In this document: positions 1 to 50,987 of the stretch, piece by piece
How positions within the stretch are numbered: the stretch's first letter is position 1
How the letters are laid out: each line of letters opens with the position of its first letter
Assembly: GCA_046497485.1 (NCBI GenBank)
Contig: JAWOFP010000006.1
Location: 1 to 50,987 of the forward strand
Source of the DNA: Candidatus Nanohaloarchaea archaeon
GTDB lineage: Archaea > Nanohalarchaeota > Nanosalinia > Nanosalinales > Nanosalinaceae
DNA: 50,987 bases
Direction: 5' to 3'
Translations under genes and position numbers: made by a program
The notes under the pieces: generated by a model
Database searches by the model: none
The model's input: only the letters and a program-made list of their open reading frames with translations
What the model was told of the DNA's origin: nothing

Positions 1-110
1 GTAACCCGACCTCAAGTAAGCATGACCTTCAATTCACATGCAAGGAATGTGGAAAGGCCTGGAAACCTAGAAATCAGCCAAGAGCAGCAAAGTTCGAGAT
101 AGAGAGGTAA
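1..110 (+). CDS. rpl44e: 50S ribosomal protein L44e, 3' part (truncated by window start)
   Basis: Manual translation NPTSSKHDLQFTCKECGKAWKPRNQPRAAKFEIER*; CxxC knuckle; canonical position before S27e and aIF2-alpha. Confidence 0.9.
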   Translation, partial: NPTSSKHDLQFTCKECGKAWKPRNQPRAAKFEIER

Positions 111-117
111 TTAATCA

Positions 118-291
118 ATGGCACAGAATTTTATCAGAGTAGAATGCGAAGAATGCGGAAACAAACAGAATATTTATTCAAGACCTGCTAACGAAGTTGA
201 ATGTCTTGTATGCAAGACTGTTATTGCTAAGCCGACCGGTGGAAAAGCCGAATTGAACGGCACAGTCCTGAAACAACTCGAAGTAGAGTAG
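118..291 (+). CDS. rps27e: 30S ribosomal protein S27e
   Basis: Manual translation MAQNFIRVECEECGNKQNIYSRPANEVECLVCKTVIAKPTGGKA..., 57 aa, C4 zinc ribbon and PTGGKA motif. Confidence 0.95.
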   Translation: MAQNFIRVECEECGNKQNIYSRPANEVECLVCKTVIAKPTGGKAELNGTVLKQLEVE

Positions 292-336
292 ACCAAGACC
301 CGCTTTTTAAATAACTCATCTTTTATTCTATACTTT

Positions 337-1086
337 ATGAAATGGTACAAAGATAGGCCTGAAGAAGGAGATTTTGTAGTAGTAAAACTTGTCGATGTAG
401 ATACTAACTCAGCCTTCGCAGAGCTAGAAGAATACGAAGACCAGAGAGGGATGATCCATATATCAGAAGCATCCAGGAGCTGGATTCAAGACTTAACTAA
501 AGAGTTCTCTGAAGGAGAGAAGACAGTCGCACAGGTAATTGAAGTAGACGATGATTCTATAGGCCTTTCTTTGAAGCGTGTAAATGATAAGCAGAAAAAG
601 GATACTATGGCTCGGTGGAGAAAAGAGGAGAAAGCCGAGAAGTTTGTTCAGGACCTTAAGGAAAAAGTTGATGTAGATGATATTTACGAAGATGTAGTAT
701 TCCCACTACAGAAAGAGTTTGAATCCTCTTTCCATGGTTTCGAGATTTCAATTGCTGAAGAAGCGAGACTGAAGGAGTTTCTAGACGATGAAGTAGTCGA
801 TGCGATACAAGAAGTAGCCAAAGAAAACATTGATTTGAAACAGGAGAAGTTTGAAGGAGTAATTGAGCTCGAATTCTATCAAGGAGATGGACTAGAAAGA
901 GTAAAAGACTGCTTTAACGAGACAGATGAAGGAGTAGAGATAAAGTACATGTCTGCTCCAAAATACAGTATTGAGGCCTGGGGGCGGACTCAGGAACTCG
1001 CTAAGAAGAGAATGGATACGGCGACAGATAAGATCCGGGAAAAGGCTGAAGAACTGGACGGAACCTTCAGTTTCTCAAAGGCATAA
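337..1086 (+). CDS. eif2a: Translation initiation factor aIF-2 alpha subunit
   Basis: N-terminal S1 domain (PEEGDFV, GMIHISE, LSLKRV), YMSAPKY motif, operon context. Confidence 0.95.
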   Translation: MKWYKDRPEEGDFVVVKLVDVDTNSAFAELEEYEDQRGMIHISEASRSWIQDLTKEFSEGEKTVAQVIEVDDDSIGLSLKRVNDKQKKDTMARWRKEEKAEKFVQDLKEKVDVDDIYEDVVFPLQKEFESSFHGFEISIAEEARLKEFLDDEVVDAIQEVAKENIDLKQEKFEGVIELEFYQGDGLERVKDCFNETDEGVEIKYMSAPKYSIEAWGRTQELAKKRMDTATDKIREKAEELDGTFSFSKA

Positions 1087-1091
1087 AAACA

Positions 1092-1238
1092 ATGATAAGG
1101 AAATGTACTGAATGTGGAGGCTTTACTCTACAAGAAAAACACTGTGATGAAGATACCGTCACAGCCAGGCCTCCGAAATTTTCATACCCTGATAAGTATG
1201 GAAAATACCGTAGAAAAGCTAAGCGTGGAGAAGTATAA
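1092..1238 (+). CDS. nop10: H/ACA RNP protein Nop10
   Basis: Manual translation MIRKCTECGGFTLQEKHCDEDTVTARPPKFSYPDKYGKYRRKAKRGEV; PPKFSxxDKYGKYRR signature; follows aIF2-alpha. Confidence 0.93.
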   Translation: MIRKCTECGGFTLQEKHCDEDTVTARPPKFSYPDKYGKYRRKAKRGEV

Positions 1239-1244
1239 CAAATT

Positions 1245-2003
1245 ATGACAACTGAAATAAGACTTGACAGCGAACTCGAACTGGAAAACCCATTATTTAT
1301 CGAAGGCCTCGCAGGTATCGGACATATAGGTAGAAACTGCGTCAGCTTTTTAGCAGATAATTTAGATGCTGAGAAGGTCGGAGAACTACATTCTCACCAC
1401 TTCCCGCCATACACCATAATTGAAGATGATAAAACAGTTAAAGCGCTTCAAAACGATATTTTCGTAGCTGAAATCAATGGAAGAGATGTAGTGCTTCTTG
1501 AAGGAAATGCCCAGGCCTCAAGCCCTCAAGGACATTACGAAATCGCGGAAAAAGTACTTGATTTTACAGATGAGATAGGAGCTGATGAGATTATCACTAT
1601 CGGAGGCTATGGAAAAGGCGAAGTAGTTGAACAGCCAGAAGTCTTCGGTGCAGTAACTTCAGAGGACATCAAAAATGATTACAGCGATGCAGGCGTCCAG
1701 TTTGATCATGATGTCGGCCAGATTGTAGGGATTTCAGGCCTACTTCTAGGGCTTGGAGAAGGAAGAGGAAAATCCGGTATAGCTCTTCTCGGAGAGACAC
1801 CAGGCTTCCTGATGAGCGATCCTAAATCTACAGAAGCAGTACTTCAAATCCTTGAGAAGGCCTTAGATATCGACTTGGATTACTCAAGTCTTGATGAAAA
1901 GGTGGAAGAGTCTCAAGAAGTGCTTAAAAAACTTCAGAATCTTAAAGGTAGTAAGGAACAGGATGAGAGCAGTCAAAGCTCTGATCTAGGATACATAGGG
2001 TGA
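1245..2003 (+). CDS. PAC2-family proteasome assembly chaperone
   Basis: EGLAGIGHIG, IVGISGLLLG, LLGETPG, DPKS motifs; C-terminal GYIG tail; conserved position after nop10. Confidence 0.9.
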   Translation: MTTEIRLDSELELENPLFIEGLAGIGHIGRNCVSFLADNLDAEKVGELHSHHFPPYTIIEDDKTVKALQNDIFVAEINGRDVVLLEGNAQASSPQGHYEIAEKVLDFTDEIGADEIITIGGYGKGEVVEQPEVFGAVTSEDIKNDYSDAGVQFDHDVGQIVGISGLLLGLGEGRGKSGIALLGETPGFLMSDPKSTEAVLQILEKALDIDLDYSSLDEKVEESQEVLKKLQNLKGSKEQDESSQSSDLGYIG

Positions 2004-2010
2004 ATAATTA

Positions 2011-2172
2011 ATGGAATACACACGATACGAGCGAGCAAGAATTCTTGGCGCCAGAAGCCTACAGATTGCTATGGGCGCTCCCACATTCGTCGACCACGAA
2101 GGTACAGAAGAACCGATGAATGTCGCGGAGATGGAGATGGAAGAAGGAAAACTTCCAATCACAGTCAAATAA
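2011..2172 (+). CDS. rpoK: RNA polymerase subunit K (Rpo6)
   Basis: Manual translation [24 protein letters not shown]...GKLPITVK, 53 aa. Confidence 0.95.
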
Positions 2173-2213
2173 CACCACTTCTCTTTTTATTTCAGAATTA
2201 ACCAATTTCTTAC

Positions 2214-3332
2214 ATGAAAGTAGAGAACCTTAAACTACGTAAAATTTTAGACTCAAGAGTAAACTATACTGTAGAAGCAGAGATCAACGGAGAAAGAGCT
2301 GCCGCACCTTCAGGCGCATCCACGGGAACACATGAAGCAAAATGCTTCGTACCCGATCACCTGAATGAGATTGAAGATATGCTGCAGAGAACTGAAGGCG
2401 AAACATTTACTCAGGAAGAGTTCGACGACGCATTACATACATTTGATCAGACTGATAATTTCTCAAGGCTTGGCGCTTCAGCAATTTCCTCAAGCTTTGC
2501 ATTCAAGAAGGCCTCAGGCTTTAATCACACAAATAAGTTTCCGCTGCCTTTAAGTAATGTTATAGGCGGAGGAGAGCATGGAGGAAACACCTCAATCCAA
2601 GAATTCTTAGTCCTCCCTGTCAACGCAGAGAGCTTCCCTGAAGCAGTTGAAACTAATAAGAAGATCTACCATGAATTGAAAGAGAGGTACAGCCAGAAGA
2701 TCATGGGTATGAATGATGAAGGCGCACTAATCACATCAATGAACGATGAGCAAACTTTGAAAGCCTTGAAGAAAGTAGCAGACAAACATGATGCTCGTAT
2801 AGGCCTTGATATTGCAGCTTCAGAGTTCTATGAAGATGGGGAGTATAAATTCTCAAGTATGCATGAAACTTTCTCAGGAGAGGAAATGGTCGATTTTGTA
2901 GACACTTTAATCACGAAATTTGATCTAGTTTATGTGGAAGATCCTTTTGACCAGGAAGATTTCAAGAATCACGCAAAGTTAACGAAGATGCATCCTGATG
3001 TACTGATCTGTGGAGATGACCTATTCACCACGAACTATGAAAGACTGGAAGAAGGTATAGAGCACGGCGCATGCAACTCATTGATTGTTAAGCCTAATCA
3101 GATTGGAACGGTTACAGCTGCAGAACATACGGTAAATATTGCAGAAGAGCACGATTACACCCCTGTGATTTCCCATCGTTCAGGTGAGACTTGTGACGCG
3201 ACTATTTCAGATTTAGCATTGGAGTGGGAGTGTCCGATTATTAAGGCAGGTATCGCAGATATCAGAATTGCTAAATTAAATCGGCTTCTGCGACTTTGGG
3301 AAGAGAAAGAAGGGGCTGAAATCAGTTACTGA
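2214..3332 (+). CDS. eno: Enolase
   Basis: ILDSR, APSGASTG, EDPF, GDDLFTTN, VKPNQIGT, SHRSGET motifs. Confidence 0.96.
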   Translation: MKVENLKLRKILDSRVNYTVEAEINGERAAAPSGASTGTHEAKCFVPDHLNEIEDMLQRTEGETFTQEEFDDALHTFDQTDNFSRLGASAISSSFAFKKASGFNHTNKFPLPLSNVIGGGEHGGNTSIQEFLVLPVNAESFPEAVETNKKIYHELKERYSQKIMGMNDEGALITSMNDEQTLKALKKVADKHDARIGLDIAASEFYEDGEYKFSSMHETFSGEEMVDFVDTLITKFDLVYVEDPFDQEDFKNHAKLTKMHPDVLICGDDLFTTNYERLEEGIEHGACNSLIVKPNQIGTVTAAEHTVNIAEEHDYTPVISHRSGETCDATISDLALEWECPIIKAGIADIRIAKLNRLLRLWEEKEGAEISY

Positions 3333-3372
3333 AGTCGAGCCGTATTTAACTTTTGGTCATGAACTGTATGTC

Positions 3373-3978
3373 ATGACCGAGGAAGAACTTTTGATAGACC
3401 GTGAGGAATACCTGAAAAGAGGCGTCCATATTGGAACAAAATCCCAGCATACAGACATGGAAGACTATATTTTCCATGTAAAGAAGAACCAGCTGGCTGT
3501 AATTAATCTTACTAAGACAGATCAGCAGATCAGAGAAGCCGGCGAATTCCTTTCAGACTTCGAACCTGAAACAGTACTATTCGTAGGTAGAAAGCCTGAA
3601 GCGAAGGAACCGATCGAAAAAATATCTGACGCACTAGGAACTGCCTTTATCACAGGTCGTTTCATGCCAGGAAGCCTGACAAACCCTCAGTCAGAAAACT
3701 TTACAGAACCTGATGTAATCGTAACTATTGATCCTGAAGTCGATGCACAGGCAATTGATGAAGCAGCAGACACAAATGTACCTGTAGTATCCATGGCAGA
3801 CTCCGAGAACAGACTTGATAATATTGATGTAGTAATTCCTGCAAACAACAAAGGAGAGAAAGCTATTGGCACAGTACTATTCCTTCTAGGGAAGGAAATC
3901 GCAGAGCACAGAGACCTTGACTTTCACTACGAGCTTGAAGACTTCGCTGAAGTTGAAAAAGTAGAAGACGAAGAATGA
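3373..3978 (+). CDS. rps2: 30S ribosomal protein S2
   Basis: GVHIGT, GRFMPGSLTNP, IPANNKG motifs. Confidence 0.96.
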   Translation: MTEEELLIDREEYLKRGVHIGTKSQHTDMEDYIFHVKKNQLAVINLTKTDQQIREAGEFLSDFEPETVLFVGRKPEAKEPIEKISDALGTAFITGRFMPGSLTNPQSENFTEPDVIVTIDPEVDAQAIDEAADTNVPVVSMADSENRLDNIDVVIPANNKGEKAIGTVLFLLGKEIAEHRDLDFHYELEDFAEVEKVEDEE

Positions 3979-4490
3979 AAGCACTCCTAGTAACAGGAAC
4001 GGTCAGAGAAGGGAACAAAAGCCAACAGGTCGCAAAAGAGGCCTTAAACTACTTTTCTGAGGCTGGAGATGCAAAATTATTTGACCTGTGTGAAAAAGAA
4101 GTTCCTTTAATGGAACAGCGTTTGAGTCATGATGATTCTCCGCCTGAAGATGTTAAGGAGTTCAGAGAGTTAGTGGACTGGAGCGATGTAGTAATTCTGG
4201 TTACGCCAGAGTATAATCACAGTATTCCTGGTGCGTTGAAGAATTTGATAGATTATCTCTATGAAGAATATGATGGTAAGGCCTTTTCCTATATTACAAT
4301 TTCAGCCGGAGGATTTGGAGGAGTAAGAGCCCAGAGCCATCTCCATGATATTACTTTAGCAGTTGGTGGAAGGCCTGGCCCAAGTCTACATGTCTCAAAT
4401 GTAAATGAACATTTCTCCGAAGAAAATATTTCAGAGGAATACCAAGAGCGGTTGAAGAGTTTTGCTGAGAAAGTCGAGGATTTTGTTTGA
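3975..4490 (+). CDS. NADPH-dependent FMN reductase family flavoprotein
   Basis: GTVREG, TPEYNHSIPGALKNLID, GGFGG motifs. Confidence 0.9.
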   Translation: MKALLVTGTVREGNKSQQVAKEALNYFSEAGDAKLFDLCEKEVPLMEQRLSHDDSPPEDVKEFRELVDWSDVVILVTPEYNHSIPGALKNLIDYLYEEYDGKAFSYITISAGGFGGVRAQSHLHDITLAVGGRPGPSLHVSNVNEHFSEENISEEYQERLKSFAEKVEDFV

Positions 4491-4529
4491 ACCGAATGCT
4501 TTAAACCTAGGCCTTTCTAACATTGTTCT

Positions 4530-5246
4530 ATGTTCAATTTAGGCGGAAATGATAAGGAGAAGCTGAAAGAAAATATGGAGGAAATCAAGGACTTAGTGAA
4601 CTCTCAGGAGCAAGGAGGCTCTCCAAGCCCTCAGGAGCTAATGGATGATTCTCAGGATTCAGTCACAGAACCTCAGGAAGATTCTCCGGACCGCCAGACA
4701 CCTGATCTTAATCAACAGTCTGATAATCAAATGAATCCTGAACCAGATATGAATAACGACTTGCCTTCTAAAAGTCAGGATTCAATGAATCAGGACTTGA
4801 ATAATTTACAGGATGCTATAAACAATCAATCTCAGAACAATCAGGAAACAGAGAATGAACCTGATCTAGGCCAAAGCCCACGAAATAATAACTTTGATTC
4901 TTCTAGAGGCCTGAATGATAACAGTTCAAGCAGCCAGGATTCTACATCTAGAGACTCTGATTCCAGCAGTCTCTCAGGTATTAAGTCTAACAGTGACAGG
5001 CCTGATATTTCAGATCAGCCAAGCCCCGATGGTGACAGCAGCGAGACCTTGTTCCTTGAGGTAGATGAATTTAACCGAGTCAAGGAGATGGTTGATGAGA
5101 TGAAGTATCTATCTAGAGAGATGAATGACTTGATGGAGAACCTAGAAGGAGGAGTTGAAGAAGACAGAAGAATTGAGTCAGAGGCTCAAGACGTTATTGA
5201 CGAGTTCTCTCAGAGACGGGAGCACATCGAGTCCTCCATCAATTAA
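4530..5246 (+). CDS. Hypothetical protein: disordered D/N/Q/S-rich linker with C-terminal coiled coil
   Basis: 238-aa ORF with TTTAAA box about 30 nt upstream; low-complexity middle, heptad-like C-terminus. Confidence 0.75.
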   Translation: MFNLGGNDKEKLKENMEEIKDLVNSQEQGGSPSPQELMDDSQDSVTEPQEDSPDRQTPDLNQQSDNQMNPEPDMNNDLPSKSQDSMNQDLNNLQDAINNQSQNNQETENEPDLGQSPRNNNFDSSRGLNDNSSSSQDSTSRDSDSSSLSGIKSNSDRPDISDQPSPDGDSSETLFLEVDEFNRVKEMVDEMKYLSREMNDLMENLEGGVEEDRRIESEAQDVIDEFSQRREHIESSIN

Positions 5247-5277
5247 CTGTAAAACTGTTGCCCAGTAACTAATTGTT

Positions 5278-5457
5278 ATGAGTGAAGATATTCGCGAGTT
5301 AAATCAGAAAGTTTCTAGTTTAGTCGCCGAACTTGAGTCAGCCAGTTTTGATTCCCGGCTTGAAAAAGAAGAAGCACATAGAATCCTTCAGAGACTGGAG
5401 GAAAAGCTTCACAGCTTTGAAGCAGAGCATCTTGAGGACATTCTTATCCAAGGTTAG
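5278..5457 (+). CDS. Small acidic helical hypothetical protein (59 aa)
   Basis: Manual translation MSEDIRELNQKVSSLVAELESASFDSRLEKEEAHRILQRLEEKLHSFEAEHLEDILIQG; fills the gap, typical composition. Confidence 0.65.
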   Translation: MSEDIRELNQKVSSLVAELESASFDSRLEKEEAHRILQRLEEKLHSFEAEHLEDILIQG

Positions 5458-5484
5458 TATTTAAAACTTGGAGTGGATTTACAG

Positions 5485-5520
5485 TTTAACCTTGATGAAA
5501 ACTTTCAGGGAGAGGTTAAA
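5485..5520 (+). promoter_or_regulatory. k-turn-like hairpin in the L7Ae 5' leader (candidate autoregulatory site)
   Basis: TTTAACCT-TGA-TGAAAACTTTCA-GG-GAG-AGGTTAAA: outer stem, tandem GA/GA, inner stem; overlaps SD-like GGAGAGGT; TATA-like TTTAAAA at about 5460. Confidence 0.7.
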
Positions 5521-5525
5521 ATTCA

Positions 5526-5900
5526 ATGAGCTACAATAAATTCGAACCAAACGATTCACTAGCAGAAAAAACCTATAATGTAATTGAAACAGCTGCAGAC
5601 ACAGGAAAGATCGCAGTAGGTACAAACGAAGTTACCAAGTCAGTTGAAAGAAACAATGCAGACCTGGTAGTTATCGCCGGCGATGTATCACCGGAAGAAA
5701 TTGTAATGCATCTTCCAGCACTGGCAGAAGAAAAAGATATTCCATACACCTTTGTACCAGAAAAAGAAGAACTAGGCCTCGCAGCAGGCATCAATGTTCA
5801 GAGTGCAACAATCGCAGTAACACAGTCAGGAAACGCTGAAGACGAAGTAGACGATGTAGCAGAAAAAGCAGCTGAACTACTGGAAAAAGAGGAAGAATAA
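5526..5900 (+). CDS. rpl7ae: 50S ribosomal protein L7Ae
   Basis: GTNEVTKSVER, IAGDVSPEEIVMHLP, LGLAAGI motifs. Confidence 0.97.
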   Translation: MSYNKFEPNDSLAEKTYNVIETAADTGKIAVGTNEVTKSVERNNADLVVIAGDVSPEEIVMHLPALAEEKDIPYTFVPEKEELGLAAGINVQSATIAVTQSGNAEDEVDDVAEKAAELLEKEEE

Positions 5901-5934
5901 CTCCTTCCCCTTAATCCAAGGTGAATAACTCAAA

Positions 5935-6111
5935 ATGGCAGTAGCAAAAGTAATTGAAGTTATAGGCGATCAAGGACACAGAAGTGTCCGGAAAGTCCGT
6001 TGCCGTGTAATTGAAGGCGATGAAGAAGGCAAAATTCTTGTGAGAGATGCCAGAGGCCCAATCAGGGAAGACGACATCGTACACATCAAAGAGACACAGA
6101 TGGAAGGGTGA
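5935..6111 (+). CDS. rps28e: 30S ribosomal protein S28e
   Basis: Manual translation MAVAKVIEVIGDQGHRSVRKVRCRVIEGDEEGKILVRDARGPIREDDIVHIKETQMEG; AGGTGA SD upstream. Confidence 0.93.
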   Translation: MAVAKVIEVIGDQGHRSVRKVRCRVIEGDEEGKILVRDARGPIREDDIVHIKETQMEG

Positions 6112-6119
6112 ATTAAGAA

Positions 6120-6263
6120 ATGAAGTGCGATTACTGCGGTGAACAAGTACAGAAAGGAAACGGAAAGCTTCTAGTCCTTAACTCAGGTAAGAAGCTATAC
6201 TTCTGTTCTGGCAAATGCCAGAAAAACCACGACAAGGGAAGACAACACACCTATCCTGAATAG
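6120..6263 (+). CDS. rpl24e: 50S ribosomal protein L24e
   Basis: Manual translation MKCDYCGEQVQKGNGKLLVLNSGKKLYFCSGKCQKNHDKGRQHTYPE; CxxC...FCSxKC. Confidence 0.93.
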   Translation: MKCDYCGEQVQKGNGKLLVLNSGKKLYFCSGKCQKNHDKGRQHTYPE

Positions 6264-6288
6264 AGGCCTGAAATAAAGTGATGTTCAG

Positions 6289-8037
6289 ATGCCTCGCCAA
6301 CCTATCCTCTCAGTTTTAGGACATGTAGACTCAGGTAAGACTACTTTACTTGATAATATAAGAGAGTCTAAGATAGTAGATGGCGAGGCGGGTGGCATCA
6401 CTCAGATGATAGGCGCCACAGAAATTCCTTTAGACACTGTAGAAGATGTTTGCGGCGACCTTCTTAACCAGCTTGATACAGATTTGACGATTCCAGGCCT
6501 TCTTTTTATTGACACGCCAGGGCATGCAGCATTCTCTTCTTTGAGAAAGCGTGGGGGTTCAATCAGCGATATCGCAGTATTGGTTATCGATATAGAGGAA
6601 GGTGTTCAGCCTCAGACTGAGGAAGCGATAAAGATTTTGAAACAGAGCGAGACTCCTTTTGTCATCGCTTTGAACAAGATTGACAAGATGCCCGGATGGA
6701 AAACAGAGGATGAATGCTTCTCGAAAAATATTCAGAATCAGTCCCAGAAAAATATTCAGAAACTAGATGACGAAATCTATGAACTGATGGCCGACCTAAA
6801 TGAATACGGATTTGTAATAGATAGATTTGATAGAGTAGATAACTTTACAGAAAAGATTGGAGTAATACCACTCTCCGCTATGACAGGTGAAGGGCTTCCA
6901 GAGCTTTTAATGACGGTTTCAGGCCTTGCTCAGAAATATCTTTCTGATCAGCTTGAGGTAGAGGACGGTGATGGTAAAGCAACCGTTCTTGAGGTCAGCG
7001 AACAGAAAGGGTTTGGAACTACAATTGATGTTATTCATTATGATGGTGTTATTGAGGCAGATGATAAACTTGTTTACGGAACTTCCGATGGAGTTAATGT
7101 TACTGAGATAAGAGCGTTGCTGAAGCCTAGGCCTTTGAAGGAGATAAGACTTGATAAACAGTACCAGGAAGTAGAGAGGGTTGAACCAGCCTCAGGGATA
7201 AAGATTGCCGGAAAAGACCTTGAAGGCGCAGTCCCGGGAGCGCCTGTGAGAACCGGAAAAGACATTAAAAAACTGAAGGAAGAAGTAAATCAAGAACTAG
7301 AGACCTCCAGCTTTGAAACAGACAATGAAGGCCTTGTAGTCAAAGCTGATTCACTTGGATCTTTAGAGGCCTTAATGAGAGAAGTAGAGAAAATGGATTT
7401 AAAGGTTCAGAAAGCTGAAGTAGGGTCAATCAAGAAATCAGATATTATAGAGGTCGATAATGAAGACCCTGAGTTCAGAGCAGTTATCGCATTCAACTCT
7501 GAATTCACAGCACAAGCCCAGAAAATGGCTGAAGACAAAAATGTGGAGATTTTCAACAGCGAAGTAATCTATGAAGCTCTAGAAAACTATACTGACTGGA
7601 AGAAAGAAATTAAGGACAAGAACAGGCAGAAAGCCCTTGACAGCATTGCAAGGCCTGCAGAGATAAGAACTTTACAGGATCATGTATTCAGGTCTTCAAA
7701 CCCTGTAGTGGTTGGTATGAAAGTAGTAGATGGAGTAATCACTACCGGTAGCCTGATGACAAAAGATGGGGAAAAAGTAGGTAGAATAAAAGCCCTGCAA
7801 GATGACGGAGAGAGCTTAGATAAAGCCGAGAAGGGAGATAAACTTGCTATCTCGATTGCAAACTCCAGTATTGGAAGAGACTTCGAAGCAGGAGACCACT
7901 TGTATGTGAATATCACAAATAAAGACTACAAACGGCTTAAAGAACTAGAAGACCTATTAAGTGAAGGAGAAAAACAGGTTTTAGAAAAAATAGTGGACAT
8001 CAAGGATTCTGTCGATCCCCACTGGAAACTTGGATAG
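6289..8037 (+). CDS. infB: Translation initiation factor aIF-5B
   Basis: GHVDSGKTT, GGITQMIGA, DTPGH, NKID, KADSLGSLEAL motifs. Confidence 0.97.
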   Translation: MPRQPILSVLGHVDSGKTTLLDNIRESKIVDGEAGGITQMIGATEIPLDTVEDVCGDLLNQLDTDLTIPGLLFIDTPGHAAFSSLRKRGGSISDIAVLVIDIEEGVQPQTEEAIKILKQSETPFVIALNKIDKMPGWKTEDECFSKNIQNQSQKNIQKLDDEIYELMADLNEYGFVIDRFDRVDNFTEKIGVIPLSAMTGEGLPELLMTVSGLAQKYLSDQLEVEDGDGKATVLEVSEQKGFGTTIDVIHYDGVIEADDKLVYGTSDGVNVTEIRALLKPRPLKEIRLDKQYQEVERVEPASGIKIAGKDLEGAVPGAPVRTGKDIKKLKEEVNQELETSSFETDNEGLVVKADSLGSLEALMREVEKMDLKVQKAEVGSIKKSDIIEVDNEDPEFRAVIAFNSEFTAQAQKMAEDKNVEIFNSEVIYEALENYTDWKKEIKDKNRQKALDSIARPAEIRTLQDHVFRSSNPVVVGMKVVDGVITTGSLMTKDGEKVGRIKALQDDGESLDKAEKGDKLAISIANSSIGRDFEAGDHLYVNITNKDYKRLKELEDLLSEGEKQVLEKIVDIKDSVDPHWKLG

Positions 8038-8038
8038 A

Positions 8039-8527
8039 CTAGATTTCTATTGATCCTCCTAGACACTGATTTACACCTTTCTCTCTAACTAAATTTTCAT
8101 TTATCATGACAGGAAGATCATTACTTGAAGCAATTAAGACGCCATCTGAAGGCCTGACATCAATTCTTTTTTGTGTAAGGCCTCTACCAATTATCAGATC
8201 TGCGTAGTAAGTATTATTTTTAACAGAGTGAATCTCCACCCTGTTTATTTTCCTATCTGCTGCTTTCTCCACTAACTCATGAGTCTGAGGCCTTTTAACT
8301 TCTCTGTCATAGAGCTCGTTTTGAAGAGCCTCTGATTGACTATCGGATATGTTCATATCAAGTCTATAGCATAAAGTAGCTACTGAAAGTCGGTCCTTCG
8401 ATACATCAACGTTTTCCACCTTTGAAAGGCCTTCATACTTGTTGAATATATCTGGGCCTGAAAGTACAAAGCCTAGCAAGATCGCTGAGAAAAAAACTGT
8501 CAGAAAAATATTGGTCCTCTCTTTCAT
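8039..8527 (-). CDS. Bifunctional nuclease (DUF151) domain protein with N-terminal hydrophobic anchor
   Basis: RPQTHEL, TYYADL, IDVRPSDGVLIA match DUF151 motifs (RPxTHDL, DaRPSDAiAlA); N-terminal IFLTVFFSAILLGFVL. Confidence 0.8.
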   Translation of the reverse strand: MKERTNIFLTVFFSAILLGFVLSGPDIFNKYEGLSKVENVDVSKDRLSVATLCYRLDMNISDSQSEALQNELYDREVKRPQTHELVEKAADRKINRVEIHSVKNNTYYADLIIGRGLTQKRIDVRPSDGVLIASSNDLPVMINENLVREKGVNQCLGGSIEI

Positions 8528-8601
8528 AAACCAGTATTTCTTCCTGAGGATTTAATGAGTAACGGAATATGTCCAAAAAACTTTCTCGCAAATAATACAT
8601 T

Positions 8602-9750
8602 ATGAGTTATGGAAAACTAGCAAAAGGAATGACTGAGAATGAGGCCCGGAAGAGAATTCAACAGGTAATGCCCGCCAGAATAGAAAAGAAAAACTTCCAG
8701 GCCTACACCGAATCCACCTTCATAGGAAGCCACAACTATCCGGACATATCTTCAGGAGTGCTTTCTCCTTCACACCCTGGAAATCCCGAGATGATGGATA
8801 ACCCCAAGGCCTGGTACAAAAAAGGCCTGAATATAGAAAAAATCGCTTCATTGAGGACTTCATTGATTAACTCCAAGTCTATGAATCAATCGATGGAGCA
8901 GAAAGAGATTGCGATGGCTCGTAAACCTGTAAATGTAGAGATTGAGCTCGATAAAAAGCCGTCAAATACTGGGATTGCTGGAAGAGTGAAGCCTGTATCC
9001 AGTTCAGCCGATATGAAAGAGTTAAACCTAGGTGAAAATCCTTCAGTCAATAGAAAAATCGAGAAAGCATTCTACGACACAGATCTGAAAGCTGAGAAAG
9101 CAGTCAAAGAACTGACAGGAGATACAGATGTCTACAAGGTCCAAAACGCATTTTCCTCAGGCCTACTGGGAGAAAAAGAGAATAGAAAAATTGTTCCGAC
9201 CCGCTGGAGCATTACTGCTGTCGATGACCAGGCCTCAAAAAATATCCGTGAAAGAGTTAAAGGTTATCAGGAAATTGGAGAGACTCGTTACTTCAAGAAT
9301 TCTTATCTTGGAAACGACTTCCATATTTTCATTATGCCGGGCAGATGGGAGTATGAATTAATGGAGATCAAAAGGCCTAACTCGACTTGGAACGCTTCCA
9401 AAAGAACATTTATCGCCCAGGATTATGAGCCGTTTAATGGTAGAACCAGTTATGCAAACGAGTGTGCAGGAGCGTATTATGCTGCCAGGCTTGGAGCGCT
9501 TGAGTATCTTGATAGGATTAATCGTCAAGGTAAAGTACTTATTTTGAGAGATGTTAAGCCTGATTATTGGGCTCCGCTTGGAGTATGGATTATTAGAGAG
9601 ACGGTTAGAAATGGTTTTAATTCCTATACAGCCTTGGAAGAAAAAGGTATCAAAGATATTGTGGCTGAGAACTTCCGGTTTCAGTATTCTAACATTTTGA
9701 ATAGGAGTAAGTTGTTAGGCGATAGACAGACTTCTCTTAACAGTTACTGA
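8602..9750 (+). CDS. nreA: Nre-family DNA repair protein
   Basis: FIGSHNYP, IVPTRWSITAVD, GAYYAARL, PLGVWIIRETVR motifs; C-terminal PIP-like QTSLNSY. Confidence 0.9.
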   Translation: MSYGKLAKGMTENEARKRIQQVMPARIEKKNFQAYTESTFIGSHNYPDISSGVLSPSHPGNPEMMDNPKAWYKKGLNIEKIASLRTSLINSKSMNQSMEQKEIAMARKPVNVEIELDKKPSNTGIAGRVKPVSSSADMKELNLGENPSVNRKIEKAFYDTDLKAEKAVKELTGDTDVYKVQNAFSSGLLGEKENRKIVPTRWSITAVDDQASKNIRERVKGYQEIGETRYFKNSYLGNDFHIFIMPGRWEYELMEIKRPNSTWNASKRTFIAQDYEPFNGRTSYANECAGAYYAARLGALEYLDRINRQGKVLILRDVKPDYWAPLGVWIIRETVRNGFNSYTALEEKGIKDIVAENFRFQYSNILNRSKLLGDRQTSLNSY

Positions 9751-10709
9751 ACCAAGTCCTCATACATATTCAAAGTATAACTGTAGAGGTAGACTCTGAC
9801 TGGTACAGCAATGTAAAGTAATAGCCCGATTACTATTATTACATAGATTATTCCTACTGGAATCGCTAGCCAAGGAACTACAAGGGCTAGGAGGAATCCT
9901 ACTATAATGAATGGAACTGCTAGAATTAGCAGGCCTAAAACCACTCCAGTTAAGACTCCTATACCTATTACTAGGCCTATTACAAATTTCATCAACCAGA
10001 ACAGTAAGACTTCTCTAGTATCGGTTCTAAGTACTTCAAGGGACTTATTGAGGCCTTCTATAATATTTTTGTCGTTGTAAACCATTTCTGGAAGGGCTAT
10101 ATTCAATGCAAGCCAATTGAAACCTGCCAGAATTACGAATATGATAATTACTACTGGAACTACTACTATTAGAGACCATAATATGACTGCTACCGGTAAA
10201 GCCGCTACAATTATTGTTAGCAACATAAGTAGCGCCATACCGATATTGAATGTCATGAACTGTAAGCCTTCAGTTAAATATTCTCTGTAATATCCTATCT
10301 TAGGTTCTTTCTCCTTTACTGAACGGTACATCACGAACTCGAAGACTGATGTGATGTAGATTAGGAATAAAATGAGGCCTGAAACCAGTACTAAGAGTAA
10401 AAGAAATAGAGGGCCGAATGAGGCTGACTGTGTTGCTTCACCGACAAAATTATTTACGCCTAAGTTATCTGTCAAAGGATTCTGGATAGAAGTTTCCGGA
10501 ACTGAAGTCTGTGAAGTTGTTCCATCATCCCAGTCTGAGCCAGTCCCCAGATCTCCAGGGAACGGCATTGAAGGGAATCCTAAAGTGAAATGACCTGTTA
10601 AAAGTATAATTACTGCGAAAAGCGTCCAAACTCTGAGATCAAAAGGCAGTAGAATATCCTTGGTATCCTGCAATGCCTCCTCAACATTGTCAAATGCAAG
10701 CCATCCCAT
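9744..10709 (-). CDS. Multi-pass membrane protein of unknown function
   Basis: 321 aa with several long hydrophobic segments. Confidence 0.75.
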   Translation of the reverse strand: MGWLAFDNVEEALQDTKDILLPFDLRVWTLFAVIILLTGHFTLGFPSMPFPGDLGTGSDWDDGTTSQTSVPETSIQNPLTDNLGVNNFVGEATQSASFGPLFLLLLVLVSGLILFLIYITSVFEFVMYRSVKEKEPKIGYYREYLTEGLQFMTFNIGMALLMLLTIIVAALPVAVILWSLIVVVPVVIIIFVILAGFNWLALNIALPEMVYNDKNIIEGLNKSLEVLRTDTREVLLFWLMKFVIGLVIGIGVLTGVVLGLLILAVPFIIVGFLLALVVPWLAIPVGIIYVIIVIGLLLYIAVPVRVYLYSYTLNMYEDLVQ

Positions 10710-10791
10710 AACAATAGATTAGTTGGAAGTTCTTAATAACTTTTTGAATCCTTCAACTGGTTTAAAAATCTCTGATACCGGAAATATTTTT

Positions 10792-12591
10792 ATGGAGATC
10801 TTCCCTTTCCCAGAGAAAAGACCTAAACAGGAAGAACTGATGAAGAAATTCGAGGAAACAATTGAAGATAACACATCTCTTGTAGCACACGCCCCCACAG
10901 GCCTGGGAAAGACTGCAGCGACCGTTACACCTGCGTTGGAGAAGACTTTAGAGGAGGATGGAACAGTGTTTTTCCTTACTCCTAGACATTCTCAGCACGA
11001 AATTGCATTGGAAACTGTCAAGAAAATCAATGATAGGCATTCGGAAAATATTATTTCGGTAGATTTAATTGGAAAAGACCATCTATGTGAGGCGGATGGA
11101 GTGACCAGAGATGGGCCTTCATGTCCGCGCCACGATGAGACATTTGATGGGAAAGAACTGTCTAAAAAGGCCTGGAAGAAGATCCATGACCTGAAGCATC
11201 AGAATCTCCGGGCAGAAGAACTGAAGAAGAGATGTCAGGATGTCTGTGCCTACACAGTCTCACTTTACATGTGTCAGGAAGCAGATATCGTAATCGCAGA
11301 TTACTTCCACATATTCCATCCGGCGATCAGAGAAATGATTCTAGAGAAAAGCAAGGCCTCAATCGAAGACTCTATTTTAATAGTTGATGAGGCTCATAAT
11401 CTTCCTTCAAGAACCAGATCCCTCTTCTCATATACTGTTTCCCAGGAACTGGTTGATAACTGTATTACAGAAGCCGAAAAGTTCGGTTACTACCAGGAGC
11501 AAGAATATTTTGAGCAGTTAAGAAATGAGATTCAGAGACTGGCAAGAGACAAGCTCGACCAGAAAGATCATCAGTCAGAAGTAGAAAAAAAGGACTTGAA
11601 AGACCCAATTGACAACTTTCACAGCTTTGAGGAAATGATTGTAGACCTTGAAGCAATAGGCGAAGAAGTACAGGAGGAAGAAGAGAAAAGTTACTGCGCT
11701 AAACTAGCTGAATCGCTGGAAGGCTGGAAAGGAGAGGACGAAGGATTCTTCAGATACATTGAAAGAAACAGGCAGGGATCAGATAGAACAATCAGAATAA
11801 AATATACCTGCCTTGATCCGAGCATATCAACTTCAGCGCCTCTAAATGATTCCAAGGCCTCAGTAATGATGTCGGGCACCTTAAAGCCTCAGAAAATGTA
11901 CATCGATCTTCTAGGCCTCGAAGACGCGAATACTATAGAATTTAAATCACCTTTCCCAGAAAAAAATAAGTTAGAGTTAGCTGTGAATACTTTGACGACT
12001 CGCTACAAGGAAAGAGATCAGTCGATGATTCAGAAATATGTCTGGTATCTTGAGAAAAGCTTAGAGGAAGTAAACGGAAACGCAGCAGTTTTCTTCCCTT
12101 CCTATCAGTTGATGAACCAGATAGGCGAACAGCTGAATGAGAGAACAGATAGACAGGTATTAATGGAGAAGAGGAGAAACTCCAAAGAAGACAACCAAAA
12201 ACTACTGGACGAATTCAAGAACGGGAAGGATGGCGTACTTCTTGGAGTAGCTTCAGGAAGCTTTGGCGAAGGAGTAGATTATCCTGGAGAGATGATGAGA
12301 GCAGTCTTTGTTGTAGGCCTTCCATTGAGAAAACCTGATCTGAAGACTGAAGCACTAATCGACTACCTAGATGAAAAATATGGGAAAGGATGGCAGTACG
12401 GATACACTTATCCAGGGATTAATACAGCAGTTCAGGCCGCCGGAAGATGCATTCGCTCCAAAACCGATAAAGGAATAATCTGTTACATGGACAAACGATA
12501 CACTTGGAACAAGTACGGAAAACTCTTGGAGAACAGACCTGAAGAGACTCGCGCACCATGGCAGGAAATAAAGAGATTCCAAGAAGAATAG
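10792..12591 (+). CDS. xpd: XPD/Rad3-family Fe-S DNA helicase
   Basis: APTGLGKT, Fe-S cysteines, DEAH box, SGTL, EGVDYPG, QAAGRCIRS; start moved from TTG 10723 to ATG 10792 (MEIFPFP). Confidence 0.92.
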   Translation: MEIFPFPEKRPKQEELMKKFEETIEDNTSLVAHAPTGLGKTAATVTPALEKTLEEDGTVFFLTPRHSQHEIALETVKKINDRHSENIISVDLIGKDHLCEADGVTRDGPSCPRHDETFDGKELSKKAWKKIHDLKHQNLRAEELKKRCQDVCAYTVSLYMCQEADIVIADYFHIFHPAIREMILEKSKASIEDSILIVDEAHNLPSRTRSLFSYTVSQELVDNCITEAEKFGYYQEQEYFEQLRNEIQRLARDKLDQKDHQSEVEKKDLKDPIDNFHSFEEMIVDLEAIGEEVQEEEEKSYCAKLAESLEGWKGEDEGFFRYIERNRQGSDRTIRIKYTCLDPSISTSAPLNDSKASVMMSGTLKPQKMYIDLLGLEDANTIEFKSPFPEKNKLELAVNTLTTRYKERDQSMIQKYVWYLEKSLEEVNGNAAVFFPSYQLMNQIGEQLNERTDRQVLMEKRRNSKEDNQKLLDEFKNGKDGVLLGVASGSFGEGVDYPGEMMRAVFVVGLPLRKPDLKTEALIDYLDEKYGKGWQYGYTYPGINTAVQAAGRCIRSKTDKGIICYMDKRYTWNKYGKLLENRPEETRAPWQEIKRFQEE

Positions 12592-12626
12592 ATAACTTGA
12601 AAAACTTCAATTAGAAAAACAGATTT

Positions 12627-12851
12627 ATGAACCGTGTTGAAACCGATCCTGAAAAAATGGCTGGTAAGCCTTTAATTAAAGGAACAAGGGTTCCTATATA
12701 CATAATTCTAGATATGCTTGTTGAGGGAAAGAGCTTTGATGATATAATAGAGGCTTACCCTGATTTAGATGAAAAGGATATCAGATCTGCTATAAAGTAT
12801 GCCTCAGAGCGTGTTAAAGGAGAAGAACTCAGAGAGCCTTCGGTGGCATAA
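12627..12851 (+). CDS. DUF433 family antitoxin
   Basis: DPEKMAGKPLIKGTRVPI...I..AYPDL..DI..A..YA signature. Confidence 0.9.
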   Translation: MNRVETDPEKMAGKPLIKGTRVPIYIILDMLVEGKSFDDIIEAYPDLDEKDIRSAIKYASERVKGEELREPSVA

Positions 12852-13187
12852 GTGAAGCTTCTAATCGATGAAAATATTTCTCCCATTGTCGAGGAAAAAT
12901 TACCTGAGCACGATATTAAACTTGTCAGAGACCAGAATTTGGGTGCTTCCGATAAAAAAGTCGTAGAAATTGCAGAGGAAGAAAATAGAGTAATATTGAC
13001 TCAGGACGATGATTTCGGACGGATCTACTACTTCTCAAATCCAGAAATTAGGATACTGGTAATCAAACCTGAGAAACAGGAAAATTCCGAGATCACAGAT
13101 TTAATTCAGAAAGGCCTGAAAGAAATTAAAGATGAAAATAAAGGATTGTTCATAGTATCAAAAGATAAGGTGAGAGTAAGAAAATGA
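12852..13187 (+). CDS. DUF5615 PIN-like toxin
   Basis: KLLIDENIS, GASDKKV, RVILTQDDDFG motifs; abuts DUF433 gene. Confidence 0.88.
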   Translation: MKLLIDENISPIVEEKLPEHDIKLVRDQNLGASDKKVVEIAEEENRVILTQDDDFGRIYYFSNPEIRILVIKPEKQENSEITDLIQKGLKEIKDENKGLFIVSKDKVRVRK

Positions 13188-13573
13188 GTAAAGTAATGGC
13201 TCAAGGAGTATTCGATCTTTTGCATCCAGGACATCTACATTATCTTAGGGAGTCGAAAAATCTAGGTGAAGAACTTGTAGTAGTTATCGCCAGAGACTCA
13301 AGGATAGAGAAGAATCTATACTTTAATGAGGAAGAACGAAGAGAAATGGTTCAGGCCTTGGAGATGGTAGATCAGGCATTACTCGGATCTGAAGAGTCAA
13401 TCTATGACACCGTTGAGAAAGTCAGCCCTGATATAATTACATTGGGCTACGATCAGCCATTCGAAACAGAGGAAGTAACATCGATGGCCGAAGAAGCCCT
13501 AAATAAAGATGTAGAAGTCACAAGAATTGGAGAAAAATCAGATTACTCATCTTCAGACATTAGAAGCCACTGA
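13184..13573 (+). CDS. ribL: FAD synthase (cytidylyltransferase superfamily)
   Basis: GVFDLLHPGHLHYL, VVIARD, PDIITLGYDQ, SSSDI motifs. Confidence 0.85.
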   Translation: MSKVMAQGVFDLLHPGHLHYLRESKNLGEELVVVIARDSRIEKNLYFNEEERREMVQALEMVDQALLGSEESIYDTVEKVSPDIITLGYDQPFETEEVTSMAEEALNKDVEVTRIGEKSDYSSSDIRSH

Positions 13574-13579
13574 TAATAT

Positions 13580-14224
13580 CTACTTAACCTTGATTACTAG
13601 ATGATCTTTCTCATAAGGTTCTAACTCAACTTCATCGACTATCTCATACTCTTCAGAAATTTTATGTTTGACTCCTTCAAATATTTCCTCTTTAGGCCTA
13701 GAATCCGAGATTGAACGAGCTTTAATCGCTAGAAGGCCTACTCCGTCTTCTTTCAAGTATTTTCGACAGTTTTTAAGAAAAATTTCAGCTTGATCTTGCT
13801 GAGAGATATCCTGGAAAACATAATCGTATTTATCCAGATACTTTTCATATTCTTCAGGGTTCCGAGCATTCCCTAAGACAGGAGCAATATTATTTCTTCT
13901 TTCAGCTAGACTGACAAGATTTTTAATCACAGTATCAGAATACTCAACTCCTACAACAAAGCCATCATCCAAAATATCAGAGAAGTGTGATACTGTGGTC
14001 CCTGAAGCCGCTCCAAGATATAACACATTCATTTCAGGCCTCAACTCTATATCCATTCCATTCTGTATAGCTGCACCAACCTTGCTTCTCTTCTCCACCC
14101 ATCTACGGTACTCAGTTCCATCTACTTCAACAAGATTCTCTCCGTAGACAGTATTTCCAGGATTAGAGTTCTCCGTGAAAATATAGGAATCATGACTGTA
14201 AATATTAGGCTGGACCTCTTTCAT
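13580..14224 (-). CDS. flpA: Fibrillarin-like rRNA/tRNA 2'-O-methyltransferase
   Basis: VYGE, RSKVGAAI, VLYLGAASGTTVSH, IKARSI, LEPYEKDH motifs. Confidence 0.96.
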   Translation of the reverse strand: MKEVQPNIYSHDSYIFTENSNPGNTVYGENLVEVDGTEYRRWVEKRSKVGAAIQNGMDIELRPEMNVLYLGAASGTTVSHFSDILDDGFVVGVEYSDTVIKNLVSLAERRNNIAPVLGNARNPEEYEKYLDKYDYVFQDISQQDQAEIFLKNCRKYLKEDGVGLLAIKARSISDSRPKEEIFEGVKHKISEEYEIVDEVELEPYEKDHLVIKVK

Positions 14225-14263
14225 AGAAACTTAATTAATAGTCAACTTAATTAGTTAATTTGT

Positions 14264-14668
14264 ATGAGCATGCACTATACTGTTGGCGCAAATGTAATTC
14301 TGAAGAATGACCAAGTTCTGTTAGTGCAAGAAGGAATAGACCATGCCAAAGGAGAATGGAATCTTCCAGCCGGAGGCGTTGAGCCTCATGAGAGTTTGAA
14401 GGATGCAGCAAAGAGAGAAGCAAAAGAAGAAACAAATCTAATCGTAGACTCTGTAGAGCAAGTTAAAACTTATAAGAAATACAATCAAAGAACGGATAGC
14501 CCTGTCTCTATTACAGTCTATAAATCAGAGATAAAGTCAGGGAAAGCAGAGACTCCTGACTCAGACGAAATAATGAATGTAAAATACTTTGATATTAATG
14601 AGCTTGAGAATATAGATCTGAGAGCCGATTACATACTTACGGCTCTAAGAGATATGAACCTCCTCTAG
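14264..14668 (+). CDS. Nudix hydrolase
   Basis: Nudix box GGVEPHESLKDAAKREAKEETNL. Confidence 0.9.
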   Translation: MSMHYTVGANVILKNDQVLLVQEGIDHAKGEWNLPAGGVEPHESLKDAAKREAKEETNLIVDSVEQVKTYKKYNQRTDSPVSITVYKSEIKSGKAETPDSDEIMNVKYFDINELENIDLRADYILTALRDMNLL

Positions 14669-15411
14669 GCCTCTTTAAGCTCTTCAAATTTTTCACGGGC
14701 TTCTTCCTTTAATTCTGCGCCGTTATCTTTGTCGCTGTATGCATCTAGCCTTGCAGCCATTACTGCTTTGTTGGCGATAAATCTCGCCATTTTTCCTCGT
14801 GGCTTGCTTGGTAGAGGCCTGACAAATTCGTGTTCGAAGATTATTCCGTGCTTTGGAGGAGTTCCATTACCTCTCAGGTATCTGAAAAGGGCTTCCTCTG
14901 CTCCAATCATTTGAACTGTTGAAGCCGGTTTCTTAGCTAGTTCATCTAGGCTTCCAACTGATGCGATCATTTTAGCTGTCAGGAAGGTTCCTAGAAGCTT
15001 TGTGAGATTCGGCATCTCTTCCTTAACTACTTCAGTAATATAACTTTCAAGCTCTTCTCTCAGCTCTAAGTCCGACTCAAGGTTATCAACTACAGATTCC
15101 AGTAAGGCCTGTTCCTTTTCCCCTATTTCAGCGCCGGTAGATTTCTCAGCTAATTCAGAGAAAGAATCAAGATCATTTCTATCAACTGAATCTTTGAGAA
15201 TCTTTGTCAAATGCTCGATATCATTTACTTCGTCCACAAGCTCCGGAAAATGGAGTGAGTACCAGTCCTTGAATCTCTCATCTTTTTCTTTAATTGAGGC
15301 CTCGACATTGTCCAACATCTTGACAGCTTTTACAAGATGCTTCTCCCTGTCTTCCTCAGCCAGTTCTTCACGAGTCTCATCCAATGCTTCTTCAACTATA
15401 TCATTCGGCAT
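14665..15411 (-). CDS. nop5: C/D box RNP core protein Nop5
   Basis: WYSLHFPEL, PASTVQMIGAEEALF, PPKHGIIF, RGKMAR motifs. Confidence 0.93.
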   Translation of the reverse strand: MPNDIVEEALDETREELAEEDREKHLVKAVKMLDNVEASIKEKDERFKDWYSLHFPELVDEVNDIEHLTKILKDSVDRNDLDSFSELAEKSTGAEIGEKEQALLESVVDNLESDLELREELESYITEVVKEEMPNLTKLLGTFLTAKMIASVGSLDELAKKPASTVQMIGAEEALFRYLRGNGTPPKHGIIFEHEFVRPLPSKPRGKMARFIANKAVMAARLDAYSDKDNGAELKEEAREKFEELKEA

Positions 15412-15784
15412 CTACATCAAGCCCCATCATTCTAATCTTCTTCTCAACTTGTTCAACTTTTCGATTAAGGCCTGAAGCAATATTCTTCGTATCTGTAGTC
15501 CCAAAGCTTTCGAGAATATATCTTTCTTCCGTCCGTGAGAAAGGCTTCCAATCCGCACTTGTATCAAACTCATCACCAAGCATGAACTCCTCAAGCTCCT
15601 CGTTACTTAACTCAGTCCGGTTATTCTTCAGGAACTCGATTTCTCCTTTACTCCATTCAGTATCATTACCTGTTTCATTCTTATTCAAGGCCTTTTTCTC
15701 CATCTTCTCCTTATGAGTCATCTGCTCATCCAAGACTTTCTTGGCCTCATCAACCAGTTCATCCTTAATTTCCTCACGCTTCAT
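15401..15784 (-). CDS. Hypothetical protein with two Myb/SANT-like helix-turn-helix repeats
   Basis: WSKGEIEFLKNN and FSRTEERYILE...IASGLNRKVEQVEKK...GL repeats. Confidence 0.6.
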   Translation of the reverse strand: MKREEIKDELVDEAKKVLDEQMTHKEKMEKKALNKNETGNDTEWSKGEIEFLKNNRTELSNEELEEFMLGDEFDTSADWKPFSRTEERYILESFGTTDTKNIASGLNRKVEQVEKKIRMMGLDVDAE

Positions 15785-15870
15785 ACACTAAAATAGGGCT
15801 CAAAGCTTCAAAAGTCTGATCATCAAAAAATGTATTTAAGAAAATAACCACCTATATCGATTATATCGGA

Positions 15871-15943
15871 GCGGTGTTGGTCCAGTGGCCTAAGACCCCG
15901 GCCTTCCAAGCCGGTGACCCGGGTTCAAATCCCGGACGCCGCA
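15871..15943 (+). tRNA. tRNA-Gly (anticodon TCC), intron-less, CCA not encoded
   Basis: Acceptor GCGGTGT/ACGCCGC, anticodon arm CCGGC-CTTCCAA-GCCGG, T arm CCGGG-TTCAAAT-CCCGG, discriminator A; TATTTAAG box upstream. Confidence 0.97.
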
Positions 15944-15998
15944 TCTTTCATTCTATAGAGCCTAATCAAATATATTTTTTAGGTAGATAATTACTACA

Positions 15999-16304
15999 AT
16001 GGCAGATTACAAGATAGGTAATAAAGTTGCTATTGAGGTTCTAGAAGAGAATATTGTGGAGTGGGCGGAAAATGAAGATTTAGGCTTCGAAATGTATGTT
16101 AGAAATTTAATGGGTTGCCATTTGGAAGAAAATTCTGCAAGTAAAGTGAGTTATGATATACAGAAAATTGGCTCTACTCTACACGATGAAGATATAGAAC
16201 GAAAAACTGCTGACGAAATATTTGATCGTATTATCAATGCAGATCCTAGAGATGATGACAAAATTTTTGGTTTAGAGCCTGAACGCGCCCAGATACAGTA
16301 CTAA
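15999..16304 (+). CDS. Hypothetical acidic protein
   Basis: 101-aa ORF, AT-rich, no recognisable motif. Confidence 0.6.
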   Translation: MADYKIGNKVAIEVLEENIVEWAENEDLGFEMYVRNLMGCHLEENSASKVSYDIQKIGSTLHDEDIERKTADEIFDRIINADPRDDDKIFGLEPERAQIQY

Positions 16305-16330
16305 AGCGCCTACAATACTATGCATTAAAC

Positions 16331-16612
16331 CTACCTGTAACTTTCATTTTCTAGGCCTATATCGGCTAAGAATAAGTGTGAGGCTATTTGATGTGAGCAG
16401 ACTTTCCCTTGGAATGGGCATGGACAGAATGTTTCTCCTGTATCAATATCTACTCCGACGGTGTAAGAACCTGAGCCGCCTTCTACCTTGAACTGGTAGC
16501 GGTCATCGGACTGAAGCTCTAACTCTATCTTTCCTTCATCTATGAGTCTTCTGGCTTTCCCCCATTTATGGAGGTTCTCTTTCTTTTCCCGCGACATTTC
16601 CTCTGGATCCAC
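16331..16612 (-). CDS. SWIM zinc-finger protein
   Basis: F.V.G...Y.V...CPCPFQGKVCSH (CxC-x-CxH). Confidence 0.8.
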   Translation of the reverse strand: MDPEEMSREKKENLHKWGKARRLIDEGKIELELQSDDRYQFKVEGGSGSYTVGVDIDTGETFCPCPFQGKVCSHQIASHLFLADIGLENESYR

Positions 16613-16687
16613 AGATAGAATTTGGAGAACCTATTTTTAAGACGAGAAGGGTAAAGGCCTATAACTCCTGCGATTTGATTCAAAGGT

Positions 16688-17290
16688 ATGACAGAGGAAA
16701 AATTTGTACTGGATACCTCGCTTTTCCTAGCGAACCAGATAAGAGAAGATGAGGACAGCTTAAATGAAGCGGTTGAAAGGCTGTTAGATTCTATGAATGA
16801 TTCCAGCCTTGATCTGTATATGCCGCCAACGACTTTTGAAGAATTACTGGATATTCTTGAAGGATCAGTTGAGCCTGAGAATATGAAAGAGTTGAAAACG
16901 ACTATTACTAGAAAAAGTCCTTCCCGTTACGAAGTTGATATTCCTGGCGAGATGCTTTACAGGTTCATCGGAGAGATGAGAGAAAGAGTAGATAAAGGCC
17001 TTAGACTTTCAGAAAAAGCTGTCAGAAAGGATTTAGATGAGATTGATGATCCTGAGCACGAGCATTATACCAAGACCGATGTAGTAGTCTCTAATCTTAG
17101 GGATAATTACAAGGAGAAGATGCGGAAAGGCACCATCGATTCAAAAGAAGACATTGATCTACTGCTTTTAGCTCGAGAAATTGAGGCTTCTATCGTGACA
17201 GAGGACCAGGGAGTTATTAACTGGTGTGAGGACCTCGGTGTGAGCTATATCAAAGGGAGAGATTTCCCGGATTTTCTTGAAAGTCGCTAG
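16688..17290 (+). CDS. HARP, RNA-free ribonuclease P (UPF0278 PIN-like)
   Basis: FVLDTS, RERVDKGLRLSEKAVR, LRDNYKEKMRKGTIDSKEDIDLLLLA, TEDQGV match the Aq_880/UPF0278 pattern. Confidence 0.88.
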   Translation: MTEEKFVLDTSLFLANQIREDEDSLNEAVERLLDSMNDSSLDLYMPPTTFEELLDILEGSVEPENMKELKTTITRKSPSRYEVDIPGEMLYRFIGEMRERVDKGLRLSEKAVRKDLDEIDDPEHEHYTKTDVVVSNLRDNYKEKMRKGTIDSKEDIDLLLLAREIEASIVTEDQGVINWCEDLGVSYIKGRDFPDFLESR

Positions 17291-17322
17291 AGGATAAAAG
17301 AATTCCAGTCAAACACTAGACT

Positions 17323-19833
17323 GTGAAAAAGGCAAAAACCATTGACCAGCTCTACGAAGTAGTCAAAGAGCATGAAACAGTTCTGACATCTGATGCCGGT
17401 CTGGCCGACGCACTGAATAGAAGACTTGACAGGCCTGTAAAGGGAAGTTTTGCATCGACACCGGGAAGACTGGCATCTTCTGGAGACGAGGAATCGAAGA
17501 AAGATGTCTTTCTGAAAGCAGTTGAAGAGACTGATTATTCTTGGAAGCAGATTTCTTATGCTTTAGATAAAATCTTTGAGGCCTGGAAACACACCGGCGA
17601 ACTCGAGAAAATACTGAGTTTTGAGAGATATGATAAAGAACTATTCCAGGATATTATAGAGATTACCAAGTCATCGAATACTTCATTTCATTCAGTGGAA
17701 GAGAAAGAATTTTCAGGAGATATCGCAGTAGTGAACCTTTACCAATTTAACGAACTGGATAAAACCACTTTACCAGATGAATTTAGGGAGTACAACCTTC
17801 TAACAGACGAGGAGACAAATTTAGAGGATTTCAACATCTATGAGTCAGGCCTGGACCTGGTGAATAGCCTTATAGATAATATAGAGTCTCTGGGAGCGGA
17901 AAATATCGGGGTAGTTGTAAGGCCTGAATCAAGGTATCAAAGCCTCTTGGAAGCATACTTCAAGTCAAAGAATATCTCTTATACGAGAGACGAGAATATT
18001 TCCGAAGACGATTATCTCAGAACATTTATTTCCCTGCTTGAGACAGGGGTTACAGATAGGAAGCTACGTGTCAGAGATGTTAAACCATTACAGGAAGGCC
18101 TAGGATTTGAATACAAGGGAGAGGACAATCAGTTCCTTGATTCGACAGATTCGGAGCTCAAAGAGTTCGTGAATATACTCGAGTTTATGGAGTTTGGTAA
18201 AGCACTGGAAGAATTAGAAAATATAACCGAAAACGATCTCAGCCATATCGAGACTTTGCTTGAAGACTTAGGCCTCTGGAATGAATCTATTAATTCCGAG
18301 AATGTCGGTAAATTAGGATACTTTATTGAGAACTTTGACAGCAAAATGGATGAGGAAAACTCTGGAGTGCTTCTAGCAGATCCAAAGAATGCGTCTGTTA
18401 TTGATAGGCCTTTAGTATTTTTACTTGGTATGAGCCGGGAGTGGAATGAATCATTTGATGAAGAGCCATGGGTCGATGAGGAATGGATTGAGGGAAGAAA
18501 TCTAAGAGATTTCACTCTTCTATGCCAGTCAGGAGACCAGAGATACTTCCTTGTTCAGGACAGAGAGCTGGAAGAAGACATCAAACCCTGCTTCCATCTG
18601 GATGAAATCACAGGAGAGAATATTGAAAGTTTCAGAGATTTGCCTCACAAATTCAGGGATTCAGGTTCTAGGCCTGAGGAATCAAAGTTTGATCTAGAAG
18701 AAGTCGAGAGGGAAGAAATTGATTATCTCAGCCAGTCAAGTCTGAGCGACTTAGCGCGTTCACCCCGACTCTATTACATGTCAAGACTGGTTTCAGAAGC
18801 TGAAGAAGAGCACCTGAAGAAAGGAGAACTATTCCACGACTTCGCAGAATTATACTACAACCATCCTGAAGAGACCAATGAAAACCTGGAGGAAATTTCA
18901 AAGATTTTTGCCGAAGAACTGGAAAAGATAGTCGATAATATCTCAATGATCCAGATAGAAACAGAGATCAAACACGGATTGAAGAACTTGATGGACTTCT
19001 TGGAGCCAGAAGAAGAGTATATCGGAGACGGTTATGTCGATACAGATTCAGAGAACTTCTTCGCCCAGAAACTAGGCCTAGAGATTGATACTAACTCGAC
19101 GGAGATGTACTTCAAAAAGGACGGAATGAAAGGCAAAGTCGATCTGATAGAATCGGAAACCCATTTAGTGGATTTCAAGTCAGGCCGGAAGAAATCAGTG
19201 AAAGATATAGTCAAATCTTCTAGGCCTGAAACATTTGAAGACGCGAAGTTCCCTAATTTCCAGGCCTTGATGTATCTCGCGCATCACTCCAAGCATGTGG
19301 ACGGGAATCTCGAGTTCTCTTTTGTCTACTTCCTTGATGGACTCGGCGACATTCTAGGTAATAGAGAGTCTGAGGAAATGGCCACCACTATCTCTTATGT
19401 CGATGAAAGTTTTGATCACAAAGTCTATTCTCATGATCTCTTCGAGTTCTTGATCAGAGATGTTAAACAGTCCAATAACAGGAGAAAAACTCTGGAGAAG
19501 ATAGGTTACACAGGGTTCGAAAACTTTTTCTCCCAGATGGAGTTCCCTGAGATATTCGATAAGGATGAGGTTTTGGAAACTCAGATTTATCAGGAGTTTG
19601 AGGCCTACTGTATAGAAGAAGTAGGCGACTACAAATATGTCAGGAAAGGAGTCAAATCAATGTTTAGAAAGATAATAGAGTATAGGAACACCCGATACTT
19701 TGAGGAAGATTTAGAGAATATTCAGGCCTTTGTAGAGGAAAAAATAAATGAAATCGAGAGTTATGAAGAAGATAGGTATCCTTTAGGGGATAGAGAGGTT
19801 TCAGAGCTTGGAAAGGAGGACTTGATAGTTTGA
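17323..19833 (+). CDS. AddB-like protein with C-terminal PD-(D/E)XK nuclease
   Basis: LSQSSL...P..YY, GELFHDFAE, GKVDLI, VDFKSG, QALMY; degenerate helicase-like N-terminus; overlaps next gene by 4 nt. Confidence 0.78.
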   Translation: MKKAKTIDQLYEVVKEHETVLTSDAGLADALNRRLDRPVKGSFASTPGRLASSGDEESKKDVFLKAVEETDYSWKQISYALDKIFEAWKHTGELEKILSFERYDKELFQDIIEITKSSNTSFHSVEEKEFSGDIAVVNLYQFNELDKTTLPDEFREYNLLTDEETNLEDFNIYESGLDLVNSLIDNIESLGAENIGVVVRPESRYQSLLEAYFKSKNISYTRDENISEDDYLRTFISLLETGVTDRKLRVRDVKPLQEGLGFEYKGEDNQFLDSTDSELKEFVNILEFMEFGKALEELENITENDLSHIETLLEDLGLWNESINSENVGKLGYFIENFDSKMDEENSGVLLADPKNASVIDRPLVFLLGMSREWNESFDEEPWVDEEWIEGRNLRDFTLLCQSGDQRYFLVQDRELEEDIKPCFHLDEITGENIESFRDLPHKFRDSGSRPEESKFDLEEVEREEIDYLSQSSLSDLARSPRLYYMSRLVSEAEEEHLKKGELFHDFAELYYNHPEETNENLEEISKIFAEELEKIVDNISMIQIETEIKHGLKNLMDFLEPEEEYIGDGYVDTDSENFFAQKLGLEIDTNSTEMYFKKDGMKGKVDLIESETHLVDFKSGRKKSVKDIVKSSRPETFEDAKFPNFQALMYLAHHSKHVDGNLEFSFVYFLDGLGDILGNRESEEMATTISYVDESFDHKVYSHDLFEFLIRDVKQSNNRRKTLEKIGYTGFENFFSQMEFPEIFDKDEVLETQIYQEFEAYCIEEVGDYKYVRKGVKSMFRKIIEYRNTRYFEEDLENIQAFVEEKINEIESYEEDRYPLGDREVSELGKEDLIV

Positions 19834-22499
19834 ATCCAAACAAACAGCAGCAAGAACTAATTGAGAATATTGACGGAGTTTATCTAGTTGATGCAGGAGC
19901 CGGGACAGGTAAGACTTTCTCAATCACACGCAGATACATGAATATTTTAGAGGATAATGAGCCAGAAGATATCTTCCTCGCAACATTCACCAGAAACGCT
20001 GCGGAGGAGATGAGCGATAGAATTGCATCTGATACAGATTATAAGGCCTCAGAAATATACAATGCACCTATCTCGACATTCCACAGCCATTGCCAGAAGA
20101 TACTGGAGAGACATGGATTCAATACTCCGAAAAAGATTGGAATTGACGATGAGTTAGAGCAGATTGATCCTTTGGAAAGCAAGATCCGGGAGGAGCAGTA
20201 CTTCGATGATTTCTATGAAAACTTTAGAGCCAATAATCCAGAATATAGAGAGTTCTATATAATTATTAGAGAGAGTCCTGAGCTTCTAGGCCTACTTAAA
20301 TCTCTGGCCAGCAGAGGAGTAATTCCTGAGGAAAAAGGTTGGTTCCTCGATTCGGAAGAATATCTTGATGGAGACTGGAAGGAATTTAGAAGACTTTTCA
20401 AAGAAGTGAACAGGCCTAGGAAAACCAGTTCGGGCCAGAAGCAAAGTATTCTGAGACAGAGGATGTACGGATATAACTATAAAGAGTTTCCGGAAGATGC
20501 GCCAGAATACAACGATATTGTAGGAGATTACGGCTGCAAACAGGTTAGAAAGGATTTCTGTAGGAAGAGCTTCAAAGAAGACAGAGAAAAACTAAAGGAC
20601 TTTATTCATGATATTTACTACAGTTACTTGAAGTACTGTCTTGAGAACAACTTTCTGAATTTCGGTTTCTTGATGGCTTTAACCTATGTAACTCTTTATA
20701 GAGATGAGGAAGCTCGTGAAGACGAGAAATTCAACTACATAATGATTGACGAGTTTCAGGATACAAATGAGATCCAGTTAAAGATTTCAATGCTTCTGGC
20801 GGACAGGCCTAATATTTGTGTGGTAGGAGACTGGAAGCAGTCAATCTACAGTTTTCAATATGCGGATATCGACAATATCAAGAGTTTTGAGACCCGTATA
20901 AACAGGATAATATCTCATCTGAATGAAGATAAAAAGCGAGTTAATTTTTCGGAAATCGAAGTAGAGAAAATAAATTTGATCAAGAACTACAGATCCTCTC
21001 AGAAGATTCTGGATGCCTCCGAACAGGCCTTCACGCTGAAAGGAAACCGTTATGAGGAAGTGCCTGAACCAGATATCGTATCACTGGAGTCAGAGGCTGA
21101 TATAGAGGATTCCGAGGTCGGAAAGTATCTCTGCGAAGACGAAAAAGAAAATATATTGGCAAAGATTCAGGAAGTGGTTGATGAAAATGATTACGATTAC
21201 TCCGATATCGCAGTCCTCTCCCGGACAAGAAAGACAGGCCTAAAACTTCAGGAGCTGGGCTCAGAATACAATATCCCGGTTGCATATGAGGGAGGCCTTG
21301 AACTGTTCAACACTGAAGAAGCCAAGTTATTACTTGCGTGGCTGAGAGCGATGAACGACTCCAGAAAAGGCTGGGCTGTCATACTGGAGAGAACAGGTTA
21401 CAGCATGACGCAGGCTAAGAAAATATTTGAGGAAGAAGAGATTCCAGAAAACTTGCTGGCTTTCAAGGATAAAGTTGAAGGCCTAGAGTTTGAAGCCCAG
21501 ATGCGTAGAATCTTCGCTTTCTATGGGTTTGAGAATGCTGTAACAGAGAAAGTAATTGATGTACTGACCGATACATACAAATCGAGTTTTATGACCCGCT
21601 CCGACCTTATTCAGTTTATTGAGGAGAATATTAATCAGCGAGAGATTTATGAAGTCGATACATCTAGAGATAGAGACAGCGTAAAGGTTCAGACTATTCA
21701 CGGCGCCAAAGGCCTAGAATATCCTGTTGTATTTATCGCAGATGTAAATTACGGGACTTTCCCATCGAAAAACAGCAGCTATGGGAGCATAAACTTTGAG
21801 GAGGTGATAGGACTTCGTCAGAGAAAAATATTTGACGAGGAAAATGGTTATGTCTTCGATAACTGGCGCTCAGAAATCCTATCTAAATGTGTGGGCGGAA
21901 AATACGATGAGGAACGCAGACTGATGTATGTAGCCATGACCCGTGCAGAAGAAAAGCTCTACATTTCAGCAGAACAGGAGAAGGAAAGCAGATTCTTTGA
22001 AGATTTGGAGCTAGAGGAAGAATTTCTTGATAAGAAACCTAAAGTTCAGGAAGAAGAGGAAAGCGAAAAAGAAGAACTGAAAGTAGAGGAACCTGATTCT
22101 ACAAGAACCAGACTGGTTTCTACTTCCGAGCATGTCGAGCTAGATGATGAATTAACAGATAATATTGAGCGAGGCGATGAGCTACACAGATTTGCAGAAG
22201 AATTCATAGAAAACAATAGAAGGCCTGAAACCACGGAAGAGGAAAAAATTGTGGAATTCATTGAAGGCCTAGAAGGAGATATAGAATCTGAGGTCAAGTT
22301 CACCTATCCTGAGAATGGGAAAGTTTACACTGGTAGAGCCGATATAATCGCGGAAACGGAAGAAAATGTAAAAGTAATTGATATCAAGACCTCCGACAAT
22401 TTCTCAGAGGCCTACAAAGACCAGATGGAGCTCTACGAAAAGGCCTTCCAAGCAATTTATCCTGATAGAAAAATTGAGACTGAAATATTCGAGGTTTAA
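19830..22499 (+). CDS. UvrD/AddA-like SF1 helicase with C-terminal PD-(D/E)XK nuclease
   Basis: AGAGTGKT, TFTRNAA, IDEFQDTN, VGDWKQSIYSF, NYRS, TIHGAKGLE, EERRLMYVAMTRA; GRADI...IDIKT...QMELY. Confidence 0.92.
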   Translation: MNPNKQQQELIENIDGVYLVDAGAGTGKTFSITRRYMNILEDNEPEDIFLATFTRNAAEEMSDRIASDTDYKASEIYNAPISTFHSHCQKILERHGFNTPKKIGIDDELEQIDPLESKIREEQYFDDFYENFRANNPEYREFYIIIRESPELLGLLKSLASRGVIPEEKGWFLDSEEYLDGDWKEFRRLFKEVNRPRKTSSGQKQSILRQRMYGYNYKEFPEDAPEYNDIVGDYGCKQVRKDFCRKSFKEDREKLKDFIHDIYYSYLKYCLENNFLNFGFLMALTYVTLYRDEEAREDEKFNYIMIDEFQDTNEIQLKISMLLADRPNICVVGDWKQSIYSFQYADIDNIKSFETRINRIISHLNEDKKRVNFSEIEVEKINLIKNYRSSQKILDASEQAFTLKGNRYEEVPEPDIVSLESEADIEDSEVGKYLCEDEKENILAKIQEVVDENDYDYSDIAVLSRTRKTGLKLQELGSEYNIPVAYEGGLELFNTEEAKLLLAWLRAMNDSRKGWAVILERTGYSMTQAKKIFEEEEIPENLLAFKDKVEGLEFEAQMRRIFAFYGFENAVTEKVIDVLTDTYKSSFMTRSDLIQFIEENINQREIYEVDTSRDRDSVKVQTIHGAKGLEYPVVFIADVNYGTFPSKNSSYGSINFEEVIGLRQRKIFDEENGYVFDNWRSEILSKCVGGKYDEERRLMYVAMTRAEEKLYISAEQEKESRFFEDLELEEEFLDKKPKVQEEEESEKEELKVEEPDSTRTRLVSTSEHVELDDELTDNIERGDELHRFAEEFIENNRRPETTEEEKIVEFIEGLEGDIESEVKFTYPENGKVYTGRADIIAETEENVKVIDIKTSDNFSEAYKDQMELYEKAFQAIYPDRKIETEIFEV

Positions 22500-22507
22500 T
22501 CTAAAAG

Positions 22508-22825
22508 TTAGTAGGCCTGCATTCCTGGCAGGTGTCCTAGTTTGTCTCTGCCTTCTTCTGTGACCATTTCTGGAGTCCATTTTGGGTCGAATGTTATTTC
22601 AACTTCTACTTCGTTGATTCCTTCTAGGTGTGCGACTTCCTGTCTAACCATTTCGTCGAATACTCCTGCCATTGGGCATGCTGGAGTTGTCAAGGTCATT
22701 AGAATCTCGATTCTGTCATCTATTACATCTATTTCGTAGATTAGGCCTAGATCGACTACATTTACATCTAGTTCTGGGTCCATCAGTTCCTTTAACTGTT
22801 CTCTGACTTCTTCCTCTGTGACCAT
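22508..22825 (-). CDS. DUF59/SufT-like Fe-S cluster assembly protein
   Basis: DPELDVNVVDLGLIY, MTLTTPACP, FDPKWTPEM motifs. Confidence 0.92.
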   Translation of the reverse strand: MVTEEEVREQLKELMDPELDVNVVDLGLIYEIDVIDDRIEILMTLTTPACPMAGVFDEMVRQEVAHLEGINEVEVEITFDPKWTPEMVTEEGRDKLGHLPGMQAY

Positions 22826-22880
22826 ATCTGATTGTGGATTTTGTATTCTTTTAACCCTTTCAAATGAATCTTTACTTGAG

Positions 22881-23792
22881 ATGTATATTTACCGACTCGC
22901 AGGAGAGAATTTGGATTTGGCTGAGGCAGAGTTGAATGGATTCTTAGAAGCAGTTGGAGCTAATGAGATGGCTTCAAGAGATGGTAGGTTGGCCTTCACA
23001 GAGTCGCATCCCGAACAGTTGAAGAGACTGGCGCTTACTCATGAGGTACTGGAGAAGATCGATCCGGAAGAATTCAGGCCTGAAGGAAGTTATGCTGTAA
23101 GAGTCGAGAACCTTTCACAAAAAAATATTGAGAAAGAGGAAATTGAGTCAGAGATAGGACAGAAAATCTCAACTAAAGAAAATTCTGTGGACCTGGAAAA
23201 TCCTGAAACCGTAATTAAAGTCTATATTACAGAAGGAAAAAGATTTTATGCAAAGTTAGTTGAGGATATTCCAAGGAATCTTTTTGAGGAGAGAAGCAAC
23301 GAGAAGAGGCCTTATTCTTCCCCTATTTCAATGGACCCTGTTCTGGCAAGAGTATTAGTTAATTTATCTGAGGCTTCTTTAGGAGGATCTATTTTAGATC
23401 CTTTCTGTGGGACTGGCGGAATACTGATTGAAGCAGGTCTCTGTGGAATAATGCCTAAAGGCCTCGATATTCAAGAGGAAATGGTCGAAGGCTGTAAGGA
23501 AAACCTGAACAACTATGGAATAATTAATTTCGATGTTCAGAAATGCGACATATCTGAAGCTAATGAAGTATTTGATGAATATAACGCCGTTATATCCGAC
23601 CTACCGTATGGAAAGGCCTCAAAGCAGGAAAATGAAGCAATAGAAAGATTTCTGGATTTAATCGAAAATTTTGAGGGAAAAACAGTTTTCATGTATAATA
23701 AGGCTTCCGTAGGAGAGTATAAGGCTGATTTCGAGGTTTATGTGCATAAGAGCTTGACTAGACATATTTACATAATTTCTAAACCATCTTGA
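22881..23792 (+). CDS. tRNA (guanine-10-N2) methyltransferase, THUMP plus Rossmann MTase (Trm-G10/Trm11)
   Basis: VDLENP, RPYSSPISMDP, DPFCGTGGILIEA, DLPYG; start moved to ATG 22881 to avoid overlap with the divergent gene. Confidence 0.88.
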   Translation: MYIYRLAGENLDLAEAELNGFLEAVGANEMASRDGRLAFTESHPEQLKRLALTHEVLEKIDPEEFRPEGSYAVRVENLSQKNIEKEEIESEIGQKISTKENSVDLENPETVIKVYITEGKRFYAKLVEDIPRNLFEERSNEKRPYSSPISMDPVLARVLVNLSEASLGGSILDPFCGTGGILIEAGLCGIMPKGLDIQEEMVEGCKENLNNYGIINFDVQKCDISEANEVFDEYNAVISDLPYGKASKQENEAIERFLDLIENFEGKTVFMYNKASVGEYKADFEVYVHKSLTRHIYIISKPS

Positions 23793-24358
23793 TTTGAGTT
23801 AGACATAGTTCGATACTCACTCTCTAAGCCAGGTGCCACTAGAATTGTTTCCGACATTTCTGCCATTTTTTCACGTGGTATACCCCACTCTTTTTCTAGT
23901 TCTGACATATCAACCACTGAAAGATCATAGGTTTCACTATTTATTATCTGTGTTTGAAGTTCTCTTGAATGACGAGTATTATCTAAGTATTCAAATGGAT
24001 TGAAGTCACTTTCAAATGTTTCAGGGTCATAGGCATGATGGACTTTCATTCTTTCATCATCTGCTACAATTACTGCTATCGCTCCTGCTGGGCCGAATTC
24101 AGCCATTAAGTAACCGTCGCCTCTTTCAAATCTTTCACTTAAAATTTCTGAAACATCTGCAGCATTGCTGTAAACTTCGCTTTTCGGGACTTCTTCGGAT
24201 TCAAAATTAGAAGTTGCAGAGCTTAATGCATCATGAATAAAACTATCTTTATCTTCTGACACATGAGGATTTGATTGATCAGGCTGATAATCATTTACAT
24301 TAGAATCGTAGTTTTCAGGATCTTTTTCAAAACTACCTTCCCATTTACGCGAACTCAT
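23768..24358 (-). CDS. Hypothetical acidic protein
   Basis: 196-aa ORF, no motif recognised. Confidence 0.65.
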   Translation of the reverse strand: MSSRKWEGSFEKDPENYDSNVNDYQPDQSNPHVSEDKDSFIHDALSSATSNFESEEVPKSEVYSNAADVSEILSERFERGDGYLMAEFGPAGAIAVIVADDERMKVHHAYDPETFESDFNPFEYLDNTRHSRELQTQIINSETYDLSVVDMSELEKEWGIPREKMAEMSETILVAPGLESEYRTMSNSNQDGLEIM

Positions 24359-24431
24359 ACTACCGGTTGGTCACGACATCTTATTAAGTCTTTCGGTCAG
24401 GAATAAAAGAACATCTCACCGATAAGAACTT

Positions 24432-25340
24432 ATGAGAATCTGGACGGTCGGCAGCTCAAGCGCAGTACCAACTAAAGATAGAGGCCTCGCCGCCAATTTA
24501 ATCGAATACAACGGTGAGAGAATACTTTTTGACTGCGGGGAAGGCACACAGAGAACATTGATGTCAGAGAAGCTTGGGATTATGAAGATCGATAAAGTCT
24601 TTATATCTCACTGGCATGCCGACCACTTCTCAGGCCTACTGGGATTAATTCAGACGATGGAGTTGGAGGGTAGGGAAAGACCTCTCTACATTTATGGACC
24701 TCCAAGGACAGAAGAATTCACCGACAGAATTTTAGATACCGGATACTTCAACCGGAGCTACGACATCTATGTTGAAGATTTGGTTGAAGGAGATGAAATT
24801 GTAGGCGATGGCTATCAGATTAGGCCTTTTGAAGTAGATCATGGAATCAATGCTTTCGGTTTTAGTTTCGAGGAAGAGAGTTCAAAGAAAGCGAACAAAG
24901 ACAAAATGAAAGAACTAGGCTTGAAAAATTCTCCAAAAATAGGTGAACTGAAAGAAGGAGAAACTATTGAATGGGAAGGAGAAAAAATAAGGCCTGAAGA
25001 AGTAGTAGAAGAGATGCCTGGAAGAAAAGTAGTTTATTCTGGCGACACAGCCAAATCAGATAACTTAATCAATCATGCCGAAGACGCCGATCTACTTATA
25101 CATGAAGCCACCTGCCTTCACGAAATGATTGAAGATAGGAAAGGACATACTTCAGCTCTACAAGCTGCAGAGGTTGCTGAAGAAGCCTCAGTTGAAAAAT
25201 TAATTTTAACTCATTTCTCCCGGCGTTACAGAAACAACGAACAAGTTCTCTTAGAGGAGGCCTCTAAAGAGTTTGAGGAAACAAGGTTAGCTGAGGACGG
25301 GAAGAAGTTTGAGATTAGTCCTCAAAGACCTGAGGGTTAA
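24432..25340 (+). CDS. rnz: Ribonuclease Z
   Basis: DCGEGTQ, SHWHADH, SGDT, HEAT, GHTS, THFSRRY motifs and exosite arm. Confidence 0.95.
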   Translation: MRIWTVGSSSAVPTKDRGLAANLIEYNGERILFDCGEGTQRTLMSEKLGIMKIDKVFISHWHADHFSGLLGLIQTMELEGRERPLYIYGPPRTEEFTDRILDTGYFNRSYDIYVEDLVEGDEIVGDGYQIRPFEVDHGINAFGFSFEEESSKKANKDKMKELGLKNSPKIGELKEGETIEWEGEKIRPEEVVEEMPGRKVVYSGDTAKSDNLINHAEDADLLIHEATCLHEMIEDRKGHTSALQAAEVAEEASVEKLILTHFSRRYRNNEQVLLEEASKEFEETRLAEDGKKFEISPQRPEG

Positions 25341-25824
25341 ACTCTGCGTTAGTATCTCCAAATATATATTCCATTGCTTTTCCTTCTAAAGCATTAAATA
25401 CTTGCTGGAACTCTTTCTGATCAGGTATTGTTCCATTCCATCGCGTCATGTCTTCTCGAACCCCTCTTTCATCGTAAAATTCTACCCTATAAGTTGAGTT
25501 TGCAGAATCATCTTGATTTATATCACTTATACCCGTATCTCGGTCTAAACCGCTTCCTCTTAATTGATCGTTCATTCCTATAATTTTCTCATATTCTACA
25601 GGAAATTCTATTTGTAACTTATTAGGGTCAACATATTCAGCTTCACTAAATCCTTCGACTCTATTTAAGAACTGGTCTGGCCCTTCTCTTTGTTCATATC
25701 TTACCACTCCAGAGTATTCTCCTTCAGAGTCTGTTACTTGAAATGCATCTAACCTCTTAAAATTGCCGCCTTCTGGACCTTCATCTTTTGAAAGTGTGAA
25801 AACAGGCCTCCAGTAGTTTGCCAT
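25315..25824 (-). CDS. Hypothetical protein
   Basis: 169-aa ORF, no motif recognised. Confidence 0.6.
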   Translation of the reverse strand: MANYWRPVFTLSKDEGPEGGNFKRLDAFQVTDSEGEYSGVVRYEQREGPDQFLNRVEGFSEAEYVDPNKLQIEFPVEYEKIIGMNDQLRGSGLDRDTGISDINQDDSANSTYRVEFYDERGVREDMTRWNGTIPDQKEFQQVFNALEGKAMEYIFGDTNAEFNPQVFED

Positions 25825-25856
25825 ATTGAGTTAAGCCATTACATAATTTATAAATG

Positions 25857-26375
25857 TTATAACTCGTCAGTCAATTTCCTATCTTCGCTAGGCCTGACTT
25901 CTATCTCCGCACCCTCAAATTCTTCTCGTATACCTGAGCCTTGGATTCTATCTAGGAACACTGCAAGCGCTGCTATCTCGCTGTGGGGCTGGTTTCCGAC
26001 CGATATATTGTAATCAACATGAGTGTAGACCCATCTAGGAACTTTTTCAGCCCCGACAATCACAAGTAAATCATCCTCTTCAAATCTCTGTTCTAGCTCA
26101 CCTATCTTTTCATTTATTTTCTCTCCATACATTGTAAGGTGAACTTTCAAGCCTTCAAATTCTTTAATCTCTTTTTTCCAGTCTTCTGTATATCTTATAT
26201 CTATATTTCCGCCCCAGCGTTCGATTATATCTCTCTGGCTGTCTAAAATATTGTCATCTTTCTCTCCAGAATAAACTATTTCATCTGCTCCCCACTGCCG
26301 GGCTGTAAGGCCTACATGCGTTGATATTCTGTCGTCTCTTCCTCTCCGATGTCCTAGTCTGAGGACTTTGATCAT
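25857..26375 (-). CDS. tRNA (cytidine-56-2'-O)-methyltransferase aTrm56
   Basis: LRLGHR..RD.RISTHVGL.AR, VHLTMYG, VGAEKVP, NQPHSEIAALA motifs. Confidence 0.95.
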   Translation of the reverse strand: MIKVLRLGHRRGRDDRISTHVGLTARQWGADEIVYSGEKDDNILDSQRDIIERWGGNIDIRYTEDWKKEIKEFEGLKVHLTMYGEKINEKIGELEQRFEEDDLLVIVGAEKVPRWVYTHVDYNISVGNQPHSEIAALAVFLDRIQGSGIREEFEGAEIEVRPSEDRKLTDEL

Positions 26376-26427
26376 GTATCGGTTTTCGGCGTGACATTTC
26401 TTAAAGCATGGATATCCAAAAGATTTT

Positions 26428-27303
26428 ATGAAAGATCAAAATGTACTCGAGGAAGACTGGGACTATCTAATCGTGCTTGATGCATGCAGATACGATATAT
26501 TTGAAGAAGTCTATGAAGACTACTTCAAAGGAAACCTTGAGAAAAGGAAGAGTGTGGCCTCTTCTACTCCTGAATGGGCTTCAAAGGTTTTTACTGGAGA
26601 GCACGATATAACTTATTTCTCATCTAACCCTTTCATCAATGATGTAGGTCTTCCACTGAATGAGATTGAGTGGGGTTCCAGCTGTGGATATGAGTGGAAC
26701 GCAACCGAGCACATCTCAAATATTATTGATGTCTGGCATGAAGGCTGGGATGATGAACTAGGAACAGTTACACCGGAAAAAATGAATGAAGTAGTTCGAG
26801 ATCACATGGATGAGGTGGAGGAAAGTGATAGAACTATTATCCATTATATGCAGCCGCACGCACCTTATATTACAAAAGGTAGAGGCCGGAAAGTAGAACA
26901 GATCAGAAAAAGCTTCAAAGAAGCCAAGGAAGAAGGCCTTGATGAAGAGTCAGGAGTACTAGGAGCAGTTGGCGATAAAATCAAGCCTAAATTTGAAAGC
27001 GTAGTAGAGGATAGTACATTAGCTATGAAGTTGGGAATGCTTCTGGAATTAAACCCATCCAGCCTTTTCTCAGTCGGAAGAGACGGTACAAGAGAGACTT
27101 TGATGGAGTACTATGAGGACAATCTAAGGCTTGCATTAGAGGAAGCCAGAGAACTAAGCAAGGAACTGGATGGCGAAGTTGTGATAACAGCTGACCACGG
27201 AGAGGCCTTCGGAGAACAAGGAGTCTGGGAGCACCACATAGAGACCCATATCCCTGCACTGGTGGAAGTTCCTTGGCTTATAGTCGAAGACACTGTAGAG
27301 TGA
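26428..27303 (+). CDS. Alkaline phosphatase/sulfatase superfamily protein
   Basis: LDACRYD, ASSTPEW, HYMQPHAPY, TADHGE, VPW motifs. Confidence 0.8.
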   Translation: MKDQNVLEEDWDYLIVLDACRYDIFEEVYEDYFKGNLEKRKSVASSTPEWASKVFTGEHDITYFSSNPFINDVGLPLNEIEWGSSCGYEWNATEHISNIIDVWHEGWDDELGTVTPEKMNEVVRDHMDEVEESDRTIIHYMQPHAPYITKGRGRKVEQIRKSFKEAKEEGLDEESGVLGAVGDKIKPKFESVVEDSTLAMKLGMLLELNPSSLFSVGRDGTRETLMEYYEDNLRLALEEARELSKELDGEVVITADHGEAFGEQGVWEHHIETHIPALVEVPWLIVEDTVE

Positions 27304-27309
27304 TATTCA

Positions 27310-28332
27310 ATGGACTGGAAAAGAGCAGGATTGTTCGGAGTATCAACAGCAATCATCCTTGGAATGATCTATTTCGCAGACTTCCAGCAAGTTCTCTCAA
27401 CAGCTCAAAACGCAGATAAAATTATTTTAGCCTCAGCAATCTTTGTAGGCCTGTTAAATCTTCCTATCTGGGCTAATTCATGGCATAAATTAATTAATAG
27501 AGTTGGAGGAAATGTAAGCTTCTTCAAAGCGCTAAAAATGTTTACAGCTGGAAACTTCCTGAACTCTGTAACGCCTCTAGGCCAGTTCGGCGGCGAACCA
27601 TTAATGGCATACGTAATTAAAAAGAATACAGATCTTGAGTATGAAGAAGGCCTCTCAGCAGTAGTCTCAGCAGATATAATTAATGCAATACCAATCTTTA
27701 CCTTCATTATCGGCGGTTCAGCCTATCTACTGTTCTTCAACTCCATGAACAGCATTCTACTCGAAATGAGTTACATCGCCCTAGTTATTATGGCTTTAGG
27801 AGGGTCAATCGCCTACCTTCTATGGTTCAAATCCGGTTTTTTGGAGTCTAAATTTATCTATATCCTAAAACTCTTATCGAGGCCTTTCGGTAAAGAATCT
27901 TCACTAGTAGAAAAAGTAGAAGAGAAGATGGATGGAATGCAAAAGGCCTTTAGAACTGTCGGTGAAGAGCCTAAAGAACTACTGAAAATTTCTCTTGTAG
28001 CCCACTTATTTTTTGTCTGCCAAGTAATCAGCCTCTATCTAGTGATGCTTTCTGTAGGAGTTGATACTGATTTGACTCCTCTTTACTTTGTTTTACCTAC
28101 TGCAGCTCTTGCTAATTTCAGTCCGACCCCTGGAGGGTCAGGAACCTACGAAGTGATTCTTGCTGGAGTATTAACTGCTTTCATAGGAGTTCCTGGAACA
28201 ACCGCAGTGACAATAGCGATTCTTTACAGATTCACAACCTTCTGGCCAAGCATAGTTCTCGGATATGTCTCACTGCTTTCACTGTCCGACATGGATCTCT
28301 CAGGTATAAAGAAGTTTTCAGAAAATCCATAG
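27310..28332 (+). CDS. UPF0104 / lysylphosphatidylglycerol-synthase TM family (flippase-like) protein
   Basis: NSVTPLGQFGGEP, PTPGGSGTYE, ILYRF motifs; multi-pass hydrophobic. Confidence 0.88.
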   Translation: MDWKRAGLFGVSTAIILGMIYFADFQQVLSTAQNADKIILASAIFVGLLNLPIWANSWHKLINRVGGNVSFFKALKMFTAGNFLNSVTPLGQFGGEPLMAYVIKKNTDLEYEEGLSAVVSADIINAIPIFTFIIGGSAYLLFFNSMNSILLEMSYIALVIMALGGSIAYLLWFKSGFLESKFIYILKLLSRPFGKESSLVEKVEEKMDGMQKAFRTVGEEPKELLKISLVAHLFFVCQVISLYLVMLSVGVDTDLTPLYFVLPTAALANFSPTPGGSGTYEVILAGVLTAFIGVPGTTAVTIAILYRFTTFWPSIVLGYVSLLSLSDMDLSGIKKFSENP

Positions 28333-29958
28333 AACCAAAAGTAGGTAGAATATGAATAGAGATATAACCACCAGTCTAATCAAGATATTGACACTGGAAA
28401 CCAGACCATTGTAATCATATTTCAGAAGCTTGACAGGATCTGATTTCATGGTTCCAAGGCCTATCTGAGCCGGGCTTAAATCTTTCTTTGAGGCCTCAAC
28501 CAAGCTTTTAACCTCTTCAGTATCTGTAGATTTCAGGTTAGCCATTTCATGAATTGAAGAATGAGTATCGGTCGAGAAAACCAGAGAATAATCAAAATTA
28601 GACTCATAGTCACTTTTTAAATCTCTCAGATCTTTAGTAATACCGTTGGTATCCGACCCAATCAACAAGGTCTCCTGATCTCCTACTTTTTCTGTCAAAG
28701 CCACTAAATCTCTATCTTCACTTACTTTGACTCCTGCATGATACTCTTCAAGCTCTTGACCATCTAATTCTTTTAGGAATTGGTCAAAGCTCTGCTTTAA
28801 TTCTGAGGCCTCCACTGTTCCGTATTGAACTTCTTTTTCAGGCCCCTGCTGAATGTCATGATTATGCAAATCCACTAACAGAACATCTTCTAAATCAATA
28901 TCTTCAGTAAATATCCCAACATCGTAGTCATCGATACCATCTGCAATCATATAGACTACTTTGTTATCTCCAATTTTTCTGCCATAGAATTGTACTTTTT
29001 CATATTCTCTGCGAATAATTTTAGAGGCATTATCCGCCAGTTCAGGATTGCTCACGGAGTCAAGAAGTTTTTCTGAATCATTCGGATCCGCTAAGTCCTC
29101 TTTGTGAGTACATGGAACATGGAAGAAAAATCCTCTACCGCTTTCATTCAGTTCTGATATAATTTTCTCACTTACTTTGCCACCTCCAAAACCTGCTAGA
29201 GGGCCCGGATGAACCCACGGCGCCAGGAAAATCGATTCCTCCCCATTATCTATTTTCAATGTCTGAACCTCAGGCCTCGACTCAAACCCAAGATCTAAGG
29301 CCTCTCTACGGTTCTGTAAAAGCCGTGATGTAAGTGTAAATGCCGAGACATCAGTATTTGTTTTAATCAGATAATCTACAATTACAAGTATCGCCAGCAA
29401 AAATGCTGAGGCAGCTAAAAATGAAGCAAAGCTGAAAACATAGTCATATGTTGATATTTCTAATGCATCACCTATGAAAAAGTAGAATATAGCTGCTAGA
29501 GAAGCAGGTTGGACGAAAGAAATTAGCGCTATTTTCTTAATATATTCAAACCCTACTGACATCACCAAAACCAAGACATTAATCAAGTAGAGAGTGATAA
29601 GCAGCAACCATACAATATTCCATGCATTAACTGCATTATTAGCTCCTGAAAGCACCATTATGTAGAGAAATAAAGACAATTGGTTTACTAAGGCTAGGAA
29701 AAAGCTCCAGTCTCTTGGATATTTATTCAACACTCTACAAAATAACTCTCCTGCTAAAAGCGTGGGAAAAACAAATATTAAAAGATAGAATAGAGGGATC
29801 AACATAGAAGCGATATTTATCGGTGCAAAGGCCTCAAACGCTATAAAAGATGCTAGAGTATAGATTAGGCCTAAGACAAAAATCCCCGTTATCTGATATT
29901 TAAGCGGTGGAAGGCTGAAAATAATTTTCTTGAATATATCGACATTGTCGGCTCCCAT
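28318..29958 (-). CDS. DUF2070-family membrane protein
   Basis: N-terminal TM bundle, PWVHPGPLAGFGGG, THxED, VDLHN, STDTH motifs, C-terminal TM. Confidence 0.8.
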   Translation of the reverse strand: MGADNVDIFKKIIFSLPPLKYQITGIFVLGLIYTLASFIAFEAFAPINIASMLIPLFYLLIFVFPTLLAGELFCRVLNKYPRDWSFFLALVNQLSLFLYIMVLSGANNAVNAWNIVWLLLITLYLINVLVLVMSVGFEYIKKIALISFVQPASLAAIFYFFIGDALEISTYDYVFSFASFLAASAFLLAILVIVDYLIKTNTDVSAFTLTSRLLQNRREALDLGFESRPEVQTLKIDNGEESIFLAPWVHPGPLAGFGGGKVSEKIISELNESGRGFFFHVPCTHKEDLADPNDSEKLLDSVSNPELADNASKIIRREYEKVQFYGRKIGDNKVVYMIADGIDDYDVGIFTEDIDLEDVLLVDLHNHDIQQGPEKEVQYGTVEASELKQSFDQFLKELDGQELEEYHAGVKVSEDRDLVALTEKVGDQETLLIGSDTNGITKDLRDLKSDYESNFDYSLVFSTDTHSSIHEMANLKSTDTEEVKSLVEASKKDLSPAQIGLGTMKSDPVKLLKYDYNGLVSSVNILIRLVVISLFIFYLLLVLWIF

Positions 29959-29961
29959 AAG

Positions 29962-30990
29962 CTACTCCTCATAAATCTCTTCTAACTGATTAACAGTCTC
30001 CTCAATAGAGTATTTCTTGACAGCCTCTCTAGTATTTCTACTGTTATTTAGGCAGTCCTCTACAGCTTCTTTCATACTTTCAATATCGCCGTACTTAAAC
30101 CGCGACCCATTCCCATTTTGAATCGTCCTATTAAATGGCTCCACATCTGCCGCTGCTACAGGAGTACCGCATGAATTAGCCTCCAAAGTCGAAAGGCCTA
30201 AAGTATCGCATGTTGAAGCAGTAATGAAAACATCCATAGCGCTATAAGACGCCGGAAGATTTTCCCTGTCCATAAAATCTTTGAACTCGACATTTTCCGG
30301 CGCCAACCTCTCTAATTTAGGTCTTTCAGGGCCTTCACCCACTAAAACAAATTTTTTATCGCCCATTTTCTTTGCTAGTTTCAGAACTTCTTCCAAGTTC
30401 TTTTTCTTACTCATTCTACCGCTGTAACCAATTACTTCCTCTCCTTCAAACATTTCAGTTTCCACAGGTTTGAAAAACTCCATTTCCAGGCCTACAGGCA
30501 GCTTTCTGGGCTCAATTTCCCTATCAATTTTAGATGTAGAAGCCGTGACACAGTCAAATCCTTCAAGCAACTTATTTTCATAAAATACCCATAGCTTTCC
30601 TGCAAGATTTGCTAAAATCTCTGATTTCAGGCCTCTAACCAGGTAATCCTCCACAGGAGTATGATGTGTATAAACTGATTTCACATCTTTCTTTTTGGCG
30701 TATCTTCTTCCAATTATTCCTGTTGAAGCCGGGCCATGGCAATGTACAATGTCAAGTTCAGGTAAATTAGAAATTCTTTTGTAAAGCGGCAAACGGTACT
30801 GAGAATATAACAGATTAGGTAAGGACTTTACCGGATACTCGTTCTCGCCCGGTTCATAACCCGGATTCCCTGGATATATTACATGGACTTCATGGCCTCG
30901 TTCCTCCAGTCTTTCCTTCCAGGCCTTTATAGTATAAGTTACTCCATCGATTCCAGGGAAGTAGCTGTCAGTGAAAAACCCTATTTTCAT
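29962..30990 (-). CDS. GT4 glycosyltransferase (diacylglycerol glucosyltransferase-like)
   Basis: FTDSYFPGIDGV, YTHHT, GRMSKKKN, DTLGLSTLEANSCGTP motifs. Confidence 0.9.
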   Translation of the reverse strand: MKIGFFTDSYFPGIDGVTYTIKAWKERLEERGHEVHVIYPGNPGYEPGENEYPVKSLPNLLYSQYRLPLYKRISNLPELDIVHCHGPASTGIIGRRYAKKKDVKSVYTHHTPVEDYLVRGLKSEILANLAGKLWVFYENKLLEGFDCVTASTSKIDREIEPRKLPVGLEMEFFKPVETEMFEGEEVIGYSGRMSKKKNLEEVLKLAKKMGDKKFVLVGEGPERPKLERLAPENVEFKDFMDRENLPASYSAMDVFITASTCDTLGLSTLEANSCGTPVAAADVEPFNRTIQNGNGSRFKYGDIESMKEAVEDCLNNSRNTREAVKKYSIEETVNQLEEIYEE

Positions 30991-31041
30991 GTATTTCAGT
31001 AAAAATCATTTAGGTCGGAGACTTTATCAAATTTAAACCCT

Positions 31042-32043
31042 TCAAACCAGTTCTCTGTAAACTTCTAAAAGACCTTCTCCAACCTTTTCAAGTCTAAATT
31101 CCTGGCTTTTCTCCTGAGCTGAGTTTCCGATTGAATCTCTCTTTCCCTCATCTTCAATCAGTTCTTGGAGCACTGGCGTGAAATCTTCTGAGGCCTTCAA
31201 ACAGTTTTCACCACCTTCCAGCCACTCAAAAGTCTCAATATCTCTAACAACCGGAGGCTTACCGCATGACATTGCTTCAAGAAGAGCCATCCCCTCATTT
31301 TCATTCTTTGTAGGGAAAAAGAAGATATCTCCGGCAGCAAAAGCCCCTCTTACATCATCAATAAAACCTGTGAAAGTGCAATTGTCAAGAGAACTCTCAA
31401 CCAATTCTTGAGTCTCATTACTGCGGATAAATCTATCGAAGAATCCTTCTCCACCTGTGGGGTTCACCCATCCAAACCATACAAAATCTGTCTCCGGCAT
31501 TTTTTCAGCTGTCTCAACAAAACTCTTCAGGCCTTTCCTCTTAATCACATGGCCGACGCAGAAGACTACAGGAGGCTCCAAATCATATTTCTCAAGGTAT
31601 TCTTCTCTCAAATCTTCGAATCCATCAAGTTTATCCGAATCAAAGCCATTGCTCAAAACTGTTTTAGGAGTATCAGTATAAGAATCAAGTAACTCTTTAT
31701 TGAATTTTGAAGGACAGATTATATGATCCGCTAACCCATAGGCAAATTTGAGATAAGGTTTCAGAGGCTTAGCTAAAATATTAGAAAACGCAAAGCTGTC
31801 TTGAAAATCCTCAGCTGTTAAATGAGCATGAACCACTACAGAAATATCATTTCTCTTAGCTCTAAAGGCATAATAGACTGATTTAGGCCCCATTAAGTTC
31901 AAATGAAGGATATCTGCATCCTTCTCAAACTTCTCCGAATATTCTACCCCATTTTCCTCCAGTATCTTTCTCTGATTCTTCACCGACTGCTTCTGCCCGC
32001 CAGTGATCGTATCTCCAAACTCGAAGTAGTGGCTGATCTTCAT
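31042..32043 (-). CDS. GT4 glycosyltransferase
   Basis: HAHLTAEDFQDSF, RKGLKSF, ENEGMALLEAMSCGKP motifs. Confidence 0.9.
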   Translation of the reverse strand: MKISHYFEFGDTITGGQKQSVKNQRKILEENGVEYSEKFEKDADILHLNLMGPKSVYYAFRAKRNDISVVVHAHLTAEDFQDSFAFSNILAKPLKPYLKFAYGLADHIICPSKFNKELLDSYTDTPKTVLSNGFDSDKLDGFEDLREEYLEKYDLEPPVVFCVGHVIKRKGLKSFVETAEKMPETDFVWFGWVNPTGGEGFFDRFIRSNETQELVESSLDNCTFTGFIDDVRGAFAAGDIFFFPTKNENEGMALLEAMSCGKPPVVRDIETFEWLEGGENCLKASEDFTPVLQELIEDEGKRDSIGNSAQEKSQEFRLEKVGEGLLEVYRELV

Positions 32044-32096
32044 TGTAAGTTAGTTATAAGAAAAAGATGTAAAATATGTTGGTTGACTTATTCCGA

Positions 32097-32522
32097 CTAC
32101 TGTGTTTGGATTTCCCCCATAAATACTCCGCTAACTGATTGTTGTGTGCCTTCAGACGTATATGTAAACTCAACTGGAACTTCATTGCAAGAGTCCGACG
32201 TATCTAAATTAATTTGAGTTATTTCAACAACTGAGGCTTGACCTATTCCTATAGACTCTGATAAGTCTTCAGACTGACCATATATAGTAATAGATTCTAG
32301 TTCAACAGTTGAGGCTGCACCATTTCTCAACTCAATTTGCATTTGTCCTTGATCATTTAGATCAAAGTTTTCAACAACTAAATCTTCTCCTGTAAATCCT
32401 GAAGTAGTTTGAGTACAAGTTTCTTGAGTTGTAGCGAATAGGGCGCCTCCAACAATCGAAATCACGGGAATTGCTACTATCCCCATAACTAAAACAGCCA
32501 GTAATAGAATTTTTTTGCTCAT
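32097..32522 (-). CDS. Pilin-like protein (paralog of 40286-40801) lacking a class III cleavage motif
   Basis: IVGGALFATTQETCTQTTSGFTGEDLVVENF aligns with IVGGAIFATVQGQCTQSTSGFSGGDVLIDNF; shared ELRNG/EVRNG and SDxCN. Confidence 0.8.
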   Translation of the reverse strand: MSKKILLLAVLVMGIVAIPVISIVGGALFATTQETCTQTTSGFTGEDLVVENFDLNDQGQMQIELRNGAASTVELESITIYGQSEDLSESIGIGQASVVEITQINLDTSDSCNEVPVEFTYTSEGTQQSVSGVFMGEIQTQ

Positions 32523-32629
32523 AAAACATATTTTTCCGAATTCGGTTAAATATGTTTTTTGCCAATAATCTTCAAATTAGATCAAAAGCTTTTGATTAAA
32601 AACGTGGAAATCTCAATTAATATTTAGAA

Positions 32630-33667
32630 ATGTTCAAAGGTTTCAACTCAGAGAAGGTTAAAAATATTTTCTGGTTTGGGATAGCCAGTCTAATTTTCGC
32701 AGGCCTTGTGTTACTGGCAGATCTAAATAAATTAATCACAGCTTTAACTGAGGCCAAATTAATCTATATGATTTTCTCATGTGCTGCAGGATTCTCTATA
32801 ATATTAGCATGGACGTTAAACTGGTTTAATTTTTTCAAAGTCTCCAAAATAAACTGTAGCTTTCCAAGAACATTCCAGCTCTTCTCTGCAGGACAGTTTA
32901 TCAATTCTATAACCCCTTTAGGCCAGTTCGGAGGCCAACCATTCATGGCTTATCTGATATCGACGCATTCAGATACTTCATATGAAGAATCACTGGCAAC
33001 AGTGATGTCGGCTGACGTGCTAGCTATTATGCCTCTTTCAACTTTTGTGATAATCGGATATTCTTACATTACGATAACAGGCACAGTTTCAGGAGAATTA
33101 ACGAGAATGGCTTTGATAGCTTCTTCCCTACTAATTTTTGGAATAGTTATGAGCTATCTAGGATGGTACAGGCCTGGAAGTCTTGAAAATACCTTGCTTA
33201 AAGTCACGGAAGGTATAACTAATTTTATAGGCCGAGGTTCAAGCTTTGTAGATAAACTAGAAGAAAAGCTGGAAAATGTCGAGGAAACCTTCAAAACAGT
33301 CGGAGAGCATCCAAAGGCAGTTATTCGATCCCTTGCGATAACTCATACAGCTTTTCTACTTAAAATGACGGCTTTCTATGGAGTAATGCTTTCAGTAGGC
33401 CTTGAAATGAATCCTTTTCAGGTAATGCTGTTAATACCTTTAGCAAGTGTAGCAAATTTCTCTCCTACACCTGGAGGCGCGGGCACATTTGAAGCTGCGA
33501 TGGCAGGCCTGATAGTTCTTTTTGTAGATGTTAACCTGGCAACAGCTTTAACAGCAGCTATTCTTTACCGTCTAGCTACTTACTGGGTCAATATAATAGT
33601 AGGATACATCGCAATGAGCTCACTTAATTATGATATTGGAGATATAGGAAATACTCAGAAAACCTGA
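32630..33667 (+). CDS. Second UPF0104 flippase-like membrane protein
   Basis: NSITPLGQFGGQP, PTPGGAGTFE, ILYRL; clear paralog of 27310-28332. Confidence 0.88.
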   Translation: MFKGFNSEKVKNIFWFGIASLIFAGLVLLADLNKLITALTEAKLIYMIFSCAAGFSIILAWTLNWFNFFKVSKINCSFPRTFQLFSAGQFINSITPLGQFGGQPFMAYLISTHSDTSYEESLATVMSADVLAIMPLSTFVIIGYSYITITGTVSGELTRMALIASSLLIFGIVMSYLGWYRPGSLENTLLKVTEGITNFIGRGSSFVDKLEEKLENVEETFKTVGEHPKAVIRSLAITHTAFLLKMTAFYGVMLSVGLEMNPFQVMLLIPLASVANFSPTPGGAGTFEAAMAGLIVLFVDVNLATALTAAILYRLATYWVNIIVGYIAMSSLNYDIGDIGNTQKT

Positions 33668-33709
33668 TTAAGAATTTATTTAAGAATACATTGAGAACTA
33701 CTTTTTACA

Positions 33710-33748
33710 ATGAAACGTGGTCGTCCCACTATCAGATAACCTTTTTTT
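33710..33748 (+). other. Micro-ORF MKRGRPTIR / small hairpin followed by a T7 tract, upstream of thrS
   Basis: TTTATTTAAG box at 33675-33684, ATG 33710 to TAA 33739, TTTTTTT at 33742-33748. Confidence 0.4.
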
Positions 33749-33811
33749 CGACAAGCCTAGATTTAACTCTGGCCGTTCAAAACATTCTCATAAACTAAAC
33801 AAGTGGAAAAT

Positions 33812-35734
33812 ATGATAGAAGTTACTTTACCTGATGGATCAAACTTAGAATTAGAGGAAAACTCGACAATAGAAGATGCCGCATACGAAATAGGAACCGG
33901 TTTAGGAGACGCAACAGTCGCTGGAAAAATTAACGGCGACTTAGTAGCGAAAGAGGAAGCTGTTAGCGACGGCGACGATATAGTGATAGTAACTCCTCAA
34001 AGCGATGAATATCTCCAAGTTCTCAGACACAGTGCCGCCCATGTCTTTGCACAGGCCTTAAAGAGAATCTACGGCGATCAGGTAAAACTAACAATCGGGC
34101 CTTGGACAGACGAAGGATTTTATTATGATATTGATGGAGTGGAACTGGAAAAATCTGACTTCAAGGAGATAGAAGAAGAAATGAAGAAAATTGTGGATGA
34201 AGACCTTGAAATCGAAAGAGAGATGATTCCAAGAGAAGAAGCAGAGGAATTCTTCAAAGACAACGAATACAAGACCCAGATTTTGGAAGAGGAGGCCTCT
34301 GAAGGAGAAGAAGTCAGTTTTTACAAGCAAGGTAAATTTAAGGACCTATGTAAAGGCCCTCACGTAGAATCAACTGGAGAAGTTGAGGCCTTCAAGTTGA
34401 TGGAGATCGCTGGCGCCTACTGGCGTGGCGATGAAGAAAATGAAATGCTGACAAGAGTTTACGGAACAGCATTTGACTCAGAAAAAGATCTAGAAAACTT
34501 TATTGAGAAGCGAAAAGAAGCAGAGAAGAGAGACCACAGAAAAATCGGCCAGGAAATGGATCTTTTCTCAGTTCCGGAACACGCTCCGGGAGCGCCTCAT
34601 TATCACAGAGCTGGTATGAGAATCAGAAGAGAATTGGAAGAATACATCAGAGAAAAGAACAAAGAACTAGGTTACGAAGAAGTCTGGACCCCTGAACTGA
34701 ACAAAGCTAATCTCTGGAAGAAGACAGGCCATTACGAGGCCTTCAAGGAAGAAGGAGAGATGTTTGCATGGGAGCAGGATGAGATAGAATACGGCTTGAA
34801 GCCTATGAACTGTGCAAATCACTCACATATCTTTGACTCAGGTACAAGAAGCTACAAGGATCTTCCGATTAAACTCTCCGAGTTCGGAACAGTCAATAGA
34901 AATGAACAATCCGGAGAGCTTTCAGGCCTTCTCAGAGTCCGTGTAATGACACAGGACGACGGTCATGCATACATCAGAAAGGATCAAATCGAGGAAGAGA
35001 TTAAAGCACATTTGAAGAAGATTATCGAGATGTATGATGAATTTGGCTTTGATGTAAACTTTATCATGGAGACTAAACCTCCGAAAGCTCAAGGCCCTGA
35101 TGAATTATGGGATGAAGCCGAAAGTTCGCTGAAAAATGCGATGGACGAAATTGTCGGAGACTACGAAGTAAAGCCGGAAGAAGGAGCATTTTACGGCCCA
35201 AAGATCGGTGTTGAAGTTGAGGACGCCATCGGCCGTGAATGGCAATTAGGAACCGTTCAACTCGACTTCGTGATTCCAAGAAATTATGGCCTAAAATATC
35301 AGGGAGAAGACAACGAAGAACATTACCCAGTCATGATTCACAGAGCAATCCTTGGATCTATTGAACGGTTCATGGGGGTCATGATTGAACACTTCGAAGG
35401 AGAGTTCCCAACATGGCTAGCGCCTGAACAGGTAAGAATATTGCCTGTCAGCGATGACAACCTTGGATATGCGGAAGAACTAAAGGAAGAGCTTTCCGAT
35501 TTCAGAGTTGAGATCGAGGATCGAAGCTGGACGGTCGGAAAGAAAATCCAGGCAGCTCATGACGATAGAGTGCCTTACATGATAATCGTCGGAGACGACG
35601 AGGAACAGGCCTCAGAAATCTCAATAAGAGACCGATTTGAGAGCGAGGACAGAGGCTTCACAGTTGAAGAATTTAGAGAGGCCTTAAGAGAAGAGGTTGA
35701 AGAAAAAAGGTTGGAGCCTGATTTCCTCAAATAA
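33812..35734 (+). CDS. thrS: Threonine--tRNA ligase, bacterial-type (TGS and editing domains)
   Basis: TLPDG, RHSAAH, DLCKGPHV, GAYWRGD, RDHRKIG, KPMNC, GAFYGPK, HRAILGSIERF; start ATG 33812 or GTG 33803. Confidence 0.97.
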   Translation: MIEVTLPDGSNLELEENSTIEDAAYEIGTGLGDATVAGKINGDLVAKEEAVSDGDDIVIVTPQSDEYLQVLRHSAAHVFAQALKRIYGDQVKLTIGPWTDEGFYYDIDGVELEKSDFKEIEEEMKKIVDEDLEIEREMIPREEAEEFFKDNEYKTQILEEEASEGEEVSFYKQGKFKDLCKGPHVESTGEVEAFKLMEIAGAYWRGDEENEMLTRVYGTAFDSEKDLENFIEKRKEAEKRDHRKIGQEMDLFSVPEHAPGAPHYHRAGMRIRRELEEYIREKNKELGYEEVWTPELNKANLWKKTGHYEAFKEEGEMFAWEQDEIEYGLKPMNCANHSHIFDSGTRSYKDLPIKLSEFGTVNRNEQSGELSGLLRVRVMTQDDGHAYIRKDQIEEEIKAHLKKIIEMYDEFGFDVNFIMETKPPKAQGPDELWDEAESSLKNAMDEIVGDYEVKPEEGAFYGPKIGVEVEDAIGREWQLGTVQLDFVIPRNYGLKYQGEDNEEHYPVMIHRAILGSIERFMGVMIEHFEGEFPTWLAPEQVRILPVSDDNLGYAEELKEELSDFRVEIEDRSWTVGKKIQAAHDDRVPYMIIVGDDEEQASEISIRDRFESEDRGFTVEEFREALREEVEEKRLEPDFLK

Positions 35735-35789
35735 GATCTCAATTTTTTCTTTCTTAATTTCTTTAAGTAAGGGATTCTAATTAGAGGTT

Positions 35790-36326
35790 ATGTTTGGGAA
35801 GCTTGAGGAGCGTGACTGGTTCGATCTTTACGAAAATGAAAGAGTTGAATGGTGGAGCCACCCTGCTCTATTACTGTACCTTCCTAAGCTAGTCCCAAGT
35901 TCTGCACTATTAATTTTAGGCCTGGCTGGCATAGTTACTGGTTATCCCGGTTTTGATTATTCTAGGGTTCTCTATCTTCTAGCATCTCTAGGCGTTACTG
36001 GATATATTCTGTATATATTGCTTGAGTGGCGCAGCGTCTACTATGTTGTAACAGACCAGAGAGTTATCAGAAAAGACGGGATTATAGGAGAGGAAATCGA
36101 CACTGTAAATTTTTCCAGGGTTACAAATGTAAAAACTGATATCTCGATAATCGAGAGATTCCTGAGCCTGTTGGTGCCGGACGAAGATATTGGAGATCTC
36201 TTTATCCATACCGCGGATGATCATAGAGGCGACATCAAATTTGTGAATGTAGACGGCATGAGCAAGGCAAAAGAAATGATCCAGTCCAATCTAAGCCAGT
36301 ACTCTAGAAACGCAAACCAGAGATGA
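35790..36326 (+). CDS. Membrane-anchored bacterial PH-domain (bPH_2) protein
   Basis: Two TM segments followed by YVVTDQRVIRKDGII...V..V...ER...GDLFIHTA. Confidence 0.8.
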   Translation: MFGKLEERDWFDLYENERVEWWSHPALLLYLPKLVPSSALLILGLAGIVTGYPGFDYSRVLYLLASLGVTGYILYILLEWRSVYYVVTDQRVIRKDGIIGEEIDTVNFSRVTNVKTDISIIERFLSLLVPDEDIGDLFIHTADDHRGDIKFVNVDGMSKAKEMIQSNLSQYSRNANQR

Positions 36327-36370
36327 GAAACAGGTTTTGATTTAAAAGCTTTTAACCACCGAATAGATGT

Positions 36371-36775
36371 ATGAGTACAGTATATGATGTAAAGGCTGAG
36401 CCTTTAATTCAGGAAGTAGCTGAGGAATTAGAAGAAGAGTTTGAAGCTCCAGAATGGACTAATTATGCCAAGACAGGAGTTAGAAAAGACAGGCCTCCAC
36501 AGCAGGAGAACTGGTATCATATTCGTTCAGCAGCTATCCTGAGAAGGATTTACACCGATGGACCTCTAGGAGTCTCCCGACTTAGAACTATTTTCGGAGA
36601 CAACAAGAACAACGGACACGGACCTAACCACCATGGAAAGGCTTCCGGAAAAGTTATCAGGACCTCTCTTCAAAACTTAGAGGAAGCAGGCCTGGTAGAA
36701 GAAGTTGAAGGAGAAGGGCGTAAGATCACAGAAGAAGGACAGGCCTTACTCGACGAGACCGCATCTTCAGTTTAA
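36371..36775 (+). CDS. rps19e: 30S ribosomal protein S19e
   Basis: PEW..YAKTG..K.RPP, WYHIRSAAILR, SGKVIR..LQ.LE motifs. Confidence 0.96.
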   Translation: MSTVYDVKAEPLIQEVAEELEEEFEAPEWTNYAKTGVRKDRPPQQENWYHIRSAAILRRIYTDGPLGVSRLRTIFGDNKNNGHGPNHHGKASGKVIRTSLQNLEEAGLVEEVEGEGRKITEEGQALLDETASSV

Positions 36776-36778
36776 ATT

Positions 36779-37087
36779 ATGGACGAAGACGAGCTCGAAG
36801 AATTAAGAGAGAAAAAGAGGAAGGAACTTCAGGAACAGGAAAAACAACAGGAGCAGCAGGAAGAACAAGTTAGACAGGCTGCCAAACAGTTTCTAACTTC
36901 TGAAGCACAGTCCAGGATGGAGAATGTCAGAGCCGCAAGACCTGAACAGGCCTCGATGATCGAACAGAGAATAGCGATGCTTGGAAGATCTCAACAAGTT
37001 CAAGGAGAAATTAATGACGGCCAGTTGAAAGAGATACTTAAAGATTTGAATGATAAAGATTCGGATTATAACATTAAACACAGGTAA
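36779..37087 (+). CDS. PDCD5-like DNA-binding protein
   Basis: DELEELR, LTSEAQSRMENVRAARPE, INDGQLKEIL; position after S19e. Confidence 0.9.
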   Translation: MDEDELEELREKKRKELQEQEKQQEQQEEQVRQAAKQFLTSEAQSRMENVRAARPEQASMIEQRIAMLGRSQQVQGEINDGQLKEILKDLNDKDSDYNIKHR

Positions 37088-37095
37088 TTGATACT

Positions 37096-37269
37096 ATGAG
37101 TTCCAATAAATCAAAAGGTAAGAAGAAGAGACTTTCGAAGGCAGCGAATACAGCTAAATCAGCACCAAGATGGGTTTCCCTGAAAGTGTTCGGCATGGAT
37201 CGCGCCGGTAAGAAGTCTGTAAAACCTCGGAAAAGCCGTCATTGGCGTCGCAACGACACTGATGAATAA
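37096..37269 (+). CDS. rpl39e: 50S ribosomal protein L39e
   Basis: Manual translation MSSNKSKGKKKRLSKAANTAKSAPRWVSLKVFGMDRAGKKSVKPRKSRHWRRNDTDE. Confidence 0.92.
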   Translation: MSSNKSKGKKKRLSKAANTAKSAPRWVSLKVFGMDRAGKKSVKPRKSRHWRRNDTDE

Positions 37270-37718
37270 TGCGTAAGACAGTAAACATTTCAAAAGCAAA
37301 GACTGCGTCAAGGCAGAGCCGAGCAAAGAAAGCAGTTTCAGTTCTCAAATCTCATTTTGAGGAAGATGTTAAAGTCTCTCCAGAACTAAATGAGCAGATC
37401 TGGAGCAAAGGAATCGAGAACCCTCCATCTAAAGTAACTGTAAGTTTAGAAGACGGAACACTTTATCCTGCTGAAAGCTTTGAATCAGAGACTCAAGAAG
37501 TTGAGGAAGAGACAGAAGAACCTGATCAAACTGAGGAAGCAGAAGATGAATCGTCAGAATCCGTCGATGAAGACTACAGTGAAGTAGTCGACGGAACAAT
37601 GGACGAAGTCAAGGACAGAGTCGGAGAACTGGAAGATCCTGACTTCGAGGCCTTGATTGAAGCTGAAGAAGCTGATAGGGATCGTAAGACTATGAAGGAA
37701 TGGCTTGAGAACCAGTGA
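37269..37718 (+). CDS. rpl31e: 50S ribosomal protein L31e with acidic C-terminal extension
   Basis: RAKKAV..LK, VKVSPELNEQIWSKGIENPPSKV; between L39e and aIF6. Confidence 0.9.
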   Translation: MRKTVNISKAKTASRQSRAKKAVSVLKSHFEEDVKVSPELNEQIWSKGIENPPSKVTVSLEDGTLYPAESFESETQEVEEETEEPDQTEEAEDESSESVDEDYSEVVDGTMDEVKDRVGELEDPDFEALIEAEEADRDRKTMKEWLENQ

Positions 37719-38353
37719 TTGAGAAATATAATTACGGCGGCGGAGAGAATCTAGGATTCAACGCAGTCGTAACTAATTCCTATATCTTAGTTCCTCCAGA
37801 GTTTAAGAGAAAAGACTTCTTTGAAATCGATAATGTAATCGAGACACGGATAGCGAAGACTAACCTAGTAGGCCTTTTCTCAGCCGGAAACTCGAATGGA
37901 TTAATTGTTCCAAAAGAAGTTTCGGACCTAGAAAAAGATAGGTTAGAGGAATCTGGAGTGAATTTCACTGTTCTTGACTCAAGATTCAATGCCTTAGGCA
38001 ACCTAATTTTATGCAATGATGAAGGCGCAGTTATCAGCCCTAAACTTGAGGAGTTCAAGGAAGATATTTCTGAGGCATTGGAAGTTGATGTATTAGTAAG
38101 TGAGATCGCAGAACTGAATCCTGGGGTTTCAGGCCTTGCGAATTCAAAGGGAGCAGTTATTCACAGAGATGCATCTGAAGAAGATGCAGAGAATGTAATG
38201 GATGCGCTTGACTTAGAAGATATTGATATTGGAACCGTTAACATGGGTTCTCCGTTTACAGGCTCTGGAGCAGTATGTAATGACGAAGACCTTCTGACTG
38301 GAGAAACTACTACAGGCCCTGAGATCGGCCGGTTTGACAGAACTCTTTTCTAA
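37715..38353 (+). CDS. eif6: Translation initiation factor aIF-6
   Basis: AGNSNG, ALGNLILCND, GTVNMGSP, TTGPE motifs. Confidence 0.95.
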   Translation: MIEKYNYGGGENLGFNAVVTNSYILVPPEFKRKDFFEIDNVIETRIAKTNLVGLFSAGNSNGLIVPKEVSDLEKDRLEESGVNFTVLDSRFNALGNLILCNDEGAVISPKLEEFKEDISEALEVDVLVSEIAELNPGVSGLANSKGAVIHRDASEEDAENVMDALDLEDIDIGTVNMGSPFTGSGAVCNDEDLLTGETTTGPEIGRFDRTLF

Positions 38354-38393
38354 ATCATCGGTTTTTTATTCTACTTAAGAGAACTTTACTCTA

Positions 38394-39251
38394 ATGGACG
38401 CAGAGATTCCTGAGCCTCTAGAAGCAGTTCTTCTACCACTAGGAGAGAAAGGTAGAGCAGCTGTACCATCCATAGAACAAGACCTCAGGATGGCTAGGAT
38501 GGACGACGATCCAGATGAATATCTTGCTTTTGCTTTATACAAGGCCTTACAGATGGGAGTAGGTCTAGGAGCTTCTGCAGTAGCGATCGGATTTATACTT
38601 AATCTAAACTTGATGAAGTATCTAGGCGCAGGAATAATGGTTGTTATTACGCCTCTACTCTTTCTATCATTCGGCTACCAGCCGAAAATTAAGGCCAAGA
38701 ATATTTCAAGAAATATTGAGAAAAACCTGCCTTATGCTTTGAGACACATGCTTATTGAGGTCAGCTCAGGCATTTCACTATACCAAGCAATGGTGTCAGT
38801 AAGCCAGGACTATGAAGAGGCCTCAGATGAATTCGAGAGAATCGTTTCAGATATTCAAGGAGGAAAGAGCCAGATAGAAGCAATAGAAGACTCAATCGCA
38901 AGGACAGAAAGCCAAATGTATAGGAGAACACAGTGGCAATTAATTAACTCCATTAAGTCCGGTGCAAATGTAACAAGGACGCTAGAATCATTAGTAGATA
39001 CTATTTTAGAGGAGCAAAAATTAGAAGTCCAGAACTACGGCGAAGACCTTAACCCATTTATTCTAATGTATCTAATGCTTGCTGTAATTTTCCCAAGCTT
39101 GGGAGTAACTTTAATGATCGTTTTATCTTCATTCACAGGTTTTGAAATCGACCAGCTTATTTTCTATGGGATAGTTGGAGGCCTAGTTGTCTTCCAGTTA
39201 TTCTTCCTAAACTTGTTGAAGAGTAGAAGGCCTGAGGTGAAGGCAGCATGA
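38394..39251 (+). CDS. Type IV pilus platform protein (T2SS-F/TadC-like)
   Basis: IEKNLPYALRHM...SSG, EF.RIV.DI..G, C-terminal TM pair with VIFP. Confidence 0.88.
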   Translation: MDAEIPEPLEAVLLPLGEKGRAAVPSIEQDLRMARMDDDPDEYLAFALYKALQMGVGLGASAVAIGFILNLNLMKYLGAGIMVVITPLLFLSFGYQPKIKAKNISRNIEKNLPYALRHMLIEVSSGISLYQAMVSVSQDYEEASDEFERIVSDIQGGKSQIEAIEDSIARTESQMYRRTQWQLINSIKSGANVTRTLESLVDTILEEQKLEVQNYGEDLNPFILMYLMLAVIFPSLGVTLMIVLSSFTGFEIDQLIFYGIVGGLVVFQLFFLNLLKSRRPEVKAA

Positions 39252-40225
39252 AGGCAGTATATGACAAGCTTCCAAAGCTATACAAAGAAAAACTGGAGAA
39301 AGAAGCAAACTACGCAAATGTCAGCCAGTATAAGTCAGAGACAGTTAACGCCATACTGAGCTTCCTAATGCTGTCAGTTTTAGGAGCAGTATTCTTCCTA
39401 GAGTTCTCGCTTCCAATCAGCGCTACTATAGGCCTTTCAGCAGGGATATTTCTTGGATTTGGAGTTCCGTGGATGTATCTCTCCCTGAGAGCCGAGAGAA
39501 GAAAGGTTAAAATGGAGCAGACCTTGCCAGACGCATTAAAATTAGTCTCTTCCAATACACGGTCAGGACATACATTGGAGAAGGCCTTCCTACTGAGTGC
39601 ACGAGATGAGTTCGGGCCGTTGGCAGACGAGCTTAGAATCACTGCAATGGACATGTACGGAGGGAAAGCAGTAGAAGAATCCTTACAGGAGCTGGAAGGA
39701 AGGATTAAATCAGAGCTTTTCCAAGAGACATTAAAGCTTCTAATTGATGGTATTAAAGCAGGCGGAGACAAAGCCGATCTACTGGACTCAAGTGCAGAAG
39801 ACATTAGAAACTCACTAGAACTTAGAGATGAAATTAAATCCAGTATTCGTATGTATGTAATTTTTATTATGATGGTAGCAGTTATAGGCGCACCAATACT
39901 TTTCTCAGTCAGCGTATACATGGCAGAAACAACCACAAACATGTGGGAAGACGCTGAAATAGGCGAAATAGAAGGAGGCGGAATGAGCAGCCAAATCGGA
40001 TTTGATATAGAATTTAGCGCACCAAATGTAGATGTAGAGTTCTTCAACACATTCGCTTACATGGCTATCAGCACCACAAACATTTTTGCAGCACTGATAA
40101 TATCAGAGATAAACAACGGGAATGTAAAGTCAGGTATAAAGTACGCCCCGATATTCATGGTGGTATCGCTCAGCATATTCACAGGCGTTAACATCGCAAT
40201 TAGCCAGGCCTTAGGCGGCATGTAG
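39248..40225 (+). CDS. Second type IV pilus platform protein (T2SS-F/TadC-like)
   Basis: MEQTLPDALKLVSSN.RSG, EFGPLADEL, GIKAGG; coupled to the previous gene. Confidence 0.88.
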   Translation: MKAVYDKLPKLYKEKLEKEANYANVSQYKSETVNAILSFLMLSVLGAVFFLEFSLPISATIGLSAGIFLGFGVPWMYLSLRAERRKVKMEQTLPDALKLVSSNTRSGHTLEKAFLLSARDEFGPLADELRITAMDMYGGKAVEESLQELEGRIKSELFQETLKLLIDGIKAGGDKADLLDSSAEDIRNSLELRDEIKSSIRMYVIFIMMVAVIGAPILFSVSVYMAETTTNMWEDAEIGEIEGGGMSSQIGFDIEFSAPNVDVEFFNTFAYMAISTTNIFAALIISEINNGNVKSGIKYAPIFMVVSLSIFTGVNIAISQALGGM

Positions 40226-40285
40226 TCCCGACAAGGTTTTTATATAGGCCTCGCTAATATTGTTATATCAGGTGTAAACCAATTA

Positions 40286-40801
40286 ATGACCGAATACACT
40301 TTTGACAAGACAAAAGGTCAGTCAGCAATCGAATATCTGATGACTTACGGATGGATGCTTTTAGTAGTAGCAATTGTAGGAGGAGCAATCTTCGCAACCG
40401 TCCAGGGACAATGTACCCAGAGCACATCAGGATTCAGCGGAGGAGATGTCTTAATTGACAACTTCGGAACCGATAGTGACGGAAACCTTCAGATGGAAGT
40501 AAGAAATGGAGGATCCAACACACTGGACATAGATTCAGTAAATCTAGCCGGAGAGGAATTCACAGAAGGAGCAAGTGACAATGACAGAGAACTTGTCTTT
40601 GATGAGGATGGATCAATTGGAGTAGGTTCAGCACAGACAGTTACATTAGGTAACTCTACTGATTCAGACAATGGAGCTCCTTTCGGATCTTCTGATGGAT
40701 GTAATGATTACGACATTGAATTCAATTATGGATTCGATGGCGGTCTTGACGACCAAGTAACTTCAGGTACACTGACTGACAGCATTGAATTTGACAACTA
40801 A
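40286..40801 (+). CDS. Type IV pilin, probable major pilin
   Basis: Class III signal KG/QSAIEYLMTYGW plus hydrophobic helix; own TATA box (TTTTTATA) and AGGTG SD. Confidence 0.88.
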   Translation: MTEYTFDKTKGQSAIEYLMTYGWMLLVVAIVGGAIFATVQGQCTQSTSGFSGGDVLIDNFGTDSDGNLQMEVRNGGSNTLDIDSVNLAGEEFTEGASDNDRELVFDEDGSIGVGSAQTVTLGNSTDSDNGAPFGSSDGCNDYDIEFNYGFDGGLDDQVTSGTLTDSIEFDN

Positions 40802-40821
40802 CATATCTTCTTATTTTTCTT

Positions 40822-41976
40822 TTATTCTTCTAAACTCTCTAAATTCCAATCTACCAAATTCTCTCTATCCAAGTTGACCCAAGGCCTCTCATCAAAATTA
40901 TTCTCATTGGAGTTCAGGCCTGTAACATTTACAGTTGATCCATCTGGGCCTCGAGAACTATAGTATAGATAATCTTCGTTAGGAGACCCAAAGCTTGAAG
41001 AATCGGGAATAATCGTCATTATTCCTTGATCTGAGGCGCTACTGTCATTCTCCATCCTGTCAAATATGTCAGGAGCGTTACCAGATTCAACAAAGCATTG
41101 ATTATCTAAGATTTCCCGGAAGTAAGAGACATACACCTCATTGGCGTCTATTATCACATTTTCTCCAGTATTGACCTGTCTATCAAGATCAAAGTCTTGA
41201 ACATAATCCTCATTACTGTAGCTAGAGTCTTCTAAAACGACTGCAGCAAATGCATCAAGCGTTGAGGCCTGAATACCGTCCGCTGACTCAATAAAAATCA
41301 CTTTTTCTCCTTTATTACTGACAGAGCCTGGATCTTCAGGCCTGTAAACTACTTCAGCTGATATAACTGAGTTAGAGCTTGAACCTCCTGAACCAGCAAG
41401 ATAAGCTGGTTTATCATAACCGCAGTAACTGTATTCAACATCTTCCCCAGCTTGGAACTCGGCGAAAGGATCCTTCGCACCGTCTATCGAGGCCTGAGAA
41501 GTAACTGTTCGATTGAGAGCATTATTTGTGTCCACTATATTATCTGTAAAACTGTAGTCCAGTGTGACAGACGATTCAATTGTCAGGCCTGATGCGGAAA
41601 AACTGAAACTGTCTCCTGCGTTAAGGTTTAGATCTCTTCTTACTTCTGACTGAAAAACATCATTTAAATCGGTTTCAACCTGATTCAATGAGTAGTGAGA
41701 GCCTGAATCAGGATCGTATTCATCCGAAAAATCAGTTTGAGCATCTGTTACTGAACTGCTTAGGCCTTCATTAAATTCTTGTAAATGCTCGTTAACAGTT
41801 AAGCCAAAGCTTTCACTGAATGAGTTTTTCACACTTGAATCCAAGGTTTGAGCGGTTTCAACCGATCCAATGTCTTGGTTCACTGATTCAGGATAGACGT
41901 CAAGAGGCGAAATAAACATTAGAAACATCATAGAGGTTGCCAGTACCGCGAAAGGAGTATAAGCCATTCCTTTCAT
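40822..41976 (-). CDS. Pilus-associated protein with class III-like signal peptide
   Basis: MKG/MAYTPFAVL plus hydrophobic helix; Ser/Asp/Asn-rich body. Confidence 0.7.
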   Translation of the reverse strand: MKGMAYTPFAVLATSMMFLMFISPLDVYPESVNQDIGSVETAQTLDSSVKNSFSESFGLTVNEHLQEFNEGLSSSVTDAQTDFSDEYDPDSGSHYSLNQVETDLNDVFQSEVRRDLNLNAGDSFSFSASGLTIESSVTLDYSFTDNIVDTNNALNRTVTSQASIDGAKDPFAEFQAGEDVEYSYCGYDKPAYLAGSGGSSSNSVISAEVVYRPEDPGSVSNKGEKVIFIESADGIQASTLDAFAAVVLEDSSYSNEDYVQDFDLDRQVNTGENVIIDANEVYVSYFREILDNQCFVESGNAPDIFDRMENDSSASDQGIMTIIPDSSSFGSPNEDYLYYSSRGPDGSTVNVTGLNSNENNFDERPWVNLDRENLVDWNLESLEE

Positions 41977-42428
41977 TCTCCCACCACCACAACCATCTCA
42001 ACTGGATCTTTTACACCTACAACAAAGCTAGCGGATGAGGATTGGCTCAAGCTATCTGAAGAATAGACCTGTTCTAGGCCTGAACTGTTATCTAAATAGA
42101 GCTGAGTTGAATGCCGGTAATCTCCAAGATAGGCCTCAGCTACTTCGCTGGAACCAGTATTTCTATGCTGTTTTACGATCAACTGTGAAATCTTCATTCC
42201 CTGCTCTGAAGCAGATAAGCTCAAGTCAGCTCTGTCAATTTCCGAGGCCTCCTGTTCTTGCATCGTATTTGCTATATCATTTGCCTGTGCACTGTACTGA
42301 TCAAATCTAATATCTCCAGAATCTGGGGAATTAGCAGTTGTCGCAACGACCAAAGTAGTGGAAGCCAACGCCATAAGCATCAGCCCCATCAAGGCATCGA
42401 ATGAAAAATAGAATCCCTTTACCGCCAT
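41973..42428 (-). CDS. Minor pilin-like protein
   Basis: KG/FYFSFDALMGLML class III-like N-terminus. Confidence 0.75.
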   Translation of the reverse strand: MAVKGFYFSFDALMGLMLMALASTTLVVATTANSPDSGDIRFDQYSAQANDIANTMQEQEASEIDRADLSLSASEQGMKISQLIVKQHRNTGSSEVAEAYLGDYRHSTQLYLDNSSGLEQVYSSDSLSQSSSASFVVGVKDPVEMVVVVGE

Positions 42429-42898
42429 GAAATATATCTGACCTCCGCTCGCTCTAAAGTATTATTGTTTCTAAGTAAGACCTCTCTCCTAAAAGGAACA
42501 GCAGAATCACCGTTCGGCTCATAACCCATCTCATAACTTTGAGACCTAGACTCTATAGATAACGAAAAGTTCTGAGTTTGAAGCAAAGATACTTGCTGTG
42601 AATGATTCAAGACCTGAAACTCCTGTATACTAGACTGATTCAACACATAAGGCCTGGTAGATAATCCAAGTTTCTCAGGATCATCCCAATCCTCTGTCGA
42701 ATCTGTAATCATCTGTGTGACTGCTCTCTGACCCTGCTGATACTGCTCTCGGTCCTCAAAACCCGAGACCTGTGTATCAATCATAGAGTTCCAAGACAGT
42801 AGGAATACTGATATCATTACTCCGAAAACCGTTACACTTACTAGAAAGTCTGGTGCAAAGGCCTGACCCTTACTGAGGGATGACATGGATAGATCCAT
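42419..42898 (-). CDS. Minor pilin-like protein
   Basis: KG/QAFAPDFLVSV class III-like N-terminus; true start may be the second Met. Confidence 0.75.
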   Translation of the reverse strand: MDLSMSSLSKGQAFAPDFLVSVTVFGVMISVFLLSWNSMIDTQVSGFEDREQYQQGQRAVTQMITDSTEDWDDPEKLGLSTRPYVLNQSSIQEFQVLNHSQQVSLLQTQNFSLSIESRSQSYEMGYEPNGDSAVPFRREVLLRNNNTLERAEVRYISWR

Positions 42899-43274
42899 TA
42901 TTTTTCACCCTGAAAGGCCCGTTACTTGCTCTGATTTTAACATCCTCCTCAGTATTTACGCTAGCGATTCTCGTGGACTGAACTATGTCCTCATCTTTCC
43001 ATTCCACTATCACGAATCCGCTGTCGACTGTCACATTATAAGGAGTTCCGAAAATCTCTCTCGGCAGTTCGAAATCTCTCTCATAACCAGTTCCATAGTT
43101 TTCTGCTTGCTCCAACTCATAGGCATAACTAGAACCGATATTAGAAGCCAGAGAATTCTCCCTAAACTCAAAAGCCTCAACCTGTCGATCAGCCACAGAA
43201 CTGAAAAGCACAGCCAGTATCAACAACGAGATAGTAAAGTAAACAAAGAACTCGATAGAGACCTGGCCTTTCAT
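42870..43274 (-). CDS. Minor pilin
   Basis: MKG/QVSIEFFVY class III signal with +5 Glu. Confidence 0.8.
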   Translation of the reverse strand: MKGQVSIEFFVYFTISLLILAVLFSSVADRQVEAFEFRENSLASNIGSSYAYELEQAENYGTGYERDFELPREIFGTPYNVTVDSGFVIVEWKDEDIVQSTRIASVNTEEDVKIRASNGPFRVKNNGSIHVIPQ

Positions 43275-43288
43275 AACTTAAGATTGGC

Positions 43289-43303
43289 GAGGCCTGAATA
43301 AAA
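43289..43303 (-). promoter_or_regulatory. Pilin-gene promoter motif TTTTATTCAGGCCTC (copy 1)
   Basis: Identical 15-mer at identical spacing upstream of ATG 43274 and ATG 47185. Confidence 0.6.
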
Positions 43304-43312
43304 TATCATCGA

Positions 43313-46300
43313 CTACTCAGTGAAGACCGACATATTTGAAACAGTCCAACTCTGAGTAACATCAGAAGTAGTACCATTCAACCTGATCCTTGCATCCTTT
43401 GAATCACTTACACCTAATGAAAACTCATTAGAGCCGTCCTGAACATCAAAGCTCTGCGACTGATCAACCTCTCTCTCACCGGAATAAACCCTATAGTTAT
43501 GAACATTCCAAGTCTTGGTAGCGTTACTAGAAGTACCATTGAAACTTAATCTAGCATTTTCAGAAGCCTGAACATCCAAAGTATAATTCTTCTCATTTTC
43601 ACCTGAATCTATCGATAAATATTCTCTATCAACCAACTCATCGCTTGAATCCAAAGCCTCAAACTCTGCAGTTAGACCAGTTTCAGAAGGCACTGAAGCA
43701 TTGATTTCGGCTTTCTCCCACGAAGTCTCCTGGCTGTTGTCTATTTTTTCAGCCGTGTAATTTCCTTGGAAAGGCCTGCCATTGAAGTAAAGTTGGTTAA
43801 TTTTTTCTTCAGATAACGAAGAATTGTAGAGTTGTAACTCATCAATTTGTCCATCAAAATGACGACCTCCTGTAGTAGCCCGATGCCCAATGTTTAGCCC
43901 TCTGTTAATATTTACAGTTCCAGAATAACTACCAGTACTAGTTTGAGTGTCTTTCCATGCTTTCCAATTTCCACTATCCCATCGCAGAGCGTAGAAAGTC
44001 CATCCATCTGAAGGATTAAAAGAGAAAATATCATCCAAATCAGCTTTAGTGGACGCCCCAAGGCCAAAATCAATATGATCTCCATCATCCATCCACATGT
44101 AAAGTCTATCATCTTCGCCATCCGTTCTATGGAAGAATGGCAGTTGTTCATCAGTACTATCAGTATTAACCCAAAGGATAATTGATCCCGAATCACCAGT
44201 ATTCTGAGTATTTGAAATATTGATATAATCATCACTTCCATCAAAATCAAAACTTCTAGAGCCCATCACTCCTTGATTTTCTGTACTTAAACCACCGTAG
44301 GCAAGTCCATCGATATCATTACCGGAATAGTCTTTAATCGTGCCACCATCACCAGCAACATTCTCATCCATTCTCCAGTAACCAACTAAATTATCACTGG
44401 ATGAGCCATTTCTATATCCGATTCTCAGGCCTTCATTCTTATCCTCAACCTCCGAACTAAAGACCTCTAAACCATGAATCTCCCAGCTCTTCGTCACATT
44501 ACTAGAAGTACCGTTTATGAAAACTTCGGCATCCTCAGAACTACTAACACTCAAACTATAGTTATTCAGGCCTTCACTCAAATCAATACTCTGACTATCA
44601 ACCAAATTACCATTAGTATCTAAGGCCTTGAAAGTCGCATTAACTGAAGTATCAGAAGGAATAGAAGCATTAACCTCCAGATCATCCCAGTTAGTTTCTT
44701 CACTGTTATCGATTTTTTCAGCTGTGTAATTACCCTGGAAAGGCCTACCATTGAAATAGAGTTCTTTAATTTCGGATTCGGAAAGAGCTTTATTATACAT
44801 TCTAAATTCGTCAATCGATCCGTTAAATTGAACATCGGAAGACCCTCTTCCACCTATTCTAGCTCCGTTAGAAAGATCGATATTGCTACTACCTGAAATA
44901 GAATTCTGATGGGATCCATTCAGATATGTAGAGTAAGTTGAACCATCGTACGCTCCACACATCAAAACTCTTTTACCCACTAACCCGCTGAAATCGCCGA
45001 ATGAAGCAGTTCCGTCAGGAGTCTTCAAAGTAATTTCAGATGAACCTGCAGAACTGCTCTCCCAGGAAAACTGATGGCTTCCTGCATCACCTAAAGTATC
45101 AAAGGGAGAATTCCATTCATTGGAATCAAACTCAGAGCCTAAATTATCGTATCTAACCCATGCACAGGCCGAAAATGATGAATACTGATCCAATGAAGGT
45201 AACTGAACAAGATCATCTTCACCATCGAATGAGAAACCAGGAGTCGAAAACACCCCCGAATCTCCTGTAGTCACTCCGCCACTAAATGAACCATCATAAA
45301 CATTACCAGAGTAATCTTTGGCAGAATCGCCATCCATCCGCCAATAACCGACTAAATTGCCACCTGTAGAACCATTTCTGTAACCGAGGCCTAAGTCTCC
45401 GCTATTATCCTTCCTATCCGCTGAGGTTCCATTGAACTCTCCTTGGTTGAATCCTGATTGAGTTGAGGCCTCAAACTCAGAAGGATAGTTATATTCAGTG
45501 ATTACTTCATCGGACGTAGTTTTATTGAAATCTCCCTGATTCCATTCAGTAGCTGAATTGTAGGCCTGTTCCGCTGTGTAAAGCAGCGAATCTTTCAAAG
45601 TTTCAAAAGTAGCGGTTAGTTCTTCTGCAGTTGAATTAATTGAGGCCTGAATCTCTAGTCTCTTCCAGTTTTGGGTATCGGCGTTCTCGATTGCCTTTGA
45701 AGTATAATTCCCTTTGAAAGGCTCTCCCTGAAGGTATAACTGTTTGATCTCTGAATCTGTTAAAGATCGGTTATAGAACTTGACTTCATCAATATTCCCT
45801 TCCCAAAAGCCATCAGGGTCTTTCAAGCCTTTACCAATATAGAAGTCAGGAACTTCTAAGTTGCCCGAGAGGGATCCCGGATCTGACGTATAAGATACTT
45901 CTTCACCGTTTATGAAAACTTCTGGTGCGCTAGTTGAAGACCATCTCATCAAAACATGCTGCCACTCACTACTCTGTATGTCGGATTCTGTCTCACCACT
46001 CACAGATCCTTGATCAGTCTCAACACCAAATTTAATCAGATTACTACCGCCTCCATCGTAGCCAGACGCATCATATCTTAAGCCAAGATTTGAATCAGTG
46101 GAATCGCCTGTAGTCGTTCCTAGTATAGATGCATCAACCCCAGTATTATCAGATTTAATCCAGGTCGAAACAGTAAACTCGGATGAGCCATCAGGAGCTA
46201 AAGGGCCATTAACCGTAACATCATCTGAACCGCTGAAATATAGACTCGAGGTATCAAAAATACCCTGTTCTAGGCTAGCTCCATTTATGGTTCCATCGTT

Positions 46301-47185
46301 TTCAATACTGCTATAATCTAATGCCGTGCTTCCCGAAGTATCATCGAACCTCCAGTAACCTACTAGGCCTTCCTCTAAATTTGTTGAGGAAGGATTGGTT
46401 CCGTTCAGGTATCCTAGGCCTAGATTCCCTGAATTATCGTTTCTGTCGGCGGATGTCCGGTTGAAGAATCCTTGGTTCCACTCAATCTGTGAATTAATTG
46501 AGAAGGCAAGTATTTCAGATTGTTCAGCTTGATAAAGTTTGCTTACTTGGTCTATTTCACCGTCATCAGCCTCTATCTCTAGAGTGATATTATAGACTTG
46601 AGTATCACTAAAGGTGTAGGAAAAAGTCTCTGAACCTGTCTGATTTACTGTTCCATTCACTATCCATTCTCTATTTACAATAGATTTTCTCGAGGCCTGA
46701 GATTGGTCCTCAAAAGTAATTTCATTTCCGACTATTATTGGATTAAGTGCCTCAAAGTTTGCTGCGAAAGTATCCCATTCTAACACTACTTGGTCTCCCG
46801 AGGTCTTTGCATTTATCCTATACCTTCCTCTCTCAGTAGGAAGTTCAGTAGCTGAAACATTATTCTCGAATATACGAGTATAATTAGTTAGTTCACCTGA
46901 GCGGTTCTGAGTGAACACAATATTTTTATTCCCAACAACTCTAGCACTTTGAATATTATCAGGGACACTAAGTACGAAACTGGTCTGCGCAGATGCTCCT
47001 AAAGCATCCGCCCTTTCAATCGCTGACTCCATCTCATCCAATGACGAGGTAAAACGAGCATCCTGGGAATCAGTTCTCAAACTAATCACATCCTGCTGAA
47101 CCAGTCCAATAAAAGGTGTAGCCATCAAAAGACCTAACCCTACTATCGCCAGGTATTCAATAGAGGACTGGGCCTTAAAATCCAT
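43313..47185 (-). CDS. Giant pilin-adhesin: pilin N-terminus, PKD/Ig-like domain and three LamG/concanavalin-like domains
   Basis: KA/QSSIEYL class III signal; ITFEDQS...W...YTFSD..VYNITL (PKD-like); three LVGYWR.D ... G.IDE...YN..LS LamG units; many N-x-S/T sequons. Confidence 0.85.
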   Translation of the reverse strand: MDFKAQSSIEYLAIVGLGLLMATPFIGLVQQDVISLRTDSQDARFTSSLDEMESAIERADALGASAQTSFVLSVPDNIQSARVVGNKNIVFTQNRSGELTNYTRIFENNVSATELPTERGRYRINAKTSGDQVVLEWDTFAANFEALNPIIVGNEITFEDQSQASRKSIVNREWIVNGTVNQTGSETFSYTFSDTQVYNITLEIEADDGEIDQVSKLYQAEQSEILAFSINSQIEWNQGFFNRTSADRNDNSGNLGLGYLNGTNPSSTNLEEGLVGYWRFDDTSGSTALDYSSIENDGTINGASLEQGIFDTSSLYFSGSDDVTVNGPLAPDGSSEFTVSTWIKSDNTGVDASILGTTTGDSTDSNLGLRYDASGYDGGGSNLIKFGVETDQGSVSGETESDIQSSEWQHVLMRWSSTSAPEVFINGEEVSYTSDPGSLSGNLEVPDFYIGKGLKDPDGFWEGNIDEVKFYNRSLTDSEIKQLYLQGEPFKGNYTSKAIENADTQNWKRLEIQASINSTAEELTATFETLKDSLLYTAEQAYNSATEWNQGDFNKTTSDEVITEYNYPSEFEASTQSGFNQGEFNGTSADRKDNSGDLGLGYRNGSTGGNLVGYWRMDGDSAKDYSGNVYDGSFSGGVTTGDSGVFSTPGFSFDGEDDLVQLPSLDQYSSFSACAWVRYDNLGSEFDSNEWNSPFDTLGDAGSHQFSWESSSAGSSEITLKTPDGTASFGDFSGLVGKRVLMCGAYDGSTYSTYLNGSHQNSISGSSNIDLSNGARIGGRGSSDVQFNGSIDEFRMYNKALSESEIKELYFNGRPFQGNYTAEKIDNSEETNWDDLEVNASIPSDTSVNATFKALDTNGNLVDSQSIDLSEGLNNYSLSVSSSEDAEVFINGTSSNVTKSWEIHGLEVFSSEVEDKNEGLRIGYRNGSSSDNLVGYWRMDENVAGDGGTIKDYSGNDIDGLAYGGLSTENQGVMGSRSFDFDGSDDYINISNTQNTGDSGSIILWVNTDSTDEQLPFFHRTDGEDDRLYMWMDDGDHIDFGLGASTKADLDDIFSFNPSDGWTFYALRWDSGNWKAWKDTQTSTGSYSGTVNINRGLNIGHRATTGGRHFDGQIDELQLYNSSLSEEKINQLYFNGRPFQGNYTAEKIDNSQETSWEKAEINASVPSETGLTAEFEALDSSDELVDREYLSIDSGENEKNYTLDVQASENARLSFNGTSSNATKTWNVHNYRVYSGEREVDQSQSFDVQDGSNEFSLGVSDSKDARIRLNGTTSDVTQSWTVSNMSVFTE

Positions 47186-47199
47186 ACATATAACTTGGT

Positions 47200-47214
47200 G
47201 AGGCCTGAATAAAA
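47200..47214 (-). promoter_or_regulatory. Pilin-gene promoter motif TTTTATTCAGGCCTC (copy 2)
   Basis: Same 15-mer as 43289-43303 at the same distance from the start codon. Confidence 0.6.
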
Positions 47215-47238
47215 GTTTGCCGAGAAAATTAAAATCGA

Positions 47239-47646
47239 TTATTCTGGATAAATCTGGGCAGTTTCATTTAGGTATTCTATATTTAACTCGTAAATGCCTT
47301 GATCAGTTGGGATATCGGTTGAGTTGATGTCTGTGTCAAAGGATGTTGAAAAGTTCTTTTTCTGTTCTCCTCGGGCCTGTGTGAATATCAAGGCCTGCTG
47401 CTGTGAATACACTGTTTCAATATTTCCAGGTACTTGGAATTCTACTGTTTGCTGGCTTTTCTCTCCTGATGCGGCTACTTGATCAACTGTTTCTCCTAAC
47501 TGATTTATTTCGGACTGGAAGTTTGCGTCCTCTGAACTAATCGCTAAGTCTATCATTGAGTCCTGTGCCTCTACAACGAAAGGAGTCGCTAAAACAAGTG
47601 CTATGCCGACAACTCCTACAAATTCTATAGAGGCCTGTCCCTTCAT
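47239..47646 (-). CDS. Minor pilin, paralog of the N-terminus of the giant adhesin
   Basis: MKG/QASIEF; LATPF, VP.NI, IFTQ.R, PT..G.Y shared with the first ~135 aa of 43313-47185. Confidence 0.82.
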   Translation of the reverse strand: MKGQASIEFVGVVGIALVLATPFVVEAQDSMIDLAISSEDANFQSEINQLGETVDQVAASGEKSQQTVEFQVPGNIETVYSQQQALIFTQARGEQKKNFSTSFDTDINSTDIPTDQGIYELNIEYLNETAQIYPE

Positions 47647-47746
47647 ACTTTCTATTTGTGGTGCCGGATTAAAATCAATTTGTGCGACACTACCCCAGGA
47701 TTACAACGGCCGATTTAAATGGAGGCCTCGCCCATTTACAGTTATT

Positions 47747-50284
47747 ATGGAAGGCGAAAGCGTACTCTGGTTCAAGGAAATCGGAGCAAATGATAAGGCA
47801 AAAGTAGGTGGAAAGAGCGCAAATCTCGGAGAACTTCAAAAAGAGGTGGATGTACCTGTACTGCCAGGATTTGCTACAACAGCAGATGCGTACGATCACT
47901 TTATCCATGAGACAGGCCTAAAAAATAAGATTGAGGAGACTTTAGACGATTTAGATAATGATGATGTAAAGGATTTACAGATGAGAGGCCAGCAGATCCG
48001 TTCAATGATTAAGGAAGCGGATATGCCTCGAGACCTTAAAAATGAGTTCGCAGCAGCCTACGAGCAGTTAGAGGAAAATCTTGGAGTAGAGAATCCTGAA
48101 GTAGCTGTTCGTTCAAGCGCTACAGCAGAGGATCTTCCCGGAGCATCTTTCGCCGGACAACAAGAGACTTACCTAAATGTTTCAGGTAAACAAGATTTAG
48201 TTAAAAGAATTAAGGACTGCTTCGCCTCCTTATTTACAAACAGAGCGATTTCCTATAGAGAAGACAAGGACTTCTCACATTTCGATGTAAAGTTAAGCGC
48301 TGTAGTCCAGAAAATGGGTAGAAGTGATGTAGGTGCGGCAGGAGTAATGTTCACAATGGACCCTGACTCAGGATTCGAAAATGTAGTAACAATCAACGGA
48401 AGCTACGGCCTAGGAGAATATGTAGTACTAGGAGAAGTTAATCCTGACGAGTTCACAGTATTCAAAGAGAATCTCGGTATAATTGAAAAGCACAAAGGAG
48501 AGAAAGAAGTAAAACTTGTTAGAAACCCTGACCACGAGCAGGGAGACGATACTGAGAACAAAGAAGAAAAAGTTCCAAAGAGTGATAGAGAAAAGTTCTG
48601 TATAACAGACAACCAGGTTGTCGAACTCGCTAAATATGCGATGAAAATTGAGGACCACTACGGAAAGCCTATGGATATCGAATGGGTTCTCGATGGCCAA
48701 ACCAATGAACTATATATTGTCCAGGCAAGGCCTGAAACCGTTCAAGCCGAGAAGGATGAAAACATAATAGAAGACTACAAGCTCAAGGAAGAGTCCGAAG
48801 TTCTTCTTGAGGGATCCGCGATCGGATCAAAGATCGGTTCAGGAAAAGCCCATGTACTGGAGTCTCCTAAACAAATCGATCAGTTCGAGGAAGGAGAAGT
48901 CCTAGTAACAGACATGACAGATCCAGACTGGGAGCCTATTATGAAGAAGGCCGGAGCAATAATCACAAACAAAGGAGGAAGAACAAGTCACGCAGCAATC
49001 GTCTCCAGAGAACTAGGAGTTCCCGCCGTGATTGGAACCGAAAACGCAACCTCCAAAATACCTAACAAAAAGGCCGTGACGGTTGACTGTTCGTCAAGCA
49101 CAGGAAAGATCTGGGACGGAGAAATAGAGTTCGAAGTAGAAGAACACCACTTAGATAATATTCCCGATACGGAGACAGATGTCCAGATTAACATAGGTGA
49201 ACCGAGCGAAGTCTTCCATCTAGCGCAGTTACCTGTAGATGGAGTAGGCCTTGCAAGAGAAGAGTTCATTATCTCAAGTCATGTGGGAGAGCACCCGCTT
49301 AAACTTATTGAAGAAGGCCGTGAAGATGAGTATGTCAGAGCGCTTCGTTCAGGCCTCGGAAAAATTGGAGCAGCTTTCTATCCAGACCAAGTAGTTGTAA
49401 GACTTTCAGACTTTAAGTCTGATGAGTATGCTGACTTGAAGGGCGGAGAAGATTACGAGCCGGATGAAGCTAATCCTATGCTTGGATTCAGAGGCGCCTC
49501 CCGTTACTATGATGAGGTCTTTTCTCAGGCCTTCGAGCTTGAATGTAAAGCACTGCGTCAGGCGATCGACGACTTAGGACTGGATAACATCACGATCATG
49601 GTTCCTTTCTGCCGTACAGTAGATGAAGGAAAGAATGTTCGTGCCAAGATGAAAGAGTACGGACTTGACCAGGGAGATATCGATGTCTTTGTGATGGCAG
49701 AGCTTCCTGCTAACATTTTGAGAGCAGAGGCATTCAGCGATGTATTCGATGGATTTTCCATTGGTACTAATGACTTGACTCAGACTACTTTGGGAGTAGA
49801 TAGGAACAGTGATAAGTTGAAGGACTTGTTCGATGAAAGGGATGAAGCAGTCAAAGAATCCGTATCGACTTTAATCGATAAGGCTCATAGAAAAGGTAGA
49901 CATGTCGGTATCTGTGGAGATGCACCGAGTACACACGATGAGTATGCGCCTTTCCTAGTAGATGAGGGAATCGATGCTATCTCAGTCAGTCCCGATGTTG
50001 CTTTAGAGACTATCTTGAAAGTAGCCGAGGCAGAAGAAAACAGAGACTCAAAAGTGCCTGTCCAGGTAGGAGAAAACTTCAGTAAACAAGATGTTGGAAA
50101 CGCAGCTGGAGAGATTTATGACACACTGAATCAGCATGGATCTGCTAAGGCCTCAGCCTTGAAGAGTTACACTTCTGATCTGCATGATCAGGTGCGTGAA
50201 CAGGCCTTAGGATGGCTTGCGAAAGAAGATAAAGTTGAGATAGATGAAGAGAACGGCGAGATAACCTATAGGCTAGATGAGTAA
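47747..50284 (+). CDS. ppsA: Phosphoenolpyruvate synthase with extra C-terminal winged-helix domain
   Basis: VGGKSANLGE, AVRSSATAEDLP.ASFAGQQ, QARPETV, GGRTSHAAIVSRELG, NPMLGFRG, FSIGTNDLTQ; start moved from 47603 to ATG 47747 behind a TTTAAA box. Confidence 0.96.
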   Translation: MEGESVLWFKEIGANDKAKVGGKSANLGELQKEVDVPVLPGFATTADAYDHFIHETGLKNKIEETLDDLDNDDVKDLQMRGQQIRSMIKEADMPRDLKNEFAAAYEQLEENLGVENPEVAVRSSATAEDLPGASFAGQQETYLNVSGKQDLVKRIKDCFASLFTNRAISYREDKDFSHFDVKLSAVVQKMGRSDVGAAGVMFTMDPDSGFENVVTINGSYGLGEYVVLGEVNPDEFTVFKENLGIIEKHKGEKEVKLVRNPDHEQGDDTENKEEKVPKSDREKFCITDNQVVELAKYAMKIEDHYGKPMDIEWVLDGQTNELYIVQARPETVQAEKDENIIEDYKLKEESEVLLEGSAIGSKIGSGKAHVLESPKQIDQFEEGEVLVTDMTDPDWEPIMKKAGAIITNKGGRTSHAAIVSRELGVPAVIGTENATSKIPNKKAVTVDCSSSTGKIWDGEIEFEVEEHHLDNIPDTETDVQINIGEPSEVFHLAQLPVDGVGLAREEFIISSHVGEHPLKLIEEGREDEYVRALRSGLGKIGAAFYPDQVVVRLSDFKSDEYADLKGGEDYEPDEANPMLGFRGASRYYDEVFSQAFELECKALRQAIDDLGLDNITIMVPFCRTVDEGKNVRAKMKEYGLDQGDIDVFVMAELPANILRAEAFSDVFDGFSIGTNDLTQTTLGVDRNSDKLKDLFDERDEAVKESVSTLIDKAHRKGRHVGICGDAPSTHDEYAPFLVDEGIDAISVSPDVALETILKVAEAEENRDSKVPVQVGENFSKQDVGNAAGEIYDTLNQHGSAKASALKSYTSDLHDQVREQALGWLAKEDKVEIDEENGEITYRLDE

Positions 50285-50311
50285 AATATTCTTTTACTCT
50301 CTTTTCTCTTA

Positions 50312-50728
50312 TTATCTGAAATCTATTCTTGATTTGTAGACTTGTTCTCCCTGATGCTTTACTGTAACCCATTTCTGTCCATCAACAGGGACAGTCTCAG
50401 CATCGTAGACTCCTACTGCATAACATGTGTGTTCAAAGTCTTGAGGCTCGAACTCATCTTCAGCGTAGACGTTTAGAATTATTCTATCGTTTCTTTCTTC
50501 GTATGTGTACTTCATGTCTGCTTGAGTATTTTGAACTGGGAAGAATCCTTCGACTTGTAAATGGTTGTTCTGAGCGGAGACATCTACTGATTCGCCTCTG
50601 TCGAATCTGCACTCGGTCTCGAGATCTGTAAAATGAATTTCCTGTGCGTTAACCCCTAAAATTAGGCCTGTTACTCCGACTAGTAGTATTGTGAATGTGA
50701 TCCCCCAGAACTTTGACATAGTTACCAT
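50312..50728 (-). CDS. Secreted or membrane-anchored hypothetical protein
   Basis: N-terminal hydrophobic segment, beta-rich body with two Cys. Confidence 0.65.
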   Translation of the reverse strand: MVTMSKFWGITFTILLVGVTGLILGVNAQEIHFTDLETECRFDRGESVDVSAQNNHLQVEGFFPVQNTQADMKYTYEERNDRIILNVYAEDEFEPQDFEHTCYAVGVYDAETVPVDGQKWVTVKHQGEQVYKSRIDFR

Positions 50729-50821
50729 TTAGAGACAAAAGGATTTAAACCCTATGGAGTAGCAACTTTGAGAGGGCTTGTATCAGGATTTATTAAGAAG
50801 GAATACGAACTGAACTATATA

Positions 50822-50987
50822 ATGGCTGACGGACGCGTCATAGGAATTATCTCAGGGAAAGGAGGAGTAGGAAAGACCTCACTCACAGTAAATATGGGAA
50901 TAGCCCTGAAACAGCTTGGAAACGAAGTCACTTTAGTAGACGCAGACTTCTCAGCCTCAAACCTTGGAGTATACCTCGGAAGATACG
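50822..50987 (+). CDS. minD: MinD/ParA-family ATPase, 5' part (truncated by window end)
   Basis: Manual translation MADGRVIGIISGKGGVGKTSLTVNMGIALKQLGNEVTLVDADFSASNLGVYLGRY; deviant Walker A. Confidence 0.88.
   Translation, partial: MADGRVIGIISGKGGVGKTSLTVNMGIALKQLGNEVTLVDADFSASNLGVYLGRY

Follow-up and report, generated by a model that had tools for sequence, protein, structure and literature searches.

AGGCCT, a highly iterated palindrome of patchy distribution in nanohaloarchaeal genomes

Introduction

The genomes of cyanobacteria contain highly iterated palindromes, i.e., HIP1 (GCGATCGC) and the alternate words GGCGCC, GCsGC, and rCCGGy (Elhai, 2015, PMC4390886; Xu et al., 2018, PMC5861425). 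HIPs are reported to occur at densities of 1000-2000 per Mb, with a periodicity of 10-90 kb described for HIP1, and each HIP genome is described as having a methyltransferase that recognizes its own word (PMC4390886; PMC5861425). HIP1 has also been argued to be a DNA-uptake watermark (PMC13756078). In Synechococcus sp. PCC 6312, the alternate palindrome CAGGCCTG supplants the usual word in that one lineage only, and its cause is left unexplained in these accounts (Xu et al., 2018, PMC5861425; PMC13756078).

The word analyzed here, AGGCCT, forms the core of CAGGCCTG. Both are GC-rich palindromes with comparable observed/expected ratios (O/E; 14.7 for CAGGCCTG and 15-21 for AGGCCT) and no explanation, however, CAGGCCTG is an octamer present at 0.37/kb in a bacterium, whereas AGGCCT is a strict hexamer present in an archaeon at 3360 per Mb (3.4/kb), i.e., above the density of HIPs. 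Like HIP1, it is hyper-abundant in all frames and in spacers, is conserved above background, overrides codon choice, and may be present or absent between relatives. Although GGCC methylation is known in cyanobacteria, none of the methyltransferases that we tested tracks AGGCCT in nanohaloarchaea, so that these genomes do not follow the pairing of word and enzyme described for HIPs. Unlike HIP1, AGGCCT occurs in another domain of life, and it displays short-range repulsion between sites and a sister lineage in which sites are decaying.

The uptake sequences of Neisseriaceae (DUS) and Pasteurellaceae (USS) are non-palindromic, 9-12 bp in length, and occur approximately once per kb. AGGCCT resembles them in being lineage-specific, present in both orientations and within genes, altering proteins, being over-evenly spaced, and possibly being subject to molecular drive; unlike them, it is a palindromic hexamer. 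ComEC and DprA were found in none of five genomes, which gives no indication of uptake by a route of the bacterial type, and we know of no DNA uptake by nanohaloarchaea. Chi sites, which are read by RecBCD or AddAB, are asymmetric and oriented with replication. AGGCCT is likewise a short, GC-rich, over-represented candidate self-marker, and an AddAB-like gene pair occurs in our window (the whole 50,987-nt stretch analyzed) and in all seven enriched genomes among the 31 searched, but AGGCCT is symmetric and 11 of the 24 non-enriched genomes have the pair as well. In E. coli, very-short-patch repair by Dcm/Vsr corrects T:G mismatches toward C and mildly enriches the methylated palindrome, while in Methanothermobacter the T:G glycosylase Mig adjoins a GGCC methylase. 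Unlike these systems, the genome of the window yielded no Vsr, and AGGCCT has no co-varying methylase among those tested and undepleted T-variants.

Results

The window contains 182 AGGCCT sites, dispersed as an array from 55 to 50669 (first site at 55, last at 50664-50669), in agreement with the approximately 180 counted in the initial annotation. Base composition predicts 7.7, and dinucleotide-preserving shuffles gave 11.42 ± 3.36 (largest, 21), with 0 of 100 reaching 182. The excess is 16- to 24-fold, varying with the null model, which is close to the ~25-fold originally estimated. Throughout the 66 contigs of the corresponding genome (G000), AGGCCT is the top-ranked hexamer (n = 3249), ~20 times as abundant as expected by chance in genes and spacers alike, and is present on every contig at 1.8-5.8 sites/kb. 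ORFs, called crudely (ATG start, ≥80 aa, greedy and non-overlapping), contained 2650 copies genome-wide as compared to 367 ± 17 after synonymous shuffling and 172 ± 12 after codon-order shuffling, and those of the window contained 165 as compared to 22.8 ± 4.4 (maximum, 33) in 200 synonymous-codon shuffles; the excess therefore survives the synonymous-codon shuffling that had been suggested as a check on it. Nor are all GGCC hexamers equally enriched, since AGGCCT alone accounts for 3249 of the 4608 GGCC tetramers genome-wide (70.5%) and for 73% of the 248 in the window. The remaining 15 NGGCCN words occur at 18-173 copies apiece in the genome, none enriched, and TGGCCA and GGGCCC are depleted. 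An order-4 Markov model gave an O/E of 1.09, which is barely informative because the enriched pentamers are already inside the model.

Genome-wide, AGGCCT occurs in all three frames, with a density of 3.31/kb where the DNA is coding and 3.49/kb where it is not. In the window, 36, 63, and 67 sites lie in frames 0, 1, and 2, respectively, and 16 are intergenic by the crude ORF calls; genes of both strands carry the word (105 sites in plus-strand and 61 in minus-strand genes), as previously noted. The plus-strand aIF2-alpha gene (337-1086) provides an example of each frame, all as initially read: AGG-CCT (Arg-Pro) in frame 0 at 355..360, xAG-GCC-Txx in frame 1 at 974..979, and xxA-GGC-CTx in frame 2 at 561..566. 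Among seven positions originally called intergenic, those at 4509 (4509..4514), 6264, 16655, 40246, and 47201 are so, whereas 43290 and 47723 lie within ORFs that may not be real or may begin elsewhere. Spacing in the window averages 280 bp (median, 227 bp). The largest gap, 1238 bp between sites, leaves a site-free stretch (2807..4038) covering the 3' part of the enolase gene and the gene for ribosomal protein S2, and a second stretch of >1 kb (31535..32700) contains a glycosyltransferase gene and an ORF with no assigned product. With a non-enriched genome, G014, as reference, the odds of finding AGGCCT rather than one of its 1-off variants were 11.4 in G000 and 17.3 in the enriched G005 for strictly non-coding DNA, and 21 and 29, respectively, for permissible coding positions. 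A force of similar strength thus acts on non-coding DNA and on synonymous-permissible coding positions. Together with the shuffles, the densities, and the occupancies given below, these odds bear out the earlier view of a HIP-like, genome-wide word that codon or dipeptide bias does not explain: AGGCCT is a highly iterated palindrome, in which what is kept is the DNA word rather than codons, RNA, or a repeat element.

AGGCCT fills two thirds of the permissible positions in G000 (2654 of 3979; 67%) and 3377 of 4610 in G005, versus 139 of 1605 in G014, and it has altered protein sequences. Permissible positions themselves number 14.8 (G000) and 15.2 (G005) per 1000 codons versus 9.1 in G014, and the dipeptides Arg-Pro (O/E 1.60 vs. 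0.83) and Gly-Leu (1.44 vs. 1.01) are raised while their reversed forms are flat. In orthologues of G000 and G014, 940 positions are permissible in G000 alone and 420 in G014 alone, and the amino acids of G005 forbid AGGCCT at 58% of the aligned sites of G000. AGGCCT is strictly six bases long (base at -1: A.30, C.25, G.26, T.20), its flanks showing weak single-base biases but no further conservation. These biases form a weak symmetric flank common to all enriched genomes, T-rich at -4/-3 (0.33-0.60; background, 0.27-0.31) and poor in T at -1, the latter of which may partly reflect avoidance of TAG.

Sites in G000 are spaced more regularly than random (CV 0.90; variance/mean 0.76 per kb), with 197 gaps of <50 bp versus 438 expected. 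Occupancy depended on distance to another site, being 0.10 at 6-12 bp, 0.34 at 12-25 bp, 0.57 at 25-50 bp, and 0.60 at 50-75 bp against a permutation null of 0.63-0.67; a second AGGCCT close to another adds little. This repulsion reaches ~75-100 bp in G000 and <25 bp in G005, where 1-kb site counts are near Poisson (variance/mean 0.94). Since occupancy of isolated positions (>300 bp from a site) was 0.68-0.71, with no rise, there is no sign of gap-filling selection. A simpler cause of repulsion is possible, i.e., two copies of AGGCCT are mutual reverse complements and can form a 6-bp hairpin.

Strong enrichment was found in 12 of 50 family genomes and 4 of 21 genera, as labeled by the genome collection: four of five in g1, all three in g7, all three in g28, and two of six species in g2. 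In an aIF5B tree, g1, G005, and G010 fall into three separate groups, and constraining the enriched genomes to one clade costs 19.7 lnL (p-AU 0.026), polyphyly being judged by this one gene and the genus labels. The nearest named aIF5B homologues are those of Ca. Haloredivivus sp. G17 (77% identity) and Nanohaloarchaea MAGs (75%), which places the organism of the window among the nanohaloarchaea. G014, although related and of similar GC content, has AGGCCT at 0.27/kb. Pairs of enriched genomes retain 44-62% of AGGCCT sites versus 10-16% of all hexamers (G000 vs. G001, 16 of 34 sites). By comparison, G004, the sister of enriched G003, retains 2 of 16 sites (12%) versus a background of 26.5%. 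In a wider alignment, 26 of 31 G003 sites were lost in G004, 14 of the 26 via a single C>T or G>A, and all five G004 sites are common to G003. Only ~8.4 kb could be compared between G003 and G004. The O/E of AGGTCT/AGACCT (2.31) and AGGCTT/AAGCCT (1.87) in G004 are the highest of the genomes compared. G004 is thus sister to an enriched genome while its own sites are decaying, by C>T transitions, and enriched genomes hold theirs against such decay; close relatives have repeatedly gained or lost the AGGCCT habit. Acquired DNA is untagged, as in the methylase island of G000's contig C53 (motif-poor, 1.83 sites/kb) and a ~22-kb island of G005 with a type I HsdM gene, where AGGCCT gaps are 2.0-4.1 kb.

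The initial annotation had linked the word to a co-occurring AGGCCT/GGCC methyltransferase or Vsr-like gene, a link that our searches do not support. G000's single C5 methyltransferase lies within the C53 island, and such an enzyme was found in only one of the seven enriched genomes among the 31 searched. PF00145 was found in none of five further genomes and PF02086 in none of five; true matches to PF01555 (N4/N6 methyltransferase) occur in non-enriched genomes only, plus G047, and those to PF02384 do not follow enrichment. An Eco57I-type gene is intact only in G005, being split with a stop in G010, a 166-aa remnant in G000, and sub-threshold in G048. In the single-contig, strongly enriched genomes G010 and G048, the five DNA methyltransferase families tested yielded no intact gene. 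A search of G000 for Vsr was negative, and HhH-GPD copy number is non-discriminating (3-4 in enriched and 2-3 in non-enriched genomes). None of the DNA methyltransferase, Vsr, nuclease, and competence genes that we tested follows the distribution of AGGCCT, and every candidate reader tested fails the phyletic test. These candidates include the 836-aa PD-(D/E)XK nuclease-domain protein encoded by the first gene of the AddAB-like pair (17323..19833, plus strand). The second gene (19830..22499, plus strand) overlaps it by 4 bp and encodes an 889-aa UvrD/PcrA-family helicase whose best solved relative is PcrA (3e-35; AddA just 1e-14); the pair is AddAB-like, and its membership in AddAB is putative. 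A sub-threshold PF01555 match in the window was rejected as a DNA methyltransferase, the gene (22881..23789, plus strand) encoding a THUMP + UPF0020 RNA methyltransferase.

Discussion

AGGCCT is to these archaea what the highly iterated palindromes, themselves still unexplained, are to cyanobacteria, and we found no description of its hyper-abundance here in the literature. What it adds is a patchy distribution within a family, rejection of a single clade by aIF5B, the decaying G004, short-range repulsion, and no co-varying gene among those tested. Our preferred reading, to which we assign a probability of roughly 0.4, is that AGGCCT is a tag of self-DNA whose reader is a factor that processes or binds DNA sequence-specifically and is not a classical DNA methyltransferase. 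Tagged DNA would be favored in recombination, repair, or DNA exchange, either via molecular drive, which has been proposed for uptake sequences and Chi and lately for HIP1 too, or via selection; the genome would thereby be filled with the tag to saturation, and loss of the reader would leave tags to decay, as may be the case in G004. Since the state switches so readily, the determinant is probably mobile, allelic, or extrachromosomal (plasmid or host). Against a self tag, a 6-bp palindrome is low in information for discerning self from non-self, and equilibrium frequencies cannot tell drive from selection.

Somewhat less probable is methylation-coupled, biased mismatch repair (Elhai's ratchet, Dcm/Vsr-like), in which AGGCCT or GGCC would be methylated and T:G corrected to C, leaving sites as a functionless by-product. 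G004 fits this, most of its losses being C>T or G>A changes in the GGCC core, with faster loss than average hexamers, and the highest O/E of the resulting variants, but AT-biased mutation alone also gives C>T decay. A matching methyltransferase is reported in every alternate-HIP cyanobacterial genome (PMC4390886), GGCC is a known methylation target in cyanobacteria (PMC13756078), and G000's one C5 methyltransferase has no assigned specificity. However, that enzyme sits in motif-poor DNA and, like the other methyltransferase families tested and HhH-GPD, does not follow enrichment, and G000 yielded no Vsr. Furthermore, T-variants in G000 are undrained (frequency ratios to G014, 1.03-1.13), non-coding 1-off density is 3.2/kb versus 2.95/kb in G014, and the ratchet does not predict short-range repulsion. 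A further reading invokes a protein of the nucleoid or chromatin that binds as a dimer and uses AGGCCT for positioning or loading, with selection keeping ~1 site per 300 bp everywhere. Its footprint would match the drop in occupancy out to ~75-100 bp; the over-regular spacing of G000, equal coding and non-coding densities, and the weak symmetric flank also speak for it, and Xu et al. favor a chromosome-structure role for HIP1 (PMC5861425). We consider it unlikely, since G005 has a shorter exclusion and near-Poisson counts, isolated positions are not filled more, the -1 bias may partly be TAG avoidance, no candidate co-varies, and an essential architectural system would need to come and go within genera.

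Slightly more doubtful is a determinant outside the chromosome, i.e., a plasmid, virus, or haloarchaeal host whose proteins perhaps arrive via cell-cell bridges, with enrichment following the host or element. It would account for within-genus flips and for single-contig genomes with no co-varying chromosomal gene, and reported evidence for a nanohaloarchaeal methyltransferase acting on its host's genome makes protein traffic between partners plausible (PMC11001535). The idea is purely inferential, though, and the sole published nanohaloarchaeal methylome that we found reports GDGcHC alone, by m6A and m4C calling only and from a strain that may or may not be AGGCCT-rich (PMC10266531). That the word merely follows from base composition, from the usage of codons or amino acids, or from a dispersed repeat is refuted. 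The order-4 Markov ratio favors it with low weight, and collagen-type Gly-Pro repeats are able to spell the word, but the excess survives both kinds of codon shuffling, affects all contigs, is as dense in non-coding as in coding DNA, has no conserved flank beyond weak biases, persists in the odds over 1-off variants, and is absent from relatives of similar GC. Such Gly-Pro repeats spelling AGGCCT were observed in viral-collection contigs.

Abundance and specificity of AGGCCT

The source organism is a nanohaloarchaeon. Its aIF5B shares 77% identity with the protein of Ca. Haloredivivus sp. G17, 75% with those of Nanohaloarchaea MAGs, and ~65% with those of Ca. Nanohalobium and Ca. Nanohalococcus. 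The gene content of the window is ordinary archaeal housekeeping. AGGCCT occurred exactly 182 times in the window (50,987 bp; 41.0% G+C; complete contig C62). Base composition predicts 7.7 copies, and 100 shuffles that preserved dinucleotides gave 11.42 ± 3.36, with 21 at most. The entire genome (G000; 967,558 bp in 66 contigs, completeness rating 97%) contains 3249 copies, or 3.36/kb, with observed/expected (O/E) ratios of 21.1, 14.8, and 6.35 under Markov models of order 0, 1, and 2, respectively; the ratio of only 1.09 at order 4 arises because pentamers already hold the signal. AGGCCT is the most frequent hexamer of the genome (6498 two-strand counts, followed by GAAGAA with 3024), and all 66 contigs carry it at 1.8–5.8 sites/kb. 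No long conserved flanks surround the sites, and the word is therefore not a repeat element. In all, AGGCCT is a genuine and striking archaeal highly iterated palindrome (HIP), i.e., a short, GC-rich palindrome with an O/E above 10 and at least ~1 copy/kb genome-wide.

The initial annotation had held that no single codon or dipeptide bias explains the enrichment. Of 4608 GGCC tetramers in G000, 3249 lie within AGGCCT, while the remaining fifteen NGGCCN words have 18–173 copies each. Using crude ORF calls (n = 980, covering 83% of G000), density was 3.31/kb in coding vs. 3.49/kb in non-coding DNA, and sites fell in frames 0, 1, and 2 (476, 905, and 1282, respectively) as well as in intergenic DNA (567). 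Permuting synonymous codons inside genes left 367 ± 17 copies (maximum 392 in 30 shuffles) and permuting whole codons 172 ± 12, vs. 2650 observed; within the window, the synonymous shuffle gave 22.8 ± 4.4 vs. 165 observed. For 13 controls, comprising palindromes and further hexamers with GGCC, the shuffle produced ratios of 0.31–1.42. Since the excess outlasts synonymous shuffling and other GGCC words are not raised, neither outcome that the initial annotation had named as refuting was seen, and AGGCCT resembles a HIP in occupying all frames and non-coding DNA without an explanation in codon usage. ORF calls in the window also bore out the three reading frames that had been reported, and placed five of the seven cited intergenic positions, but not the other two, outside genes.

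Strength of the force and its effect on proteins

We defined permissible positions as coding spots where the amino acids allow AGGCCT, and occupancy as the share of them carrying it. Occupancy was 66.7% (2654/3979) in G000, 73.3% in G005 (an enriched genome of a second genus, g2), 21.6% in G004 (a weakly enriched member of G000's genus, g1), and 8.7% in the non-enriched comparison genome G014. Permissible positions were themselves more frequent: per 1000 codons, G000 had 14.8 and G005 had 15.2, vs. 9.1 in G014. Arg-Pro had an O/E of 1.60 vs. 0.83 in G014, and Gly-Leu 1.44 vs. 1.01, with the reversed dipeptides unchanged. In orthologue alignments, 940 positions were permissible solely in G000 and 420 solely in G014. 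Thus, the proteins themselves have been shifted by AGGCCT.

Strictly non-coding DNA contained 3.36 (G000), 5.59 (G005), 1.18 (G004), and 0.27 (G014) copies/kb. As an odds measure, we set cognate AGGCCT against the 18 words that differ from it by one base and divided by the G014 value; in the two enriched genomes this was 11.4 and 17.3 in non-coding DNA vs. 21 and 29 at permissible coding positions, i.e., one force of similar size acts in both compartments. One-off variants were not drained (3.2/kb vs. 2.95/kb in non-coding DNA; genome-wide ratios to G014 of 0.8–1.7). Among one-base variants, position-specific depletion relative to G014 was absent in G000, deviants at positions 3 and 4 stood at 0.50–0.54 of the G014 level in G005, and C>T deviants were in excess in G004. 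As a separate observation, CCGG-containing hexamers were 2–3 times rarer in G000 and G005 than in G014 (G000/G005 ratios to G014: ACCGGT, 0.30/0.39; AACCGG, 0.38/0.26; ACCCGG, 0.39/0.34), which may be a by-product of moved Gly/Pro/Ala codons or a separate avoidance.

Spacing of sites

AGGCCT sites mutually repel over short distances. Gaps below 50 bp numbered 197 vs. 438 expected in G000, with an excess at 100–400 bp, a gap CV of 0.90, and a variance/mean of 0.76 per kb. Occupancy in G000 was 0.10, 0.34, 0.57, 0.60, and 0.68 when the nearest site lay 6–12, 12–25, 25–50, 50–75, and 75–100 bp away, and 0.68–0.78 beyond 100 bp, peaking at 100–300 bp (permutation null, 0.63–0.68; sd 0.01–0.05). 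Isolated permissible positions showed no rise in occupancy, and in G005 repulsion was limited to distances below 25 bp. Repulsion might reflect the footprint of a bound factor, an advantage per DNA fragment that grows little with each further site, or selection against 6-bp hairpins, which can arise between any pair of copies.

Distribution among relatives

Among 31 relatives, the g1 genomes G000–G003, G005, and a further relative, G010, carried ~3–4.75 AGGCCT/kb and G004 0.95/kb; the other 24 had roughly 0.04–0.6/kb, like or under the reversed control word. In a survey of the family (50 genomes in 21 genera; genome sizes rounded), 12 genomes were strongly enriched: four of five in g1, three of three in each of g7 and g28, and only two of six in g2. 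The remaining 17 genera (33 genomes) had no strongly enriched member. A maximum likelihood tree of the single gene aIF5B (30 genomes, 590 columns) grouped the g1 genomes into a single clade (100/100), in which G003 and G004 were sisters (100/100), and it placed G005 beside the non-enriched G006 (98/87) and G010 basal to seven non-enriched genera (84/90). Constraining the seven enriched genomes into one clade cost 19.7 lnL (p-AU 0.026). At 952 of 1647 aligned G000 sites (58%), the amino acids of the G005 orthologue forbid AGGCCT, and the reverse comparison was alike; where both permit it, G005 was occupied at 80% of positions occupied in G000 and at 57% of those not occupied. This distribution is compatible with genomes having become saturated independently several times, or with one origin and many subsequent losses.

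Three other members of the family (G034, G056, and G042) had only 55, 73, and 97 copies per roughly 1 Mb, while TCCGGA, a control of the same composition, had 362, 491, and 344. These low counts would fit avoidance of the word under a restriction system that cuts AGGCCT and circulates among family members.

Maintenance, decay, and foreign DNA

Between enriched genomes (12–34 sites in each of five g1 pairs), AGGCCT was kept at 44–62% of sites vs. 10–16% for all hexamers, and so, within these small samples, it is conserved above control sequence as a HIP is. Retention was, for example, 16/34 from G000 to G001, 13/21 from G002 to G003, and 8/16 from G000 to G010. Among 40 listed differences of about 3,034 between related strains in public runs, none fell in 72 AGGCCT sites, where 0.9 was expected, a sample too small to carry weight.

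The sister pair G003/G004 presented another picture. Over about 8.4 kb aligned at 72–79% identity, 26 of 31 G003 sites were lost in G004, 14 of them by one C>T or G>A transition that left AGGCTT (5), AAGCCT (4), AGACCT (3), or AGGTCT (2), and all five G004 sites in the stretch were common to G003. Retention in G004 was 2/16 (12%), under the background of 26.5%. Genome-wide, the O/E of transition "ghosts" of AGGCCT was highest in G004 (2.31 and 1.87), and its residual enrichment (O/E 6.8) was even across all 24 contigs. From these small samples, we take the force to have been lost or weakened along the G004 lineage. A scan of G004 for pseudogenes found no convincing candidate for a lost determinant; in-frame stops lay upstream of true starts or within doubtful short ORFs.

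Foreign DNA lacks AGGCCT. The lowest density in G000 (1.83/kb) was that of contig C53, which therefore looks like a recently acquired, restriction-modification-like island: C53:98-4274 (locus L003) encodes a type II C5 DNA methyltransferase of 388 aa, the sole one of G000, which lies divergent from a McrB-like AAA_5 ATPase (536 aa) and a 451-aa protein without assignment. Likewise, the biggest AGGCCT gaps of G005 cluster at 669,977–692,221, surrounding a gene for a type I HsdM. At C59:11594-11934, next to a motif-poor stretch (C59:7088-11337), the domain of an Mrr-type restriction endonuclease is split across two frames (81 aa and 167 aa), and the gene has thus probably been disrupted.

Candidate determinants

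The initial annotation had linked the palindrome to a methyltransferase or a Vsr-like gene, and this link was not borne out: no DNA methyltransferase family searched is common to the enriched genomes, and a matching methyltransferase, as HIP genomes have, is accordingly not indicated. No intact DNA methyltransferase of the families searched was found in G010 or G048. A protein search returned no relatives of the C5 enzyme of G000 in G001–G005 or G010, and PF00145 (C5) was absent from five further genomes (G047, G048, G037, G051, and G052); only the catalytic core of the enzyme aligns with M.HaeIII among solved structures, and its specificity is therefore not inferable. PF01555 (N4/N6) exceeded the cut-off in seven of 31 genomes, none of them enriched, and of the five further genomes had a true match in G047 only, G037 passing the cut-off only with neighbouring hits. 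A weak PF01555 match in the window was rejected as a DNA methyltransferase, being a THUMP/UPF0020 RNA methyltransferase. Strong matches to PF02384 (N6) among enriched genomes were confined to G005 and G047, and PF02086 (Dam/D12) was absent from the five genomes searched. For PF07669 (Eco57I type), G005 has an intact large gene (1239 aa), the G010 gene is split by a stop, and G048 fell below threshold; genes similar to that of G005 occur in non-enriched genomes too. In G000, a 166-aa frame (C34:4969-5202; match of 25.4 bits) seems to be what is left of one of these large type IIG-like genes. A Dcm/Vsr-type pair (C-methyltransferase plus T:G endonuclease or glycosylase) was not supported, as Vsr was not found in G000, no methyltransferase co-varies with enrichment, and HhH-GPD copy number is undiscriminating. 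Nor were the T-containing one-off variants depleted, as very-short-patch repair would predict (G000/G014 ratios of 1.13 for AGGCTT/AAGCCT and 1.03 for AGGTCT/AGACCT).

We also compared gene content, seeking genes present in G000 and G005 and absent from G014 and/or G004, with G004 and G005 complete but G014 represented by 65% (620 of 957 kb), which weakens the contrast. Among 227 candidates by tblastn, synteny upheld the absence from G014 of 23; the 13 inspected look metabolic. They include a glycogen/glycolysis block of four genes at C44:12244-17715 (glycogen-synthase-like, the product being read from sequence; amylo-alpha-1,6-glucosidase; triose-phosphate isomerase; ADP-dependent sugar kinase). 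Both G000 and G005 carry this block and G004 has half of it, whereas the genes that flank it lie next to each other in G014. G005 orthologues (77, 26, and 17) were annotated against Pfam. VRR-NUC, Nre, SAM synthetase, Mrr, and the AddB-like nuclease all failed a phyletic test over 31 genomes, as did HhH-GPD copy number. A screen for high G000–G005 identity returned transporters, a NikR-like regulator, and a methyltransferase cassette, with no common driver. In the cassette, an apparent operon (G000 C2:15547-16667, minus strand; G005 L114:9467-10593), a class-I SAM methyltransferase (~247 aa) overlaps an MGMT/ATL-like DNA-binding protein (127–129 aa). It too was rejected, the methyltransferase orthologue (67% identity) occurring in G000 and G005 only among the 31 genomes, a pattern that suggests transfer between two enriched lineages.

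Comparison with known systems and interpretation

To our knowledge, HIPs have gone unexplained for three decades and have been studied until now in cyanobacteria only, where the trait is nearly universal and therefore difficult to dissect. Alternate HIPs reach 1000–2000 per Mb, each with a matching methyltransferase (Elhai, 2015; PMC4390886), and both conservation and periodicity of HIP1 have been shown (Xu et al., 2018; PMC5861425). The archaeal signal is stronger, at 3.4 sites/kb with two thirds of permissible positions occupied. The HIP-like word of Synechococcus PCC 6312, CAGGCCTG (0.37/kb, O/E 14.7; Xu et al., 2018; PMC5861425), shares the AGGCCT core of the G000 word. A HIP-type signal is now present in a second domain of life, with a core used by one cyanobacterium. 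Our literature search found no paper pairing AGGCCT with nanohaloarchaea and none reporting the word's abundance in archaea. In the sole nanohaloarchaeal methylome found, where calling was restricted to m6A and m4C, GDGcHC is the one motif reported (PMC10266531; PMC11001535).

AGGCCT behaves as cyanobacterial HIPs do, but no matching methyltransferase tracks it. This bears on a methylation-coupled repair ratchet, in which modification and repair at the palindrome would create and keep it, a process the initial annotation had named; with no methyltransferase common to the enriched genomes, we consider it the less likely reading. Rather, we favour, at a probability of about 0.4, AGGCCT being a self-DNA tag that is read by a factor other than a methyltransferase and spread by drive or selection. 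HIP1 has been proposed as a DNA-uptake watermark (PMC13756078). Unlike in DUS/USS systems, the competence genes ComEC (PF03772) and DprA (PF02481) were each absent from five genomes searched (three enriched); the window does encode T2SSF proteins of the PilC type. As for Chi, the window encodes an AddAB-like pair consisting of a PD-(D/E)XK protein (836 aa, GTG start; window 17323–19833) and a UvrD/PcrA-type helicase (889 aa; 19830–22499), closest to PcrA, whose genes overlap by 4 bp. The pair is found in all seven enriched and 11 of 24 non-enriched genomes, a patchy 18 of 31 overall; since AGGCCT is its own reverse complement, strand skew is impossible and the asymmetry of Chi is lacking. A role as a chromatin site, to which a protein footprint would relate the repulsion of G000, is improbable in our view, with repulsion in G005 confined to shorter distances. 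Less probable still is an external determinant, for all that the gene-content and identity screens returned no common driver.

A more far-reaching reading, which we put forward only tentatively, is a methyltransferase-independent, horizontally switchable genome watermark in nanohaloarchaea, with an AGGCCT-reading factor perhaps extrachromosomal or host-supplied. Such a factor would drive one hexamer to saturation, rewriting hundreds of protein positions, and would be gained and lost inside genera. If true, the watermark would represent a new form of genome editing, directed by sequence and powered by drive, and would offer the first on/off series in nature with which to find the cause of HIPs. 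The leading cyanobacterial model rests on a methyltransferase link, without which the AGGCCT case stands. Considering the natural contrasts (enrichment in four of 21 genera and, within one of these, in two of six species; a sister species in decay), together with the strength of the signal and the lack of that link, the question of what writes and maintains such words is directly testable here. AGGCCT also skews codon usage and protein composition, its absence flags foreign islands, and metagenomes from hypersaline sites could be binned, or their hosts assigned, with the word as a signature.

Additional loci

A viral collection was scanned for loci chosen for three spaced AGGCCT. The densest loci examined among the matches listed (L298 and L234) are collagen-repeat genes, a trivial cause. 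Two loci of 4.5–6.3 kb (L247 and L261) on the AT-rich (31–33% G+C) 77-kb contig IMGVR_UViG_3300040801_001687 have 14 AGGCCT each, with O/E >30 in loci picked for three close sites; their small ORFs have no Pfam matches and, unlike the other dense viral loci, encode no collagen repeats. Within the window, a tRNA-Gly(TCC) gene at 15871–15943 explains a depth spike of 283–411 and the many loose ends of metagenome contigs at ~15,890–15,950.
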